Virus record (IMG/VR): IMGVR_UViG_3300035670_000034
Coordinates: 1 to 64,000 of that record
From: a virus
Length of the DNA stretch: 64,000 bases
Direction: 5' to 3' (one strand)
Positions 1-64,000 of the stretch are shown piece by piece; positions within the stretch are counted from its first letter, which is position 1; every line of letters begins with the position of its first letter. Both the position numbers and the translations under genes were made by a program. The notes beneath the pieces are model-generated. The model was not told the DNA's origin. It saw only the letters and a list, made by a program, of their open reading frames with translations, and ran no database searches.

Positions 1-461
1 AACGAGTCGTAGTACACGAACATTTTGCCCGTATCCGACTCATACCAAAGGTCGCCAACTTCTGGTGATACTGGGGCGGTGTCGCTAACCGTGACGGTTG
101 TATTGCCGCCGCCCCCACCTGTTACTTGTGTCCAAGAGCCGTTTGAACGGAAATAGAAAAGATTGTTCGTCGTATCGACGGCGAGCGCGCCATCTGGCAG
201 TGATGCCGTTGGAGTACCGGCAACAGCCATTGTGACGACACCAGAAATCGCCTTGAGAACATCGTCGGTAGCAAGAGTATTTGCACCATCACGATAAAGA
301 TTCGTGTCATATACGCCTTCGCCGTCGCTCCACGAAATGCGACCGCCCGCTTCAATTTTTACGCGACCGTAAACCTCACCATTTACGAAAACCGTGAGCG
401 CATCAGACCCAGCAGACGCCAACTGCTTAATTGTTATGGGGACTGTAAATTTTTGCGCCAC
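1..461 (-). CDS. Tail fibre-like protein, partial (runs off the left edge); missed by the ORF track
   Basis: Read manually: GTG at 461 preceded by TGAGGT, open to position 1: MAQKFTVPITIKQLASAGSDALTVFVNG...GGGGNTTVTVSDTAPVSPEVGDLWYESDTGKMFVYYDS. The GDLWYxSDTGxxxVYY motif is typical of phage fibre proteins. The N-terminus resembles the neighbouring gene (MSQKFLTNI). Confidence 0.75.
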   Translation of the reverse strand, partial: MAQKFTVPITIKQLASAGSDALTVFVNGEVYGRVKIEAGGRISWSDGEGVYDTNLYRDGANTLATDDVLKAISGVVTMAVAGTPTASLPDGALAVDTTNNLFYFRSNGSWTQVTGGGGGNTTVTVSDTAPVSPEVGDLWYESDTGKMFVYYDS

Positions 462-487
462 GACCTCAATCGCTTTCGACTATGTTT

Positions 488-511
488 TGATTGACCCCTC
501 AAGGTCAATCA
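488..511. terminator. Intergenic hairpin (terminator or RNA processing site)
   Basis: TGATTGACC-cctcaa-GGTCAATCA, a perfect 9-bp stem between two fibre genes. Confidence 0.4.
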
Positions 512-515
512 TAGA

Positions 516-1829
516 TTAGCCCGTGACGACGATTGTGTAGTCGTTTGCGCTAATCGTTCCGTTTAGGACAACGCTGACCGAGTTGCTGTTTGCTCGGATG
601 GTGTCGCCGATGACAGTTGCACCGCTTGACACCTCGTACACCTGAATGAGAACATCAGTCGTGTTGAAATTGTGGGTAACGGTCGTTGTGGAGACACCGC
701 CGACGCTTGCTGCGCAACCCTGCTTGGCAACTCTCGCCAAGGACGGAACGCTCGTCGTGCGACCAGTGGTTTCAGAAGCGGCAGAAGCAAGATTGGTTCT
801 TGCACCAGACTCGGTAGAAGCATTTGTACCACCGTGCTCGACGGCGACATCCGTTGCCGCCCATGTGCCCGTGGTAATCGTGCCAAGGGTGGTAATGCTC
901 GACTGACCAACATAAGTGGCGGCAATGTCAACCGCATCACTAGTAATTGCAGTTCTGTCAGCAACGACGTTGACATTGATTTGGTTGCCGACTTGCGAAA
1001 GACCATCACCAGCAACAAACGAACCAGCGCCAGAGAACTGCGTCCATGCGATTGCCGTAGAGCCAACGGTGATTGTTCCGTTGGTTGAGATGACAAAGCC
1101 CTTGTCGGAGTTGACCGTACCTTCTTCAACGAAGGTGAATGTTCCTGGAGATAGTTCACCAGTGTCGGCTGTACCGTTTGAATCAGATGCTCTTACCGGC
1201 GCACCACTTGCCTGAACAACGTAAATACCGTTGTCCACATGTGCAACACCAGGACCACCTTGGTCTTTGACCAAGATTCTGTCGCCGGTAGCGAGCGTTA
1301 CTCCATCTAGCGAATCTCCATCTTCAAGGTCGGTCGAAAGATTGACTGCAGCAGTCGTCGCCACGCGAACCGATTGCTTAACATCAAGACCTTGGCGAGC
1401 CGCATCAACATAACCCTTGGTTGCAATGTGCGCCGCATCGGTTGGAGTAGCAACCTTTGCATTTCCGTTTGCGTCACGCTTAACAAGTTTGCTTGCGGTC
1501 GCATCAGCGGTCGCATCATTGAGCATGTTCCAGAAGGTGCTGGAGAGAAGACCTGCACTGTCGGTATCAGCAAGGTTGAGGGTAAGAGTGACTTGACCGT
1601 TTGCCTCAGTAATTGTGATTGCGTCTGTGTAGTCGCCACCAGCGATGACGCTGTGTAGCATCTTGCGCCATGCGGAACCCGAATAGACCTTGATGGTATC
1701 TTCGGTTGAGTTGTAGATGAGGCGACCCTCAAAGTTGCCTGAACTTGGGTCAGAACCGACGACCTCAAAGGTGGCGTTAATCAGTTGATTCTGATTTAGG
1801 TCTATATTCGTGAGGAACTTTTGCGACAT
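516..1829 (-). CDS. Tail fibre/structural protein (437 aa)
   Basis: Contains ATKGYVDA, VKQSVRVATT and GDRILVKDQ...NGIYVV segments typical of phage tail-fibre proteins. T/G/S/A-rich and located distal to the baseplate genes. Confidence 0.75.
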   Translation of the reverse strand: MSQKFLTNIDLNQNQLINATFEVVGSDPSSGNFEGRLIYNSTEDTIKVYSGSAWRKMLHSVIAGGDYTDAITITEANGQVTLTLNLADTDSAGLLSSTFWNMLNDATADATASKLVKRDANGNAKVATPTDAAHIATKGYVDAARQGLDVKQSVRVATTAAVNLSTDLEDGDSLDGVTLATGDRILVKDQGGPGVAHVDNGIYVVQASGAPVRASDSNGTADTGELSPGTFTFVEEGTVNSDKGFVISTNGTITVGSTAIAWTQFSGAGSFVAGDGLSQVGNQINVNVVADRTAITSDAVDIAATYVGQSSITTLGTITTGTWAATDVAVEHGGTNASTESGARTNLASAASETTGRTTSVPSLARVAKQGCAASVGGVSTTTVTHNFNTTDVLIQVYEVSSGATVIGDTIRANSNSVSVVLNGTISANDYTIVVTG

Positions 1830-1841
1830 TTAATCCTGCCT

Positions 1842-2153
1842 TTAGGTCAAATATGCGTAACCCGAAAAGGGAGCGGTAAAGGTAACCGTCACCTGAGAAT
1901 TACTGTTATATGTTACCTCACCAACGACCACCGTATCTGCAGAATCGACGATGGTTACCGAAGGTTTGCCGCCCAGTGTGTGGTTAATTACCCAAACAGA
2001 AGACACAACTGGTTGGCTATGTACATGGCGCTGTGTTAATACTGTCTGAGTAGTCGCGTTGGTCAGCGTTATTAGGTTTGGTACGTCCTCGTCAACATTT
2101 ACGTCTATTCTTACGTCTTCGACAACGACCTGGTTGGGGACAGTGTTGCTCAT
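1842..2153 (-). CDS. Small tail-fibre-associated structural protein (103 aa)
   Basis: WVINHTLGGKPSVTIVD beta-rich motif, similar to the C-terminus of the 437-aa gene (VTHNFNTTDVLIQVY). Confidence 0.6.
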   Translation of the reverse strand: MSNTVPNQVVVEDVRIDVNVDEDVPNLITLTNATTQTVLTQRHVHSQPVVSSVWVINHTLGGKPSVTIVDSADTVVVGEVTYNSNSQVTVTFTAPFSGYAYLT

Positions 2154-2524
2154 CTGGTGACCTCTTGTGACAGGGTGAAGTTGCCCTGCATTATTCTGTT
2201 AACAACGCCAGTATCCGAAATAATTTCCAAGTCGTAAACACCTGAACTTGTTAGCGCCGCAGTATCTGCGGCGGTTATATTTAGTTCAATTACTCCACTT
2301 GCACCACCAAGTGTTATGCGGCCATTTTCTGTTGTCATGGAAATAAGAATGGTAGACGAATCGATAGTTCTTCTTACCTGCATTCGCGCCGTGTAGCCAG
2401 TTAAGTCCCACGGCAAATATGTTGGGTCGGCTGGCGGAGAGAGAGGGTCGGGGTATTTAAAGGTAATAGTTCGCGCAAAAGTCGAGCCCTGCTGACAAGT
2501 AATATTGTAAATACCCGCAAGCAT
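2150..2524 (-). CDS. Baseplate upper/fibre adaptor-like protein (BppU N-terminal-like, 124 aa)
   Basis: Motifs QGSTFARTITF, DLTGYTARMQVR and GVYDLEI..D.GVV.RI.QG.F. Confidence 0.6.
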   Translation of the reverse strand: MLAGIYNITCQQGSTFARTITFKYPDPLSPPADPTYLPWDLTGYTARMQVRRTIDSSTILISMTTENGRITLGGASGVIELNITAADTAALTSSGVYDLEIISDTGVVNRIMQGNFTLSQEVTR

Positions 2525-2591
2525 CGACGCGCGCTCCTAACTCTCTGCGTCCAATTGTAGATTAGAGAGCGCAAATGCGCTAGCAGGAATC

Positions 2592-2807
2592 TCAAATAAC
2601 GCTGGCAGAATCTTTCTTCGGGCCAACCTTCTTCAAGCCCATGCTCATTGCAACGGACAAGGCCACCGCAACAACACCAACTTTCAAATTGTCGGTTGCA
2701 AAAAGACCATCAAAGTCAGCGCCAGTCGCAAGCCAGGAACCAAGGTAGCCCTGCAGGAACGTACGCGCCGCTCTTTCAAGTACGTCTTTGCTAAATGAAG
2801 ACAACAT
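2592..2807 (-). CDS. Putative holin, actinophage type (71 aa)
   Basis: KDVLERAARTFLQG N-terminus, two hydrophobic segments and a basic C-terminus. Confidence 0.65.
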   Translation of the reverse strand: MLSSFSKDVLERAARTFLQGYLGSWLATGADFDGLFATDNLKVGVVAVALSVAMSMGLKKVGPKKDSASVI

Positions 2808-2838
2808 ATGTTTTCCTTTGTTGTATTAATTTTAGCAC

Positions 2839-4041
2839 TTAGCCAAGTGCGTTTTGCTGAAGGGGTCCAAGTGCTCCATAAAGTGCATCATCAAGAATAA
2901 ACGGCAATTGCGTAAATGCTTCATGATTGAGAGTAAAACCCATTGGTTTGGTTAGGTTGGCTATCGCAGTTACTTCCGGCGATGTATCTCCACTTGATGA
3001 AACACCAGGAGTCTCACTTAACAATGTGTAAATATTTATGGCAAAGAAACTGCCACCAGGAGAAACATAAACAGTTTTATTTCCTGTCAAAACTTGCTTT
3101 GTGCATTCTCTAATAGCGTCTAACGTTCCGGCATTTCTACCAAAATAAGCATTTTCAAGTTGCCAAGTTATTGACTCATCTACGTCACCTATGGCTTCTG
3201 TTGATGCTGTCGTTGTTACGCTTTTGTAGATGGGGGTTCCATTAAATTGCGAAAGCCAAGTTATGTAATCTCCATCGACATATGTTGGATGTATTAATTC
3301 ACTAAATCTAAATGATTCCAACTCGTTTGATGCTGAAACTTCACTATTCAGATATTGATAAAACCTACGATACAAAACAGTTGCCTTATCACCAGCGCTA
3401 GTTAAAGCATGCAAAAATTTTGCAAACGTATAATTTGGATACTGTTGAACTTTATCTCTATCCCATATAAAGTTTGGAATAAATTTTCTCATATTCCAAA
3501 CAAATACGTTTTTTGTAAAACCAAGTTCGTCCATCAAAGTTGGAACAGAAATGTAAAAAATTTGACCGAAGTGGTTACTTATGGAAATATCAACACTAAA
3601 TTCAATTTGGTCAACAGAGGTGTCAATTAGCCCAACATCAATAACAGGACTAAATGCTGCATTCCATTTTCCAACAGTCATTAATTGAGAATGCGAATCA
3701 GAAATTGAACCAGTTACATTGGTTAACTCAATTGATGCAATCATTTCTCTTTGTGGAAAAATTTGACAATGAAATTGCGCTTTGCTTCCATTGATTTCAT
3801 CATCGTCAGGAATAATCCCAGAAAGAGAAATGACTATTGTCGAACTATCGTCGTTTGGCTGAACTTGAAGCGAATATTGAAGAGGATGAACATACTTGTC
3901 GGACACAACGGAAATGCTTGAGTTTGTGGAGGTCCAATCGTGCGAATATGTTTCCGGATTTACAAAACTACCATTCAAATTTTTTGCATTAAACGCGTTG
4001 TTCCAAGCAAGAATATTCCGCGTTGGATTGAGGATTTGCAT
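2839..4041 (-). CDS. Baseplate wedge/tail protein I-like (400 aa)
   Basis: Directly follows the J-like gene. The C-terminal half has YITWLSQFNG...GRNAGTLDAIRECTK, resembling P2 gpI-type proteins. Confidence 0.55.
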   Translation of the reverse strand: MQILNPTRNILAWNNAFNAKNLNGSFVNPETYSHDWTSTNSSISVVSDKYVHPLQYSLQVQPNDDSSTIVISLSGIIPDDDEINGSKAQFHCQIFPQREMIASIELTNVTGSISDSHSQLMTVGKWNAAFSPVIDVGLIDTSVDQIEFSVDISISNHFGQIFYISVPTLMDELGFTKNVFVWNMRKFIPNFIWDRDKVQQYPNYTFAKFLHALTSAGDKATVLYRRFYQYLNSEVSASNELESFRFSELIHPTYVDGDYITWLSQFNGTPIYKSVTTTASTEAIGDVDESITWQLENAYFGRNAGTLDAIRECTKQVLTGNKTVYVSPGGSFFAINIYTLLSETPGVSSSGDTSPEVTAIANLTKPMGFTLNHEAFTQLPFILDDALYGALGPLQQNALG

Positions 4042-4043
4042 TA

Positions 4044-5492
4044 CTACACCTCAAATGATTGCATTGTAAGAACTATTTTTTCCAGTTGCAAATTCAAAAG
4101 ACTGCCTTTGTAGAGATACAAAATGTCACCTCCAGATACAGACCCCCAATTTGGTGAAACAGCGGAAGATGTTCCTCCGGAAGAATATGTTCCAGACAAA
4201 CCCGTAGAACTGACAGTAAAAGATGTGTCTGTTCTACTTGTTATTGTTCTCGCAGTTGACGCAAAATTTAAACCGGATGGCGTTATTCCGCTGACAGTAA
4301 CCTCGTCGCCGATTGAGTAAGTATTGTTGCATGTATACGTTGCATCTCCACCACTAATTGAAACACCAGTTATCGTCGCTCCGGAAGTATCGTTGTAGGA
4401 AATTGTCAATGATTCAACACTGTGAACTGATGGGTTTGCATAAATTGCACGCAAAACGTCGTTTTCTCTAAGTTTTTCTTCTGACCACTGACAATAAATT
4501 GGAGAAAACTGACCCAGTAGGTTTTCTTTAATTACTTCAGAAACGTTTGCCGCCTCAAAGTCAGAATAATAATTTACAGTTGCAGTAATTTTAAAATTTA
4601 ACAAAACCGGGTCAGCCACACCGACCTCAAGTCCAGCAACACTTCTATCTGAAATGTCTGTTTCCAAATTTGTTTTTTCTGCCAGAGTCAAGTTTCTTTC
4701 TGGTCCATATACGTAAACAGTTACTTTTCCCGCAACGTCAGCGTCTCCTATTTCCAAATCGCCGTCTGGGTCGGTCAAATCATAAACTTTGCATCTTCTT
4801 GCCAAAGTTGGATATGCAGTAAGAATGTAATTTTTCAATTGATTGCCAGTTGTCAAAGCGGAAGACATTGACGCAAGATTTGCAGTTGCTCTAGTTAAAA
4901 ACTCATCAATAGTTTCAGAATTCGACCCTTGAACAAAATTTCCATCACTAACTGCAGAATAAAGAATTTGTGAAAATGACTGCAAAGACATTGCTGTTCC
5001 AGATGGAATTGTTGGAATTACACCAACATCTCTGGCGGTACATGGAACGGGGGAACTTTCCGGCAATGGGTCGCCAAGTGTGTTTGCCGATATGGTAACT
5101 GCTTCGTCTGTTTCAAATAAATAAGTGATATCGGATTCACCGTCATCTGTTGTTGGTGAATAAGCAATCAATGTTCCAGCCGGAACAACACCGCCGTCAT
5201 TTGAGTTTGCCGTAAATACAACGTTCATTGTTGCTCTTTCGCCATCCGCATATGGTGTTCCAAGCATTTTCCCAAGTCCAAGCATTAAGGAATCTGGCAA
5301 TCTATTAATTGAACCGATATTCAAAGCAGACATGTAAGCAAACGCTTGGAACATGGCATCCTCGATGGTGCCAGGACGCAAATCAAAACCTGGGAATACG
5401 GTTCTTGCAACCTCAATTGAATCGAGATACGCCTGAGCAGGCGATATGTCAAGTGGTCTTAAGTTTACGTATGGTCTAAAATCTGCAGACAT
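4044..5492 (-). CDS. Baseplate J-like protein (482 aa)
   Basis: GGVVPAGT, CTARDVG, GSNSETIDEFLTRA and GKVTVYV motifs of the baseplate J family; follows the gp25-like gene. Confidence 0.85.
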   Translation of the reverse strand: MSADFRPYVNLRPLDISPAQAYLDSIEVARTVFPGFDLRPGTIEDAMFQAFAYMSALNIGSINRLPDSLMLGLGKMLGTPYADGERATMNVVFTANSNDGGVVPAGTLIAYSPTTDDGESDITYLFETDEAVTISANTLGDPLPESSPVPCTARDVGVIPTIPSGTAMSLQSFSQILYSAVSDGNFVQGSNSETIDEFLTRATANLASMSSALTTGNQLKNYILTAYPTLARRCKVYDLTDPDGDLEIGDADVAGKVTVYVYGPERNLTLAEKTNLETDISDRSVAGLEVGVADPVLLNFKITATVNYYSDFEAANVSEVIKENLLGQFSPIYCQWSEEKLRENDVLRAIYANPSVHSVESLTISYNDTSGATITGVSISGGDATYTCNNTYSIGDEVTVSGITPSGLNFASTARTITSRTDTSFTVSSTGLSGTYSSGGTSSAVSPNWGSVSGGDILYLYKGSLLNLQLEKIVLTMQSFEV

Positions 5493-5496
5493 ATGG

Positions 5497-5793
5497 TCAC
5501 CTATTGTAAATAAATTTTACGTTTACTGTTCCAAGTTCTTCATCTAATGTGGTTCCTATCGAAACAATAGTCACTTCTGGAATAAATTTGTTTACATTTA
5601 ACATCAGATTGGCCGGAGAAACCGTAGAAAACGATGGGTCCGCCGTTCCAAAATCTGGTGTTAATGGAAGCACAAAAGGTTCTGTTAACAAGCATACGCT
5701 AATTAACTGCTTTATGTAATCATCTGTTCCGTCAACCAGTTTTACAAATTCTCTGTTTGTCGAAAATTGCAATGGAAATTTTAGTGTGTCCAT
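5497..5793 (-). CDS. Baseplate wedge gp25/gpW-like protein (98 aa)
   Basis: LKFPLQF...IKQLISVCLLTEPF..PLTPDFGT pattern; position immediately before J. Confidence 0.75.
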   Translation of the reverse strand: MDTLKFPLQFSTNREFVKLVDGTDDYIKQLISVCLLTEPFVLPLTPDFGTADPSFSTVSPANLMLNVNKFIPEVTIVSIGTTLDEELGTVNVKFIYNR

Positions 5794-5795
5794 AA

Positions 5796-6191
5796 TTAGT
5801 CCGTTTGTTTAAAGGTCGTAAACGACGTTTGTGTGAGTGAAAGCGCTTGTTGCAGTTGATTTATTCTTGTTTGAAGTTCGTCAATAAGACTATTGAATTT
5901 TTCTTTTCCAGCAAAAACGTCTTGTTTTTTGTTGAATGCGCCAATAATAAATATTTCACTAGTTTCCATATCTATAAAAGTGCAAAGTACTCTGTCGTTT
6001 GCTTTTAATGAGCCGCGTGTTGTGTTGCCAACATATTCAACATCCTTAAATGTTACCCCCAACTGCGGAACAAAAATTGTAGGCCTTCCGGTGTTTTGTG
6101 AATCGTGATATCTAACTACACCTATATAAACACCACCAGGTTGCAATGGGTGTGAGGAGGCTTTGATTCTATTGACTTGATTTTTTTTCAC
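5796..6191 (-). CDS. Baseplate spike gpV/gp5-like protein, short form (131 aa)
   Basis: GVYIGVVRYHD..NTGRPTIFVPQLG...NDRVLCTF OB-fold-like N-terminus; lies between the hub and gp25 genes. Confidence 0.55.
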   Translation of the reverse strand: MKKNQVNRIKASSHPLQPGGVYIGVVRYHDSQNTGRPTIFVPQLGVTFKDVEYVGNTTRGSLKANDRVLCTFIDMETSEIFIIGAFNKKQDVFAGKEKFNSLIDELQTRINQLQQALSLTQTSFTTFKQTD

Positions 6192-6194
6192 TGT

Positions 6195-7412
6195 TTACTC
6201 CATACCTTGCTGTTCGTAATTTCTGGTTGCTGATGCATTTCGCGGCGATGGATTAGCCGTATATAAACCCTGAACAGTTCCCCATTCGACAGAACCTGGA
6301 TAAATTGTTCCAACTTCAATTTGTTTAATCTTTGTTTCTTGTCTTGGTGGGGTTGCGAAACTTACAGACACTGGGTCAGCAACCATTTCTTGAAAATCTA
6401 CAGAAGTAATCAAAAAATCATCAGTGTGCCAAGGAATATCCCCAACATTAACCGTCATTCCTGGTCTGAGTCTTACTCCATTTAGTCTGTCCACAACACA
6501 TGACCCATCTCCTTCCATTGGGTCATTTTCTGCTTTATGCATTGTTGGCATTTTATGCAACACAAAACGATTGTCTGGATTTCCGTTAACAATTCTTGGA
6601 GGGTAATGAAGGTATGTAACTTTTCGAGTTACGGTCACATTCTTTTTTTTCTTTTTGTTGTATTTGGTGTGCTCGTATGAATCATGGCCCCATTTATACA
6701 TGAGCCATTGCTGAGTACCAAAATACAATGTTCCGTCAGATTCAAATAATGTGTATGGGTTTTTGTTTTCGTCCTTTGATTCACTTGCCAGCCTGTTCAA
6801 CACATCCCATAGCGAATCGGCAACTTTTTCGCCATCCGCTTGGGTAATGTTTTTGTCTTTCGTTGTTTCTTGGCACACCGCTTTAAGACCATATTTTTTG
6901 GCAGCATTTATAACAAAAGTGTGATTTTCACCTTTAACCGCGCCGGGATTTCTATCGCGCTTCATTTGCTGAATTGCCTTTGTGTAACCCTGAACTCTAA
7001 CTATTGGGGAATTACCTTGAGACTGCTCTATTGAAACATCAGCAACTTCCATAAAGTAGCCCAAATAATCCTCCAACGCAATTGCAGACATACTGCTATC
7101 TTGAACTATCCGTGAAGGGTTGTGACTTCTGTAGATGAATGTTTGCCCCACTTGAAAATAATTTTGTTTTGTTAATTCCAAACCTGGGTCAATTACCGAA
7201 AAAGTTATTGCAGTTGAGGCAGATAGTGAGTAATTTACGCTTATGTCAGTAATTTGATTGTAAAGTTTTGTTACAAACGTTTTTCCAGAATTGGTAGTTC
7301 CATACAAAAAAACCAATGGAACGTCTCTTTCGCTGCCCTGAACTCTAATAAAAGGCAAATCAGCGCCACCAACGCTTTCCATTCGTGCAATGTTCGACTC
7401 AATATTACTCAT
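6195..7412 (-). CDS. Baseplate hub (gpD/gp44-like, 405 aa)
   Basis: Position, plus ADSLWDVLNRLA..., LFESDGTLYFG and RLRPGMTVNV..IPWHTDDFLITSV motifs. Confidence 0.7.
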   Translation of the reverse strand: MSNIESNIARMESVGGADLPFIRVQGSERDVPLVFLYGTTNSGKTFVTKLYNQITDISVNYSLSASTAITFSVIDPGLELTKQNYFQVGQTFIYRSHNPSRIVQDSSMSAIALEDYLGYFMEVADVSIEQSQGNSPIVRVQGYTKAIQQMKRDRNPGAVKGENHTFVINAAKKYGLKAVCQETTKDKNITQADGEKVADSLWDVLNRLASESKDENKNPYTLFESDGTLYFGTQQWLMYKWGHDSYEHTKYNKKKKKNVTVTRKVTYLHYPPRIVNGNPDNRFVLHKMPTMHKAENDPMEGDGSCVVDRLNGVRLRPGMTVNVGDIPWHTDDFLITSVDFQEMVADPVSVSFATPPRQETKIKQIEVGTIYPGSVEWGTVQGLYTANPSPRNASATRNYEQQGME

Positions 7413-7441
7413 GGCGGGTGCAGAACTTCCTCAATACCTTG

Positions 7442-9235
7442 TCACGTGCGGTTAAGGTAACGATATTGAATATCTTGGTCAGGTTTTCTATTCAAATTAT
7501 CTGTTGTTAGTCCAAATTCAGGGTCAGTAAATGTGGGTGGTTCGTCTGGTTTTTTGGGAACGTGTTTTAGACGAGGCATTCCTATTATCGACGTTTTCTC
7601 AATGGGTATTTCTTGAAGTGTTATGTTTGCTGTTGCTCTTGTTATTTGCATATTTACATCTCGACGAGCAGCGGTAATAGAAAGGTCTTGAATTACAAAT
7701 TGAACACCCCTTGGTGCTCCATTGTCGTCATAGCGAAATTGATTGGTCAAAAGGGTGTCAAATCCGTAAAACATAACCGGATACGGAGTTTGCGCCATTC
7801 TTTGAAGTTTTTCAATTTTGTCTTTTACTGAAATGAGTAAGCCATCGCCAGTAAAAACGCCGCTGTCTTTGTCTGCAATCGTAAACGAAAAAGAAATTTG
7901 CAATAATTTAAAAGATTTCCAATCTATAAAAGGAAATCCTCCAACTCTGTCTATGGATACCCATTCTCCACCAAATCCACCATAATTTATTTCATTCGGT
8001 ATAACATCAAAAACATATTCATTTATGAGTGCTGAACCAGTTTGAGCATTGGCATCTGAACCTCTGTAAACCTGGTACATGACGGGCTTTGAATTGTCAA
8101 TTGATACACCCTTATTGGAAAGAGCACCCGCAATTTCTTCGGATGTGAAAAATATGTTTTTACTTCTTTGGACGGTAATGTCTTGAACTCTTCCTTCCGT
8201 ATAACCCTCTGGGCCTTTCCATACAGAACCATTTGCCGACCTACCACCAGCAGGACTTGAGCCGCCAGCAGACCCACCACCTCTACCGCCACCACCGGAA
8301 GATGACCCTGAACTTATTTCTTTTAATTCCGCCATTGTCAATCCGCGAACACCACGGATTGTGTTGATTTGAGACATGGTGTATCCAATGTCGAGCAATT
8401 CTCTTGTAATTGCCTGGTCTGAAAGACCTGTGTTTGCAAATTTGTTCCACAAATTTATATAGTTACTGTCAACATCCCACCATTGACCATCAACAAATAT
8501 CTTTACTGGATTTTCGTGAGCGACAAGAGAAGTAAGTGCTTCTTGTTCAAACTGTTTTTCAAACTGATAATATTTCGGAAACAATTGCTGAAATTGAGCA
8601 AACGTTTTAATTTCTTCTTGATTTCCAGTTCTTTGATTAACAAAATACAAATTTTTTGAAGTGTCTGGCTTATTGTTCCTGGCGTTGGCCAAATACGCAT
8701 TCCATGCATTTAGAACTTCCTGTGCGGAAGCATTTCTGTCTAGTTGTATGGTTCTTGATTGATTAAAAACATAAGCATCTCGTCCCTCGTCGCCTGGGAC
8801 AACTTGGGAAATAACGCCACGACGAATTATGCGTGGCACTTCATCGCCAGTTAATGTATTAAGTGGGTCAAAAACAGTTTTTGTGAGCGTTCCGCAATAT
8901 CTAGATGAACGTCCTGTTGGTCCAATGTTTGCAAACATTGGAACAACTGAAGATGGCGTTGGCTTCGAATAAGTAACTGTTGGCCGTGAGGAAATTATGT
9001 GCTGCGACGACGTAACGACAGTCTCCTTTGCCGGTTGCGTTTTTTTGCCAATAATATAATTTTCGTCTTCATAAACAACCCAACGCTGTGGATTACTTAT
9101 GTTATATTTCCAAAATATTATTGGTTTTGTTCCATAAAATTGCTGCAGTGTTGGCAACAAGTTGTGCAACAGTCCGTCAGTTTCCCGGTACACAATGTTT
9201 GGGTTCGATGTGTGAATAATTTGAGCAATAGCCAT
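7442..9235 (-). CDS. Tail tube initiator-like protein with long N-terminal extension (597 aa)
   Basis: C-terminal tube-fold-like region (FDVIPNEINY..., FVIQDLSITAARRD...ANITLQE) after a Gly/Ser linker; directly downstream of the tape measure gene. Confidence 0.55.
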   Translation of the reverse strand: MAIAQIIHTSNPNIVYRETDGLLHNLLPTLQQFYGTKPIIFWKYNISNPQRWVVYEDENYIIGKKTQPAKETVVTSSQHIISSRPTVTYSKPTPSSVVPMFANIGPTGRSSRYCGTLTKTVFDPLNTLTGDEVPRIIRRGVISQVVPGDEGRDAYVFNQSRTIQLDRNASAQEVLNAWNAYLANARNNKPDTSKNLYFVNQRTGNQEEIKTFAQFQQLFPKYYQFEKQFEQEALTSLVAHENPVKIFVDGQWWDVDSNYINLWNKFANTGLSDQAITRELLDIGYTMSQINTIRGVRGLTMAELKEISSGSSSGGGGRGGGSAGGSSPAGGRSANGSVWKGPEGYTEGRVQDITVQRSKNIFFTSEEIAGALSNKGVSIDNSKPVMYQVYRGSDANAQTGSALINEYVFDVIPNEINYGGFGGEWVSIDRVGGFPFIDWKSFKLLQISFSFTIADKDSGVFTGDGLLISVKDKIEKLQRMAQTPYPVMFYGFDTLLTNQFRYDDNGAPRGVQFVIQDLSITAARRDVNMQITRATANITLQEIPIEKTSIIGMPRLKHVPKKPDEPPTFTDPEFGLTTDNLNRKPDQDIQYRYLNRT

Positions 9236-9238
9236 GGC

Positions 9239-12200
9239 CTACATCCTGTTTTGATACTCGTACATAGCGCGTTCTAGTTCTGCTTTGATTTGTGGTAATG
9301 CTTCTTTTATTCCCAATCCATTCACATTTAAAGTAACAGAAATATCACCCTTTCCTGCTGGTGCAACGGGTGCCGACGTGGCTACTGGTTGCTTAAACGG
9401 AGCATACGTGTCACCCATTGGACCAGGACCAGGTACGACATGCAGGTGTCGGTTTGTGGAGCCGCCGTGGAATTCTGCAAATCCACCATTTTTTTCCACA
9501 ATTGTTTTGTACATTCCGAGTTGATTTCCTACCAAGTCGTATGCCCTGCCGGTAACGTGGTCGGAACTTGGCGAGCCAAGGTTGTAATTCCTCCAAGATG
9601 AAGTAATCATTCGCTTTCCAGAAAGCATGCTGTCCATTTCTTGATGTCTGGAAAGTGTTCTTGAAAGGCGCGAGCCAACCGTATCTCCGATTCTTGAACC
9701 CCTGGGTGTTCGCGTATCCTCTGGCTTGATTACGCCAGCCTCAATAAACAATTCACGCAAAGCATCCTTGGACCACCACTCTGGGTTTGAAGATTCTGGG
9801 CCGAAAAATTTACCCATCCCTTCAATAATTTCTCGTTCTGCTTCAAGCAAAATCATTTCTTTTTCTGCGTTATCTGTTGCCATCTTGAAAGCAGCACTTT
9901 GCTGGCTAATGTCATCAAAACCAACATTCATTCCATATTGTTTAAAGAAGTCAGATGTATTGGAACCAATATTCCCCGATGTTATTGCATTGAAAAATGC
10001 TTGCTGTTGTCCAAAATCCAAGTTTTTAAATTGCTCTGTAACTTTCTTCATGTCGCCCGGTTTCAGCATCTTGCCGCGTTCTGCAAGAACTGCGCCCATC
10101 TGGGGAGTCATTGTATTGATTACGCCTTTTTGGCTTTCTTCCAAAAACTTTGTCATTGCCTGGCCGGTCATCCCTGAGAAAAATTGATTTCCTAATCCGC
10201 CTAATGGATTTTTCTTTCCAGTAAGCGGATTTGTTTCTCTGAACGCAAGTCCTTGCGGGCTCCCAATTTGCTCTTGTAGGGCAAAATATGCAGCAGAAGC
10301 ATCTCCGCCGTACATATTGGTGAGTTGTTCGGCGTATCCCCTGGCAATTGTTGATGCGTCTTCAACGGTTACGTTTGCCCCAGCGCCTCTTTGGTTAAAA
10401 TCTTGCCTAAAGTTTTTGACCAATTCGTCTAATATATGTGGTGCTTGTTCCTGTTTGATGGCGGTGTCAAAAGCAGTGGCAGCAGCATTTTGCATAATTT
10501 CTGCAATCGCCATATCTATTTCTTGAGCCGTTTTCTTTACGGTTATGCCAAGTTTTGTAAGTTGTTCATTGAAATCAGCCGTACTATCGGCAAGATTAAC
10601 ACCCATGGTCTGAGCGAGTTCCATCATTTCCATTTCGCTCTTTCCTGTCATTTGTGTCATGACTTTTAGTCGTGAACTCAAAGTTGTGGTTGCCGTCTCC
10701 ATGGCAGTTGCCATTGCCGCAGACTTCTTTTGACCTTCCGTAAAATACGCATTGACAAGGTCCATGTCAAATTCTTCGTCGCGAGCAAAACGTCTTTTCT
10801 TCCTCTTGGTCAATCTGTCGTAATCTGATTTGCTCATTGCACCAGATGCGTATAGGTCATTTAGCACTGCTCTTTGGTCTTTTCTTGTTCGTTTGTCGTC
10901 CGAACTATTTCCAAAAAGCAAATCTCTTCCTTTTCTAAATCCATAACTTGCCACCCCAGTGGCGGCTCCAGCAATACCACCGGCGACACCTCCGATGATT
11001 ATTCCGGGAGCAAGGCCAAGACCGCCGGTTGCAAGTCCTACGCCAGTTCCAATGCCCGCTCCTATCCCGGCACCAACGCCGCCAAAACGTGTCATTTCCT
11101 CAATCAGGCTCAACTGACCACTCTTTTTGCCACCCAGCGCAGACCCCTTGGCCATTAGATTTGCCATATCTCTATATTTTTTGGCTTGTTTTTCCATTGA
11201 CTTAACAACAGTGGTTTCTGTTTTACCAGATTTTCTTGCACCACCTTCAAGCAATGACATTTGAACTGCAAATTCGCCAAATGAATTTTCAAAATAGGAA
11301 TCAACCATTGCTTTCGCTTCTTTTGTCTTGGCTTTGAGAGCATTGATTGGCGCCATTATCGCACCAGTTATTGTGCCAACTGCTGCGCCGATTGCAGTGC
11401 CCATGGGCCCAAACGATTTTCCAAATTGCGCACCAGCAAGAGCGCCACCACCCATTGCTAAACCCATATTTCCGCTCTTTATGGCGAACGTACCACCAGC
11501 AATTCCAGCAGCAAGTTTTGGACTAAATAAAGCCATCGATGATGCAAGGCCAAGACCGCCTTTGATTTCTTCGTCACCAACCCTATTGGATAGTCGCGAT
11601 AATCCCTGTTGGAGCATGAACGCTCCAATCATTCCGTCCAACTTATATTTTGAACCGCGTTCTTTTCTGTCTGCCTCCATCTGATTCGATGTGGCCATTA
11701 TGTTTTTGTAATTTTGTGCTCGCGACAACATGCTGAAATTTTTCTGCAAACCTTTTTTGGTCCCAACCCCAGGCATTACCGTGCCCCTCCACATGTCTCT
11801 GACCGCCGTGGTGGGAGAGGCGCCGCTACTTCTAAATCGTTTGAACGAACGCCACATTCCCCCAACGGATGTTGGCATCGTGCCGGGTGGGGTGTAGGGA
11901 CTTGTTGGTCCACTCGGCGTTAAGCCTCCACCAGGTGGAACAAGTGGGGGGATTCCACCACCACCACCACCACCGCCGCCTGGCATGACTGGAATCATCG
12001 GCGGAATTCCGCCAGTTCCAGTTCTTAGGCCAGCAGTTGCACTTGCTAGGCCTGCAGTAAAACCATGTAGTGCCTGAGTTGCTCCGCCCAAAGATGCTGG
12101 TAATGCCTGTGCGGATACGGCACTTTGACCAAGAAGAACTGCGCCACGCGCTTGCGATGGTGAAAGCGTTGACGATGCAAGACCTGCGCCGGCCGCACTC

Positions 12201-14182
12201 GCCCCACTACCAGAAAGTCCGAGCATTCCAGCCGCGCCACCCGGCATCGTGCCAGGTCCACCAGTAAGGGTGCTCGCAGTGCTCATTAGTGGGTAATACC
12301 TATTCCACGCTTGTTGTGCATCTGCCCCAAGCCAGCCGCCTTTTGCGGCGCCGCCTATTGCGGCTCCAATTAATGGACTTGTTCCGCCAGTTGGGCCCAT
12401 GAATGCTGGGTGGGAGCCAAGTTTTGCGCCCTGAATTGCCCCCTGAACAGTCCCAACAATCGACACGCTGTTTGCTTTTACGTTCATTCTTTGTGTCAGC
12501 ATTTCCCTGTCGAGAACAGTTCCGCGAGCAGTTTTCATTCCCCTGCCCATTGCGAGGAGTGCCGCAAGAGCGCCTTGGCTACCAAGATTGCCGCCAAAGA
12601 ATGGCAAGTTTTCCATGAAATTAAATATTCTTGTGAACTGCTGAACAAGAAGTTTTAGGCCTTTAAAAATATTGTTTATGAAAGGTAAATTCTCTTTAAT
12701 TACTCTTTGGAACACCCTAATTACGCTTAGAACTTCGGCAATTGTTTCACCAATGGAAGTACCAAGTTTTTCAAATTCAGCCCTATTGAATTGAAGACTT
12801 CTGTTGAATTCTTTTGATGCTCCGCTAATTTCTCGCCATATTGGTCGCCATGCATTGCCAAACATTTTTTCAATAACCCGCGCGCCGTCAATGAATGGTC
12901 TTAGGTCATTTAAAATTTCATTCCAGCCTTCTTTGAATCTTCTCCACCATTCACCAAGACGGCTAAACATTCCTTCGGATTTTGGCAGGTATTCGCGAAT
13001 TAGTTTGACGTAAAAGTCTGAGATTTTTTGTACTGCATTAACGATTGCATCAACAAAGCCACCGCGCTTTTCCCATCCGGCAACGGCTCCTGTCGTCATT
13101 TGCATTGTTCTTGTAAAGATTCGGTAGATTCTTTCTAAACCAACTTTTGCTTCTGGCAAAAACTGTTGTCCGAAGTCAGCAAATTGTCCGCGTATTAGGT
13201 TGAAATACTTTTTTACTTGTCCAATAAGGGTGTTATTTACTGCATCAAATTGACCAGTTACGCCGCCAAGGGTAGACAGTTGACCACTCTTCATGGCGTC
13301 TATGAACTTTTGTTTGGTGTCAATACCTTGTTTTTGTGCTTGCTTAAGAGCCTCTTCTGCTGCTGGTCCTAGTTCTTTAAATGCAGACTTGATTGCGCCA
13401 AGTCCTTTTTTGGGGTCTTGTATTGCGGTGACAACTTTGGCTGCTTTTACAAGTCCTTCCTCAAGTGGCTGACCGGCTGCTGCAAAATCACCAAGGTCCT
13501 TAAGAAGGCTTTTACTACTTGCGAGATACCCCGTTTTGGATTTTGCTATTTCTGAGTATGCCTTATTAAGTGTTTCAACTCCGGCGCCAGCAAGTTTTGC
13601 ATCCATGTGCAAACCGCGCATATTTACGCGAACCTGATTTAAGCCGCTGCCAAATTCTTTGTTATTTTTGCCGGTGTACGCAAACATCGCTGCTTGCTGT
13701 TCTCTGATGGCAGTTGAAACCAATCCAATTGCAACTGCGGCTCCGGCAGCAGTTGCGGCCAGGCCCTTCAATGCAACGTGATATGACTTTACCAAGAACC
13801 TGCCGGTAACAAATAATGCGTGAATACCGACCAACGCGACCGACATCGCACCAAGACCAAGTGTTGCAAGTTTTAGGCCCCCAACAAGCATGGTTTGCAA
13901 AACAGCGCCCATGTTCCGCAGCATTTTCGTGCCCGCAAAAGCGTGTCGTTCAAGAACTCTTGTGCTCTTGTTTAACTTTTCAGTTGCTATGGCTGCCGCA
14001 GCAGATGAACTGGCAAGGCCAATGAGGGCTCTTGATGCCTTGTTTGCCTGTGAGGCAAGGAACTTGAGTCTTACTCCGGTTTTTGTTGCGTGGTCGCCAA
14101 GTTCATCGACACGCTCTGTGGAGCGTGTTGGACCTTCGTCCCTCTTCGTCTCGACAAATATTTCTGCTCTGCTACTGGCCAT
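9239..14182 (-). CDS. Tape measure protein (1647 aa) with C-terminal M15-type peptidase domain
   Basis: Long Ala/Gly-rich helical protein after the chaperone gene. The C-terminus has SDHVTGRAYD and RHLHV. Confidence 0.9.
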   Translation of the reverse strand: MASSRAEIFVETKRDEGPTRSTERVDELGDHATKTGVRLKFLASQANKASRALIGLASSSAAAAIATEKLNKSTRVLERHAFAGTKMLRNMGAVLQTMLVGGLKLATLGLGAMSVALVGIHALFVTGRFLVKSYHVALKGLAATAAGAAVAIGLVSTAIREQQAAMFAYTGKNNKEFGSGLNQVRVNMRGLHMDAKLAGAGVETLNKAYSEIAKSKTGYLASSKSLLKDLGDFAAAGQPLEEGLVKAAKVVTAIQDPKKGLGAIKSAFKELGPAAEEALKQAQKQGIDTKQKFIDAMKSGQLSTLGGVTGQFDAVNNTLIGQVKKYFNLIRGQFADFGQQFLPEAKVGLERIYRIFTRTMQMTTGAVAGWEKRGGFVDAIVNAVQKISDFYVKLIREYLPKSEGMFSRLGEWWRRFKEGWNEILNDLRPFIDGARVIEKMFGNAWRPIWREISGASKEFNRSLQFNRAEFEKLGTSIGETIAEVLSVIRVFQRVIKENLPFINNIFKGLKLLVQQFTRIFNFMENLPFFGGNLGSQGALAALLAMGRGMKTARGTVLDREMLTQRMNVKANSVSIVGTVQGAIQGAKLGSHPAFMGPTGGTSPLIGAAIGGAAKGGWLGADAQQAWNRYYPLMSTASTLTGGPGTMPGGAAGMLGLSGSGASAAGAGLASSTLSPSQARGAVLLGQSAVSAQALPASLGGATQALHGFTAGLASATAGLRTGTGGIPPMIPVMPGGGGGGGGGIPPLVPPGGGLTPSGPTSPYTPPGTMPTSVGGMWRSFKRFRSSGASPTTAVRDMWRGTVMPGVGTKKGLQKNFSMLSRAQNYKNIMATSNQMEADRKERGSKYKLDGMIGAFMLQQGLSRLSNRVGDEEIKGGLGLASSMALFSPKLAAGIAGGTFAIKSGNMGLAMGGGALAGAQFGKSFGPMGTAIGAAVGTITGAIMAPINALKAKTKEAKAMVDSYFENSFGEFAVQMSLLEGGARKSGKTETTVVKSMEKQAKKYRDMANLMAKGSALGGKKSGQLSLIEEMTRFGGVGAGIGAGIGTGVGLATGGLGLAPGIIIGGVAGGIAGAATGVASYGFRKGRDLLFGNSSDDKRTRKDQRAVLNDLYASGAMSKSDYDRLTKRKKRRFARDEEFDMDLVNAYFTEGQKKSAAMATAMETATTTLSSRLKVMTQMTGKSEMEMMELAQTMGVNLADSTADFNEQLTKLGITVKKTAQEIDMAIAEIMQNAAATAFDTAIKQEQAPHILDELVKNFRQDFNQRGAGANVTVEDASTIARGYAEQLTNMYGGDASAAYFALQEQIGSPQGLAFRETNPLTGKKNPLGGLGNQFFSGMTGQAMTKFLEESQKGVINTMTPQMGAVLAERGKMLKPGDMKKVTEQFKNLDFGQQQAFFNAITSGNIGSNTSDFFKQYGMNVGFDDISQQSAAFKMATDNAEKEMILLEAEREIIEGMGKFFGPESSNPEWWSKDALRELFIEAGVIKPEDTRTPRGSRIGDTVGSRLSRTLSRHQEMDSMLSGKRMITSSWRNYNLGSPSSDHVTGRAYDLVGNQLGMYKTIVEKNGGFAEFHGGSTNRHLHVVPGPGPMGDTYAPFKQPVATSAPVAPAGKGDISVTLNVNGLGIKEALPQIKAELERAMYEYQNRM

Positions 14183-14241
14183 ATCTTCCTAAGTTGTAAT
14201 GAAAGAAACTTATCTTTCTCTAACTCGGGCAGAGGGGAGTG

Positions 14242-14445
14242 CTACTTTTTCTCCATTTCGCGCCGTTCTCGCTCGCGGTCTTCTGATACAACTTTAGCAC
14301 ATGCCATGAGTATCAGCCATTCATTTGGTGATACGTCAAGTAGTTCTAGTGGATTAGTGCCCCAAAGTTCACCAAGTCTTGCGGCATTGATGATTAAGGA
14401 ATCTTCGACTAATTCGTCAAAGACTCCTTCATAGGGTCCTCTGTG
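14242..14445 (-). CDS. Tail assembly chaperone -1 frameshift extension (GT-type)
   Basis: Open -1 frame overlapping the 3' end of the chaperone, with no usable start until late: GPYEGVFDELVEDSLIINAARLGELWGTNPLELLDVSPNEWLILMACAKVVSEDRERERREMEKK*. Confidence 0.7.
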   Translation of the reverse strand, partial: HRGPYEGVFDELVEDSLIINAARLGELWGTNPLELLDVSPNEWLILMACAKVVSEDRERERREMEKK

Positions 14446-14933
14446 TCAACCGTATCCGAATATCCTGCTGCTTCAAGGATTGCAACTGCGGCTGACTCAA
14501 CATGCGGGTCAACTCCAAAAAAGGCGCGCACACAGTCTGGTTGCGGACGGGTTGTCTCAGTCATTTCAAGAATGATGTCCGAAGCAAAGGTGAGTTCATT
14601 TCCATCTGCATCTTTAACTTCTTCATCGTCGAACATCATTCCGACGGTGGTGCTACCAACAACCAAACATGCAAATCGCAGTGCATCCATTCCGGCTTTT
14701 GTGTCCTCGCCAGCAGACTTTCTCCAGTTTCTAATTTGATTCTGGGTAATGTTTGGGCTGATAATCAATTTGACATTTGGTCGTTCTGGAATCGCCATTA
14801 AAACTTGCGCGCGCTCAACCTTGCGCTTGACGACCGCCGTAAGTTGGTCAAGCAAAGTCGGCTCAGACTTTTTTTCTGCCTTTGCTGGCTTCTTTGGTTC
14901 TTCTGATGATGTGTAAAGTTCGTTGTTGCTCAT
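14409..14933 (-). CDS. Tail assembly chaperone (G-type), likely start MSNNELY at 14933
   Basis: Lies between the tube and tape measure genes. Ends GAC CCT ATG AAG GAG TCT TTG ACG AAT TAG, overlapping a -1 ORF. Confidence 0.75.
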   Translation of the reverse strand: MSNNELYTSSEEPKKPAKAEKKSEPTLLDQLTAVVKRKVERAQVLMAIPERPNVKLIISPNITQNQIRNWRKSAGEDTKAGMDALRFACLVVGSTTVGMMFDDEEVKDADGNELTFASDIILEMTETTRPQPDCVRAFFGVDPHVESAAVAILEAAGYSDTVDTEDPMKESLTN

Positions 14934-14986
14934 GGGGAAAAACCTAGCACAACAAACACCAACCAAGTGTAAATTGTTTAATTAAT

Positions 14987-15460
14987 TTACTTGCTGGTAA
15001 CCGTCGACACCGAGAAGGTGAGCGCAAAGGTTGACGGAGCGCCAGAGGACGAGTCTCCGTCCGGCTCGGTAAGGCCAACCAAGAGCGCCTTGGAGTAGAT
15101 GCGGTCCAAACCGGGCTTCTTCAAGTCGCAGTCGTAGGTCTCCACCACGATGTCGTAGTAGGCCTTGCCGACGTACTCGCGCAACTTGGCAACTTTTGCG
15201 GCCAAGCCAGTGGCACTATCCGAGGCGACTCTGTCATCGTCGTAGTGTGCGGTAACGGTAATGTCGCCGATATCGAATGGGGCGCACAGAACAGTTGGGG
15301 AAGCCTTTCCGCCCTCGTAAATCTTCTCCACCGAGGCGGTGATTTCTCCACCCGACACTTGGGCAAACAAAAAGGTCTCAAACTTTGGCAGGTCAGTGAC
15401 TTGCTGCGCTGCGTGCGGAGCAATTCTTGCAAGGACTTGCCTTTGTGATACTTTTGCCAT
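14987..15460 (-). CDS. Tail tube protein (157 aa)
   Basis: Follows the sheath gene. FAQVSGGEITASVEKIYEGG and GDITVT motifs; GC-rich high-expression codon usage; SD GGAGG. Confidence 0.8.
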   Translation of the reverse strand: MAKVSQRQVLARIAPHAAQQVTDLPKFETFLFAQVSGGEITASVEKIYEGGKASPTVLCAPFDIGDITVTAHYDDDRVASDSATGLAAKVAKLREYVGKAYYDIVVETYDCDLKKPGLDRIYSKALLVGLTEPDGDSSSGAPSTFALTFSVSTVTSK

Positions 15461-15476
15461 TTCCTATCCTCCGTTT

Positions 15477-16955
15477 TTAGACGACCGACTTGGTCAAGTT
15501 CGACTTAATGATGTCGACTTCAATCTTGTCACCGACACTGGAAACTCTCAAGCCAACCTTGGCCTTGACCAAACCATCAGCAAGTTGCGAGGTTGGGTTG
15601 AGCGATGCGTCGCACTTGACCGTGTAGCCAAAGTCAATTCTCTTGCCGTTTGCGTCAAACGCCTCAAACAGGGCGCCATTCGCTCTAAGCGGCTCAAGAA
15701 TTGCAAACAACTTTGACTCAACAGCGGCAAACACCGTGTTTCGTCCATCGATAACACTGAAGATGAGGTCTTCCAGCGAGCGATAGGCCTCAACAACCAC
15801 CTGGTTGACAACGTCTTGCGCCGTGATGTAGCGGAAGTTTGTGGTGTCTGGCGAAACTGAACGAGCACCATAAACACGAATCGTGTTGTTTATTACACGA
15901 ATTGCGTTTACATACGAATCATCAAGAGAGTCTCCGTTGCTCTTGTCGATGTCAGTTGCAACGCCATTCACAAACGATGCAACAGAAATCAGACCAGCGC
16001 CTGGTTTATGTGCTCCAACTTGAGTGTGGGCAACAGCGCGCTTTGCAGCCGCATAGCCAACCGGTGGAATCAGTCTGTTTACACCAGCAGTGGTGGTTGG
16101 AATATAGACCCATGGGTAGAAATATGCAACGTGCTCAGCGTTTTCATCTGCTGCAGAAAGGTTATTGCCAGCAGTCTTTGCTTCCGCAATCGTGTCATCA
16201 AATGCGCCACTCAAGAATGCAATTCTATTGTAGGCATTTGCGTGAGTTGCAAGACCCGTCTGCACTGTGGTGTTATGCGACTCTGGGCAAACAACAACAC
16301 CAGTTCCATAAGACTCAAGGAAAAGGTTAAGGCCAGTGACGTAGTCTGCAGCAGCAACGGTTTCCTCGTTGTCATCGCCAGCGCTAAGTGCAGTGGCAGA
16401 TGAGTTTTCCGGAAGTGGGGAGCCTGACGCTTCCAGGTCAGCAGCAACTACAACCTTCGACGCTTTTGCGCTTGAGTTGATACGACCGACCGCTTGAGCA
16501 ACTGAGGTGCAGTTGCCGGTGCTGTAAAGCAAAGTTCCGCTGTCGTAAATCTTGATGATGAATGTTCCGGAAACAGTTCCTGGGTTAACCGTTTCGACTG
16601 TTATGTCACTGCTCCATGCGCCAGGGCCGTTGGCAGTAATCGTCATGACGTCATCGCCACCGACCCCACCCTCATTCAGGGTAAGGGAACCAGTTGAGTG
16701 ACCAGAACCAGCAACACGAGCAATGTACGCTCTTGTGCCGCCCTCTTCAAAAAATGTTTGAATAGTCGGGTGCAAGTACGCATACGATGCGTACCCACCA
16801 TAAATCGCCTCAAACTCCTCGAGACTTGTCACCAACTTTGCGGTGTCAACAGGACCGCGAGCGGCCTTGCCAACTGCGAACAGTTGCGACGTCTCAACGG
16901 ACGTCGCCGCATTCGGTCCGACTCTTACTGCTGTTTGTATGCTTACGCCTGGCAT
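15477..16955 (-). CDS. Contractile tail sheath protein (492 aa)
   Basis: MPGVSIQT, GKAARGP, TFFEEGG.RAYIARV, YFYPWV, VNAIRVINNTIRVYGARS and YTVKCDASLNP are canonical sheath motifs. Confidence 0.95.
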   Translation of the reverse strand: MPGVSIQTAVRVGPNAATSVETSQLFAVGKAARGPVDTAKLVTSLEEFEAIYGGYASYAYLHPTIQTFFEEGGTRAYIARVAGSGHSTGSLTLNEGGVGGDDVMTITANGPGAWSSDITVETVNPGTVSGTFIIKIYDSGTLLYSTGNCTSVAQAVGRINSSAKASKVVVAADLEASGSPLPENSSATALSAGDDNEETVAAADYVTGLNLFLESYGTGVVVCPESHNTTVQTGLATHANAYNRIAFLSGAFDDTIAEAKTAGNNLSAADENAEHVAYFYPWVYIPTTTAGVNRLIPPVGYAAAKRAVAHTQVGAHKPGAGLISVASFVNGVATDIDKSNGDSLDDSYVNAIRVINNTIRVYGARSVSPDTTNFRYITAQDVVNQVVVEAYRSLEDLIFSVIDGRNTVFAAVESKLFAILEPLRANGALFEAFDANGKRIDFGYTVKCDASLNPTSQLADGLVKAKVGLRVSSVGDKIEVDIIKSNLTKSVV

Positions 16956-16999
16956 GACACCTTCCTCGCTGTAGAGAAACTTCTCATGTTAATTTAGAA

Positions 17000-17320
17000 C
17001 TATTGTACAGACTCAACATCTTCCGCTGATGCAACTGTTTGCTTAACTTCGTCAGTTTCTTCTAAAACTTGTTTTTGTTTTGGTTTTGGAGAGGAAGGCT
17101 TGGCTGGTCTGTGCAAAACAACTAGTTTTCCGTCGCTTATTCCCTTTGCGCAAATCGGACAAGACTCATCAATTGCTGCCATTGTGTTTTTGGCAAGGGT
17201 TCGTCCATCGCTGTCTACCTCAAATGGACCACCAGAAACGTTTTTTACGACAACTACTGATGAGCCAGACAAACCAGAGTAATCCCCTTTGTTTTTCACT
17301 TTTTTAAAAAAATGGCTCAT
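17000..17320 (-). CDS. Hypothetical protein (106 aa)
   Basis: ORF with SD TAGGAG that fills the gap in the tail operon. Confidence 0.6.
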   Translation of the reverse strand: MSHFFKKVKNKGDYSGLSGSSVVVVKNVSGGPFEVDSDGRTLAKNTMAAIDESCPICAKGISDGKLVVLHRPAKPSSPKPKQKQVLEETDEVKQTVASAEDVESVQ

Positions 17321-17366
17321 TTGACAATCTCCTAAGCGTTATCAGTAAATTGTACTTTATAAACAA

Positions 17367-18002
17367 TCAATCAATTGTAAATGTTTCCGTGTTTGCGGAG
17401 ACGTCTAGGTTTGTGTCGGTGATTCCATCTTGCGAAACTGACAATTCAATTTCCTGTATTTCCCCAATATCCTGACGAGTCACAACCTCATTGATTCCAA
17501 GGTTGTACCCGACGTAGCCACCACACAAAACCCTGTCGCCTTTCAAAAGGGTTATTTCAGAAAATTCTTCCCTCATGGTATTTTCGTCAATCATTACCTG
17601 AAATGACTGACGCGGGTCAACAGCCTGTAGGCACGGATAATCCAAAAGTGCAGACCTGACAACAGATGTAAGTCTGTCGCGAGCGACTGTCGCCTCATCA
17701 GGGCCAACCGCCCTGCACCAAACATAAGTTCTCATTGAGTAATTAACTCGATACAAAGGGTCTGGGCCATCAAATCCCATTCTTTCAAAACTTTGCGTTG
17801 ATATAGCGACCGTAATTACTGTCGGCCAAGCATCCAGGGCAAGGGGCTCGTAAGCAAAATACTTTTCTGGCATTGGTAATTCAGTGCTTGAAATATCCCA
17901 GCCGTTTCTATATCTAACAATTCGTTTTGGCAAATCATTTTGCAAATATGTAGAAACGTAGTTTTTTGCAAAGTGCGCCCCATGCATTAAGTAATTCGGC
18001 AT
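17367..18002 (-). CDS. Tail terminator/completion-like protein (211 aa)
   Basis: Lies between the neck and sheath genes. WPTVITVAIST and ARDRLTSVVRSALL fit the tail-terminator fold. Confidence 0.55.
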   Translation of the reverse strand: MPNYLMHGAHFAKNYVSTYLQNDLPKRIVRYRNGWDISSTELPMPEKYFAYEPLALDAWPTVITVAISTQSFERMGFDGPDPLYRVNYSMRTYVWCRAVGPDEATVARDRLTSVVRSALLDYPCLQAVDPRQSFQVMIDENTMREEFSEITLLKGDRVLCGGYVGYNLGINEVVTRQDIGEIQEIELSVSQDGITDTNLDVSANTETFTID

Positions 18003-18467
18003 TTACTCAACTCCATCAACAATGTAATCGGCAATCATTTGGGCAACATCTTCTGTCCATTCTTCTGATGCAAAAATAATTGGACGTGCAGGCATTTTTG
18101 TAGTTCCATACTGATGAAATTTTGGTATTTCTCCAGCAAAACTGAACGTAGCGCTTCGCAGGTTTCCATCAACATCAGGGCCTTGTGCGATTTTGGAAAA
18201 CAATCCGCCTTCTTTTACCAGCATTGGCGAGCCTGGATAGTTTCGTATTTTCCACGACCCATATTCTGCATCCAATGGGGCCCAACCACCAGAGGGCAAA
18301 CCCTGTGAAGTAAAGTTTGCAATCATGTAGGCCTTCAAACTTGCGTTTGCTTTTGGCCAAACCGGACGAAGGTCTTTCATCCTTCGTTTAATCATTTTCA
18401 AATCGTGACTCATTTCCTTGAGTCCGGTTATTTTTAACTTTATGTTGCAAGCAAGTTCAGCGCCCAT
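18003..18467 (-). CDS. Neck/virion morphogenesis protein (Mu gpG-like, 154 aa)
   Basis: NFTSQG...WAPL, MLVKEGGL and KFHQYGTTKMPARP motifs. Confidence 0.8.
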   Translation of the reverse strand: MGAELACNIKLKITGLKEMSHDLKMIKRRMKDLRPVWPKANASLKAYMIANFTSQGLPSGGWAPLDAEYGSWKIRNYPGSPMLVKEGGLFSKIAQGPDVDGNLRSATFSFAGEIPKFHQYGTTKMPARPIIFASEEWTEDVAQMIADYIVDGVE

Positions 18468-18469
18468 AA

Positions 18470-19342
18470 TTAAGCAATTCTGCGTCTTGAGTATTTTTTT
18501 AGTTGAGCAAGTTCGGTGTCCAAAAACCCAGTTTGGGCAACAGCAACATTTCGTGGATTCAAATCCTTTACGCCGACAACATCATCATGCATGTTTTGCA
18601 TTTCTCGTGTTGCTGCCCTGAGAATCATAAGTTTAAACATCTTGATGTTTTCTCCGTCCAGCCCACCCATATATGTGATGCGAAGAATATCATTTGCAAA
18701 TCCGGTGTAAACATCTATTCCGTAACGACGCACTGTATATTCGCTTCCATTTGCAGTAGCAGAACCATCAGAAACATATGTTCCGGTAACGCCCGAATTT
18801 GCAACGCTAAATGTAGTAGACGTTACTCCCGTTATGACTTTTGCATTTAAGTTGAACGTTGATGGATTGCAATCAATCACCGTCACTGTTTGCCCAAGTG
18901 TAAACCCGTGATTACCGGCTGTGTATGTTGCTGTGCCGGAAGATACGGTTGCAGCAGTTATATTCGCAGTTCTTTTTACCGCTTCCCCAAGAATCTTGTT
19001 CGTTATTGTTGGTCCGTCCATTTCAACTTTTGTCACGGATGCAACTGGGGTATTTCTTAAATAAACAGTGCTCGGAGGAGCGGCATAAGTAATAATTCCA
19101 TTTGGGTCAGAATCGCCGAGCCCTAGGCCCTGATTATAAAAATAGGAACCCATCGGAACGTTGACGTGATTGGCCTCAAGGATATGAGTCTCATCGACAA
19201 ACTCGGTAATCTCAACAGGGCGGCCCAAGAAAGTCTCCATTTCGCTTTGGAGACCTTGCAAAATTATTTCTGCGGCATCTTGCTGCCTTAAGGAAAGGCT
19301 GATGTCCATGTATGTCGTGAGGTCAGAAAGCGTTACCAACAT
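18470..19342 (-). CDS. Head-tail adaptor/connector (290 aa) with an inserted beta module
   Basis: LVTLSDLTTY...METFLGR, YLRNTPVASVTKV and ITYMGG are gp6/gp15-like features. Confidence 0.75.
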   Translation of the reverse strand: MLVTLSDLTTYMDISLSLRQQDAAEIILQGLQSEMETFLGRPVEITEFVDETHILEANHVNVPMGSYFYNQGLGLGDSDPNGIITYAAPPSTVYLRNTPVASVTKVEMDGPTITNKILGEAVKRTANITAATVSSGTATYTAGNHGFTLGQTVTVIDCNPSTFNLNAKVITGVTSTTFSVANSGVTGTYVSDGSATANGSEYTVRRYGIDVYTGFANDILRITYMGGLDGENIKMFKLMILRAATREMQNMHDDVVGVKDLNPRNVAVAQTGFLDTELAQLKKYSRRRIA

Positions 19343-19372
19343 TTTTCAACCTCTCAATGTGGATTGGCGACT

Positions 19373-19507
19373 TTAGCGTCGTCTACCACGCAAACGGTCG
19401 ACAAGGCCACGGCCAACTCGCTGAGCGGTTTCAACCGCGCGAGAAGCAGCACGGCGAATTCTTCCGGCTCTTCCGCCTTCTCCACCACCAATTTCAACAC
19501 TTGGCAT
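19373..19507 (-). CDS. Small Arg-rich basic protein (44 aa); missed by the ORF track
   Basis: MPSVEIGGGEGGRAGRIRRAASRAVETAQRVGRGLVDRLRGRRR*, with a strong SD AAGGAG 8 nt upstream; fills an intergenic gap. Confidence 0.7.
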   Translation of the reverse strand: MPSVEIGGGEGGRAGRIRRAASRAVETAQRVGRGLVDRLRGRRR

Positions 19508-19593
19508 TGCTCAACTCCTTACGTTAAGAAACGTCGCAAATAATCGCGATTGCAACGCAAGAAAATATTAGCACTGTTATTGGCTGTAAAAAT

Positions 19594-20136
19594 TTACCTA
19601 TCTGGATTTGGTGGTCGTTCTGGCACAAACGTTTCGACAGCATTTTTGGGTGCCTCAATGGGAACCCACGCCCTCGAGTATTTGTGCTCAGAAATATTGA
19701 CGCGCTTGACAATCGTTCCATCCAACAAAACGTCGAGTTCATCGTCGCTCATTGACAATAGTTGAGACAAATCATCCTCTGTGTATTTTTTGCTTCGTAC
19801 GAGTTTTTTCACCAAATCCGAAACTCGATGGGCAACAAGGGAGCCCTTTGACCTGTTAATCCGAAGATGCATCATTGTTGCCTCAAGTGAATCGCAATCA
19901 ATAAGAATGCAGGGAATCGACGGAAACATATCGCTCAATTTTTTATTTTCTTTCACAATCATCCAGCGCTGGTATCCATCAATGATGGCCATGTCGCGCT
20001 TCATGACAATGATTGGAGATATAAAACCAAAGTCAGCAATTGACCTAGCCAAAACCTTAAGGTCTGGCTTAAGTATGTGGTTTGAGTGCCAATCTCCCTT
20101 TTTTAATTCTTCAATTGGTACATTTTCAATTTTCAT
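19594..20136 (-). CDS. ibrB: ParB-like protein, IbrB family (180 aa)
   Basis: SIADFGFISPIIV, IIDGYQRW and HLRINRSKG; paired with an IbrA-like gene. Confidence 0.7.
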   Translation of the reverse strand: MKIENVPIEELKKGDWHSNHILKPDLKVLARSIADFGFISPIIVMKRDMAIIDGYQRWMIVKENKKLSDMFPSIPCILIDCDSLEATMMHLRINRSKGSLVAHRVSDLVKKLVRSKKYTEDDLSQLLSMSDDELDVLLDGTIVKRVNISEHKYSRAWVPIEAPKNAVETFVPERPPNPDR

Positions 20137-21274
20137 CGTTTACCTCTGAATTATCTATTTCCTCTACCGCCCTGACGGCGTGTGATTTTGTCTTGGGACC
20201 TATTGGAGATACGGCAACACTATGAGCCATGGCGCCCATGAACATTTGGTATATGAGCGAATACATCGTGTAGGAGCGTGGGTCAAGTGCGTGTTTTTTT
20301 CTAAACTCAGCGACAAACGCTTTTGCGCGTTTTGCTTTAAATTCATTAACCATAAAATCATTAATGAACTCCTTGGCTCCATCAAAACCCTTTTCTGCGT
20401 AGCGCTTTATCAACTTGTCGTAGTCGTAAACGGACCAGTACCGCCGCTGTGCATCGATATAAGGGAAACAACGAACAAGTTCGTCGTAAAACTCAGGTTC
20501 TGTTCTGATTACGTCACCAATACGCCTAATGGCAATGCCGTGCAATGGTATTCCCACTCTCGTATTACTTCCCGTAATTCCAGCCCTGTCGTAATAACCA
20601 CAATATGGAAAGTTGTGCTCCTCAATGATGTACTTGAAGACATCGGCAGTTTGCCAATCATAAATAACCTTTGCAAACTTCAACGGTATGCCCTTTTTGG
20701 ACTTATATGGAGTGACGATGTAATTTTCGTGAAGTTTCTGGACAAGGGACCGATATCGCAGCATTGACTCAGATGCGCGAACACCCGTTATGAAAGCGGT
20801 ATTCCCTTGCTTGCCCTGCATTGTGTAATAGTCGACAATTTCTGGCGGTGGCTTGCCAAGTGGTAAGCCAAAGTGTGCAGCGGTAATCGCCCATGGCGGA
20901 ATCTCTCTGCATAGACGGCCCTCTTGTCGTCGTGTTTCGCTCCACAAAATAATTGATTCTCGCTTACCAAGAACCCACACCTCAGAGCCCTGGGGAAGGC
21001 AATACCACTCCATGTCAACCCATGGCTGCTCACGAACGTAATTTACGTAGTCGATTACCAATGGGCTAACCATTTCCTCATCTCTAAAAATAACTTTTAC
21101 AGGACCAAGCCCGCGCTCCTCATGAACCTCTTTGGCCAATAGCAAAACTGCAGTTGAGTCTTTCCCGCCAGAAAATTGAACACATACGGTGTCAAACGTG
21201 TCGTATACGTGGCGGATGCGCTGGCGTGCGGCATCCACGCAATTGATGTCAAGAAATAATCGTTGCCTGGTCAT
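20126..21274 (-). CDS. ibrA: PAPS-reductase-family (PP-loop) protein, IbrA family (382 aa)
   Basis: FSGGKDS PP-loop, ITGVRASES.LR, IYDWQTADVF and RVGIPLH. Confidence 0.8.
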   Translation of the reverse strand: MTRQRLFLDINCVDAARQRIRHVYDTFDTVCVQFSGGKDSTAVLLLAKEVHEERGLGPVKVIFRDEEMVSPLVIDYVNYVREQPWVDMEWYCLPQGSEVWVLGKRESIILWSETRRQEGRLCREIPPWAITAAHFGLPLGKPPPEIVDYYTMQGKQGNTAFITGVRASESMLRYRSLVQKLHENYIVTPYKSKKGIPLKFAKVIYDWQTADVFKYIIEEHNFPYCGYYDRAGITGSNTRVGIPLHGIAIRRIGDVIRTEPEFYDELVRCFPYIDAQRRYWSVYDYDKLIKRYAEKGFDGAKEFINDFMVNEFKAKRAKAFVAEFRKKHALDPRSYTMYSLIYQMFMGAMAHSVAVSPIGPKTKSHAVRAVEEIDNSEVNDEN

Positions 21275-22062
21275 GCGTCTGTGTGTGCGTCTATAAAGTT
21301 AATTAATCGTTCTGCCGTGGTTGTTCCATCAATTGATGGGTCATTACGCAACCATCTGATGAAGTCGTACCATCTGCGCTGTTGTTCTGGTGAGTCAAAA
21401 ACAACCTGAACGGAGACTATTGCCTGTGGTGCGGAGCCTGGTAAAGCAACGGCAGAACCCCTAATGGCTACTTCCGAGTGGTCAACGTCTTTTGGCGCAA
21501 TTAGTTTTGTTTCGCCATCTTCATCTGTCGCCGCCAATGATTTTATTTGTTTGTCCATTTCCGCCGACACGGAAGGTGGTGCAACAATTACCGGAGCAAT
21601 GTAAGTCGAATTTGTCAATTCCTCATTGGCCTTTATTGTTGCTTTTTCATCCATAGCGGCCATTTCGAATTCATCCCAGCCAAGACCAGTCCAAAGGTCG
21701 CTAAATTCAGTGGATACTTCGGTGAGCATCTTCTGCAAAAGGTCGTCGTCTGTGTAGCCCAACTCCATCGTCCTATTGTCAGCAAGTGCATATGCGACGG
21801 CCTGCTTATCGTCTGCGTCAAGAAAGATGACTGCAATCTTGTCCCACCCAAGTTTTATTGCCGCCATCAATTGGTGATTGCCAGCGATAACCGTGCCGCT
21901 TCCATCCATATTCTTTTTGGCGACTATCGGTTTGACTTGTCCAAATTCCTTATATGAAGCAGCAATTGCGTCAACATTCCCCTTTCTGGGGTTTCCTTCA
22001 AGAAAATCCAATTCGTGAATTGGCCAAGCCATGCCCTGCAACGATGGATGAATATTGTTCAT
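21271..22062 (-). CDS. ParB/sulfiredoxin-like N-terminal domain protein (263 aa)
   Basis: GNPRKGNVDAIAASYKEFGQVKPIV, IAGNHQLMAA..LGW and ALADNRT. Confidence 0.8.
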   Translation of the reverse strand: MNNIHPSLQGMAWPIHELDFLEGNPRKGNVDAIAASYKEFGQVKPIVAKKNMDGSGTVIAGNHQLMAAIKLGWDKIAVIFLDADDKQAVAYALADNRTMELGYTDDDLLQKMLTEVSTEFSDLWTGLGWDEFEMAAMDEKATIKANEELTNSTYIAPVIVAPPSVSAEMDKQIKSLAATDEDGETKLIAPKDVDHSEVAIRGSAVALPGSAPQAIVSVQVVFDSPEQQRRWYDFIRWLRNDPSIDGTTTAERLINFIDAHTDA

Positions 22063-22397
22063 ACTTGAACCCTCACGTTTGCGTTAAGTGTCCTGAGTGA
22101 ATCCATTGACGTGCGCAGAGAAAACAGTTTTTCACGCTTTGACTTAACCAGCGCTTCCGCAATTTTGTAGTCATAATCAAAATCTGCCATTTTGTAATCA
22201 GCCCATGCTTCGCGCTCTTTGATTGAGCCTTTTGCGGATAGGTATTCTTTTGCCCAGTTTGCCTTGTACAGCGATTCTTTTTTTGCTGCGTCTTCTGCAA
22301 GTTTCTCAAATGCTTCTGTTTCTTCTTCAAGCATGTCCATCATTCGCAACAACTCCTGCTCAATCTCTACTTGGCTTATTGGAGCAGTTCTGACCAT
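22059..22397 (-). CDS. Helical protein, UvsY-like recombination mediator candidate (112 aa; start MVRTAPIS)
   Basis: SD AAGGAG upstream of the ATG at 22397. All-helical, with IKEREAWAD and LRTSMDSLRTLNANVR; sits in the recombination block. Confidence 0.45.
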   Translation of the reverse strand: MVRTAPISQVEIEQELLRMMDMLEEETEAFEKLAEDAAKKESLYKANWAKEYLSAKGSIKEREAWADYKMADFDYDYKIAEALVKSKREKLFSLRTSMDSLRTLNANVRVQV

Positions 22398-22954
22398 CTC
22401 GAATTTCTCCTTAATTCTTCGTACAGTGGTTCCCAATCTACCCTGTCCAGAGCCGACAACTGCTTGTCCGACCAAGAATATTCGGATTCGTTCAATTTTG
22501 CGTATGCCATTTGCTCAAGCACCCAAGCATCGCACTCATCGTCGCTACGAACATCGTAAAATCGTGTTGGAAATTGATGCTTCAGGGAGGCGAGAACGCC
22601 TGCTTTATTTGCGTTTCCATTACCAGTGGCAAATTTTGCCCTGCATTTTGGGGGGACCTCTATGGCAATAAAACCAGCCCTATGAAGGTCTGACTTAACA
22701 ACGCCACCCAACTCCCCCAAAGAGTGAGCCCGTGAAAATTTTGACCCAAACGAATATCCCTCAATAATTGCTGCCACTGGCTGAACATTTATGGCCAAAG
22801 TTACAATTTTGTCTGATATTTCAATTAGGCGCTCTACACCGCGTGTTTTGGGCCTAATAGAAAAAGTTTCTCCATTAACACTTACGCCAGTCGAAGTTAG
22901 TGATAAATCAAGGCCCATGAATTTTGGGTGTTCAATTTCTGCCGTGCTAACCAT
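22376..22954 (-). CDS. ruvC: RuvC-like Holliday junction resolvase (192 aa)
   Basis: MGLDLSLTSTGV, IIEGYSFGS, ATGNGNANK and DDECDA supply the RNase H-fold D/E/D/D residues. Confidence 0.85.
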   Translation of the reverse strand: MVSTAEIEHPKFMGLDLSLTSTGVSVNGETFSIRPKTRGVERLIEISDKIVTLAINVQPVAAIIEGYSFGSKFSRAHSLGELGGVVKSDLHRAGFIAIEVPPKCRAKFATGNGNANKAGVLASLKHQFPTRFYDVRSDDECDAWVLEQMAYAKLNESEYSWSDKQLSALDRVDWEPLYEELRRNSRWSELLQ

Positions 22955-22963
22955 GGCAAAAGA

Positions 22964-23278
22964 TTAGTCTGGCAATCGTTCCTCCCAGTGATGCCTGGAT
23001 AATCCCAAATCAAAAGCCAACTGCGGGTATCTGCCAATTCTGTTGTGGCAACTCCTGCAAACCGCCAAGAGGTTTGACTCGTCAAGTATTGAGCCACCCT
23101 GAGAGCGCCTAACCAATTCATGTATGTCCTGAGAGGGATTTTGCTGATATGTGACTTTTCCGTCGTGCTTTGCAAAAACACCGCACGCTTGACAATATGG
23201 ATACTTTTCAAGCATCTTGACAACAAGTGGCCGTCGAAGTTTGTATTCCTCTTCTTTTTTCTTGCTGCGATAACGCAT
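22964..23278 (-). CDS. HNH endonuclease-like protein (104 aa)
   Basis: CQAC...DIHE...RSQGGS...NLLAVCRSCHN. Confidence 0.8.
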   Translation of the reverse strand: MRYRSKKKEEEYKLRRPLVVKMLEKYPYCQACGVFAKHDGKVTYQQNPSQDIHELVRRSQGGSILDESNLLAVCRSCHNRIGRYPQLAFDLGLSRHHWEERLPD

Positions 23279-23802
23279 TAAATATTATTTCCGGTAATTT
23301 CTTCAAAAGCCCATTCATTGTCTAGGGTTCGCCATAGAGCCCTGTCTATCTCTGTTGCTTCCAGGTCATATTCCTCCAGCAACGCGCGATGCTTCGCAAT
23401 TGCTTTTCTGTAAAAATTTGCGTCGCTGCTAACCGTGAGAACATCTTTGTTTACATGTTCTGATACTCCGGTTTCGATTACCTTCATAACATCATCAAGT
23501 CTCCTGTTTACATGAAACCTGAACCGTTCTATTTTTGTTTTGCGAGTCCTGTAGGCAAAATTTGACTCTTGCAATAAAACTTCGCCATCTCGACCCATTG
23601 AGCCAAAACGCTCTGCATCAGCACGCTGGTCATCATCGATGTTTTCAATTTGCTCATCAAGATTTTCAACCAACATTACAAGTGCTCGTTTCCAGCGATT
23701 CCAATTTTGTGGGTCTAGCAACACCTGACGCTGTCTGGATGAAACTTTATTTTTTACATCTTCTGATACAAGGCGAGCAAATTCGTCATCGGAAATATAC
23801 AT
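23278..23802 (-). CDS. Hypothetical helical protein (174 aa)
   Basis: ORF tightly packed in the operon. Confidence 0.65.
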   Translation of the reverse strand: MYISDDEFARLVSEDVKNKVSSRQRQVLLDPQNWNRWKRALVMLVENLDEQIENIDDDQRADAERFGSMGRDGEVLLQESNFAYRTRKTKIERFRFHVNRRLDDVMKVIETGVSEHVNKDVLTVSSDANFYRKAIAKHRALLEEYDLEATEIDRALWRTLDNEWAFEEITGNNI

Positions 23803-23804
23803 AA

Positions 23805-24590
23805 TTAGTTACCCCATGCTGGACAAATATTCTTATACGAACACCAATCACACAGTCTAGATTTTACAGGTTCAAATATTCCAGTTTCGCAACGCTCGTC
23901 AACCATTTGTTTAATGTTGTGGATTCTGCTAACAGTTGATTCCAGAGACTCAGCGGTTACGGCTTCCGTGAATTTTACGCCGTCTTTTAGATAAATAAGT
24001 TCAAGGTGCGACACGGGAAAAATCTGAACTTCCTGCATAATCGCCGCGTATATGCGCAATTGCTCAAATTTGTCAGACAGCCATTCCTTTTTCGGAGTTT
24101 TGCCAGTTTTGTAATCAGAAATAACCAAACCGCCATCACCGCCATCTGTCTTTGTGTAACGGTCTATGTAGCCCTTAAGAACCACACCGCCAAGAGAATG
24201 ATTTAGTTCGCTTTCTAGACCAACAGGGTGAACTGATTGTGGGTCTTCAACCTGCCACAAATTCTCTATACAGAACCATGCCTGCCAACGAAATTGTCGT
24301 ATTTCCTCATCTCTACGTAAAAGCGAAGATACGGGTTCAGACCACGTTGAATGCCAATACTCTCTGGCTATGCCCCTGGCCGCATCAAGAGTGCGTTCCA
24401 TCCATGGCAACTTGTATAAATTTTCAAGCACGTCATGGACAAAGTTGCCCATAAGGGCTTCTTTGCCTGGCCTATCCGGAATTAAGTCTATTTTGTTGAA
24501 TTTAAATTTAAGAGGACATTGCTCAAATGTCGATAGCGATGACGGCGATAGATGTGGTGGTGGTTTTAATTCATTTTCACTGGGCGACAT
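23805..24590 (-). CDS. PD-(D/E)XK RecB-family exonuclease (about 261 aa; start MSPSENE)
   Basis: HLSPSSLSTFEQCP, GNFVHDVLE, GYIDR, ISDYKTGK and QLRIYA, plus a C-terminal CDWCSYKNIC Fe-S-type Cys cluster. Confidence 0.85.
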   Translation of the reverse strand: MSPSENELKPPPHLSPSSLSTFEQCPLKFKFNKIDLIPDRPGKEALMGNFVHDVLENLYKLPWMERTLDAARGIAREYWHSTWSEPVSSLLRRDEEIRQFRWQAWFCIENLWQVEDPQSVHPVGLESELNHSLGGVVLKGYIDRYTKTDGGDGGLVISDYKTGKTPKKEWLSDKFEQLRIYAAIMQEVQIFPVSHLELIYLKDGVKFTEAVTAESLESTVSRIHNIKQMVDERCETGIFEPVKSRLCDWCSYKNICPAWGN

Positions 24591-25227
24591 GTGTTCCACC
24601 GAACTGAATGCGAACTGTTTCTGCCAATAGCGCATCCAATTCTTCGGTGGTCACCTGACTGTGTGATGTCGGCTTTGGTTTATCGCCGTGGTTTTGCTTC
24701 CAAAAAACACCAAGTTGTTCGCGACCATCTTTGTCTAGGGTTTTGGATATTTCTTTAAAGTTTTCCCACTTTTGTTCGTGTTCTGAAAGCGGAACATTTG
24801 CAGCATCAATCGCTTGTTCGATTTCAATCGCATCTTCGCTACGGGCAAGGTATAGACCGACACCAAATGCTTGCGCAGCCTTTTTCAGGGCATCAGAAAT
24901 GGCGCCCTTGAACTCGTCACCAAGGTCAAGAATTTGGCCAGCCTTTGTGCGCTTAATTTTCTGCCCACCGATTCCATCGCGGACGATGGTTGAAAATTCG
25001 CTAACAAAGTATTCAATCCGAACGTGCGCAATTACAAAATCTGAGTCAATTGCATCACGCTCACATTTTTGAACCGTATATGACCACTTGTCAACACCGA
25101 ACACTTTGTTTAAGCGTGTAATGACTTCACTGACTGGAATGTACGTGAGGTTAACCCCACCCTTGTTAATCACCTTTTCCATTTCTTGCGGAAATGGCTC
25201 GGACAATCTGTTGTACATGTCGCTCAT
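24577..25227 (-). CDS. Rad52/Rad22-family single-strand annealing protein (216 aa)
   Basis: LTYIPVSEVITRLNKVFG...WS and FKGAISDALKKAAQAFGVGLYL. Confidence 0.85.
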   Translation of the reverse strand: MSDMYNRLSEPFPQEMEKVINKGGVNLTYIPVSEVITRLNKVFGVDKWSYTVQKCERDAIDSDFVIAHVRIEYFVSEFSTIVRDGIGGQKIKRTKAGQILDLGDEFKGAISDALKKAAQAFGVGLYLARSEDAIEIEQAIDAANVPLSEHEQKWENFKEISKTLDKDGREQLGVFWKQNHGDKPKPTSHSQVTTEELDALLAETVRIQFGGTHVAQ

Positions 25228-25733
25228 TTGTTTTTGTCCCCCAATCGAACAATAATGCTGGTTTTGTGTTCTCCCTGTTCACAATACAGGTCTGGATTGA
25301 TTCCAAGTTCACCCAACTTGCCGACTCGCCAATACGAAACGGCGGCGTAGTCAAGTAATTTTTCAACCATTTGAGTTGCCGTCATCATGCGTTCGCCAGT
25401 ATCAATATCAACTGACATTTCGTTGAGTCGTTCGGCAACGCGATTTGCAAGTTTGGAGTGGTCCCATTTCTTGCGGTCTGTCGCGCCCTTTTTTTCGATT
25501 GTGGCGCCAGACTGAGTCTCAACCATGCCCTGATTGCCCATAAGTGAGCCAACCTTGCCGGCAAACGAGTCGTAAATAATTCCCAAATCTCGCTTCATCA
25601 TGTTGAATTGTGCTAACAATTCCGCTGCTTCAGCAACACCTGGTGTCGTTTTGATGTATTCATCAAGAAGCGAATCAATTTCCATTAGGTCACTGCGCCA
25701 TTTATCAAATACGGACACATCAAGTAGCATCAT
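25224..25733 (-). CDS. Hypothetical protein (169 aa)
   Basis: ORF between terminase and Rad52-like genes, with a 4-nt overlap. Confidence 0.65.
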   Translation of the reverse strand: MMLLDVSVFDKWRSDLMEIDSLLDEYIKTTPGVAEAAELLAQFNMMKRDLGIIYDSFAGKVGSLMGNQGMVETQSGATIEKKGATDRKKWDHSKLANRVAERLNEMSVDIDTGERMMTATQMVEKLLDYAAVSYWRVGKLGELGINPDLYCEQGEHKTSIIVRLGDKNK

Positions 25734-25760
25734 TTTCTCCAGTAGTAGTGAGTTTTTAAC

Positions 25761-27065
25761 TTACACCACAATACTGACTTTTCTTCTTTGTGGCAACCCC
25801 AAGCCAGTTAAATAATTGAAAGCGCCAGTGGCCGAGTCAACTTGGTCATCGTGTGGTGCCGCCTCCGGAAAAGATGACAGTTCATCAAGCCAATCGCTCA
25901 ACCACGCACCACGCACGACCTTTACGTTGCCATTGGCCATTGCTGCGGAAAATGGTCTTGCTCTGGTTATTTTGTCTCCAGTAGACCGATTTGCCCCAAA
26001 ATCAAAACCAGGAAGCACATATCTGGCGAACTGGTCAATAACTGCCTTGCCCGATGAGCCAGGCTCCTGCTCCATTCGTATGGGCACGGTAACCCCATCT
26101 TCGTATGCTGTTTGCGCTATAAATTGCTCAACTTTGTCGGCTTTAAGACGTTTTTTCCTAACATCCAAGACATAGGCAATGCCTTGGTCAAACATCATTA
26201 GTGTTCCGACCGTCCAGTCGGGGTCTGGGGTCGCCTGATTTGGCTCTGTGGCTGCCAAGTCCCAAAAACGAACGACCCTTGCAGACGACGTGGTTACAGG
26301 TATTTCGTCATTATCTATTATAATAACTGATGTTCTATCAAACATGGTTCCAAGGGTCGTGGACCACCAGTCTCCCTCTTCCAGTCTCCTTCTTTCGACT
26401 GGGTCAAGAGCCGAAAGGGCTTGGCGGTATGAAATCGCATCAATACCTGGGTTATCAGTCAATTTGGAGGGAACAAAAATTCTTCCCTTTTCCTTGCCCT
26501 CAACAATGAATCTTTGCCTAACCCAGTTTGGGGCAGGGTTTGATGCGCAGCGCATTCGTAGGGGGACCTTTGAAAGAGGTCCATTTGCAGGTCGGCGAAG
26601 ACGAGAGAAGAGATATCGGTAGTCACTTTCCCTAATTTCGGTCACCTCGTCCATGCCAATGAACTGGAATTCTGAACCCTTATATCGCAAATAATCACCA
26701 GTATTGTTGAGGTAACCAAAAGAAATTCTTGCACCAGATGGAAATGTTGCAATAAAACTATTGTTGTTCCAATGAACATCTTCGTACTGGCTAACCCATG
26801 TTCTGAATCTGTCCATCAATGCGCCGGGAAGCGATAAGTCAGCAAAAGTTCTTCTGAATAAAATTGCAGAATAATTTGGCACATCAACATATTGGAGTGC
26901 CGCCATCAGCAGGGCGGAACTTTTTCCACCACCTGCTGCCCCTCCAAAAAGAGCCTCAATCGAATAGGTTCTTAGAAAAACTTTTTGATTTATTGACGGC
27001 TTCTCAGGGCAATACAGGGTCGCCTTGGGTTCTAGGTATTCAAGGATTTTGTTCCAGTCACTCAC
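25761..27065 (-). CDS. terL: Terminase large subunit (434 aa)
   Basis: Walker A LFGGAAGGGKS, Walker B FIGMDEV, coupling motif CASNP, nuclease motifs WDLAATE, EQEPGSSGK and HDDQVDS. Confidence 0.95.
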   Translation of the reverse strand: MSDWNKILEYLEPKATLYCPEKPSINQKVFLRTYSIEALFGGAAGGGKSSALLMAALQYVDVPNYSAILFRRTFADLSLPGALMDRFRTWVSQYEDVHWNNNSFIATFPSGARISFGYLNNTGDYLRYKGSEFQFIGMDEVTEIRESDYRYLFSRLRRPANGPLSKVPLRMRCASNPAPNWVRQRFIVEGKEKGRIFVPSKLTDNPGIDAISYRQALSALDPVERRRLEEGDWWSTTLGTMFDRTSVIIIDNDEIPVTTSSARVVRFWDLAATEPNQATPDPDWTVGTLMMFDQGIAYVLDVRKKRLKADKVEQFIAQTAYEDGVTVPIRMEQEPGSSGKAVIDQFARYVLPGFDFGANRSTGDKITRARPFSAAMANGNVKVVRGAWLSDWLDELSSFPEAAPHDDQVDSATGAFNYLTGLGLPQRRKVSIVV

Positions 27066-27118
27066 CGATAACCGCCATATTCAATCGTAGACCAATAAGT
27101 ACGCTAGTTTATAACAGC

Positions 27119-27298
27119 ATGAAGAAACTTGTTGAAATTATAAAGAAGTCTGCAAAAAGGCCTACCTTCGCAAATATCTTGATGTCTTCATTTATACTGT
27201 TTACTGCAGTAGGAGGCTTTTTAATAGCGCCGCCTGTCGGATTTATCGTTGCGGGAGTTACCTGTGGAATCTTTGGTTATCTATTGGGCGCTGAGTAA
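27119..27298 (+). CDS. Small membrane protein preceding portal (59 aa)
   Basis: MKKLVEIIKK...FILFTAVGGFLIAPPVGFIVAGVTCGIFGYLLGAE, two hydrophobic segments. ATG at 27119; the ORF track over-extends the start. Confidence 0.65.
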   Translation: MKKLVEIIKKSAKRPTFANILMSSFILFTAVGGFLIAPPVGFIVAGVTCGIFGYLLGAE

Positions 27299-27305
27299 CT
27301 AAAAA

Positions 27306-29327
27306 ATGGCTTGGAACTCTTTTAAAAACAAATCTCTTGGAAATGGCGCGATTAAGGCGCTTGGCCCTGGCGCGCCCGTAAACCTGGACCCGGGCAGAGT
27401 TGGCAGGCCATACCACGACCTTTGGGACATAGAGCGGGCATATAGAGAGGGATTCCAAAAAATAACGTGGGTGCAACGCTGCATCGATGCAATTGCGGGC
27501 AATCAGGCCAGACTCTCAATCATTTTGAGAAAAGATAATTCCAGAGATGGTCAGGTACTTACGGGAAGAAGAGCGTTGCGCTCTCCGCTAATAGACATAT
27601 TCAACACAAAATCAAATGAAGCGGAAAATGCTTTTATTTTTAGATACAGACTCTCATCGCAGTTGTTGATGAGTTCTCGTGGGGCATTTATTGAAAAAGT
27701 AAAGGGGAAGGATGGTCGTTTAATCGGTTTGAGTCTTCTTCCGCCACAGTTTACGGCGCCAATACCACATGCAAAAACGTTTGTTTCTGGATACGAAGTT
27801 TCCATGCCAAATGGAGACAAAGTAATCATGAAGAAAGAAGATGTTCTTTGGATTAGGAGACCCCATCCGCTTGACCCATATCTATCTCTAACGCCAATGG
27901 AATCTGCTGGAATTGCGATAGAAATAGAAAACTTGGCAAAAGTTTATAACAGGAATTACTTAATCAATGATGGCCGACCTGGCGGAATTCTTGTCGTCAA
28001 GGGAGAAATTGACGACGACGACAAGGATGAACTCAGAAATAGGTTCAGGGGAAATATTGGTCGAGCAGGAAACACTACGGTCATTTCCTCCGACGAGGGT
28101 GTTGATTACGTCGATACTTCGGCAAATCCACGAGATGCCGCATACGTTCAAATGCGCCAAATTCAAAAAGAAGAAATTCTTGCCGCGTTCGGCGTTCCTG
28201 AATCAGTTATTGGAAATGCTTCTGGAAGAACGTTTGCAAATGCCGCAGAAGAGCATCGAGTGTTCTGGAATGAAACAATGCTTCCGCACCTCGACCTATT
28301 GGCCAGAGGTTTTGACGAACTAGACGATGTTAACTACGTTGATTTTGATATTTCAAACGTTCCTGTTTTGATTTTGTACAAACAGGAGCGGTCCAGATAC
28401 TTCATGGACGAAGTTCAAATGGGATTGATAAGCACAAATGAGTACAGAGAACTAACCAGCCGCAAAAAGGTTGAAAGCGACCTTGCTGACTCGCTTTTGA
28501 TGAACCCCAACCTGACACCAATTGCCAATACCGAAAAGAAAATGGAACAACAGCCTCAGGCCGGAATGCCGGGGATGCCTGGAATGCCTGGAGCGCCCGG
28601 AATGCCGCCCGGAGCACCAGGGGAGCAACCCGCAATGCCTGGAGCGCCAGATGCGCAGGGCAACATCCCAAGCCCACTCGACCCCAACACCATGGCTGGC
28701 TCTCTTGCCGCCCAGGGCGTTGCGCCAGGGGCGCAATTGCCCGATATGCCACCCCCACCACAAGAAATGCAAAATTCTGCACTACAGCCAGCACAGCAGG
28801 CATCTGCAGAATCAATTGACACCATTGAGGTCAAAGAGGACAATATTTCCCTGCAGAGGTGGTCCTCAATTCTCAGTAGAGCATTTGAGCGAGTTATTGA
28901 GCGCCAACAGCGCGTAACAATTGAAAAAATTAATGGGATTAGGTCGAAAAAAGCAATAGCAAATGGAAATTTTTCAGTTGAGTCGGTTTTCAACACGGAC
29001 ATCTGGGACAAACAGATGGAGGAAGACATTCGCCCTGTTCTCTCAACAATTATCAATGACGGTTTTGAAGTTTCAGAAAAATCACTTGATGCTTCTGACG
29101 CCATTGCCCATCTAAACGCACAAATTGAGCGGTTTAAACAAGTAAATGTCTCCACATTTTCTGCCCTAAATTCCGCTTACGTGTCAAGCCTGTCGGTAAA
29201 GGACGAAGACAATAGAAACATTCATTTCAAAGCGCACTGCGTGAGCATCTTCACAAACATACTGGCGAAGACGGTTAACGAAATGGCCATCACGGAAGCG
29301 CGACGCGCATGGGCATTTGCTAACTAA
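27306..29327 (+). CDS. Portal protein (HK97-type, 673 aa) with C-terminal extension
   Basis: WVQRCIDAIA, GLSLLPP, GLSP-like LSLTPMESA, NDGRPGGIL, EEILAAFGVP..IG and STNEYRE. Confidence 0.95.
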   Translation: MAWNSFKNKSLGNGAIKALGPGAPVNLDPGRVGRPYHDLWDIERAYREGFQKITWVQRCIDAIAGNQARLSIILRKDNSRDGQVLTGRRALRSPLIDIFNTKSNEAENAFIFRYRLSSQLLMSSRGAFIEKVKGKDGRLIGLSLLPPQFTAPIPHAKTFVSGYEVSMPNGDKVIMKKEDVLWIRRPHPLDPYLSLTPMESAGIAIEIENLAKVYNRNYLINDGRPGGILVVKGEIDDDDKDELRNRFRGNIGRAGNTTVISSDEGVDYVDTSANPRDAAYVQMRQIQKEEILAAFGVPESVIGNASGRTFANAAEEHRVFWNETMLPHLDLLARGFDELDDVNYVDFDISNVPVLILYKQERSRYFMDEVQMGLISTNEYRELTSRKKVESDLADSLLMNPNLTPIANTEKKMEQQPQAGMPGMPGMPGAPGMPPGAPGEQPAMPGAPDAQGNIPSPLDPNTMAGSLAAQGVAPGAQLPDMPPPPQEMQNSALQPAQQASAESIDTIEVKEDNISLQRWSSILSRAFERVIERQQRVTIEKINGIRSKKAIANGNFSVESVFNTDIWDKQMEEDIRPVLSTIINDGFEVSEKSLDASDAIAHLNAQIERFKQVNVSTFSALNSAYVSSLSVKDEDNRNIHFKAHCVSIFTNILAKTVNEMAITEARRAWAFAN

Positions 29328-29357
29328 TTTCTGTATTTAGATGCCAATTACAGAAAT
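29327..29357 (+). promoter_or_regulatory. Inverted repeat upstream of the protease gene
   Basis: ATTTCTGTA-N13-TACAGAAAT; the same octamer pair occurs upstream of the capsid gene. Confidence 0.35.
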
Positions 29358-29411
29358 ACTTTCACTGAGACAAACCGATATTCGTTTATCATTGCTAGGT
29401 CGTAAAGGAAT

Positions 29412-32400
29412 GTGATGCAGGACATTCAATTTAAAGCCGCTAGCGGTCAGTTCAACATTGACGAAGCACAGGGAATCGTTGAGTGCTTTGTGGCGGGCAT
29501 AGGCAACAAGGACTCTGTTGGCGACATTGTTGTTTCCGGCGCTTTTGCCAAGAGCCTTATGAGGCGAAAGCCAAGAGTTGTTTGGGGCCACAATTGGAAT
29601 GACCCAATTGGCAAAGTTTTGGAAATCTACGAAGTTCCGGCAAATGACCCAAGACTTCCTGCAAAAATGAAAGCAGCCGGAATTGGCGGTCTGTACGCAA
29701 AAGTTCAGTTTAACTTGAATTCCGAAAAGGGCAAAGAAGCGTTTACGAATGTTGCCTTTTTTGGCGAAGAGCAAGAGTGGTCAATTGGATACAAAACACT
29801 CGATGCAATTTACGACAACTCCAAACAAGCCAATATTTTGCGAGAAGTTGAACTCTACGAGTTGAGCCCTGTGTTGCACGGAGCGAATCAATTGACTGGA
29901 ACTATTTCTGTTAAGAGCGAAGAAAAGGGACACGGCATGTCACCCATGGGGGTGATTATGCTCGAAGAAAAGCCCAAGCAACCGCAAGACCCATTTTTGC
30001 AAGGTGTTGCGCAACCACTTGAGGGCGACAGGCTTGTGGCGCTGCAGAACGAACTTGCATCGCGAACTGGCGGCCCTGTCAAGGTAATGAAGGCGACTGA
30101 AAGTTCTGTTACGTTCCTCAAGCCTGGCAAGGGAATGTTCAGGCTTGGATATTATTTTGACGGCGAACAATACATGTTTGGCAAACCAGAAAAAATTGGA
30201 ATGCCGATGATGATTAACAAGCCGATGCCACCAATGCAGCGCCCTGGCGCTGGCCCCAAACCAATGCCGAGAATTCCCAATTTCCCCGGCGTCACCCAAA
30301 AGCCGTATTCCGCTCAAGAACCGGCAGTGCCAGTTAAGTATGGCGATTCTGATATTCAAAGTGGATTGTTCGATTCATCAAAATCAGAAAATGATGAGTT
30401 TGTTGGAAAACTTAAAGGAATAATTTCCTCTCTTCAGGAAATTGTTGGAGACGACACCGAAGAGAAAAGTGCCTGGGTTATCCCGTGCAGCATAGAGAAT
30501 GCATTTGAAACTAAGCAAGCCCTAGACCCAGTTTTTGATTATCACAGAATAGAAACGTTCGTTACCGAGGAAGGCATAGTTATTGCATCCCCGCTTGACT
30601 ATGAGGCCTATGAGGCGGTGGAAACTGCCACCAAGGGACTTGCGGGGAGAATTGGTCGCGGGCTCACTCCCGGTGGTGGGGGAAAAGTTAGGCGCGGCAG
30701 GGCCGCGCTAGCCAGAATAGAGGGGGTTCTTGACCCAAGAAAAAGACGTGACGTTGACGGCGACGGAATGATTTTTGATGGCACTTGGATGGAGCAGCCA
30801 GACCCAACGAGATTTGCTGAGCCTGAGCGTGGCGCACTTTCTCCAAGAAGAGGTCGCGGACTTGCCTCCAGCACAGATGATGAGCGACTATACATTCCCA
30901 CAGAAAAACCAGAAACACCCAAAAAAGAAAAAAGAAAAGCAACAGACGAACAAAAGAAGAATAAAAGACGTGCTGGCGGTGGAACGCCGTGGTACATAAT
31001 TGAAAAACAAAAAAACAATAGAGATATTGTTCCTTTCATTATCCCGCGATACTTTAAGCCTCGCCTTGACAGAATGATTGACGACTTCCTGGACACAGAC
31101 GAAGGCAAAGCATTGCCAGAAGACCACATATTGCGAAGAGTTGGAAAAGCAATAAAGACAGCAAAGCGTTATCAGGAACTACAGCCGGAAATTAACGAAT
31201 TTGGTCAGGAAACTGGCTTTACCAGACCAAAGCAAACTTCCGATTTCCTGCCCGATATTGATGAAAAAATGCTAAAAGAACTCCAAGATGTCTGGCCGCA
31301 AATTAGTGATGGACTTGCAAAAACAGGTGGCCATAGGACCAACGAAAAAGGCAATCAAGAAAAGGGTCAAACTGCGTTTGATGCACTTAGTTCACTTATC
31401 AAAAATGGTTCTTGGTCTCGTGTTAATAAACAAACTTCTGGATATATGTCAGAAGAACAGGGTAGGCAAGCAGACGAAGCGTTTGATGATTCTTCGATTC
31501 TTGCCGGAGTAGTTCGCAGGGGGGAAAGAGTTAGAAAGGCTCGCAACGAGGCCGACAAGAGGGGGCAACGATTCCAGCGCGGCGTTGATACGCGAGCCGG
31601 ACAAAGAAGAGCAGATACTGGAAAGAAACGCGTAATTAAAAAAGTTTGGCCTGGGGATTTCCAACACGCGCCATTTGAGTTTCCAACAATAAAGGGCGAA
31701 CAAACAATCTCTTATGAAAAAGTAATTGATGGCAAAAAAGTAGATTTGTTGAAACCCTACATCGATGCTGGGCTTTTCCCAGAAAATTGGAAAACAATGA
31801 GCACTGAAGAGAAGTTTGCTTGGTTTAATGAAAATCAAAAAAAACTTGAAAGCATAAAAGAAACTAGAACAAGTCCACGGTGGAGAAATACAATTGCAAA
31901 ATTAAACGACTTTCTGCTGGAAGAAACCATGAAGGAAGACGAAAAAAGGGAGCGCGCGCTCAGACTTACGGAACTAAGAGATAAGCCAAAGCCCGCTGCC
32001 GAGGCCCCCAAAGCACCCGCTCCGAAGGCACCAGAAAAGCCAAAACCGCAAAAGCCTGCATCAGCGCCAACCGACGGGCCGGACAGGGTGACTTCCCAAA
32101 CCAAGAAAAAGATAAGAGCATGGGCAGACACAATCGCAGAGGCTGTCAACTCATCGGGCGTTGATGGTGACTTTGCTGATACCGCATACGACGGAGCGGA
32201 ACGGGTTTTTTCAATTGCGTTTCCCGATGATTCAACGCCACTAACAAGAGAACTTGTTGACGATGCCCAGGAAGAACTTGACAATGTTATTGCAGAACTC
32301 GGCAGCATCGCAAAAGAAAGAAAACTCACGAAACGTGAGAAGTCAACTCTTCAATTCATGTTCCAGGCAAGAAAATTCCTGGACGAACCATTTGGTGACA

Positions 32401-33089
32401 GAGAAAATACAGAAGCAGAACTAAGGGGCGACGAGGCTGGCGAAGCCCTTGCTAGGCGTGGCAGACAAGTTTCAAGACTTGGACTTGACGATGACGATGA
32501 AGAGGTTCTTGGTGGCGCAGACCTAGGAGATATATACGACAACGACGAAAGAAACCCAGGGGATTGGGACGACAATGACGGTGGCGGACTATCCAGCAGT
32601 ACTGTAAACAACATTGTTGGTCTGCGTTCATCTACAAGAAAAGCGCGTTCGTTCCAATCAGCAAACCAAAGAAAACGCGAAGGCCGTTCCGGGCTTGCGT
32701 CGTCCTCAAAGAGTCCAAGAACAGAAATAACCAAAGAATCAACTTGGTGGAAGAGAGTCGATGAATCTCTTCCAAAAGAAATACGAAGTGCTGACTCAGA
32801 AGCAATTAAGCAAGGCTTGACAATACTTCAACAAAAAATATCGAAATATGAAGCAGGCTCGTTTAGGCCAAATTCCAAGAGAACAAATGTCGGTTCAATA
32901 AAAATTACTGCCGACGAAGCCGACAAAATCCTTGATGCGGTCATGTCGGTAATCGACAGACAAAAAACTGCCGGAAGGGACGGCGGCGTTGGAAGTAGAG
33001 GAGAAATATTTGCAGAACTACTTGAGGCAGTTGCATCTTCCGCAATGTCAACGTTTGTTGATAAAACATCAAAACCAGCAGATGATTGA
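29412..33089 (+). CDS. HK97-family prohead protease with about 1050-aa C-terminal extension (1225 aa)
   Basis: GNKDSVGDIV..GAF, catalytic-region motifs VWGHNW, EWSIGY and LREVELYELSPV..GAN. The C-terminal extension contains a DxDGDG module and four GLxSS motifs. Confidence 0.9.
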   Translation: MMQDIQFKAASGQFNIDEAQGIVECFVAGIGNKDSVGDIVVSGAFAKSLMRRKPRVVWGHNWNDPIGKVLEIYEVPANDPRLPAKMKAAGIGGLYAKVQFNLNSEKGKEAFTNVAFFGEEQEWSIGYKTLDAIYDNSKQANILREVELYELSPVLHGANQLTGTISVKSEEKGHGMSPMGVIMLEEKPKQPQDPFLQGVAQPLEGDRLVALQNELASRTGGPVKVMKATESSVTFLKPGKGMFRLGYYFDGEQYMFGKPEKIGMPMMINKPMPPMQRPGAGPKPMPRIPNFPGVTQKPYSAQEPAVPVKYGDSDIQSGLFDSSKSENDEFVGKLKGIISSLQEIVGDDTEEKSAWVIPCSIENAFETKQALDPVFDYHRIETFVTEEGIVIASPLDYEAYEAVETATKGLAGRIGRGLTPGGGGKVRRGRAALARIEGVLDPRKRRDVDGDGMIFDGTWMEQPDPTRFAEPERGALSPRRGRGLASSTDDERLYIPTEKPETPKKEKRKATDEQKKNKRRAGGGTPWYIIEKQKNNRDIVPFIIPRYFKPRLDRMIDDFLDTDEGKALPEDHILRRVGKAIKTAKRYQELQPEINEFGQETGFTRPKQTSDFLPDIDEKMLKELQDVWPQISDGLAKTGGHRTNEKGNQEKGQTAFDALSSLIKNGSWSRVNKQTSGYMSEEQGRQADEAFDDSSILAGVVRRGERVRKARNEADKRGQRFQRGVDTRAGQRRADTGKKRVIKKVWPGDFQHAPFEFPTIKGEQTISYEKVIDGKKVDLLKPYIDAGLFPENWKTMSTEEKFAWFNENQKKLESIKETRTSPRWRNTIAKLNDFLLEETMKEDEKRERALRLTELRDKPKPAAEAPKAPAPKAPEKPKPQKPASAPTDGPDRVTSQTKKKIRAWADTIAEAVNSSGVDGDFADTAYDGAERVFSIAFPDDSTPLTRELVDDAQEELDNVIAELGSIAKERKLTKREKSTLQFMFQARKFLDEPFGDRENTEAELRGDEAGEALARRGRQVSRLGLDDDDEEVLGGADLGDIYDNDERNPGDWDDNDGGGLSSSTVNNIVGLRSSTRKARSFQSANQRKREGRSGLASSSKSPRTEITKESTWWKRVDESLPKEIRSADSEAIKQGLTILQQKISKYEAGSFRPNSKRTNVGSIKITADEADKILDAVMSVIDRQKTAGRDGGVGSRGEIFAELLEAVASSAMSTFVDKTSKPADD

Positions 33090-33226
33090 TGTTCAACTAC
33101 CAGAATTGCAATAATTCACGACAGAAATAATTTGGGTGAAGTATAATTTGTGAAAACGAATCTTTACACAGCGAGTCGACACGGCGCATGCTAATGTCGT
33201 CACGTCGATAACAAGGAGCCGAAACA

Positions 33227-34582
33227 ATGGAATACGACAAGAACGCAGTTGTCAAGTTGGATACCGATGGTTCGGTGTTGAAGTGTGCGAAGGGCGCCGA
33301 TGCTGGCTCCTGTGGATACACACCAGGCGCAAAGGTGTGCGCAAAGTGTGGCGCTATTCCGCTTCAAATGAAGGCGATGCCCATGTCGGATGAAGAGGAA
33401 ATGGACGACCAGGAAGAAATGGTTGATGCAGAGGAAGAAACCGAAAAGGGCTGGAGCAAAAAGAAGAAGCCCATGAAAATGAAGGCTGCTCCAGATGACA
33501 TGGACGACGAAGATGAAGACGAGGAAGACGTTGACATGGAGGCAGGCGACTCCGAAGAGGAAGACTCGGATGAGGAAGACGTTGACGTGGAGGCAGACGA
33601 CGAAGAGGAAGACGAAGAGGCTGACTCCGAAATGGAGCAAATGAAGTCAAGACGCCTTCGCACCATGGGCTACAAGAGCGCCGATGTTGGCGCAAGAGGC
33701 TATCTTTGCGCAATTGACCGCAAGGTTTACCCAGGTGGACAGCCAGTATGTGATGACTGTGTTGGCGGATGCATGGCAGAAAAGGGAATGCCAGGACTGC
33801 TTCATGTAGAAGGACTTGCAGAAGACATGTTTGACGGAAAGGTTCTTGACTCTGGCTATTCGGCGGAGGCAGACATGTTCGTTGTTGATGTCGAGGCCAA
33901 GGATGGTCGACCGGTGGAAGTCTTCATTGACGGCACTTCGGCAGAAGTTCTCGGTTGGCACAAACTTGATAACAATGCTTTTGAGCAGAAATCACTTGTT
34001 GATGAAATGATGCTCATCGACTTTAACGATGCTGCAGACATTGCAACCAAGTCAATCCAGGGCCATGTTGTGGCAGTGGAGCCAGATGTCTTCGAGGGAT
34101 ACGACGCATACGCGGTTGAAATTGACGGCATCGACGGCAAGTCGTATGACGTCTTTGTTTCGCTTGACGGCGAAGTTCTTGGCTACGACAAGTACGAAGA
34201 GGAAGATGCGCAGGCGATTGAAGCCGAGGCTGCAGAAATTGCCCTCAAGCGCGCATTTACGCCAGAGCAGAGAGAAAGAATGGCCGAGGAGGGAACAGCA
34301 CTCCCAGATGGCTCATTCCCAATCGGAAACAAGGAAGACCTTGGAAACGCGATTCAGGCATTTGGCCGAGCAAAGGATAAGTCGGCAGCAAAGCGTCACA
34401 TCATGAAGCGCGCAAAGGCACTTGGTGCTGAGGCGATGATTCCGGCAAATTGGATTGCTGGGAATAAGTCAGCCGATGACACTGGGTCAACAACCCTTGA
34501 TGACAACTTTATGTCTCAGTTGCTGGAGTTCGAACTGCTCAGCACAGAGGTTGAAGAACAAAATAAAACACCAGAGTCGTGA
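33227..34582 (+). CDS. Acidic head-module protein (451 aa), scaffold-like
   Basis: SD AAGGAG; Cys-rich N-terminus; D/E tract; two similar beta modules; C-terminal ERMAEEGTALPDGSFPI.N..DL.NAIQAFGRA domain common in phage head modules. Confidence 0.7.
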   Translation: MEYDKNAVVKLDTDGSVLKCAKGADAGSCGYTPGAKVCAKCGAIPLQMKAMPMSDEEEMDDQEEMVDAEEETEKGWSKKKKPMKMKAAPDDMDDEDEDEEDVDMEAGDSEEEDSDEEDVDVEADDEEEDEEADSEMEQMKSRRLRTMGYKSADVGARGYLCAIDRKVYPGGQPVCDDCVGGCMAEKGMPGLLHVEGLAEDMFDGKVLDSGYSAEADMFVVDVEAKDGRPVEVFIDGTSAEVLGWHKLDNNAFEQKSLVDEMMLIDFNDAADIATKSIQGHVVAVEPDVFEGYDAYAVEIDGIDGKSYDVFVSLDGEVLGYDKYEEEDAQAIEAEAAEIALKRAFTPEQRERMAEEGTALPDGSFPIGNKEDLGNAIQAFGRAKDKSAAKRHIMKRAKALGAEAMIPANWIAGNKSADDTGSTTLDDNFMSQLLEFELLSTEVEEQNKTPES

Positions 34583-34599
34583 CCGACTACTAGAAAAAG

Positions 34600-37500
34600 G
34601 TGCCTGCCATGCAGGAACATAGGCTAGTTGTATCCCGAACTATCACGAGTGGCAGATTTTCTCCAGTAATAGAAAAATCAATTCGTGAACGCATTGAGGA
34701 CTTTGCTGAAGTTCGCCAACTATTAAGTCTTTATCCATTTTCCGCTGACTATGCAGTGAAGGCGGCAATGGGCGGCTCAAAGAGAACCGGCGGAGCGAGA
34801 AACCCGGCAGCAGATAATAAGGCAAAGCGTCAGAAAGAACTTAATTTTCGTCGACTGGGGACTTATTGTTTTGACCCAAAAGCAACAAGGAAGCCGAATC
34901 AATACTTTGAAACAAAACCGCGTTTCAATCTTGATGGGCAAATGGGTGATGTCGCGAATGTTGGGTGGCTAGATGTACCAAAAGCAGTTGAGCCAGAAAA
35001 TCTAGTCAAAAGAGCAAATGAGTTTTACGCATCTCAGGCGGGCAAACCAAAAATAATTGCGCGTGCAGCAAAAATAAACAAACGAACAGGACAACTTGAA
35101 GCAAAAGCCCTTGGGCAGCCAATTGGCCGGGTAGCAGGAAACATCGGTCAGGCCGCAGCAAGGGCAATAGGAATTGTCCTGGACCCAAGCGGAAGAATGC
35201 GTTGCCCGCCTGGTGTGCCTGCCGCAAATCAATTTACTGATGAAATTGGAAGTAACTGCTTTGACTTTACGCCCGCAATTGGTAGGGCAGTTATGAATAT
35301 TGTTCGCAGAGCAACCCAATCAATAATTGACGATGTCAACAAGATTGACGGTGCTTTGCCGATAGTCAGAAATGAAGATGGAAGCATTTCTGAAGTTTCA
35401 GCAGAAACTGCATCATTGATTCGCGGTGGACTACGAAGTTCAACTGGAACCATAAGGGGACCACGCGGAGAATTGCTTGGACCCGACGGCATGCCCATAA
35501 GAAGACCAGAGCCGCCTGCACTCCCAGACGTCACCCCAGAGTTTGATAGAGATGTTGCCGATATAGCATCACGCTCTAGAGCAATACCACCAGAAGAGTA
35601 TGAAGAAGTTTTTGAAGGAATGATTAGGCGCGCCTATCCGGAACTTTCACTTAGCGAAGTTAAAAGATTGGCAAAACAGGCTGTCCGAAGACAAAGAATG
35701 AAGGACAAGCAAAGAGCAGATGTAAAAGAGGTTCTTGATTTTGCCAGCAGTCTCGGCATAGAGATAGACCCAACCGACCCCAACTCGGTTCAAGATGGGC
35801 TAGCAAAAGTTCTCAACGCCCTAAAACAACCAGAAAATGGCGCCTGGGACATCAATCTCAAGTCATATTTTGGAAATAGATTTGGGTCGGGCGACATGTC
35901 GGTGGCCATGCTTGAACACAGGGCAAGACAACTTGAATCGATAATTAACTATGCAATTACAAATCCAGCAGCATTTGGTATGGATTCAGAGGAATTTAAA
36001 TCACTTATTGTCTCAAGGTTCGGTGGAAGTCCACAACGCCTTCATGACGGAATGCTTGAAGTTCTCACGGGAATAAAAAGCATTGAAGAAGTCTTTGGCT
36101 CGGAACCAAGAGCAAGAAGTCTTTTTGCTTCAATTGTTAAAAAGCATAATCAAATGCGAATGCAAGAGGCCGGATTGCTGATTGGTTTAATAAATCAACG
36201 TCGTCGAAATCCGGAACTCACAAAAGACATGCACACACTAAGCATTCTTGACCCGTTTGATAGACGTGGGGAAATGAGCGACGCAATAACTTATGTGGAC
36301 CCTAGAAAAAATGGATACGGGATGCATTTAAACCCGCTTGCAACGGTGATGCAAAGTGATGAGTTCATGGGCGGACCTACACCTGACTACATTCTTTTTG
36401 AACCAGATGGCGCAGCGGGAACGGAAGTGGCAAAACTTGCCGCAATTACGTCCTCCCTTGATGCACATGGAGCGGCAAGAGCAAAACAAGCATATTTGTC
36501 GGAATTGCAAAATATTGATGTGTACCAAGAGTCAGTGGGAAGGGGTGACGGCTGGCAACAGTTTGACTTATTGCAAAACCTCGGTCAGGCCGGCTCAGGA
36601 ATGTACATTATGGCCCACGAAATGGTGCATGGAAGACAGTTGATGCTAATTCAAAAGTATCTAAAGTCCATACCTGGCCTTACGGATTCAATGACAAACG
36701 AAGACATAATTCAGTTGTCCCAAGACCTGCTTGCTGGGGACCGTAAATTTCCAAGCGTTTTTGGTCATGATTGGGATTACTCATCAATAATCTCAAATAA
36801 AGATTGGCTTCCATCGGCAGTAGAAAACATGCCAGAAATTATTCAAATATTACTCCGGAAAAATGCCGGCGGTAAGTATGCAATGAATCAATATTGGCAC
36901 GCAGCGTTTACTGACCCATTTTTGAGCGCGAAATCGACAGACGAACTATATCTACATTTGAATAATTTACGTCAAAAAATGGAGACGATGGACCCAAACT
37001 CAACCCAATTCGAACAAGCATTATTGGTTTTCAATGAAATGGCGCAAATATACAATTCTGGGGACATGGGAAAGATGCAAGCGGCGTTTGCATCACATAA
37101 ACAAAAATCAGCGCTTGTGTTTGCCGAAATGCAAGCAGAATTAATGGCTGGCATTGAGTCTGGGTTGATTGAAATGACGCCTGAAATAGAAGCATTTTTG
37201 GGTCCGCTCGCACCAGGTAGGGATATCCCATCAGATTTTGGAATAGTGAATCCAGACGCAAAACCAGTTGTGGCAGTAACAAGGGAAAGCATAAAAGAGG
37301 GAATCAAGAACACAATAAGTATCCGCAAAAACATTGAAAGAGGAAAACGCAAACTTCGCGAAAGAATGGCGATGAATGATTTGCCGGACTCAATCCCAGG
37401 ACTTGGAAGTGATACCACTGGTGATTCGCGCAGAATATTCGACGCACTATCTGGAGTTGCGTCAAGAACGGATATGTCAAAGCGTGGATTCTTGGTGAGA

Positions 37501-40500
37501 GAAGCCGTTCTCGATGCAGCCACAGAGCAACAAAAACAAATTTTGTCAGGAAACTGGCGTGATGCTTCCTGGAACACGTCAGACCCGGTCGACTGGGGCA
37601 GGGCTCTGCGTTCGAGGCCGGAAGATGTCGTTAACGCGGTAGAAAATCAACTAATTCCATTTATGGATTTAATTGACTCCTCAGAAGTGCCAACTGATAC
37701 GGTTGCCGAAGTTCAACTGCCACTTGGCTCACTTGGTTTTCCTGGTGACGAAGGGGGTTCAATGCTGTCTGTGAACAAACACTTCACGGCCGTAATGCAC
37801 TCTGCTGAAGACGCTGATTTTGGTGGTTCCGAAAATGCAGAACGAATTCTATTGCTCGTGCCAGAAGGTTCGACTGGACTTCCCGATTACACCCCAGGAA
37901 CGCAAAGGGGGGAAGTTGGCTCCCTCATAATGCCACCAGGAGACATAGAAATACTAGGCAGGGCAGATGATGGGGCGGTAATAGGAAAAGTTTCATCGCA
38001 AAAACCAACAAGCCAACAACTGAATGAATTGCGACAAGTTCTTCATTCTCTCGGCTCGAACGAATCGATGCCGCTTGGAAAGAGGATTGTCGCCAAGCGG
38101 GCTGAAAACAGAATTGAAAGGCGCCAAGAGGCATCGCGCATTGGTCGAGCGCAGGCGGCAGTGGCCATGGAAATGGACCCAAGAAATTCAAGGTTGGCTA
38201 GACAAATTGAATATGACCCACAAACACGAACGCTTTCCGTCTCATATAGAAATGGCCACAAACGCGAATTTCAAAATGTTCCGTATGGGAAAGTTAGAGA
38301 TGCGGGCGCCTCAAGTTCTCCCGACAAACTCATTAGAGAACTTGAAGACATTCCCCAGGAATACAACCCAAGCGCTCCGCTACCAAGAAATTTTGGACTT
38401 GCCTCCAGTACTGTTTCGCAAATCAATGAATCAGCCAGAAAACAAAATGCCAGACAAAGAACAGTGGATATTTTGGCACGTGCTGGAGATATTGGTGTTG
38501 ACATAGACAGACAGGAAAGAGAAATAGTTCCAAGAATAAAAGAACAAATATCTGACAATCTCAAGTATGCACGCGAGCAGGTTCGACTTCTGGATATTGA
38601 CCAGGACACTGCAACACTCATAAGACAAAGTGCCGCAAACGGCATGTCAGATTCAGAAATATTACGCAATGTTGTTGGAGGAAGATTCGAAGACAATTTT
38701 GCATCACGACTGTCGATACTCAGGGCGGTTGCGGAGGGCAAGGGCGATACCGAATTGGTTTCTCAAATTGATGATTTTGTAAAAGATATTTCAGATATGA
38801 GTGATGACGAATTCAAAAAAGCCTACGAGGAAGCACTGGAAACTTTTACCAGCCCGTTTGATGACAGGCCAGTTGTTTTGGTGAGAGACCCACTTGCGAT
38901 AGTTGGAAGAGGTAGATATTTAACAACCCATGAGGGCACAAGAACCATGGGCGGAACCAATACATTTGATGACGACACGGTAAGAAACGCAAGAATGGCA
39001 ACAGAATCAATGCTATTTGGTTTTAATGGAGACACAGATGTAGACACGCAGGCTTTGCGTCCATCAAGTGGTTTGACTATGAGCAAGCACCACTCAGAAG
39101 ACAGGGCGGAAAGACTGAGGGCAATTTACGGCGACGGAGTTGAAATACAACACAATTACCCCACCGCAAGCACCGCAGGGCAGAATGTTGCGACCACTGG
39201 AAGTGGCAAAAATGCTTCATCAACAGGCAGGGCATATGGCGACGTTTCCATAATCCTTCGCCCTGAAACATCAGACAGAACACTCTCGGTTAGCGGTGAT
39301 TCAATAAGCGGAGTCAGCACCAGTGGCTCTGATGTGCTGGAGCCAAGCGGAAAACTATCGAATATTGCCAAAGATGGAAAATTGGCATCTACGTTTTTTA
39401 ATCCCGCAGCAGTAATTTTTGACGCAAGAACAAACAGGAAAAACACCATTGCGAGCGCGGCTCAATCAAATAGAAAAACATACATTGAAAGCCTTACTTT
39501 GGGAAGTTTTGAAAATCAAGATATTCAAGCCATAGTTGGCGGTGCACAGCAACTTCGCGGCGACAAAATATGGCGCGCCGACGAATCAACAATGAGCATG
39601 TCGGGGGTTAACCCGAGCGCAAGTTTCACAAGCATGATTGGCGCTGCTCGCACTAGAGACGACATGCTCGAAAAATACGGGATAGACGTTGTTCCACAAA
39701 GTAGATTTTTTGACCTTGACGAAGTTGAACCGTTTAACGCCTCGATGACAGAAAAATGGGTTGAAGAAAAAATCAAAAAAGGTGATTTTTCAAACGTTTC
39801 CGCATCTGACTTAATACCAAACGAAAAAACAACTCCATACGAGGCTCTTTTGCGCTACCAAAAGAGAAGAGCGGAAAACGATGGAGAATTTCCGGTATTT
39901 GACCATCCAGACAATGCTTCAGGATTTGATGATGCAAGCAAAGCAAAGAATAGAGCAAACTTCATATCCATGGTGGACGAAGAACTCAAACGAGTTGGTG
40001 GTGGGGGAAGTGACTCCACGACACGCCGAAGTGCTGGCCTGGCCTCCTCAACGGAAAATTATGGTTCTGAAACCATAAAAAGAAATATTGAGAGAGCAGA
40101 CGAAAGAGTAATAGAGGCGGACAGACGGGTTAGCGCCCTAGAAAAAGCACTTGACCATCTTGAAAAAACAGGTGAATGGAGGGGGGAGGATTTTGGTGTT
40201 TCGGCATCAATGGACCCCAACTACATGGGTGATGTTGACCTCTTCGATAGCACGGGAATAAGGAACCTATCAAAGGCCGAGGTGGAGGAATTAAACATTG
40301 GCCTAGATGGTCTCAAAACAAAAGTTCGCAAGAAAATACAACTAGCCAAAAAAGAACGTGTTTTTCAAGAGCATTTAGCAAAAAGCAAAAAGAAACGACA
40401 TTCTCAAAATGTGCTTGACGTAGAAGACATACCAGACGAAGAACTCGATGTCTTGATTAAAGAAGCATTGGATATGGCCGACATGGAACCAAGCGCCAAA

Positions 40501-43500
40501 CGACAAGAATTTGTTGATGGCGATGGCCGTACTGCGGTTGTTCACGTTGGCTCGCCGGAGTTGGACGGCGATGCCCTAGACCCTTCGAAGACAAGCGGAG
40601 TAGATACCAGAACATCAAGTTCTGGCAACACTGGTCAATTGAATCAAATGGCAATAGCATCATTTAGAAATCAACACGAACGAATCAAGGGTGAGGTTTC
40701 TGCAATTAACGGCGTTGTCAACGCAGTCAAAACAAATCGCGGAAAATATAAGCCGCGAAATAGCACCGAAGCAAACTATCTCAATTCTGTATTTTCAATT
40801 CCGCGCGACACAAAGACAAGGTCGTACACAAGATTTACTGAAGGTTATGAGTTTGATTTGCTAAAAGATGGACCAAAATTTTTCATGGGTGTTAGCAAAG
40901 ATGATGAACCAGATAGGTATCTTTCGGCAATAGCGGAAAGATTGCCAGAAAGACTTCAAGACTTAACAAAACGACTTGAAAAATCACAGAGAGTCATAGA
41001 CAAGATAGATACGAGCCCAGAATTTGGTTTCCTGAGTTCGTACCCAGCATCACTGCCTTTTACTGACAGAGGATATTTTGGTAGAAATGCAGGTAAAGCA
41101 ATTCCAAAAGACGTCGGAGAGTGGAGAACCGAATACGAAAGAACACGTGATGGCGGGGACAAGGGCCATGTGGTTCTGGACGACGAAATGTGGTCGAGAT
41201 GGAACAATCATCTGAGGGGTACTGGCTGGCTTGTACCAGACGATGGTGACAACATTACGACAGACCTTGGACCGGGTGACGGAGAACACCAAATTCTTGG
41301 TAAAACAAAACCGATATTTGGGTTTTCTGCTCCAGTATCTGACAATGCAGTGAGAGAAAGGCTCAGGGGTAGGTCGCCATCTGCACGAAGCGCAGTTTCC
41401 CTTATTGGCGATGCACTAATGGCTCGAGCAATGAGGCTAAAGAGGGAAGGTCGCGAGATAACACCCGCTTCGGTGCTTTCCGCCCGCCGTGGAAAACCAC
41501 TTCCAGATGTCCAACCGCCTCGTTCGATAGCGTCTGGTGCCGGAAACGTAGTGTCTGGTCTTGCGTCGTCAACGACTGATGGTCCAACAAAACCACAGTA
41601 TCCAAGAAAACCAACCTATGGACCGTTGCTTGGCAAGGCCAATGAGATATTTGATGGAGTTAAAACGTGGGAAGAGTTTAAGAAGAGATACGAAGATACC
41701 GAAATTACATTTATCGACTACGAAACAACTGGACTCAAGTTTGACGAATGGAATTTCTCCAACGGAAACGGCAATGTTGTACAAATAGGCGGAGTAAAGG
41801 TAAAAAACGGCAAGGTTGTTGACCGTTTTTCCACATTTGTTAACCCAGGAATGAAGAGAGACGAATGGGAAGATTGGTCAAAGAAAACACTGAAAGACGG
41901 CGCTGGCAACCTGCTTTCAGATGATTTTTTGGCTGACAAGCCTTCTGTGGCTGATGCTCATAAGCAATTTGCTAAATGGGCAGGACCAAACGCAATCATG
42001 GGTGTTCAGAATGCAGCCTTTGATAAAGACGTCCTTGATGATGCATTGCGCGAAAACGGCATTGATTGGAGCCCAGACGGCTGGATTGACCTTAAAGATG
42101 TTGCGGCAATGACCCTCCCCAGGTGGAGCGAGGAAAATCCGGATGGTCCATTTAGGTTTGACAAAAAGAAAAAGAAAAATGTTCCGTCCAACTCACTTGC
42201 CGACATAACTAAGTATCTTGACGTAAAACTTGATGAATCCGACCATCACGACGCAAGCAATGATGCTGAGGCAACTGCGAAATCTCTTCAAACACTAATT
42301 GATAGGGCAATAGAAAAACGATGGTCGCCAGATGTCTTTGATAAGACAAAACGCGACAACTACGTGCGCGCCTCAGAAGAAAAATTTAAAAATGACATAG
42401 AGATATTTGAAACAGAAAAAACGAATTGGATTAATCAATCTAATGGCCTTGCAAGTAGAACAACAGACCAAAAAATCACTCAAGGTCCACAATTCGAAGC
42501 AGGCGGCAGAGACGACAAGGGTATGCCAAGAATGATTGACCCATCAGAAGCAAATGTGAGGTTTGGCGGAAGTAAGCGCGCTGCTAAAAAATATTTTAAA
42601 GATAAATATGGAATAAATGTAAAGATGCGAACTGGGCCTAAATCCTTTTCTGACATTGACGGTCCGACTGCAGGTGTACTGCAGGCAATTGATGATGCGC
42701 TAAGTCAAATTCCAAATTTAAAAAAATTGATTGGAAAAGACAATTTAGAAATATCAACTCAAGCGCAGTATAGTTCTACATTCGATTTTGATGTTGGCAC
42801 CCGCGGTGCAATAGTGCGTAGGCAGAAATGGGGCGGCTGGGCAAAATTTATTCCCGGAATACAAGGCCAAAAATATAATATAATTCTCAACGGAGAAGCA
42901 CTACAAAGTGCTGAACTGAAGTATATTTACGGCAAGGGGAGCAGAGTTAGAAGAGAAAAATTTACGACTGGTTCTACCGAACTGACAGACACTTGGAGCA
43001 TGGCTAACTTATTTGCACAATTTGGCATACCTGATAGGACTGACTTTGATGATGTAGCCAATGACCCTGATTTTAAATATGGCGAATTATCTGGAAAAGC
43101 CGCAAAGGAAAAATTGGAAGATGAAGTTAGACAAAGACTTGCATATGCGATAACAATTCATGAATTGGGTCATTTCTTCGATTCGCAGGCCAGGGATAGA
43201 AGAGACATAGAGTCTCGGGGTGGTTTTTCAGAAACATATGGCGGCGGCAAAGGGTTTCACGAAGAGATGTTTTTTAGTTCGAGTTCGGCCGCAATGTCAG
43301 GCGAAGATGTTTCTCGTGGTGTTGATTGGCGAACTGCACCATCTGTATCACAATACGGGAAAACAAACGAGAAAGAAAGAATGGCTGAAGCCTTTATGGC
43401 TTGGTTTTTGTTTTCTGGAAGTGAATCAGTAGATGTGGCAATTGAGGGAAATGACAAAATCACACAATTCAGAGAAGCAATGGCCACAATCGTTAGGCCG

Positions 43501-43719
43501 CTTTTGGAAAAACTTGGTGATGGAATAAAGAGCGCCAAAAAACCAAAGAAAAAAGACGACGGCATATCCTTGGAGGATTTACCGCCTTTTGCCGTCCTAT
43601 ACGCCTTAATGCCGCTTGCACGTGTTGCCCAAAAGGGTAACAATGAGTCTGGTAAAATTGCTCGTAGGCGCGCGCGCAGAATGCGACGCAATGAAAAAAA
43701 GAACGAAGAACTTGTGTGA
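34600..43719 (+). CDS. Giant polyvalent head-module protein (3039 aa): two zincin HExxH peptidases, KTSC-like, ART-like folds, DEDDh 3'-5' exonuclease
   Basis: AHEMVH (36616-36630); KTSC-like (38167-38349); IDYETTG...NAAFD...HDASND exonuclease (41700-42300); IHELGH plus SQYGKTNEKERMAEAF (43159-43395). Confidence 0.85.
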   Translation: MPAMQEHRLVVSRTITSGRFSPVIEKSIRERIEDFAEVRQLLSLYPFSADYAVKAAMGGSKRTGGARNPAADNKAKRQKELNFRRLGTYCFDPKATRKPNQYFETKPRFNLDGQMGDVANVGWLDVPKAVEPENLVKRANEFYASQAGKPKIIARAAKINKRTGQLEAKALGQPIGRVAGNIGQAAARAIGIVLDPSGRMRCPPGVPAANQFTDEIGSNCFDFTPAIGRAVMNIVRRATQSIIDDVNKIDGALPIVRNEDGSISEVSAETASLIRGGLRSSTGTIRGPRGELLGPDGMPIRRPEPPALPDVTPEFDRDVADIASRSRAIPPEEYEEVFEGMIRRAYPELSLSEVKRLAKQAVRRQRMKDKQRADVKEVLDFASSLGIEIDPTDPNSVQDGLAKVLNALKQPENGAWDINLKSYFGNRFGSGDMSVAMLEHRARQLESIINYAITNPAAFGMDSEEFKSLIVSRFGGSPQRLHDGMLEVLTGIKSIEEVFGSEPRARSLFASIVKKHNQMRMQEAGLLIGLINQRRRNPELTKDMHTLSILDPFDRRGEMSDAITYVDPRKNGYGMHLNPLATVMQSDEFMGGPTPDYILFEPDGAAGTEVAKLAAITSSLDAHGAARAKQAYLSELQNIDVYQESVGRGDGWQQFDLLQNLGQAGSGMYIMAHEMVHGRQLMLIQKYLKSIPGLTDSMTNEDIIQLSQDLLAGDRKFPSVFGHDWDYSSIISNKDWLPSAVENMPEIIQILLRKNAGGKYAMNQYWHAAFTDPFLSAKSTDELYLHLNNLRQKMETMDPNSTQFEQALLVFNEMAQIYNSGDMGKMQAAFASHKQKSALVFAEMQAELMAGIESGLIEMTPEIEAFLGPLAPGRDIPSDFGIVNPDAKPVVAVTRESIKEGIKNTISIRKNIERGKRKLRERMAMNDLPDSIPGLGSDTTGDSRRIFDALSGVASRTDMSKRGFLVREAVLDAATEQQKQILSGNWRDASWNTSDPVDWGRALRSRPEDVVNAVENQLIPFMDLIDSSEVPTDTVAEVQLPLGSLGFPGDEGGSMLSVNKHFTAVMHSAEDADFGGSENAERILLLVPEGSTGLPDYTPGTQRGEVGSLIMPPGDIEILGRADDGAVIGKVSSQKPTSQQLNELRQVLHSLGSNESMPLGKRIVAKRAENRIERRQEASRIGRAQAAVAMEMDPRNSRLARQIEYDPQTRTLSVSYRNGHKREFQNVPYGKVRDAGASSSPDKLIRELEDIPQEYNPSAPLPRNFGLASSTVSQINESARKQNARQRTVDILARAGDIGVDIDRQEREIVPRIKEQISDNLKYAREQVRLLDIDQDTATLIRQSAANGMSDSEILRNVVGGRFEDNFASRLSILRAVAEGKGDTELVSQIDDFVKDISDMSDDEFKKAYEEALETFTSPFDDRPVVLVRDPLAIVGRGRYLTTHEGTRTMGGTNTFDDDTVRNARMATESMLFGFNGDTDVDTQALRPSSGLTMSKHHSEDRAERLRAIYGDGVEIQHNYPTASTAGQNVATTGSGKNASSTGRAYGDVSIILRPETSDRTLSVSGDSISGVSTSGSDVLEPSGKLSNIAKDGKLASTFFNPAAVIFDARTNRKNTIASAAQSNRKTYIESLTLGSFENQDIQAIVGGAQQLRGDKIWRADESTMSMSGVNPSASFTSMIGAARTRDDMLEKYGIDVVPQSRFFDLDEVEPFNASMTEKWVEEKIKKGDFSNVSASDLIPNEKTTPYEALLRYQKRRAENDGEFPVFDHPDNASGFDDASKAKNRANFISMVDEELKRVGGGGSDSTTRRSAGLASSTENYGSETIKRNIERADERVIEADRRVSALEKALDHLEKTGEWRGEDFGVSASMDPNYMGDVDLFDSTGIRNLSKAEVEELNIGLDGLKTKVRKKIQLAKKERVFQEHLAKSKKKRHSQNVLDVEDIPDEELDVLIKEALDMADMEPSAKRQEFVDGDGRTAVVHVGSPELDGDALDPSKTSGVDTRTSSSGNTGQLNQMAIASFRNQHERIKGEVSAINGVVNAVKTNRGKYKPRNSTEANYLNSVFSIPRDTKTRSYTRFTEGYEFDLLKDGPKFFMGVSKDDEPDRYLSAIAERLPERLQDLTKRLEKSQRVIDKIDTSPEFGFLSSYPASLPFTDRGYFGRNAGKAIPKDVGEWRTEYERTRDGGDKGHVVLDDEMWSRWNNHLRGTGWLVPDDGDNITTDLGPGDGEHQILGKTKPIFGFSAPVSDNAVRERLRGRSPSARSAVSLIGDALMARAMRLKREGREITPASVLSARRGKPLPDVQPPRSIASGAGNVVSGLASSTTDGPTKPQYPRKPTYGPLLGKANEIFDGVKTWEEFKKRYEDTEITFIDYETTGLKFDEWNFSNGNGNVVQIGGVKVKNGKVVDRFSTFVNPGMKRDEWEDWSKKTLKDGAGNLLSDDFLADKPSVADAHKQFAKWAGPNAIMGVQNAAFDKDVLDDALRENGIDWSPDGWIDLKDVAAMTLPRWSEENPDGPFRFDKKKKKNVPSNSLADITKYLDVKLDESDHHDASNDAEATAKSLQTLIDRAIEKRWSPDVFDKTKRDNYVRASEEKFKNDIEIFETEKTNWINQSNGLASRTTDQKITQGPQFEAGGRDDKGMPRMIDPSEANVRFGGSKRAAKKYFKDKYGINVKMRTGPKSFSDIDGPTAGVLQAIDDALSQIPNLKKLIGKDNLEISTQAQYSSTFDFDVGTRGAIVRRQKWGGWAKFIPGIQGQKYNIILNGEALQSAELKYIYGKGSRVRREKFTTGSTELTDTWSMANLFAQFGIPDRTDFDDVANDPDFKYGELSGKAAKEKLEDEVRQRLAYAITIHELGHFFDSQARDRRDIESRGGFSETYGGGKGFHEEMFFSSSSAAMSGEDVSRGVDWRTAPSVSQYGKTNEKERMAEAFMAWFLFSGSESVDVAIEGNDKITQFREAMATIVRPLLEKLGDGIKSAKKPKKKDDGISLEDLPPFAVLYALMPLARVAQKGNNESGKIARRRARRMRRNEKKNEELV

Positions 43720-44177
43720 CCATGAAATCAATACTTGTCGGGAAAAAAGGAAACAACAGGGTTTATTTTGTGGTCGACTCGAATAGCCAGGAATCAGATG
43801 GAATTGTTAAAAATATTGTTGGAGACACAGAAGTTGTTAATTTTTGGCAATATGTTGACGACAATCCATCTATGCACAAAATTAAGGGAACGGTCTTCCA
43901 CGACTACCTTTGGGACGGACATCAATCCAAAACGGGAGTTCACTGGTATTCTGTTTTTGTAAGCAAATCTTTGCCGATAAGTGATAATTTGCTGGATGGC
44001 GCCATAGTCAACAAAGATATTTTGCGCCGTATACCAAAGTCACTTGATTACGAAAATAGGGCAATGGATTTCAAACTGGCCAAAAACACTGGGAATTGGT
44101 CGCAGAAAATGATTTCGCATTGGATAGATAACCCAAATAGGCAATTTAAAACCAAAAAACGAAAGAAAAAGAAGTGA
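43716..44177 (+). CDS. Hypothetical protein (153 aa)
   Basis: 4-nt overlap with the giant gene. Confidence 0.65.
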   Translation: MTMKSILVGKKGNNRVYFVVDSNSQESDGIVKNIVGDTEVVNFWQYVDDNPSMHKIKGTVFHDYLWDGHQSKTGVHWYSVFVSKSLPISDNLLDGAIVNKDILRRIPKSLDYENRAMDFKLAKNTGNWSQKMISHWIDNPNRQFKTKKRKKKK

Positions 44178-44833
44178 ACGAGTTTGATTTCAAAGCGCCG
44201 CAGGATGTTATTTTTGACCTCCCGCAAGAAAGAATCACTGGTGACATTCTTCGTGGGTATGGTCCGCGTCGAGGAAATCTAGAAAGACTTTTAAGATACT
44301 GGCGCCCGATAATGCGAAAGCCGGGTGGATTCAGAAGGTGTCGTGTTATCTTGGCCAACCACCCAGAACTCTACCCGCTTAATAATATTTGCGCATGGCT
44401 ACACCATGAAACAACTGGCCTATGGCCAAATGAGGGATGCCACCATCCGGGTATGAAGAATTGCAAGGGAAAACTCAAGAAAAGAAATTGGACCAATTCT
44501 GAATTCGGTGAGCGACTTAGCCGTGCAATTAGGGCCCCCAAGAAACTCGCAAGAAGTGTTGGTTCCGCAAAGCCACTCGGAAAAACAGCAGAGCAATTAG
44601 AAAATAAAGATGAATTTTTTTCAGAGGATATATGGCGGGAAAAATCAGAAGAGGTAAATCTTTTGACCGCTGGCGACATGGAGTACGCTGATAAGGTCCT
44701 CATGGAATTCATGGATGCAGAATCAGAATTCGTAAAATACCTGCGTAATGATGACAATTGGGAGATAGAGGGCGAGGATGCTGCCGGAATGCCAGTAAAA
44801 GCACAATACATCGGAATGAAGTGTTGCGGATAA
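44174..44833 (+). CDS. Hypothetical head-module protein (219 aa)
   Basis: GTG start overlapping the previous stop. LLRYWR..MRKPGGFRRC...CAWLHHETTGLWP His/Cys/Trp motif. Confidence 0.7.
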   Translation: MNEFDFKAPQDVIFDLPQERITGDILRGYGPRRGNLERLLRYWRPIMRKPGGFRRCRVILANHPELYPLNNICAWLHHETTGLWPNEGCHHPGMKNCKGKLKKRNWTNSEFGERLSRAIRAPKKLARSVGSAKPLGKTAEQLENKDEFFSEDIWREKSEEVNLLTAGDMEYADKVLMEFMDAESEFVKYLRNDDNWEIEGEDAAGMPVKAQYIGMKCCG

Positions 44834-44834
44834 T

Positions 44835-46901
44835 ATGCAAAACAAACTCGTAGTTTCTGAAATTAAGTCAATTGTCACTAAGAGTTTGTGCTGCCCTGAC
44901 ACAGAAATAAAAAAGACTCGAGTTGTGTTTGCTTCTAATGGAAATGCACCAACAAAAATAATGAAGCATTTTGCCGCAACCAGGCAGGAACTAATTTCCT
45001 ATAAGGCCCTCATCAAACGCTCTGGACGTGGCAGGGACATGGAGTTCAAGAGAATCGGCACAGTCGCTTCAAATAGTCGATTGCTGCAAGGTGCGCAGGC
45101 AGTCGGTTCCGCGATAACGCCCGGAAACCTAAGCGTAGTCAGAAGTCCAATTAGGTCTGCGCTCACAAGAGCGATAACGCCAGGAATCCCTGGAATTCCA
45201 GGGCGTGGTCGTGGTGGTGATGGTTACTCTAGGTGTCCAGAGGGATATCAATACGGCGGAAGATTTACCGATAATAGATTTTCTACGTGTGGTCAAAAAT
45301 TATTTGCATTGCCAGGACCATTGGGTGCCGCAATAGGCCTAATAAGAAGGATTATTAGACAGGAAACTCCAAGCGCAACAACAACGGGAACTGTTCTTGG
45401 CGCTGGCAATTACCCAGAAGGCAACGTTTCTAGTAGGGCACCGCAAATTCCAAGAGTTTCACTTTCTAACCCAGCAAGAGCACGCGCAGAAATTCAAAAA
45501 CTCGTAAAACCACTTGGCGCAGTTGACCAAGCGACATCGAGAATGGTGAGAAGAGACGGGTTTGTTCTTGAGCCTGTCGTTCCGCCGTCTGTTTTGCGAA
45601 CAATCCCAGACAACAGGGATATGGAAGGCGCCACATACATGATGAGCGTCTCTAGTCCTGACCTGATTGGCAAAGATGAACTTGGCCTATTGTCAAATAC
45701 TGGTGTTCAAAGTCTTAAGTACATTCTCCCTGGCGGTAGTGAATTGACTCTTGAGAAGCGTCGCCCGCTTACGGTTGGTGAAAGAAGAAAACTTGGACGA
45801 ACCGTTAACTCTGCAATTGAATCCAGCAACTCAAAGGACCCGGCGTCACGCTTAAAGATGGTCGCCATGGAAACTGGCGATGGAATTGGTTATTCGGAAA
45901 AATTTGTTGGAATAAAGAACCCGAATGAAATAGGCAAAGATGGACGTCAACGTTGGGCCAGCATGGCTTTTGCGAAGAGAAATATTAAACCGAGAAATAC
46001 CGAAGAAGTTGACGTTCCGGCAGCGGAGGAGGCGGCACCAACTCCACAAGCGGCACAAGAAATCGGCGGGAAAATCACCACTGTCGCCGATGCAGTTGCC
46101 CATATTGCTCGTGGAGGTTCGTTGTCTCAAATATCGCCAGAGATATTGCAGCAAGCACTCGCAAAAGCGAACGGAATCAAGAGGGACAGAATTTCTGACT
46201 CTCGCTTCATGATGACATTGCCCAATGGGGATAAGTACATAGAGAATGTGAAGCCCTCCAAGTACGAAGCCTTGGGGCAAAGATTTGCCTCAGAAGTTCA
46301 GCAACATCTTGGCCTTGAGTCACCGGCAATATCTTTCATTGGAATTGGCGATTCACGAAGGTATTTGGTTGAAAGTCCAGAAATTGCACTAAAAGGCGGA
46401 AAAGTAAACGACGATGCAACATTTAGAAGTTCACCCTGGCAAGAAGTTTCGAGACTTATGATTGCAGACGTTTTAACCGATGTACAGAACAGAAATCCTG
46501 GTTCTGTTGAGATAGTCGACTCAAATAATCGACAAAAAATTGTTCCGATGGTTAATGATGGCGCGGGTTTGGTTGAGTTGTCAAAAATATCAATCCGCGA
46601 AAGAACAGAGCAATCTTTAACTGATTTGTTTTCGCCAACACAAAGCCAGTTGTACGCCCAGTACTTTAGGGAACTGAGGGAAAGCCAGCGCGCCCAGCAA
46701 CTTAAATTTATTGCTACACTTATTCAACGCGCCAGAGAGTTTAACTTTTCTAACTTTAAGTCAAAACTTTACAACGACGGAAAACTTACCGATGGCGAAA
46801 AGATACACCTAAATATTCTGCAAAAACTTTACGAGCAGAGATTGAATCAATTGGTAACCCAAAATGAAGTATTCAACGAGATAGTTTCTGGTAAGAAATG
46901 A
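44835..46901 (+). CDS. Head-module protein (688 aa) with CPxG-FTD module and C-terminal HipA-like (probably degenerate) kinase fold
   Basis: CPEGYQYGGRFTDNRFSTC; C-terminal EALGQRFASEVQQHLGLESP...DVLTDVQNRNPGS. Confidence 0.65.
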   Translation: MQNKLVVSEIKSIVTKSLCCPDTEIKKTRVVFASNGNAPTKIMKHFAATRQELISYKALIKRSGRGRDMEFKRIGTVASNSRLLQGAQAVGSAITPGNLSVVRSPIRSALTRAITPGIPGIPGRGRGGDGYSRCPEGYQYGGRFTDNRFSTCGQKLFALPGPLGAAIGLIRRIIRQETPSATTTGTVLGAGNYPEGNVSSRAPQIPRVSLSNPARARAEIQKLVKPLGAVDQATSRMVRRDGFVLEPVVPPSVLRTIPDNRDMEGATYMMSVSSPDLIGKDELGLLSNTGVQSLKYILPGGSELTLEKRRPLTVGERRKLGRTVNSAIESSNSKDPASRLKMVAMETGDGIGYSEKFVGIKNPNEIGKDGRQRWASMAFAKRNIKPRNTEEVDVPAAEEAAPTPQAAQEIGGKITTVADAVAHIARGGSLSQISPEILQQALAKANGIKRDRISDSRFMMTLPNGDKYIENVKPSKYEALGQRFASEVQQHLGLESPAISFIGIGDSRRYLVESPEIALKGGKVNDDATFRSSPWQEVSRLMIADVLTDVQNRNPGSVEIVDSNNRQKIVPMVNDGAGLVELSKISIRERTEQSLTDLFSPTQSQLYAQYFRELRESQRAQQLKFIATLIQRAREFNFSNFKSKLYNDGKLTDGEKIHLNILQKLYEQRLNQLVTQNEVFNEIVSGKK

Positions 46902-49900
46902 AAAAGTACGCATTACTCAAAAACATTTCAAAAGGAATTAACTTTGGAATTGTTGTCAAGTCAGAAAACGGATACTCCTTTTACGGATGGAGCGACAAGG
47001 GCATTGAATGGTCAAAATGGGCCAATGAGAATAACGGCGGGCTAAAAGACCTTCCAGTGGGAATTTCTGTCAGCGAATTTAAGTCTCTCTCCGAAGAGAT
47101 GATGAATAAAATTGTCATCAATACAAAAGACGCTGTTGCTGCTGGGTCCGGATTGCTCAAATCGGAATCAAGCATGGTGCTGGTGGAATCAGAAAAGTTT
47201 CCAAATGCTTCCAAATTCCCTTCCGTAACAAACAGCCGTATTTTGATTGGGTCAACCAACAAGAAAACTTCTGTTGCCTATAAGGCAAAACATTTTAAGC
47301 ACTCTATTGCGCGAAGCGAGATTGCTTTTAAGGTAAGAAATAATGAACTTGCATTCAACCCCAAAACAAAACAATTTAACGCAAAACCAAACAGGGCTTC
47401 GCAATTTGCAGAGAGAAACAATATCCAGTCAAAGATGTCGCGTGGAGCAGAAAGAAAGTTTGGCGAAAGAGTTGTCAAATCTATTAATGACCAAGTATTT
47501 GAAACCGAAAAGGTCAAACTTACCAAGCGCGACAGCGTTGGCGTAAACACAAAAGAGGTAGTTGAGTTCTTTGCAAAGGGAAGACTTGGCTATACAATTG
47601 GTCGCGCCGGCAGCGCTGCTGTTCGCGGAATTACCCCAAACAGACGCACTCGCGGTGCCGCTTCGCGGGTAATTGCTGGAGTTCTTGACCCAAGAAAGAG
47701 AAGAGACGTCGACGGCGATGGAATGATTTTTGACGGCACCTGGCGAGAAATGCCAGACCCAACCAGATTTGTGAATAAGCCCGAAAACTTCAGTGGGGGA
47801 TTGGCTCGCCGCAACAGGGAGGGGGCTGGGAGGGTTGTTCCGCTTCCGAGTCGAAGTAACGACGATAGGGGCGGGTATGCGCTATTGAGCAGCACTCAAG
47901 GTGAGCGACAGCGCCCGAGAAATATTACCCAAACTGCAGCGGCTGGAGGTGGAGACGGTCCAAACCCGCCACGTGTCGCAACTGCACGACTGATGAGAAT
48001 GGACCCGAAGAATTCTCGCCTTGCAAGAGAAATGACATATGACCCACAAAATGGGGATTTTACCGTCAGGTACAGAGATGGTCGTGTCGAAAAATTTACT
48101 GATGTTCCATACGAAAGAGTCAGAAAGGCTGGTTTTGATGACAAGCCAGACCCGTTAATCACCGCGCTAGAAAACGAGCAGAACAAGAAGCCAAGTCGCC
48201 CGATGGGATTAATGTCATCGACTGACAAAACACCTTCATCGAAGAAACCAAAAGTTGTTAACAGAACTTCATTTGTTGAACCGAATAAGGGAAGTAAATC
48301 TTCCACAAAAATGACGATGGAACGAGCCGCCGACATTCTCGGTGATATGACCAAAAATTCTGAAGACCGTGGTTATGGTGCATGGGATGAGGCAATAAGC
48401 AAAGTCTTTGGCACAGACAGAACGGATATGACCGGATTCCCGAGGCTCATATCAAATATTGGCGCTCGAATTGACCAGGCCATAAATTCTCCGTCAATGT
48501 CCGATGAAAAAAATAAATCAAAACTGAAGACGTGGACAAAAATTGTAAACGACGTTGCCGATTCACTCTCTCCAAACGAGGGCAGATTCAATGCAGATGC
48601 CATAAGCGAATTAGCAAAGTTCATTGATGATGTTTGGCTAAACAGAGACGCCGACGCAAGCGCCGTTATCAGGGCGTTTGACCCAGATGACAAAAATTCC
48701 AATTTTGCAACCGCGATTGAAGCGGTTATGGCGTATTCGCTGGGCAAATTGAAGGACGCAAAATCTCGTGGCCTATACATGGACGGCAGAGGGAGAAAAT
48801 CAAGAACCGGAAGCGTTATAGACGAAATTCTTGATTCTGCTGGTGGGGCGAACGAGCCAGAACTTGCACGAGGCCTCAACAAGGTACGACGGGGAATGAC
48901 GCTAAATTCAGAAGAGCGTTCCGGCCTTCTCGAATCATTGGACAATATTAAGAAAAATAATGAAGATTTTGATGGCGATTCACGTCTTGATGACCTTATC
49001 GACGAAGTTAACTCCCTCGGCGATGGAGGCGACATCATAGATGATTTGCTTACTGCTGCAGATGGTGCCAACGAGCGAGAACTGGAAAAGAATCTTAAGA
49101 AAGTTAGAGATAACAGAAAACTAACCCCGCAAGAACGAGCAAACTTGCTCGAAGATTTAAGAAACACCCAGAAGAATAATGATGATTTCAGCGGCGACAA
49201 GAGACTCGAAAAACTAATTAACGATGTTAAAAAGGGTGATGACCGTGGCGGCCTCGCGTCTCGGACTTCTGGGCCGGATGATGACGACTCGCGAGAAGAC
49301 GCATACATTGAATCAAGAAGAGAAAAAGAACGTGAACAATTGCAGGGTGTCGCAGATGATATGGCAGAAGATGCGTACATTGAGCAACAGAGAGAGTCTC
49401 GTGGTCTGTCATCATCCACTTCTTCCCTAAAGCCAAAGCCATCAAATCCACAAAGAAACAGCGATGGGAGTTTTGTTAACGTCTTCGATGATTTTGAAAC
49501 GGATGACCTTTTTGGCCGTCTAGGTCACCACAACAAGATAATTAAGCAATTACAAAAGTGGCTGGATGGTGACGGGCCTTTCCCAAAGTCGCTGAACGAT
49601 TGGTACCGCGACCGTGACCGCGCTGAAAAATTTCTTCGCGAATCTAGACAAGAACGCCTTAAGGTAATCAAAGCCTTAAAGGACAGGGGTTACGAAAGTC
49701 CAAATGAGGCAAGGAAAGAATACAATCGTTCCAAGAAAAAGCCAAAAAGTGATTCCCAAAAGCCGCTTACCTATTTGCCATTAGATGCTTTGCCAGATGT
49801 TTTGAGACGGCTCAAGGACAATTTGGATAAAGAAGACAAACCCTCTTACAGGCCACAAAGAGAAGACAAACCCTCTTATAAGCCACTAATTAACTCAGAC

Positions 49901-52900
49901 CTACTCAGTTCTTGGGATGATTTTGCTGAGCAAAGGCCTGCGATGGTCTACAGAGGGAGCGGGCAAAAGCGCCCATCACGTGGACTTGCATCTTCCACCG
50001 ACACAAATAAGCGTGGCTCGATAGTCAATGAACTAATCGATTCAGCGCGCGGCGCAAATGAACCAGATTTTGAAGCCAATCTAAAGAAATTCCGCTCTGG
50101 CGCTGACTTAACCGATGATGAGCGTTCAAGTTTGTTGGAGTCACTCAACGATGTTAAAAATAATAATGCCGACTTTAGCGATGATGCGCGTCTTGACGAT
50201 TTGATTGAGCAGGTTGGCGGAAAGAGCGATACCGAAGACGCCATAAACGCAATCAATAAAATTAGGCGTGGACAAATGCCAACACCAGAAGAAAGAAAGA
50301 GGGCTCTTGCATCTCTTAAATTGATGCGTTCGCCGGATAAGAATCTTAGCGAGGATGAGCGCGACACCATCATGGCGTTGGAAAAGCAAATTTCAGGTCT
50401 CAAGTCGAGCACCGAAGATGATGGTGCAGATATCGACGATGCAATTAAAGCAATCGAAAAAGTCAATCGCGGTGAAAGACTTACCCCTGACGAAAAACAA
50501 AAGGCTCTTAATGCCCTAAAACTTGCCAGGACGCCAGACAGGGGGCTCAGTGAAGACGAGAGAATAGGCGTAATGGATATGGAGAAGCGGATTTCACAAT
50601 CCGCTTTGGCATCCAGAACAACAGGCCGCTCAACAAGAAGGCCAGTTGAACAACCGCTGTCAACAAGAATGGCTATGGTCACAACAGAAAGAGCGAGCAG
50701 GCCAAGGGGACTTGCATCAACAACTGGCACTGACGCTCGCACTGAAGCACCAAAGAAAGATGCCAAACCAAAGAGGCGCAGTCGTCTCATTATTGATATG
50801 GTCGACAATTTTGGAAAAACCAAAAAAGATGGTGACGGAGAACTTTGGGAGTCGATGTCCGACGAACAAAAGTCTCAAGCAAAAGAAGCGATTGCAGCAC
50901 AAAGGAAAGTCATCGAGGACAGACTCAAGACAAAATCATTTAAGGGTTGGTGGCAAAAAGCCGAGCAAGGAAGCGACAAAGAGACACTGCGCGCAGTAAA
51001 GAAGCGTGCCAAGGGTCAAGCCGGCGGCACATACGAGGGAAGACCCAAGGACGACCCACTAAACAAAAATGACGTTCAAGACCTTCTTGTGGTTCTTGAT
51101 GATGCCGTTGCTAAAGGTCGAATTAAGAAATACAAACTCAATGATGACGGAACAGTCAAAACTGATAAAGATGGAAGGCCGATAATGACGGAGGCCTATT
51201 CGCGTGCAGCGAGAGACCTTGACGACCTTCTCACAATTCTGAACATGGAAGAAGAGGGTGATTTTTCGGCGCTTGAACATTTCCATACCGGAACAAGGGC
51301 CGCAATTCACAAAAAAGTTGGAACCACCGCAACCGGAAAATTCAAAATGGGCGATTCCTCAATCGCTGGCCAGGCGGGCGGCCTATCAAAGGCGCAAAGC
51401 GTCGAGGAACTCAGCGATGTCGACCTTGGCAAAGCCAAAAAACTCTCCATTGGCCGCAGACTGCTGCGCGTCAATGAAAGGCGTGCCGCACGAGCACGAC
51501 AGCGAGCACTGAGAAGACAGGGTGCTTTCAGAAAGGGAAGAATCCTTACATCGGGAGACCCCGAACTTGAACTAAAGAGAGCACGCCTGCGTGCTCGCGC
51601 CCTGAAGAGAACAATGGTTTCGAAATTCAGAAAGTCAAGAGATGCCGACGGACTCTCAAGGGACATGAGCAAGGCAAAGGCTGAGGTTGGAGCGGTAACA
51701 ATTGATAACGATGGCAAAGTCACAATAACACCACGCTATGTATCGATGCTTTCCAAACTTGGCGGAGAGTACAACAGAGCAAAGAATGTTGGCGATGACG
51801 ACGCAAAGAGAAAAGTGTTTGACCAATTGCTTGCAGACCTGTGGGTGAACAGTGGAATGTCTGGAGAACCAACACTAATCACCGAAGATGAAGCGCGAAA
51901 ACTGGTTGCCGCTGGCTGGCAGCCAGTGATTCGTGGAACTGGTAGTGAAGAGGTAAACAGCGAGTCTTATGTTGAACAGTTTTTGACGAACAAGGAAGAA
52001 CTGCGATTCATTCCGGGCCAAGGCATGAGGGCATACGGCGTTGGCGAATATTTTGCATTCCCGGGAAGCAACTGGAGCGGATATAGAGGAACCGGGGACC
52101 AAAGACACACCATTCTTGCCCTCATTCCACCAAGTGCCGACATTGTCAGTGTTGGCGAACTTACCCGCGAACGAGACAAGATGCGCGATTTGACTTCCCG
52201 TGCGGTTGATGCGACCAAAGCACTCGGTGGGCGTGATGCCGCTGCTGCACTCTCACCTGGAGAACTGGCTGAGGCTTACAGAAAGGCGTTGCCAAATCTT
52301 GATGCAGAAACATCGAGAAGTGGTCAGATTGTGAGCCAACTCGTGCAAAGACTTGAAGAACTTGACAAGATGCCAGCATCTGATGAGGCAACAAAAGAGA
52401 AGAAAGAAATTTTGGGAGCATTTGACTACCTGCAAAGTTTCACAAGACAAAAGGATGTCGGCTACTTTGCGCCACTTATCGGTGTTGACGGAATTGACAC
52501 GAACGATAACACTGGAACAGGTTCGCCATTCTTGTTGCACAACAGAGCAAATGTTGCCGCTGTGCTCAGGCCGCTAACCAGCGACGAGGCAGAGGGCCTC
52601 GCAAAACAGGAGAATGGTGGCTCCGTTGGAAACATTTGGAGAAACTGGAAGACAAGACCAGATAGAAGCCGCGAGGGTGCAGCAATTGAGGACCGAAGAA
52701 GAGTTCTTGTTGGCGGCAAGAGAAGACGCCTGTCGACAAGACGTCCTGGCTCAGATGGCGGTGACTCTGGCTCATCGGCACCCGATTCCCCAGCACCAAC
52801 ACCACAAAACGTAACGCCAGTTTCAAAGAGCGCAGTAAACACTGACTCATGGAAGCAAGGAAGACCCCAGTCAGTTGGCTCAAATCCAGCAACTCTTCTT

Positions 52901-53518
52901 ACTGACCCAAATGGAACCACCTATTACACAAAACTAAAGAAGGCTGGCGAAACAACGCAACAGGCACGCGAGAGAATGGAGACCGAGGTTCTTGCCGGAA
53001 AACTGTACGAACTTGCCGGAGTTCCGGTTGCTGACCTTCAAATGGGAACAAACAATGGCGACCCTGTCATGTTGTCCAGAATGATTCAATCAAGAATGCC
53101 ACAAGGCGCTGGTGACAATAACGCCGCTAGAGACGGTTTTGTTGTTGACGCTTGGTTGGCCAACTGGGACGCCCCACTAAATGACAACATTAAAATCGAC
53201 AACAACGGCAGGGCGGTCAGACTTGACGTTGGCGGCTCCCTCGACTACAGGGCGCAAGGCGCCAAAAAGGGGAGCGGAGGAAGCGTTTCTTTTGGAAATA
53301 GTGTAGGCGAAATGACATCTCTACAAAAAAGAGGAAATATTGACTTTACCGCAATGGATGCAAATGAACTAAAGAAGCAGGCTCAAAAATTAGGAACAGT
53401 AACAGATGACCAAATTAGAAAAACTGTATCTGCGATAGTTTCTGACCCTGCACGTGCAAAAGTTCTTGCTGATACACTCATTGCTCGCCGCGACGATATT
53501 GTGAAACGATATGGGTGA
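46898..53518 (+). CDS. Giant polyvalent head-module protein (2206 aa): DxDGDG module, KTSC-like, helical repeats, ART-like, C-terminal HipA/PI3-4K-like kinase
   Basis: RDVDGDGMIFDGTW (47681-47770); KTSC-like (47993-48176); five helical repeats; GMRAYGVGEYFA; YYTK...ETEVLAGKLY...WLANWD...RLDVGGSL. Confidence 0.85.
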   Translation: MKKYALLKNISKGINFGIVVKSENGYSFYGWSDKGIEWSKWANENNGGLKDLPVGISVSEFKSLSEEMMNKIVINTKDAVAAGSGLLKSESSMVLVESEKFPNASKFPSVTNSRILIGSTNKKTSVAYKAKHFKHSIARSEIAFKVRNNELAFNPKTKQFNAKPNRASQFAERNNIQSKMSRGAERKFGERVVKSINDQVFETEKVKLTKRDSVGVNTKEVVEFFAKGRLGYTIGRAGSAAVRGITPNRRTRGAASRVIAGVLDPRKRRDVDGDGMIFDGTWREMPDPTRFVNKPENFSGGLARRNREGAGRVVPLPSRSNDDRGGYALLSSTQGERQRPRNITQTAAAGGGDGPNPPRVATARLMRMDPKNSRLAREMTYDPQNGDFTVRYRDGRVEKFTDVPYERVRKAGFDDKPDPLITALENEQNKKPSRPMGLMSSTDKTPSSKKPKVVNRTSFVEPNKGSKSSTKMTMERAADILGDMTKNSEDRGYGAWDEAISKVFGTDRTDMTGFPRLISNIGARIDQAINSPSMSDEKNKSKLKTWTKIVNDVADSLSPNEGRFNADAISELAKFIDDVWLNRDADASAVIRAFDPDDKNSNFATAIEAVMAYSLGKLKDAKSRGLYMDGRGRKSRTGSVIDEILDSAGGANEPELARGLNKVRRGMTLNSEERSGLLESLDNIKKNNEDFDGDSRLDDLIDEVNSLGDGGDIIDDLLTAADGANERELEKNLKKVRDNRKLTPQERANLLEDLRNTQKNNDDFSGDKRLEKLINDVKKGDDRGGLASRTSGPDDDDSREDAYIESRREKEREQLQGVADDMAEDAYIEQQRESRGLSSSTSSLKPKPSNPQRNSDGSFVNVFDDFETDDLFGRLGHHNKIIKQLQKWLDGDGPFPKSLNDWYRDRDRAEKFLRESRQERLKVIKALKDRGYESPNEARKEYNRSKKKPKSDSQKPLTYLPLDALPDVLRRLKDNLDKEDKPSYRPQREDKPSYKPLINSDLLSSWDDFAEQRPAMVYRGSGQKRPSRGLASSTDTNKRGSIVNELIDSARGANEPDFEANLKKFRSGADLTDDERSSLLESLNDVKNNNADFSDDARLDDLIEQVGGKSDTEDAINAINKIRRGQMPTPEERKRALASLKLMRSPDKNLSEDERDTIMALEKQISGLKSSTEDDGADIDDAIKAIEKVNRGERLTPDEKQKALNALKLARTPDRGLSEDERIGVMDMEKRISQSALASRTTGRSTRRPVEQPLSTRMAMVTTERASRPRGLASTTGTDARTEAPKKDAKPKRRSRLIIDMVDNFGKTKKDGDGELWESMSDEQKSQAKEAIAAQRKVIEDRLKTKSFKGWWQKAEQGSDKETLRAVKKRAKGQAGGTYEGRPKDDPLNKNDVQDLLVVLDDAVAKGRIKKYKLNDDGTVKTDKDGRPIMTEAYSRAARDLDDLLTILNMEEEGDFSALEHFHTGTRAAIHKKVGTTATGKFKMGDSSIAGQAGGLSKAQSVEELSDVDLGKAKKLSIGRRLLRVNERRAARARQRALRRQGAFRKGRILTSGDPELELKRARLRARALKRTMVSKFRKSRDADGLSRDMSKAKAEVGAVTIDNDGKVTITPRYVSMLSKLGGEYNRAKNVGDDDAKRKVFDQLLADLWVNSGMSGEPTLITEDEARKLVAAGWQPVIRGTGSEEVNSESYVEQFLTNKEELRFIPGQGMRAYGVGEYFAFPGSNWSGYRGTGDQRHTILALIPPSADIVSVGELTRERDKMRDLTSRAVDATKALGGRDAAAALSPGELAEAYRKALPNLDAETSRSGQIVSQLVQRLEELDKMPASDEATKEKKEILGAFDYLQSFTRQKDVGYFAPLIGVDGIDTNDNTGTGSPFLLHNRANVAAVLRPLTSDEAEGLAKQENGGSVGNIWRNWKTRPDRSREGAAIEDRRRVLVGGKRRRLSTRRPGSDGGDSGSSAPDSPAPTPQNVTPVSKSAVNTDSWKQGRPQSVGSNPATLLTDPNGTTYYTKLKKAGETTQQARERMETEVLAGKLYELAGVPVADLQMGTNNGDPVMLSRMIQSRMPQGAGDNNAARDGFVVDAWLANWDAPLNDNIKIDNNGRAVRLDVGGSLDYRAQGAKKGSGGSVSFGNSVGEMTSLQKRGNIDFTAMDANELKKQAQKLGTVTDDQIRKTVSAIVSDPARAKVLADTLIARRDDIVKRYG

Positions 53519-53921
53519 GGAAAATATGGAAAAAAAGAGAGATTACGAGGCATATAAAGCCGCAGAAGCAAAAATGGAGAAGATGGAGCGCGAATTGCAC
53601 CAACTTATTGAGTATCCTCCCTTTTCAGAGATAGACGATGGAAGTGGCGATGAAGATTATGACGGATTGAACCCCAAATGGGGATTTCCGGACCTAACCG
53701 AAAGAGGATTGCAACTTCAGGAAGCAGTGAAAGACGCAATCAAAGGAATGAATGAGGAAACCGCTGGCGTCGACTACTACGACGTTGACCCTTCGGTTAT
53801 GGCAAAGTGTTTTACTAAAGTTTTTGATGAATTCAAAGATGATATTGAGGAGGCTCGCTTGTATGCAAAGCGACACCCGGGGAATAACATTCCCGCCCTC
53901 AAGGCTTACAAAATGAAGTAG
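53511..53921 (+). CDS. Acidic hypothetical protein (136 aa; start may be 53526)
   Basis: Overlaps the end of the kinase-bearing gene; D/E-rich. Confidence 0.65.
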   Translation: MGEENMEKKRDYEAYKAAEAKMEKMERELHQLIEYPPFSEIDDGSGDEDYDGLNPKWGFPDLTERGLQLQEAVKDAIKGMNEETAGVDYYDVDPSVMAKCFTKVFDEFKDDIEEARLYAKRHPGNNIPALKAYKMK

Positions 53922-53922
53922 G

Positions 53923-56556
53923 TTGCCCATGGCGGCAGAAGAAGATACGAACTCAAAGGTTTTTGCACTTCGTGCTGCTCAATGGATTGGGTGTTCTGGG
54001 GCACACAAAAAAGACGGCAAATGGATGCCGTGCGAAACACACGAAGAACTTGAAAGAATTTCCAATGAAGCGGAACCCCAAAAAAAGACAGGTTTTGAAG
54101 CCCTCACCGAAAATTATACAAAGCGCAAGGCAAAGGGTAAAAAGAAAAGAAATCGCGGTTGGGAAAAACTAAAAGAAAGAAAACCGCTTGGTTTTGCGAC
54201 GCTTGAGGGTGGGGGAATAGTTTCTGCCCCAATCGTTGCCTTTCCAAACGTAACCCTTGGCAACAAGTCCTATATTCCCGGAGTATCTCCAAGAGATAAC
54301 GACCCAGACGTATTTACTGACATTGAGTCGGCGCGCAAACGCTCAAGAATGCTTGGCTGCATCGGCGTACGAAGAATGCCATCGTCAACTGGTCGAACTA
54401 TATGGATGCCATGCACAAACAATTCTGATTATTCACGTCTTGCCGGAACAACGTTTCTTGGAAGAAGAAATCAACGAGAAGCACAACGGAGAATGATTAG
54501 AACAATATTGCGTCGCGAAATGGCAAATAACAACAGACGGAACAAAATTAGAAAGAAATCATTATTTGATGAATTAAACGAAACAAAAGGAATTGGTAGG
54601 GCGATAGGTAGAGCCGCTTCTGGAAACTCATTGAGCAGAAGATTAAGGCGCTCAGTTGAAAAAATTGAAGGAGTTTTAAATCCACTCGAACGCCGAGATA
54701 TGGATGGGGATGGCTTTATTTTTGACGGCACATGGCGGGAAATGAGGGCGCCAAGATTGGCCAGTTCAACCGGGGAGCGACCAGAAATGGAAAAGCCTTC
54801 ATGGGTTTCACCAACCGACAATAGATGGATGAAACCTGCAAAAATCGGAAAAGGTGGACCATTGAAAGCAAGTGAACTGCTTAACTACGACAGATTGAGA
54901 ATTAGAAAAAACAGAGACGAACAGGCTCGAGTCCTCGGAGTGACCAGAGACGTCATAGACGCAATGCACGAGCCGGATGCATCAATAGATGCGTTCGATG
55001 CCGACAGGTTGACAATGTCCGCACTTGGCCTTCACCCAGCGTTGATTTGGGGAGAATCATGGCTTGATGCCGACAAACAACCAAAACCCGAAAAACCTAT
55101 TCGAATAGCAAAAAGAACTGGAAAGCCAGACCAACGCTCTGTTGTGAACGCAAAACGCCGCGACCTAAACGATAGGGACAGGCAAGTTCTTGAGATGCGA
55201 AGAAATGGTAAAACGCAACAAGAGATAGCGGACGAAATTGGAGTAAGCAAGGAGCGGGCAAGACAAATACTTAATGCCGCCATAAAAAGAAACGAAGATG
55301 AAATCGATAAAAATGATGGTCTTGCGTCATCGACTAGTTCCGACCCAATTAACAGACCTGGTCAAATCCCAAGGGATTCGCGCGGAAACATTCTAAAACA
55401 AGGTGATAGAAGAAAAGAAACTCTTGATAAAACCATTGAAAAACTCAAATCAATTGGATTTACCCAGGAAGAAATAAATTTGTTAATGACTGGAGATGCA
55501 GGAACTCCAGTTGACACGGCAACGAGAGATGTTGATATCGCTGCGGCAAAAAGAGGTTCTTTGGCCAGCAGGACAACTGGCCTTGCGTCAATGACATTGT
55601 CCGAAATGGCGCGCACAAACTCATCCGAATGGGCCCAAAATCAAAAAACCCACATAGTCGACTGGGCAAATTCGCGCCCATCATTCAACGTTCCATACTC
55701 TCTTGCTCAGCAATACAAGAGAGACGGTGACCTGAAAGATTCCGAATGGAAAAGATTGCTTAGGTTCTACACGCAGTATGGCCCGGAAAACAGGGGTTTG
55801 CGCTCAACAACTGAAGCAAATCCATTTGAAAATGTCGGCGCAAAAAGAATGGCAAAAATTATTCTTGACAGAGTAAGACAGGATAAGAGAAACAAAAAAC
55901 CAGGTGAAAGAACCCACTATCACGTTGTCGGACCGGGCGCTGTTGGCAAAACAACATTAAGAAAGTATCTAGTTGAACAAGGAATAATCCCCGGGGATAG
56001 CGAGTCAGCCCATGTTGACCCAGACTTCATAAAGCAGGGAATTGAGGGGTACAACGGCGGCGCTGGTTCAATGGCAGTTCATAGAGAATCCGCATATTCC
56101 GCCACAAGAACTGTTAACAATGCCGCAAATGAAGGGATGGACATCGTCACTGAAGGGACCGGATACAGATTATTTGAGTACAAAACAACAAGCGACCCCG
56201 CCTACAAAAAGGTCCTACATATCCCCTATCTCTCATTTGACGAAGCAGAAAAAAGACTCAGAAAACGGAATGCAGAAGGTAAGCGGCAACTTCCCGAAAG
56301 CCAAATAAGAATAAAGGGTCAGCAATTTTATGGATGGCTTGCCGACCACATCCAAAGGGGCGAAGTTCAAGATATGTATATCTGGGATATGGATGTACCC
56401 AAAGGTGCTGCGCCAAGAGTCATCGCAAAAATAGAAAATGGTGTGTTTAGAGCAATAGACGAGCCGGCATTTAAGAAGTGGTCAGAACAATCTGGCGGGC
56501 ACAGGGGTGGCGACGCAAACCTCGCATGGTTCAAGAGACGTTTTCCAGAAAAATAA
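53923..56556 (+). CDS. Head-module polyvalent protein (877 aa): duplicated Cys motif, DxDGDG module, HTH, C-terminal zeta-toxin-like P-loop kinase
   Basis: GCSGAH..WMPC and GCIGVR..WMPC; RDMDGDGFIFDGTW; sigma-70 region 4-like HTH (KTQQEIADEIGVSKERARQIL); GPGAVGKT, HVDPDFIK and DIVTEGTG. Confidence 0.8.
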   Translation: MPMAAEEDTNSKVFALRAAQWIGCSGAHKKDGKWMPCETHEELERISNEAEPQKKTGFEALTENYTKRKAKGKKKRNRGWEKLKERKPLGFATLEGGGIVSAPIVAFPNVTLGNKSYIPGVSPRDNDPDVFTDIESARKRSRMLGCIGVRRMPSSTGRTIWMPCTNNSDYSRLAGTTFLGRRNQREAQRRMIRTILRREMANNNRRNKIRKKSLFDELNETKGIGRAIGRAASGNSLSRRLRRSVEKIEGVLNPLERRDMDGDGFIFDGTWREMRAPRLASSTGERPEMEKPSWVSPTDNRWMKPAKIGKGGPLKASELLNYDRLRIRKNRDEQARVLGVTRDVIDAMHEPDASIDAFDADRLTMSALGLHPALIWGESWLDADKQPKPEKPIRIAKRTGKPDQRSVVNAKRRDLNDRDRQVLEMRRNGKTQQEIADEIGVSKERARQILNAAIKRNEDEIDKNDGLASSTSSDPINRPGQIPRDSRGNILKQGDRRKETLDKTIEKLKSIGFTQEEINLLMTGDAGTPVDTATRDVDIAAAKRGSLASRTTGLASMTLSEMARTNSSEWAQNQKTHIVDWANSRPSFNVPYSLAQQYKRDGDLKDSEWKRLLRFYTQYGPENRGLRSTTEANPFENVGAKRMAKIILDRVRQDKRNKKPGERTHYHVVGPGAVGKTTLRKYLVEQGIIPGDSESAHVDPDFIKQGIEGYNGGAGSMAVHRESAYSATRTVNNAANEGMDIVTEGTGYRLFEYKTTSDPAYKKVLHIPYLSFDEAEKRLRKRNAEGKRQLPESQIRIKGQQFYGWLADHIQRGEVQDMYIWDMDVPKGAAPRVIAKIENGVFRAIDEPAFKKWSEQSGGHRGGDANLAWFKRRFPEK

Positions 56557-56605
56557 GACGTCTATTTACATACATTCGTTTGCCAAGTTTTATTGGTAGT
56601 TCCAC

Positions 56606-56637
56606 TACAGAAACAATATTTTCTGTATCTTAGATAC
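56606..56637 (+). promoter_or_regulatory. Inverted repeats upstream of the capsid gene
   Basis: TACAGAAA-caatat-TTTCTGTA, overlapping GTATCT-T-AGATAC. Confidence 0.35.
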
Positions 56638-56703
56638 CTAAGGGCTGGGTGCTTACCTGAGCCAAGCAACAAGTCCATAACTCACAAGAAAGTAAAAATC
56701 AAC

Positions 56704-58023
56704 ATGTCTACAGAAGACACCAACAGATTGAGCGAACTGCAAGGCGCACTTCGCTCGAAGATGGCGGAGAATAAGGCAATTGCCGATTCGTTCCGCGTCG
56801 AGGAAGGCGTTGTCGTCGTTTCGACTGCGCAGAAGACCGCGTTCGACAAGAACATGGCCGACATTCGCGAAATCAAGTCGCTCATCAGCGGCCTTGAGGC
56901 AATGAGTGAAGTCGAGTCGTGGGGTGGCGCACAGGCCAAGGAGTCGGTTGCTCAAGCAGCCGCCGCACAGGCTCAGACGTTCAACCAAGCGGAAACCCGC
57001 AGCATCGGTGAGGCGTTCCTTGCCTCAGCCGAGTTCAAGTCGTTGGCCAATGGCCGCAACGGCGCGAACATGGCTGCTCCGTTCCAGTACAACGGTGGCA
57101 TTCAGGTCAAGGACGTGTACACCACGCTCCCGACCGGCAACTTGGGCAACAACGCCAACGCAGTGTTCGGCACCGTGCAGCGTGACCCGATGATTGTTCC
57201 GCCGAAGCGCACCAAGAGAGTCCGTGACCTCTTCCCAGCGCGTTCGACGTCCTCGACCGTCATCGAGTACTTCCGCATGACCGGCTTCACCAACAACGCC
57301 GCAGCAGTTGCTGAGCGTGTTGGCAACCAGTTCGGCATCAAGCCACAGTCGAGCATGTCGTTCGAAGGTGCGCAAACGTCCGTCAAGACGCTTGCACACT
57401 GGGAGGCGGCGCACCGCAACGTTCTGGCCGACGAGCCACAGTTGCGCGGCATCATCGACAACGAACTGATGTACGGCTTGCGTCTGCAGGAAGATGCTCA
57501 GATTCTTCTGGGTGACGGCACTGGTGAGAACCTGCTCGGCATCCTCAAGACCCCTGGCATCCAGACCTACAACTGGTCGTCGGGCGCAACCGATGCGCAG
57601 AACAACAAGAAGGACTCGCGTGCGGATGCAATTCGTCGCGCGTTGACCCTCTCGATGCTCGCCTACTACGAGCCATCTGGCGTTGTTCTTCACCCGAATG
57701 ACTGGGAGCAGATTGAACTGACCAAGGATGCAAACGGCCAGTACCTCATCGCAACTTCGGTTGCGCTGGGTGGCGAGCCGCGCGTCTGGCGCACGCCGCT
57801 TATTGAGAGCGTCGCAATGCCAGAGGGCACTGCCCTTGTCGGTTCGTTCGGCCAAGGCGCGCAGTTGTACGACCGCGAGCAGGCCAGCATCCGAGTCAGC
57901 GAGCAGCACGCGGACTTCTTCATCCGCAACGCCATTGTGATTCTTGCCGAACAGCGCCTTGCGCTGGCCGTCAAGCGTCCAGAGTCGTTCGTGCGTGTCT
58001 CGTTCGACCAGGCCCCTGCCTGA
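56704..58023 (+). CDS. Major capsid protein, HK97 fold with N-terminal delta-like domain (439 aa; start MSTEDTN)
   Basis: VRDLFP, IEYFR, AAAVAE..KPQS, ELMYGLRLQEDAQILLGDGTGENLLGIL, VLHPNDW, RNAIVILAEQRLALAVKRPESFV; strong GC-rich codon bias. Confidence 0.95.
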   Translation: MSTEDTNRLSELQGALRSKMAENKAIADSFRVEEGVVVVSTAQKTAFDKNMADIREIKSLISGLEAMSEVESWGGAQAKESVAQAAAAQAQTFNQAETRSIGEAFLASAEFKSLANGRNGANMAAPFQYNGGIQVKDVYTTLPTGNLGNNANAVFGTVQRDPMIVPPKRTKRVRDLFPARSTSSTVIEYFRMTGFTNNAAAVAERVGNQFGIKPQSSMSFEGAQTSVKTLAHWEAAHRNVLADEPQLRGIIDNELMYGLRLQEDAQILLGDGTGENLLGILKTPGIQTYNWSSGATDAQNNKKDSRADAIRRALTLSMLAYYEPSGVVLHPNDWEQIELTKDANGQYLIATSVALGGEPRVWRTPLIESVAMPEGTALVGSFGQGAQLYDREQASIRVSEQHADFFIRNAIVILAEQRLALAVKRPESFVRVSFDQAPA

Positions 58024-58045
58024 TAGGACAGCCAATTAAGTAGCG

Positions 58046-58085
58046 CCCCCGCTACCCGCCGTGAAACATACGGCGGGGGCGGGGG
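58046..58085 (+). terminator. GC-rich hairpin after the capsid gene
   Basis: CCCCCGC-TA-CCCGCCGT gaaacat ACGGCGGG-GGCGGGGG followed by TTCTGCTTT. Confidence 0.65.
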
Positions 58086-58100
58086 TTCTGCTTTATACTG

Positions 58101-58334
58101 ATGACTATGCAGATGCCATCGTTTACACAAGAAGAGCGAAACGCGATGCGAGAGAGTTTTCTTGAGGTGAACCCAGAACAACTACGCAAAGCGAAACTGG
58201 TGGCGTCACTCCTCGCTGACGAGGAAGAAAACCCAGAAGATGCGCGACTTGCCCTAATGTTTTATTTCTCGCTGGACGAAAATAAGGACGAATTAGAGTC
58301 CATAATGGGCGAACTTATGCTTGATGGGGAGTAA
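58101..58334 (+). CDS. Small acidic hypothetical protein (77 aa)
   Basis: TATACT -10-like hexamer 7 nt before the ATG, consistent with a leaderless gene. Confidence 0.55.
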   Translation: MTMQMPSFTQEERNAMRESFLEVNPEQLRKAKLVASLLADEEENPEDARLALMFYFSLDENKDELESIMGELMLDGE

Positions 58335-58353
58335 CCCGAAGGTATTATTGTTT

Positions 58354-58491
58354 ATGGCCAAAAATAACGATTTCAAGAGCGAATTTGGCCGTTTTGCGCT
58401 TAATACAAAAGCAAAACCGGAAAGTTTTGAAAAGTGGATGGTCGCAATGTACGGCATGACACCCAAATCATCAAAAAAGAAAAGGCGTTAA
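58354..58491 (+). CDS. Small hypothetical protein (45 aa); missed by the ORF track
   Basis: MAKNNDFKSEFGRFALNTKAKPESFEKWMVAMYGMTPKSSKKKRR*, with TATTAT 5 nt upstream of the ATG. Confidence 0.45.
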   Translation: MAKNNDFKSEFGRFALNTKAKPESFEKWMVAMYGMTPKSSKKKRR

Positions 58492-58493
58492 AG

Positions 58494-58913
58494 ATGCAAC
58501 TTCACGGGATGAGCCCAAAGGAAACACAGAGACTCGTCAATTGGTATTGGGGAAACATTCCTAAGGATGCATGGGCCATTATCGCAGCGTGGGATGACAA
58601 AGCGCGCGATGCGGCCCGTGAAATAACCGAAAGCATTAAGGACTTTTCCGACAAGGACAAGAAGGCGCAATTTGCGGACAAATGGAATGATTGGCTAAAG
58701 GAGAATCCGCCACCAAATGAAGTTGATGACATCAATAGGTATCAACTCAGCCAGGGGAAAAAGCCGGTGAACTGGGAAGAAGTAGCCAAATGGGATTTGC
58801 CAAAACTTGACGATATTGAAAAGTACAAAGATTTTGATTTTTCAAAAATTATGGACCCCAAGGTGTATGAGTATTACAAGAAACTCGAGGAGGATGACGA
58901 CGATGACAAATGA
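58494..58913 (+). CDS. Hypothetical protein (about 139 aa; MQLHGMSPKE...)
   Basis: Trp-rich and acidic. Starts 2 nt after the previous stop, or is reached by -1 frameshift. Confidence 0.6.
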   Translation: MQLHGMSPKETQRLVNWYWGNIPKDAWAIIAAWDDKARDAAREITESIKDFSDKDKKAQFADKWNDWLKENPPPNEVDDINRYQLSQGKKPVNWEEVAKWDLPKLDDIEKYKDFDFSKIMDPKVYEYYKKLEEDDDDDK

Positions 58914-59808
58914 GGAGCCAACGACACTTGAGGAAATGGTCAAAAGGTATGGTCGTGCTGTCGTTGTTGTAGACGAGCAGTCAGACGGACTTAAGGTCAT
59001 GGGTGCTGCTAGGGCGCACAGTGTTGACATGGATGGAAAACCCAAGAAGGGCACCAAACGCCCAGCGGGTGACGGATTCATCCCGGAAGACGACGATGAG
59101 GAATATTACATGCACGGCATGGAACTTGACGACAATCAAAGAAAAGTCTTGTCGTACATATCCGATATGGATGAAGTTGAATTCGATTCCACGTTTCCGG
59201 AAGACAAAGACGAGGAATCTGCAGAAGAGGTAAAAGTATTTTTTGATACGGCATTTGCCTTTGTTAGAAGAGCACTCACAAATCGTAGAAAAAAGCGCCG
59301 TCGACTAAAAATAAAAGACGGGGAGCAAGACGACATAGAGCAAAAGGCGTCTCCATGTTGGGATGGATACATTCAGGTCGGCATGAAAGCCGGCAAGAAT
59401 GGGAAAATGGTACCAAACTGTGTTCCAGAGGGTCAAGAAAAGTCTTTTTTTGCCGATGACATTGAGCAAAAAGCCGCAAAGAAGCCACTGAAAGACCCAA
59501 AGGGTGGATTGACTGCTGCGGGTAGGGCGCATTTCAAGAGAAAGGAAGGTGCGAATCTAAAACCCGGAGTTAAGGGCGCTGCAAATACGCCAGAAAAGAT
59601 GAGACGCAAGGGTTCTTTCCTAACCAGATTTTTCACCAATCCCTCAGGACCGATGCAGGATGATAAGGGGAGGCCGACAAGGCTCGCACTATCTGCTGCC
59701 GCGTGGGGTGAGCCCGTACCAAAGAACGCACAAGACGCCGCAGCACTGGCCGCAAAGGGCAGAAGAATGCTGGAGCGATACGAAAATACAAAGAAAAAGA
59801 AGAAATGA
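58903..59808 (+). CDS. Modular head-associated protein (301 aa; start MTNEEPT)
   Basis: SD GAGGAGG. Contains PCWDGYIQVGMK..KNGKMVPNCVP and KDPKGGLTAAGR...KGSFLTRF modules, which I recognise from aquatic phage proteins (DUF6321-like). Confidence 0.7.
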   Translation: MTNEEPTTLEEMVKRYGRAVVVVDEQSDGLKVMGAARAHSVDMDGKPKKGTKRPAGDGFIPEDDDEEYYMHGMELDDNQRKVLSYISDMDEVEFDSTFPEDKDEESAEEVKVFFDTAFAFVRRALTNRRKKRRRLKIKDGEQDDIEQKASPCWDGYIQVGMKAGKNGKMVPNCVPEGQEKSFFADDIEQKAAKKPLKDPKGGLTAAGRAHFKRKEGANLKPGVKGAANTPEKMRRKGSFLTRFFTNPSGPMQDDKGRPTRLALSAAAWGEPVPKNAQDAAALAAKGRRMLERYENTKKKKK

Positions 59809-60206
59809 ATCGCTTCTGGTACGGTGCTCGAGTTCTCAACGTAGTTGATGGTGACACCGTCGACTTGATGATTGACCTTGGGTTTAATATTCACCACAAG
59901 ATTCGCGTTCGTTTGTTTGGCGTAAATACCCCCGAATCGAGAACAAAAGATTTGGCAGAAAAGCAAATGGGCCTAAAAGCAAAATCGTTTACCAAGGACT
60001 GGCTTGACCGTCACCAGTGGGTTTTTATTAATACAATTCCAGATAAAAACGATAAATACGGAAGAATACTTGCGAAAATTTATTCTTCAGAAAACGTTGA
60101 AGACCCAATTACTGCATGTCTAAACACTGACATAATCGAAGCAGGATATGCGCGAGAGTATTTTGGCGTCGGCGATAAGACCTGGACAGAATTTAAAAAA
60201 GCATAA
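59805..60206 (+). CDS. Thermonuclease (SNase-like, 133 aa)
   Basis: VVDGDTVD, RVRLFGVNTPES and DKYGRILA. Confidence 0.85.
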   Translation: MNRFWYGARVLNVVDGDTVDLMIDLGFNIHHKIRVRLFGVNTPESRTKDLAEKQMGLKAKSFTKDWLDRHQWVFINTIPDKNDKYGRILAKIYSSENVEDPITACLNTDIIEAGYAREYFGVGDKTWTEFKKA

Positions 60207-60289
60207 TTCAACACTGTCAACAAAATTTATTAAATAAAAAAACGAGCACTTTTCCCTAGGTTTTATTGATTTTTTTTAATGTGTAGAGA

Positions 60290-60336
60290 TGTTGCAATAA
60301 AAAGTTGCAACACGACCAATGTTGTTGTGTTACTGT
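60290..60336 (+). promoter_or_regulatory. Promoter region with inverted repeat
   Basis: TGTTGCAA-N7-TTGCAACA (60290-60312) and extended -10 TGtTACTGT (60328-60336). Confidence 0.45.
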
Positions 60337-60371
60337 TGTAGTCAACAACAATTCCATAGGAGGAATTCATC

Positions 60372-60881
60372 ATGGCAAGTCAGCCAACTGCATATCCATA
60401 TCCATCAGTAGTCACCGCCCAAATCGAGGGCACGCTTACGACCGACTCGTCGGTCAAGTTCGTGATGCCGTTCAAGGGTCGCGTCGCAGGTGGCCATGCC
60501 GCCGTCACGACTGCCCCAGCAGGTTCGGCTCTTACGTTCGACCTGAAGAAGGGTTCGACCGTCATGGGTGCGTTCTCGATTGCCGCTGGTGCATCGACGG
60601 ACGAAATTGCAATGTCGTCCACTGAGGCCTACACGACGTTTGCCGCTGGTGAAGTCCTCGAAATCGACGTCACCGCTATTGGTTCTGGCACTGCTGGCGC
60701 AGGCCTCGTGGTCACCCTGGTCGTTGACCAGTACAACCTCGACGGCGCAGGCACCAACGAGTACGCACTCACCTTCCGCCGTGGCGGACACGATGGTGGC
60801 GTTCTCACCGCAGCCAACACCAACACCTACCAGGAGAATGGCACCACGACTGCTGGCGCCGCGACCCCGAAGACTGTCTGA
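60372..60881 (+). CDS. Probable capsid decoration/abundant virion protein (169 aa)
   Basis: SD AGGAGG; same GC-rich codon bias as capsid and tube; beta-rich A/G/T/V composition; own promoter and terminator. Confidence 0.55.
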   Translation: MASQPTAYPYPSVVTAQIEGTLTTDSSVKFVMPFKGRVAGGHAAVTTAPAGSALTFDLKKGSTVMGAFSIAAGASTDEIAMSSTEAYTTFAAGEVLEIDVTAIGSGTAGAGLVVTLVVDQYNLDGAGTNEYALTFRRGGHDGGVLTAANTNTYQENGTTTAGAATPKTV

Positions 60882-60920
60882 TTACAGACAAATAGTTCGC
60901 CCTACTACCTTAGGACGCTC

Positions 60921-60949
60921 AAGGCCCGTTGCCGAAAGGCACGGGCCTT
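60921..60949 (+). terminator. Rho-independent terminator
   Basis: AAGGCCCG-T-TGCC GAAA GGCA-CGGGCCTT followed by GTGTTTT. Confidence 0.75.
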
Positions 60950-60967
60950 GTGTTTTATAATAGTAAG

Positions 60968-61165
60968 GTGAAGAGGGTAATTTTCGCATCTGTTTTTGTC
61001 ATTCTGTCCGCCTCCTGCGGATATGACGGCTACTACAGATACGAGTGTCAAGACCCTGAAAATTGGGAAGAAGATTACTGCAACCCCCCAATCTGCCTAG
61101 TTGACAATATGTGCACGGAAACACTTTTGGGTTTTGACCCAAGAGAGGAAACAATAGACCCATGA
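60968..61165 (+). CDS. Small secreted/lipoprotein-like Cys-rich protein (65 aa; GTG start)
   Basis: MKRVIFASVFVILSAS-CGYDG...ECQDPENW...CNPPIC...C; overlaps the lysin start. Confidence 0.55.
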   Translation: MKRVIFASVFVILSASCGYDGYYRYECQDPENWEEDYCNPPICLVDNMCTETLLGFDPREETIDP

Positions 61166-61860
61166 CGGAAAACTTCGCAACAGGAATTGATGTCTCTGAG
61201 TACCAAGGAAACATAACTTGGAAAAAGGTAAAAGATGCGGGTATAGATTTTGCCTACGTCCGAAGCAATGTGGGGCTAAAGGAAGATGCACTACTGAAGC
61301 AAAACTGCAGTAGGGCCCGAAAAAACGGCATACCTTTTGGCCTTTATGTTTATATCAAGCCAGAGGAAGATGTCGTTGAGCAGATGCGCATGGTTTTGGA
61401 TAACCACAAAAAGCACGGCGCAACACTTGTCCCTCAAATTGACATTGAACATCATGGTGGTGTTACGCCAAGGATTATGAAGCAAATTGTCAGGATGTGC
61501 GTGAAGATGGCGACCGATGCACTGGGAAAACCACCGGTGATTTACACTTACGCAGTTTTCTGGAACGCACATGTAAACATGAGATTTGGAATCTCCCATT
61601 GTCCACTGTGGGTTGCCCGCTATGTGTATTACTCGGATGCCGAGTTCAAGGATAAGCCAATACCCAAAGACCCCTCCTTGTGGGCAGATTATGCATTTGA
61701 TTCTCAAAAACTCCCACAACCCGTCAAGGGGTGGAAGACATGGGACGTTTGGCAGTTTGCAGCAAACCACAACCGTGCGGGCAGGAAGTTTGGCATGACA
61801 TCTGCACACCTTGACTTGAACATATTGAAAATCGCATCCATGGAACGGCTAAAACTATGA
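61162..61860 (+). CDS. Endolysin, glycoside hydrolase family 25 (232 aa)
   Basis: GIDVSEYQG..W, DIE catalytic DxE, PVIYT, LWVARY, WDVWQF and DLN. Confidence 0.9.
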   Translation: MTENFATGIDVSEYQGNITWKKVKDAGIDFAYVRSNVGLKEDALLKQNCSRARKNGIPFGLYVYIKPEEDVVEQMRMVLDNHKKHGATLVPQIDIEHHGGVTPRIMKQIVRMCVKMATDALGKPPVIYTYAVFWNAHVNMRFGISHCPLWVARYVYYSDAEFKDKPIPKDPSLWADYAFDSQKLPQPVKGWKTWDVWQFAANHNRAGRKFGMTSAHLDLNILKIASMERLKL

Positions 61861-62129
61861 AACAACGCCTAACCCCTGACGAAATTGACGCTCGACTCAA
61901 GTTTGTTGTCGGTTGTGTTTTGGCTGCTGTTCTCACTATCACCACCGTTGGTGTCCTCTATGCTCTTGTATTCGTAACACAGCCCATAGGCGCGCAAGCA
62001 GAGAACGACAAAATGTTTTTTGGAGTTCTATCATCCGTGGCAACTTTTATTACTGGAACACTTGCTGGATTAATGATTTCAACTGGAAGAAATGGAAAAA
62101 ATGATGATGAACAACAAGACTTGGGCTGA
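61857..62129 (+). CDS. Two-TM membrane protein (holin-like, 90 aa)
   Basis: Two hydrophobic helices; overlaps the lysin stop. Confidence 0.55.
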   Translation: MKQRLTPDEIDARLKFVVGCVLAAVLTITTVGVLYALVFVTQPIGAQAENDKMFFGVLSSVATFITGTLAGLMISTGRNGKNDDEQQDLG

Positions 62130-62493
62130 ATATAAGGGCGAAATAAAGGGGGTTCGATTTGAATCCCACGAAATGCAGGAGATGGCTGACCCCACCTCCA
62201 CCAAGCCACCGTATTACCCCCCAGCAGAACAGGAATTCATTTCCGCAATGCAAGTTATTGCCAGGAGGTTCGGGAAATTAGCCGACAATGATGGCAACGG
62301 GATTTGGGTTGGCTACGTTGACAAGAAGAACAACGACAACTACTCAAAGGGCATTTACTGTGAGCACTGCGCACACTACGAATCAGAAAAAGTATGCAAG
62401 ATTATTGCGGCAAAGATAGAGCCGGGTGGCTACTGCAGACTGGCTGCAATCCCTTCGGAAAAAGTGACTATAAAAGGCAAAAAGAAGAACTAA
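62092..62493 (+). CDS. Hypothetical protein with HiPIP-like four-Cys motif (start may be 62101-62107)
   Basis: CEHCAHY...CKII...IEPGGYC. Confidence 0.6.
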   Translation: MEKMMMNNKTWAEYKGEIKGVRFESHEMQEMADPTSTKPPYYPPAEQEFISAMQVIARRFGKLADNDGNGIWVGYVDKKNNDNYSKGIYCEHCAHYESEKVCKIIAAKIEPGGYCRLAAIPSEKVTIKGKKKN

Positions 62494-62594
62494 ATCTTAA
62501 TCTGCCCATAATCTCCGTCATAATTCTCAACTGCTCTCTTGACGGCAACATGCAGGGCCCCATACATGGTCAGTGCGATTAGTGCTAAAATCAT
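62490..62594 (-). CDS. Putative small membrane peptide (34 aa)
   Basis: MILALIALTMYGALHVAVKRAVENYDGDYGQIKI*, with CATAAT 8 nt upstream of the ATG; 4-nt convergent overlap with the previous gene. Confidence 0.35.
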   Translation of the reverse strand: MILALIALTMYGALHVAVKRAVENYDGDYGQIKI

Positions 62595-62665
62595 AGGGAA
62601 AGATTATGGACAAAAACCCACCCACCATGGTGGAACTATGGGGTAGCATTTGTCACTAGGCACTT

Positions 62666-62803
62666 ATGAAAAAAATTAAAGACGACATAACGGTTATGGC
62701 AAAATTCTTTGTATTTCTGCCTTTTATCGTTTTCTCAATGCTGAAAATGGCCATAAAGGTGCGCAAGGATATGAGCCACCCCAATCCGGAAATGTGGGAG
62801 TAA
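62666..62803 (+). CDS. Putative small protein (45 aa)
   Basis: MKKIKDDITVMAKFFVFLPFIVFSMLKMAIKVRKDMSHPNPEMWE*; ends 2 nt before the MazG ATG. Confidence 0.35.
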   Translation: MKKIKDDITVMAKFFVFLPFIVFSMLKMAIKVRKDMSHPNPEMWE

Positions 62804-62805
62804 AC

Positions 62806-63135
62806 ATGGTCGGATTTAACGATTATCAAGCAGCAACAGAATCAACTGCCGTATACCCAAAGGACAAGGCTCTTGAGTATCTAGTTCTTGGATTGACGTC
62901 CGAGGCTGGCGAGGTGGCAGGAAAATTAAAGAAAATCATTAGAGATAATGAGTCTGTTGTCGGCATCCATGAGCAACAGGTGATTTGCAAAGAACTTGGT
63001 GATGTCCTTTGGTACATCGCCCAGATTGCTCTGGAACTTAACACAACCCTAGAAACAGTGGCGATGATGAACATCGAAAAATTATCTGACCGAAAGACGC
63101 GAGGCGTAATTGGTGGCAGCGGCGATAGTCGCTAA
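62806..63135 (+). CDS. mazG: MazG-like nucleotide pyrophosphohydrolase (about 109 aa)
   Basis: LGLTSEAGEVAGKLKK, KELGDVLWY and NIEKL..RK.RGVIGGSGD. Confidence 0.9.
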   Translation: MVGFNDYQAATESTAVYPKDKALEYLVLGLTSEAGEVAGKLKKIIRDNESVVGIHEQQVICKELGDVLWYIAQIALELNTTLETVAMMNIEKLSDRKTRGVIGGSGDSR

Positions 63136-63380
63136 CCAAGTATTTTTCTATATAGGTCTGAAAGGGCTTCGTTTGGCGTTTTGCCAAGTCCAATCTTTTC
63201 TTTATTTTCAATAAACCAGTTATTGCATTCCGAGTCGTCGCCGTGTGCGTCAAATGGAACGGCATCACACTCAGCAACCGCAAACCAATTGGCGCCGAAT
63301 TCGTATGTCCCCTGATAGCGAGCCTCGAATATCGCAATTGGCCAAAGGGAGAGTTTTGAAGATTCCGAGTATTCTTCCAT
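63132..63380 (-). CDS. Hypothetical protein (82 aa)
   Basis: WPIAIFEARYQGTYE...IGLGKTPNEAL; convergent 4-nt overlap with mazG. Confidence 0.6.
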   Translation of the reverse strand: MEEYSESSKLSLWPIAIFEARYQGTYEFGANWFAVAECDAVPFDAHGDDSECNNWFIENKEKIGLGKTPNEALSDLYRKILG

Positions 63381-63395
63381 CCAGACAGTCTAGCG

Positions 63396-63468
63396 CGCCC
63401 CCGCCAGGGCTCGAACCTGGAACCTACTGATTAGAAGTCAGTTGCGCTATCCATTGCGCCACGAGGGC
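63396..63468 (-). tRNA. tRNA-Arg, anticodon UCU (reads AGA); CCA not encoded
   Basis: GCCCTCG TGGCGCAATGGATAGCGC A ACTGA CT-TCT-AA TCAGT AGGT TCCAGG TTCGAGC CCTGG CGGGGGC G forms a complete cloverleaf. Confidence 0.92.
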
Positions 63469-63479
63469 CTACCGAAATA

Positions 63480-64000
63480 TTACTTAATCGGGCAGGCGCC
63501 AGTCGCGCAGTCATCCATGGTCAGTTCGCCGTCAAAAGAACGCTGAACAAGCGGAATCGACATGTCAATCTTTGATACTGCCTTTTCGTATTCCTCTTTT
63601 GTTGTCTCCTCGTATGGGGGGAGCGGGAAATTGTGGTCGGTATGCAAAAGGAACGACACGGATTTCACCGAACTGTCGTAGTTTTTGGACAGCCATTCCT
63701 TGATTTCAGGTAGTTCCTCAAGTCGGTAGTAAACGGTAACCGACACGGCGTTGTCGGCCCAAATCGTCTGCATTTTCTTCACCCACTCCAACTGCTGAAC
63801 GGCGGTCATCTCAGAAGCGAGGATTGCGTTGTCTGGAGACTTGCACGGGAAGTCAACCACGTAACGCGTGTGGTCTTCTCGGCCATCGATACCAATATCC
63901 CACTGCACTTTGTAGCCACGCTTGCGGCAAGCCTCAACAAGTGGGTCAGAAGACCCGAATCGAACACGGCGCGTGTAGTACTTAGCGTATGCGGGGTGGA
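63480..64000 (-). CDS. nrdJ: Class II (adenosylcobalamin) ribonucleotide reductase, C-terminal part; runs off the right edge
   Basis: HPAYAKYYTRRVR, WADNAVSVTVYY, VKSVSFL, PYEE.TKEEY and C-terminal DCATGACPIK Cys pair. Confidence 0.9.
   Translation of the reverse strand, partial: HPAYAKYYTRRVRFGSSDPLVEACRKRGYKVQWDIGIDGREDHTRYVVDFPCKSPDNAILASEMTAVQQLEWVKKMQTIWADNAVSVTVYYRLEELPEIKEWLSKNYDSSVKSVSFLLHTDHNFPLPPYEETTKEEYEKAVSKIDMSIPLVQRSFDGELTMDDCATGACPIK

Follow-up and report, generated by a model that had tools for sequence, protein, structure and literature searches.

What does a short peptide do when it recurs at the borders between unrelated domains in several giant proteins of one phage? The stretch of DNA analysed here (the window: 64,000 nucleotides, positions 1 to 64,000 of IMG/VR record IMGVR_UViG_3300035670_000034) comes from an uncultured phage of 136 kb, in which ∼ 30 enzyme- or toxin-like modules are joined by a Gly-Leu-x-Ser-Ser-Thr peptide across five giant virion-associated proteins. 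An initial annotation, made from the letters of the window, had read four of these proteins as head polyproteins that are co-assembled into the procapsid, cut at L-x-S|S by the HK97-type (S78) prohead protease and injected as separate effectors. It knew of no description of such a motif or system, and literature searches for the motif or for a protease-headed phage polyprotein likewise found none.

Results

Occurrence and enrichment of the motif

A scan with the pattern of the initial annotation, [GASR]-L-x-S-[SRTM]-[TS], reproduced exactly all 22 copies that it had listed: four in a 1225-aa protease-headed protein, five in a 3039-aa protein, eight in a 2206-aa protein and five in an 877-aa protein. 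When the scan was extended to the ORFs of the whole genome, eight further copies were found in a 3355-aa protein (80836-90903) and almost none elsewhere. The portal protein and a 451-aa acidic protein contain no copy by the same scan, and no GLxSST was found in the capsid protein. A lone GLLSST in a 437-aa ORF (516-1829) may be a chance occurrence.

The enrichment control proposed alongside the original list bore it out. Shuffling each sequence 5000 times with its composition preserved gave expectations of 0.03, 0.16, 0.15 and 0.03 copies for the 1225-, 3039-, 2206- and 877-aa proteins, respectively, against the four to eight copies observed, and the observed count was matched in 0 of 5000 shuffles for any of the four. 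The free variation of codons was also confirmed, with the invariant Ser encoded by all six Ser codons and the Leu by all six Leu codons; the 18-mers encoding the copies share a mean pairwise DNA identity of 54%. Together, these data indicate that selection acts on the peptide and not on the DNA. A chance or compositional artefact of Gly/Ala/Ser-rich low-complexity sequence might be entertained for the tape measure protein, which is rich in these residues and whose two copies are attained by 25 of 5000 shuffles. This explanation is, however, already refuted by the shuffles of the four head proteins, by the conserved positions of the copies in homologue alignments and by the genome-wide dialects of the motif in hundreds of relatives (see below).

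The protease-headed protein and its neighbours

The gene for the portal protein (673 aa; 27306..29327, + strand; Pfam PF04860, E 1e-50) is adjoined in the head module by that for the protease-headed polyprotein (1225 aa; 29412..33089, +). The S78 domain of the latter (aa 21-165; 29472-29906, +) was identified with Pfam PF04586 (E 5e-10; 40.1 bits against a cut-off of 21) and PHROG 80 (E 7.5e-28), and gave no match in a PDB sequence search. In an alignment of 24 homologues, the S78 domain is followed by a conserved middle domain, by an ‘anchor’ module (aa 431-470; 30702-30821, +) and then by a variable extension. The four motif copies (30858..32708, +; GLASST at codon start 30858, GLSSST at 32586, GLRSST at 32619 and GLASSS at 32691) follow the anchor. 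The same gene grows to 3000–3900 aa in relatives, and fused giants are present in L122, L125, L129, L138, L154, L159 and L160. The string ELASRT at aa 215-220, after the S78 domain, was considered as a self-release site and rejected, because the alignment revealed a conserved E-L-x-x-R-[TS]-G that ignores the dialect of the genome.

The gene for the 451-aa acidic protein (33227..34582, +; D/E-rich at aa 54-142, with a weak PepSY match) adjoins the protease gene throughout the clade, and its product is a candidate scaffold. The likeness of this gene at the DNA level to the jumbo phages Yoloswag, PaBG and Lu11 was found to reflect the D/E-rich low-complexity stretch and not homology.

Modules of the giant proteins

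The 3039-aa polyprotein (34600..43719, +; copies at codon starts 35428, 38395, 40036, 41557 and 42445) is divided by its copies into segments of 276, 983, 541, 501, 290 and 418 aa. The 983-aa segment (aa 283-1265; 35446..38394, +) holds a putative zincin (hereafter zincin-1), an ADP-ribosyltransferase (ART) fold and a KTSC-like domain (aa 1197-1233; Pfam KTSC). Zincin-1 was located by an HExxH scan (HEMVH at aa 673; 36616-36630, +) in a helical domain with a conserved downstream Glu, and residues H391, E392, H395 and E464 are invariant in alignment A4 (8 homologues). No metallopeptidase family, MPTase included, was detected for it in a Pfam scan (E<=0.01), and a PDB profile search with the segment gave no match. 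The AF2 model of the segment (mean pLDDT 72) contains a C3/VIP2-type ART fold at aa ∼ 935-1135 (37402-38004, +), which VIA-align superposed over model residues 653-853 on C3/VIP2/CDTa ART domains with Z of 14–15; the list of structural matches was filled by the ART domain, and a zincin fold was not matched. Further along lie a DEDDh (RNase_T) exonuclease module (41710..42282, +; Pfam PF00929, E 1.4e-12; PHROG 192) and a C-terminal segment (42463..43716, +) with a second HExxH (HELGH at aa 2854; zincin-2), which has homologues at 28–29% identity in two relatives, G001 and G003.

The 2206-aa polyprotein (46898..53518, +) carries copies at 47879, 48206, 49250, 49403, 49982, 50396, 50603 and 50708, an anchor at aa 254-295 (47657-47782, +) and a conserved 930-aa C-terminal part for which there is a weak PI3K/HipA-like kinase lead. 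In the 877-aa polyprotein (53923..56556, +; codon starts 54754, 55318, 55558, 55579 and 55795), a conserved N-terminal part with two DUF3721 units and an anchor (aa 244-277; 54652-54753, +) precede a Sigma70_r4 HTH (aa 414-456; Pfam) and a zeta/AvrRxo1-like kinase domain (aa 631-877), which matched AvrRxo1, zeta and PezT in Foldseek with E of 2e-6 to 3e-5. Two HExxH regions are present in the 3355-aa protein. The domains recognised by Pfam in these chains (RNase_T, KTSC, sigma70_r4, Zeta_toxin and DUF3721) are unrelated and of effector type; the effector genes are placed between the portal/protease genes and the capsid gene, in an order common to the clade.

The anchor, a DxDGDG module, ends the conserved N-terminal part in four of the five polyproteins. 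The first motif copy follows it by 10–35 aa in the protease, 2206-aa and 877-aa proteins, and in the 3355-aa protein the first strict copy stands at aa 129, ∼ 55 aa past the anchor. This arrangement would fit a capsid-targeting-then-release design, as in the internal proteins of T4.

Copies lie in linkers at module borders

Structure prediction, which the initial annotation had suggested as a check on linker location, placed all five copies of the 877-aa protein in linkers with pLDDT<50 between confident folded domains (AF2). In the model of the 983-aa segment the ends are similarly disordered beside the flanking copies. When flank hydrophobicity was taken as a stand-in for disorder, the signal was no more than moderate: the copies had a mean percentile of 0.30, and 60% of them fell under the 25th.

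The units said to be bracketed by copies are indeed so placed. The RNase_T domain (aa 2371-2561) lies between the copies at aa 2320 and 2616 of the 3039-aa protein, and the Sigma70_r4 HTH between those at aa 278 and 466 of the 877-aa protein; both KTSC-like modules end directly at a copy, and the zeta-like domain and the HELGH region are each downstream of the last copy in their own protein. Moreover, when homologues were aligned, as had also been proposed, gain and loss of modules among relatives fell between motif copies. The copies occupy conserved positions in an alignment of 15 homologues of the 877-aa protein, and short homologues that lack its internal modules retain just one, ahead of the zeta domain. 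Segments from either terminus are widespread in relatives, and internal ones are sporadic.

The capsid protein and the tape measure

The major capsid protein has the HK97 fold (56593..58023, +; Pfam PF05065; likely start M38 at 56704). A candidate maturation site, T-L-P-T-G (57124-57138, +), lies no more than two residues from the mature N-terminus in an alignment to mature HK97 gp5 chains. The form [LM]-P-[ST]-G is kept in 52 of 53 capsid proteins (the window and 52 relatives) whatever the dialect, the exception being Q-P-T-G. This site has only an L-x-S/T core in common with the motif and does not track dialect.

The tape measure protein (1647 aa; 9239..14182, - strand) carries copies at aa 55 (GLASSS, 14020) and aa 667 (GLASST, 12184-12167). 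Relatives have copies in the genome's own dialect close to the N-terminus, at aa ∼ 41-57, in the middle of the protein, at aa ∼ 570-770, or at both places. The GLAS[S/A] strings of this protein, which had been put forward as a caveat against the motif, therefore include genuine members of the system. Cleavage of the tape measure is known in T5 and lambda (10.1101/2022.09.20.507954).

Each genome has its own dialect

The motif is found at the same positions in hundreds of uncultured relatives, and each genome uses one dialect of its own in all its proteins, the tape measure included: GLASST in the window, [ST]LRSSG in G001, RLASGR in G004, GFxSRT in L113 and RLSSG in L125, L129 and L138. In an unbiased k-mer count, words of the L.S[SG] type ranked first among the repeats of many giant ORFs in the clade. 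One dialect per genome, shared between cargo proteins and tape measure, implies a single genome-encoded reader, most plausibly a site-specific protease. The cultured phages closest in capsid and protease, Gordonia myophages with 45% capsid identity, also carry effector genes between the portal and capsid genes but were rejected as members of the system, as the motif is absent; no cultured relative carrying it was found.

Which genes vary with dialect was then compared. The zincin-1 region is 46–59% identical within dialect classes and 25–37% between them, so that its blocks coincide with dialect; this link involves only about three blocks and is confounded with linkage, the whole region from the 3039-aa to the 2206-aa gene being patterned alike, so that the dialect classes also coincide with blocks of its cargo. 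They do not coincide with blocks of the S78 domain, the capsid protein, the 451-aa protein or the portal. Between genomes of the GLASST, SLRSSG and RLASGR dialects the S78 domain keeps 88–98% identity, and with L103 (RLASGR) as a convergent case none of its alignment columns was found to track dialect. Zincin-2 has diverged equally (27–30% identity) in same-dialect and other-dialect genomes. Across the dialect blocks, HExxH and the downstream Glu are invariant. In the hydrophobic position of the motif L, F and M interchange, as would be expected for the hydrophobic S1' pocket of a zincin. Neither zincin of the window was detected by sequence search (E<=0.1) in the complete genomes G006 and G009; in the G009 homologue of the 3039-aa protein an HExxH is nonetheless present at roughly the corresponding position.

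Discussion

A proposed cleavage code and its candidate reader

From the enrichment, linker location and conservation of the motif and from the linkage of its dialects, we infer cleavage and, with it, an enzyme, a scissile bond, packaging and a time of cutting. The reading that we favour, with a probability of roughly 40%, is that the motif is a genome-specific proteolytic ‘cleavage code’ that separates cargo modules and cuts the tape measure, and that its reader is zincin-1. Each polyprotein would start with a conserved N-terminal part, with the anchor (in four of five) taking the chain into the head. The anchor also closes the conserved S78 unit, and the prohead protease would itself serve as the carrier for one chain. 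Past the first copy would come swappable cargo modules, each bounded by copies (ADP-ribosyltransferase, DEDDh exonuclease, HTH, KTSC, zeta/AvrRxo1-like kinase and others). The reader would be a phage-encoded endopeptidase recognising about six residues, for which zincin-1, in the segment that opens the cargo of the 3039-aa protein, appears a better candidate than S78. As the tape measure bears sites, cutting probably takes place where an enzyme can reach it as well as the head cargo, and not only in the sealed procapsid; a candidate place is the next host, after ejection.

Several observations speak for the S78 protease, which could cut L-x-S|S inside the procapsid after anchor-mediated co-assembly and so free the effectors for injection, much as gp21 of T4 acts on internal proteins. 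It is fused in cis at the head of one polyprotein in every clade member, and several chains of 3000–3900 aa in distant relatives carry 10–15 copies with no strict HExxH in the same chain. The capsid [LM]-P-[ST]-G, an L-x-S/T core followed by a small residue, is within two residues of the equivalent of HK97 K103|S104. Different dialects were never seen among genomes with identical S78 domains. The anchor stands ahead of the first copy in three further proteins too, and in closing the conserved protease unit C-terminally it matches the position reported for the capsid-targeting tail of HK97 gp4 (Duda, Oh and Hendrix 2013). Against this stand the near-identity of S78 across wholly different dialects, a capsid site that ignores them, and dialect-tracking copies, one of them mid-protein, in the tape measure, which belongs to the tail and is assembled separately from the head. 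The original model thus holds for the substrates, as multi-domain, effector-rich head-module proteins with a peptide signal in disordered linkers at module borders, but S78 as the reader and the procapsid as the place of cutting have become doubtful, and we rate this alternative as rather unlikely.

A lower probability still attaches to the view that the motif is uncut, and serves as a linker-embedded short linear motif for Ser modification or for binding a chaperone, the portal or the tube at loading or ejection. Disordered linkers suit any short linear motif, the invariant Ser after Arg and Leu may resemble a kinase-type consensus, and kinase-like modules (zeta-like and HipA-like) are present in the same proteins; however, one copy per border, gained and lost with modules, is the pattern of a polyprotein junction, and it is hard to see why a site for modification or binding should fall precisely on every border, and in the tape measure besides. 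It seems more improbable again that the site is cut by neither zincin-1 nor S78 but by zincin-2, either HExxH region of the 3355-aa protein, an unrecognised phage peptidase or a host protease. Three more HExxH sites in motif-bearing proteins would supply enzymes, and a host part in cleaving a T5 tail protein is credited to Zweig and Cummings (1973) in a later account (10.1101/2022.09.20.507954). The equal divergence of zincin-2 irrespective of dialect argues against it as the reader, and a host enzyme would need sharp differences between the hosts of phages whose capsid proteins are 89–96% identical.

With zincin-1 as the favoured reader, a bolder version can be considered, though we think it doubtful: an RNA-virus-like strategy, in which chains and tape measure would pass into the next host as continuous threads and be cut there by the co-delivered, chain-borne zincin, under a private code that evolves fast. 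The six-residue specificity of the zincin and all 30-odd sites of a genome would then turn over jointly between phages with ∼ 90–96% identical capsids. Turnover of a six-residue site at 30 or more positions between phages with near-identical capsids would be one of the few natural examples of a protease evolving together with its substrates, and could yield orthogonal proteases, each specific to its own site. Should the linkers be cleaved, a few genes would suffice to deliver dozens of effectors (ART, kinases, nucleases and regulators), and the mature products could be read directly from the junction code for thousands of giant phage proteins that lack annotation.

Comparison with known systems

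The polyvalent proteins of Iyer, Burroughs, Anand, de Souza and Aravind (2017, PMC5512222) are similarly giant chains of two to fifteen unrelated effector domains (ART, zeta-like kinase, nuclease and zincin), encoded in phages and conjugative elements by late virion genes. Their predicted fate is to enter the host together with the DNA and to be separated into units by a zincin of the chain itself. In that work no cleavage signal was defined, whereas here a six-residue, genome-specific linker stands at the junctions and in the tape measure. The phage chains here have an S78 protease or the shared anchor module at their head. An MPTase-type zincin is the processing hub of polyvalent proteins; for the HExxH regions here, Pfam scans returned neither MPTase nor another metallopeptidase family. 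We infer that they are polyvalent cargo polyproteins with a cleavage code, whose delivery is predicted.

The internal proteins and Alt of T4 (processed by gp21) and their counterparts in phiKZ and SPN3US (gp175/gp245) are packaged in the head and ejected, with a targeting region followed by a short site that a phage protease cuts (PMC5694885, PMC10052503, PMC7411985), a design that the chains here may share. In those phages a T4-type protease acts on single proteins at (L/I)-x-E or (S/A/G)-x-E, under a rule common to the capsid proteins. By contrast, the phage studied here has multi-module polyproteins, another motif and an HK97-type protease whose sequence stays constant as that motif changes; capsid or scaffold and cargo have no one site in common, the capsid site being off-dialect, and the copies in the tape measure take the sites beyond head proteins.

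Herpesvirus assemblin cuts at (V/L/I)-x-A|S, a rule to which the L-x-S-S core bears a likeness; in HK97, cleavage by gp4 (MEROPS S78) comes after a Lys. The phage does encode an S78 domain, and its capsid L-P-T-G occupies the HK97-equivalent maturation position, but S78 is a doubtful reader of the six-residue dialect.

RNA-virus polyproteins have junction sites of 5–7 residues with small central residues, read by a co-evolving protease in the chain (3C, NIa or nsP2-type). The beads-on-a-string chains described here, with their short junction sites, are alike in this respect; they differ in belonging to a dsDNA tailed phage, in carrying accessory cargo and not a replication core, and in placing several chains and a tail protein on one code. 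In T5 pb2 and lambda gpH, cleavage at a defined site separates functional parts of the tape measure, as is predicted here, and we know of no motif that the T5 and lambda tape measures have in common with head cargo proteins. Sharing of sites with the tape measure would tie head cargo and tail contents into one processing system, of which, to our knowledge, there is no earlier description.

A linker peptide shared by the giant head proteins

The window constitutes the first 64 kb of a single phage contig of 136,198 bp. A contractile-tail module (sheath, Baseplate_J and a 1647-aa tape measure protein, TMP) occupies its first ~27 kb on the minus strand, and the head module runs from 27.3 kb on the plus strand. 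The head genes encode, in order, the portal (PF04860), a 1225-aa protein whose residues 1-165 form an S78 HK97-type prohead protease domain (PF04586, PHROG 80), an acidic 451-aa protein, a 3039-aa protein, three proteins of 153, 219 and 688 aa, the 2206-aa and 877-aa proteins and, last of those listed, an HK97-fold capsid protein, so that giant genes separate the protease and capsid genes by ~23 kb. The order portal, S78-headed chain, 451-aa protein, 3039-aa-like protein and, further on, capsid protein is kept across the clade. The 451-aa protein (33227-34582), extremely acidic over aa 54-142 and with a weak PepSY match, is 82-94% conserved across the clade directly 3' of the protease chain, and is a candidate scaffold. 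A relationship to jumbo phages was discarded, as the blastn matches were low-complexity artefacts.

All 22 copies of the peptide [GASR]-L-x-S-[SRTM]-[TS] reported in the initial annotation were located at their codon positions, and its view that the peptide rather than the DNA is conserved was borne out: Ser and Leu each occur in all six codons and the 18-mers are just 54% identical as DNA. The four head proteins carry 4, 5, 8 and 5 copies, compared with 0.03-0.16 per shuffled protein, and none of 5000 shuffles attained the observed count. Extending the search to every ORF of the contig added eight copies in a 3355-aa protein (contig 80,836-90,903), a pair in the TMP and a single one in a 437-aa ORF; elsewhere among the contig's ORFs the motif is almost absent. 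The 437-aa ORF (516-1829, minus strand), which lies beyond the baseplate genes and has no Pfam match, holds a single GLLSST at aa 93 that may be a chance occurrence or a member of the system.

The 877-aa protein was modelled with AlphaFold2 on 15 homologues, and all five copies fell inside segments of pLDDT < 50 (210-307, 459-497, 533-555 and 622-636), with confidently predicted domains between them. In the 3039-aa protein, the 983-aa segment bounded by copies 1 and 2 was modelled with a mean pLDDT of 72 and both copy-adjacent ends disordered; a crude hydrophobicity proxy agreed only moderately with linker location. Copies also hold fixed alignment positions across the 877-aa family, and short homologues that lack three internal modules retain one copy before the kinase.

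A 35-40 aa anchor (…DP.KRRD.DGDG.IFDGTW.E…) is common to the protease, 2206-aa, 877-aa and 3355-aa proteins. The first copy follows it by 10-35 aa in the first three, and by ~55 aa (first strict copy, aa 129) in the 3355-aa protein. The stretch between the S78 domain and the anchor (29940-30700) comprises a Met/Pro/Gly-rich spacer, variable in length, and a domain of ~100 aa that is conserved (…DPF.QG.AQP…EL..RTGGP.KVMKA.ES…GYYFDGE…). The 3355-aa protein (contig 80836-90903; L162:2837-12901), encoded outside the window and far from the head module, has the anchor at aa ~45-75, eight copies and HExxH sites at aa 590 and 2879; no Pfam domain was found except a weak HTH, and its internal segments had no counterpart among the relatives retrieved. 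The N-terminal 277 aa of the 877-aa protein (53923-54750) contain two DUF3721 units, each with a G-C-x-G…W-M-P-C pattern and paired Cys. As the most widely conserved part of that chain (95 loci), this region may be a structural or head-incorporation domain.

Cargo modules and relatives

The identified modules are of effector type: a DEDDh exonuclease, KTSC, a sigma-70 region 4 HTH and a zeta-toxin kinase, the predicted model of which matches AvrRxo1, zeta and PezT. A clear C3/VIP2-type ADP-ribosyltransferase (ART) fold (37402-38004; Z 14-15) shares its motif-bounded segment with an HExxH domain. Full-length Certhrax and anthrax lethal factor, which likewise combine an ART-like domain with other domains, gave weak Foldseek matches to this segment at very high rmsd that are not interpretable. 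For the last 600 aa of the 2206-aa protein (51695-53515) there is a weak PI3K/PI4K- or HipA-like kinase lead (Atlas score only 0.81). Four HExxH sites are present, two each in the 3039-aa and 3355-aa proteins. In all five chains, N- and C-terminal segments recur widely and internal ones sporadically. Modules also shift from one chain to another: the protease chain of loci L113 and L117 contains the kinase-like end seen in the 2206-aa protein.

The capsid protein is common to >280 IMG/VR contigs (66-96% identity) and the protease unit to >430. In distant members the S78-headed chain itself reaches 3000-3900 aa and carries 10-15 copies of the motif. Among cultured phages, Gordonia myophages come closest (capsid identity 45%); they have effector genes between the portal and capsid genes but lack the motif. 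In one of these, ChisanaKitsune (NC_071006), this interval encodes an RNA ligase, a VIP2-like ART, a 969-aa HNH protein, lysins and two protease genes; all of them stand as individual genes with no linker motif, and the arrangement may be an unfused version of the polyprotein layout.

Genome-specific dialects and their putative reader

The motif is uniform within a genome, over three or four different proteins, and varies between genomes. The window's dialect is rGLASST; relatives use RGL[AS]SST (G003), [ST]LRSSG (G001 and G002), LRSGG (G005), rRLASGR (G004), GFxSRT (L111/L113), RLSSG (L125/L129/L138/L160) and RFSSG (L154). These words are the top repeats in an unbiased k-mer count; what stays constant is a hydrophobic position (L or, at times, F or M) with Ser two positions on. 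Since the capsid proteins of these genomes remain 89-96% identical to that of the window, some 30 sites have shifted together while the underlying DNA was not homogenised, a pattern that calls for a single reader, encoded by the genome and recognising about six residues. In TMP homologues the motif recurs in the dialect of the genome concerned, close to the N terminus (aa ~41-57), in the middle of the protein (aa ~570-770) or at both places. One GFxSRT genome has two copies of GGGFASRT there, an R[LF]SSG genome combines TRFSSGA with KKLSSGA, and the TMP of G001 contains AALRSSG and SLRSGG. The TMP strings, listed as a caveat in the initial annotation, thus belong to the system, and the reader would act on a tail protein as well.

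The initial annotation took the S78 protease as the reader. Indeed, S78 heads a chain in every clade member, including some chains without a strict HExxH signature, and in the capsid protein a conserved [LM]-P-[ST]-G lies no more than two residues from the HK97 K103|S104 cut position. However, this capsid site does not vary with dialect, the S78 domain is 88-98% identical across dialects with no column tracking them, and the TMP is not a head protein; cutting of the motif by S78 is therefore a possible but doubtful explanation. In the HExxH region of the 3039-aa protein, by contrast, identity blocks match the dialect classes (46-59% within, 25-37% between; G004 stands alone), with HExxH and a downstream Glu invariant across blocks. 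The pattern recurs, more weakly, in the rest of the region from the 3039-aa to the 2206-aa protein and is absent from pairwise identities of the portal, S78, 451-aa, 877-aa and capsid proteins, and therefore the dialect moves together with the cargo block, in which zincins are the only peptidase signatures that can be recognised. With about three blocks, and linkage confounded with function, this sequence-level association is suggestive, not decisive. A putative HExxH zincin, its fold not matched, is tentatively favoured as the reader (probability about 0.4). A non-proteolytic role of the motif seems improbable, and cutting by some other enzyme more improbable still.

In the proposed mechanism, the chains would enter the head via their conserved N-terminal parts and anchors, and a phage endopeptidase would afterwards cut every linker and the TMP sites. 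Because the TMP carries sites, at least part of this cutting would occur outside the sealed procapsid, perhaps after ejection. By analogy with assemblin the scissile bond would be S|S or S|G; were the enzyme a zincin with a hydrophobic S1' pocket, the cut would fall before L/F/M.

Comparison with known systems

Searches of the literature yielded no account of the junction motif, its variation by genome, cargo chains headed by S78, or sites common to head cargo and TMP. Individual elements have precedents: polyvalent proteins, which are predicted to be processed by zincins embedded in them (PMC5512222), the cutting of head cargo at defined motifs in T4 and phiKZ-like phages (PMC5694885, PMC10052503), and TMP cleavage in T5 and lambda (10.1101/2022.09.20.507954).
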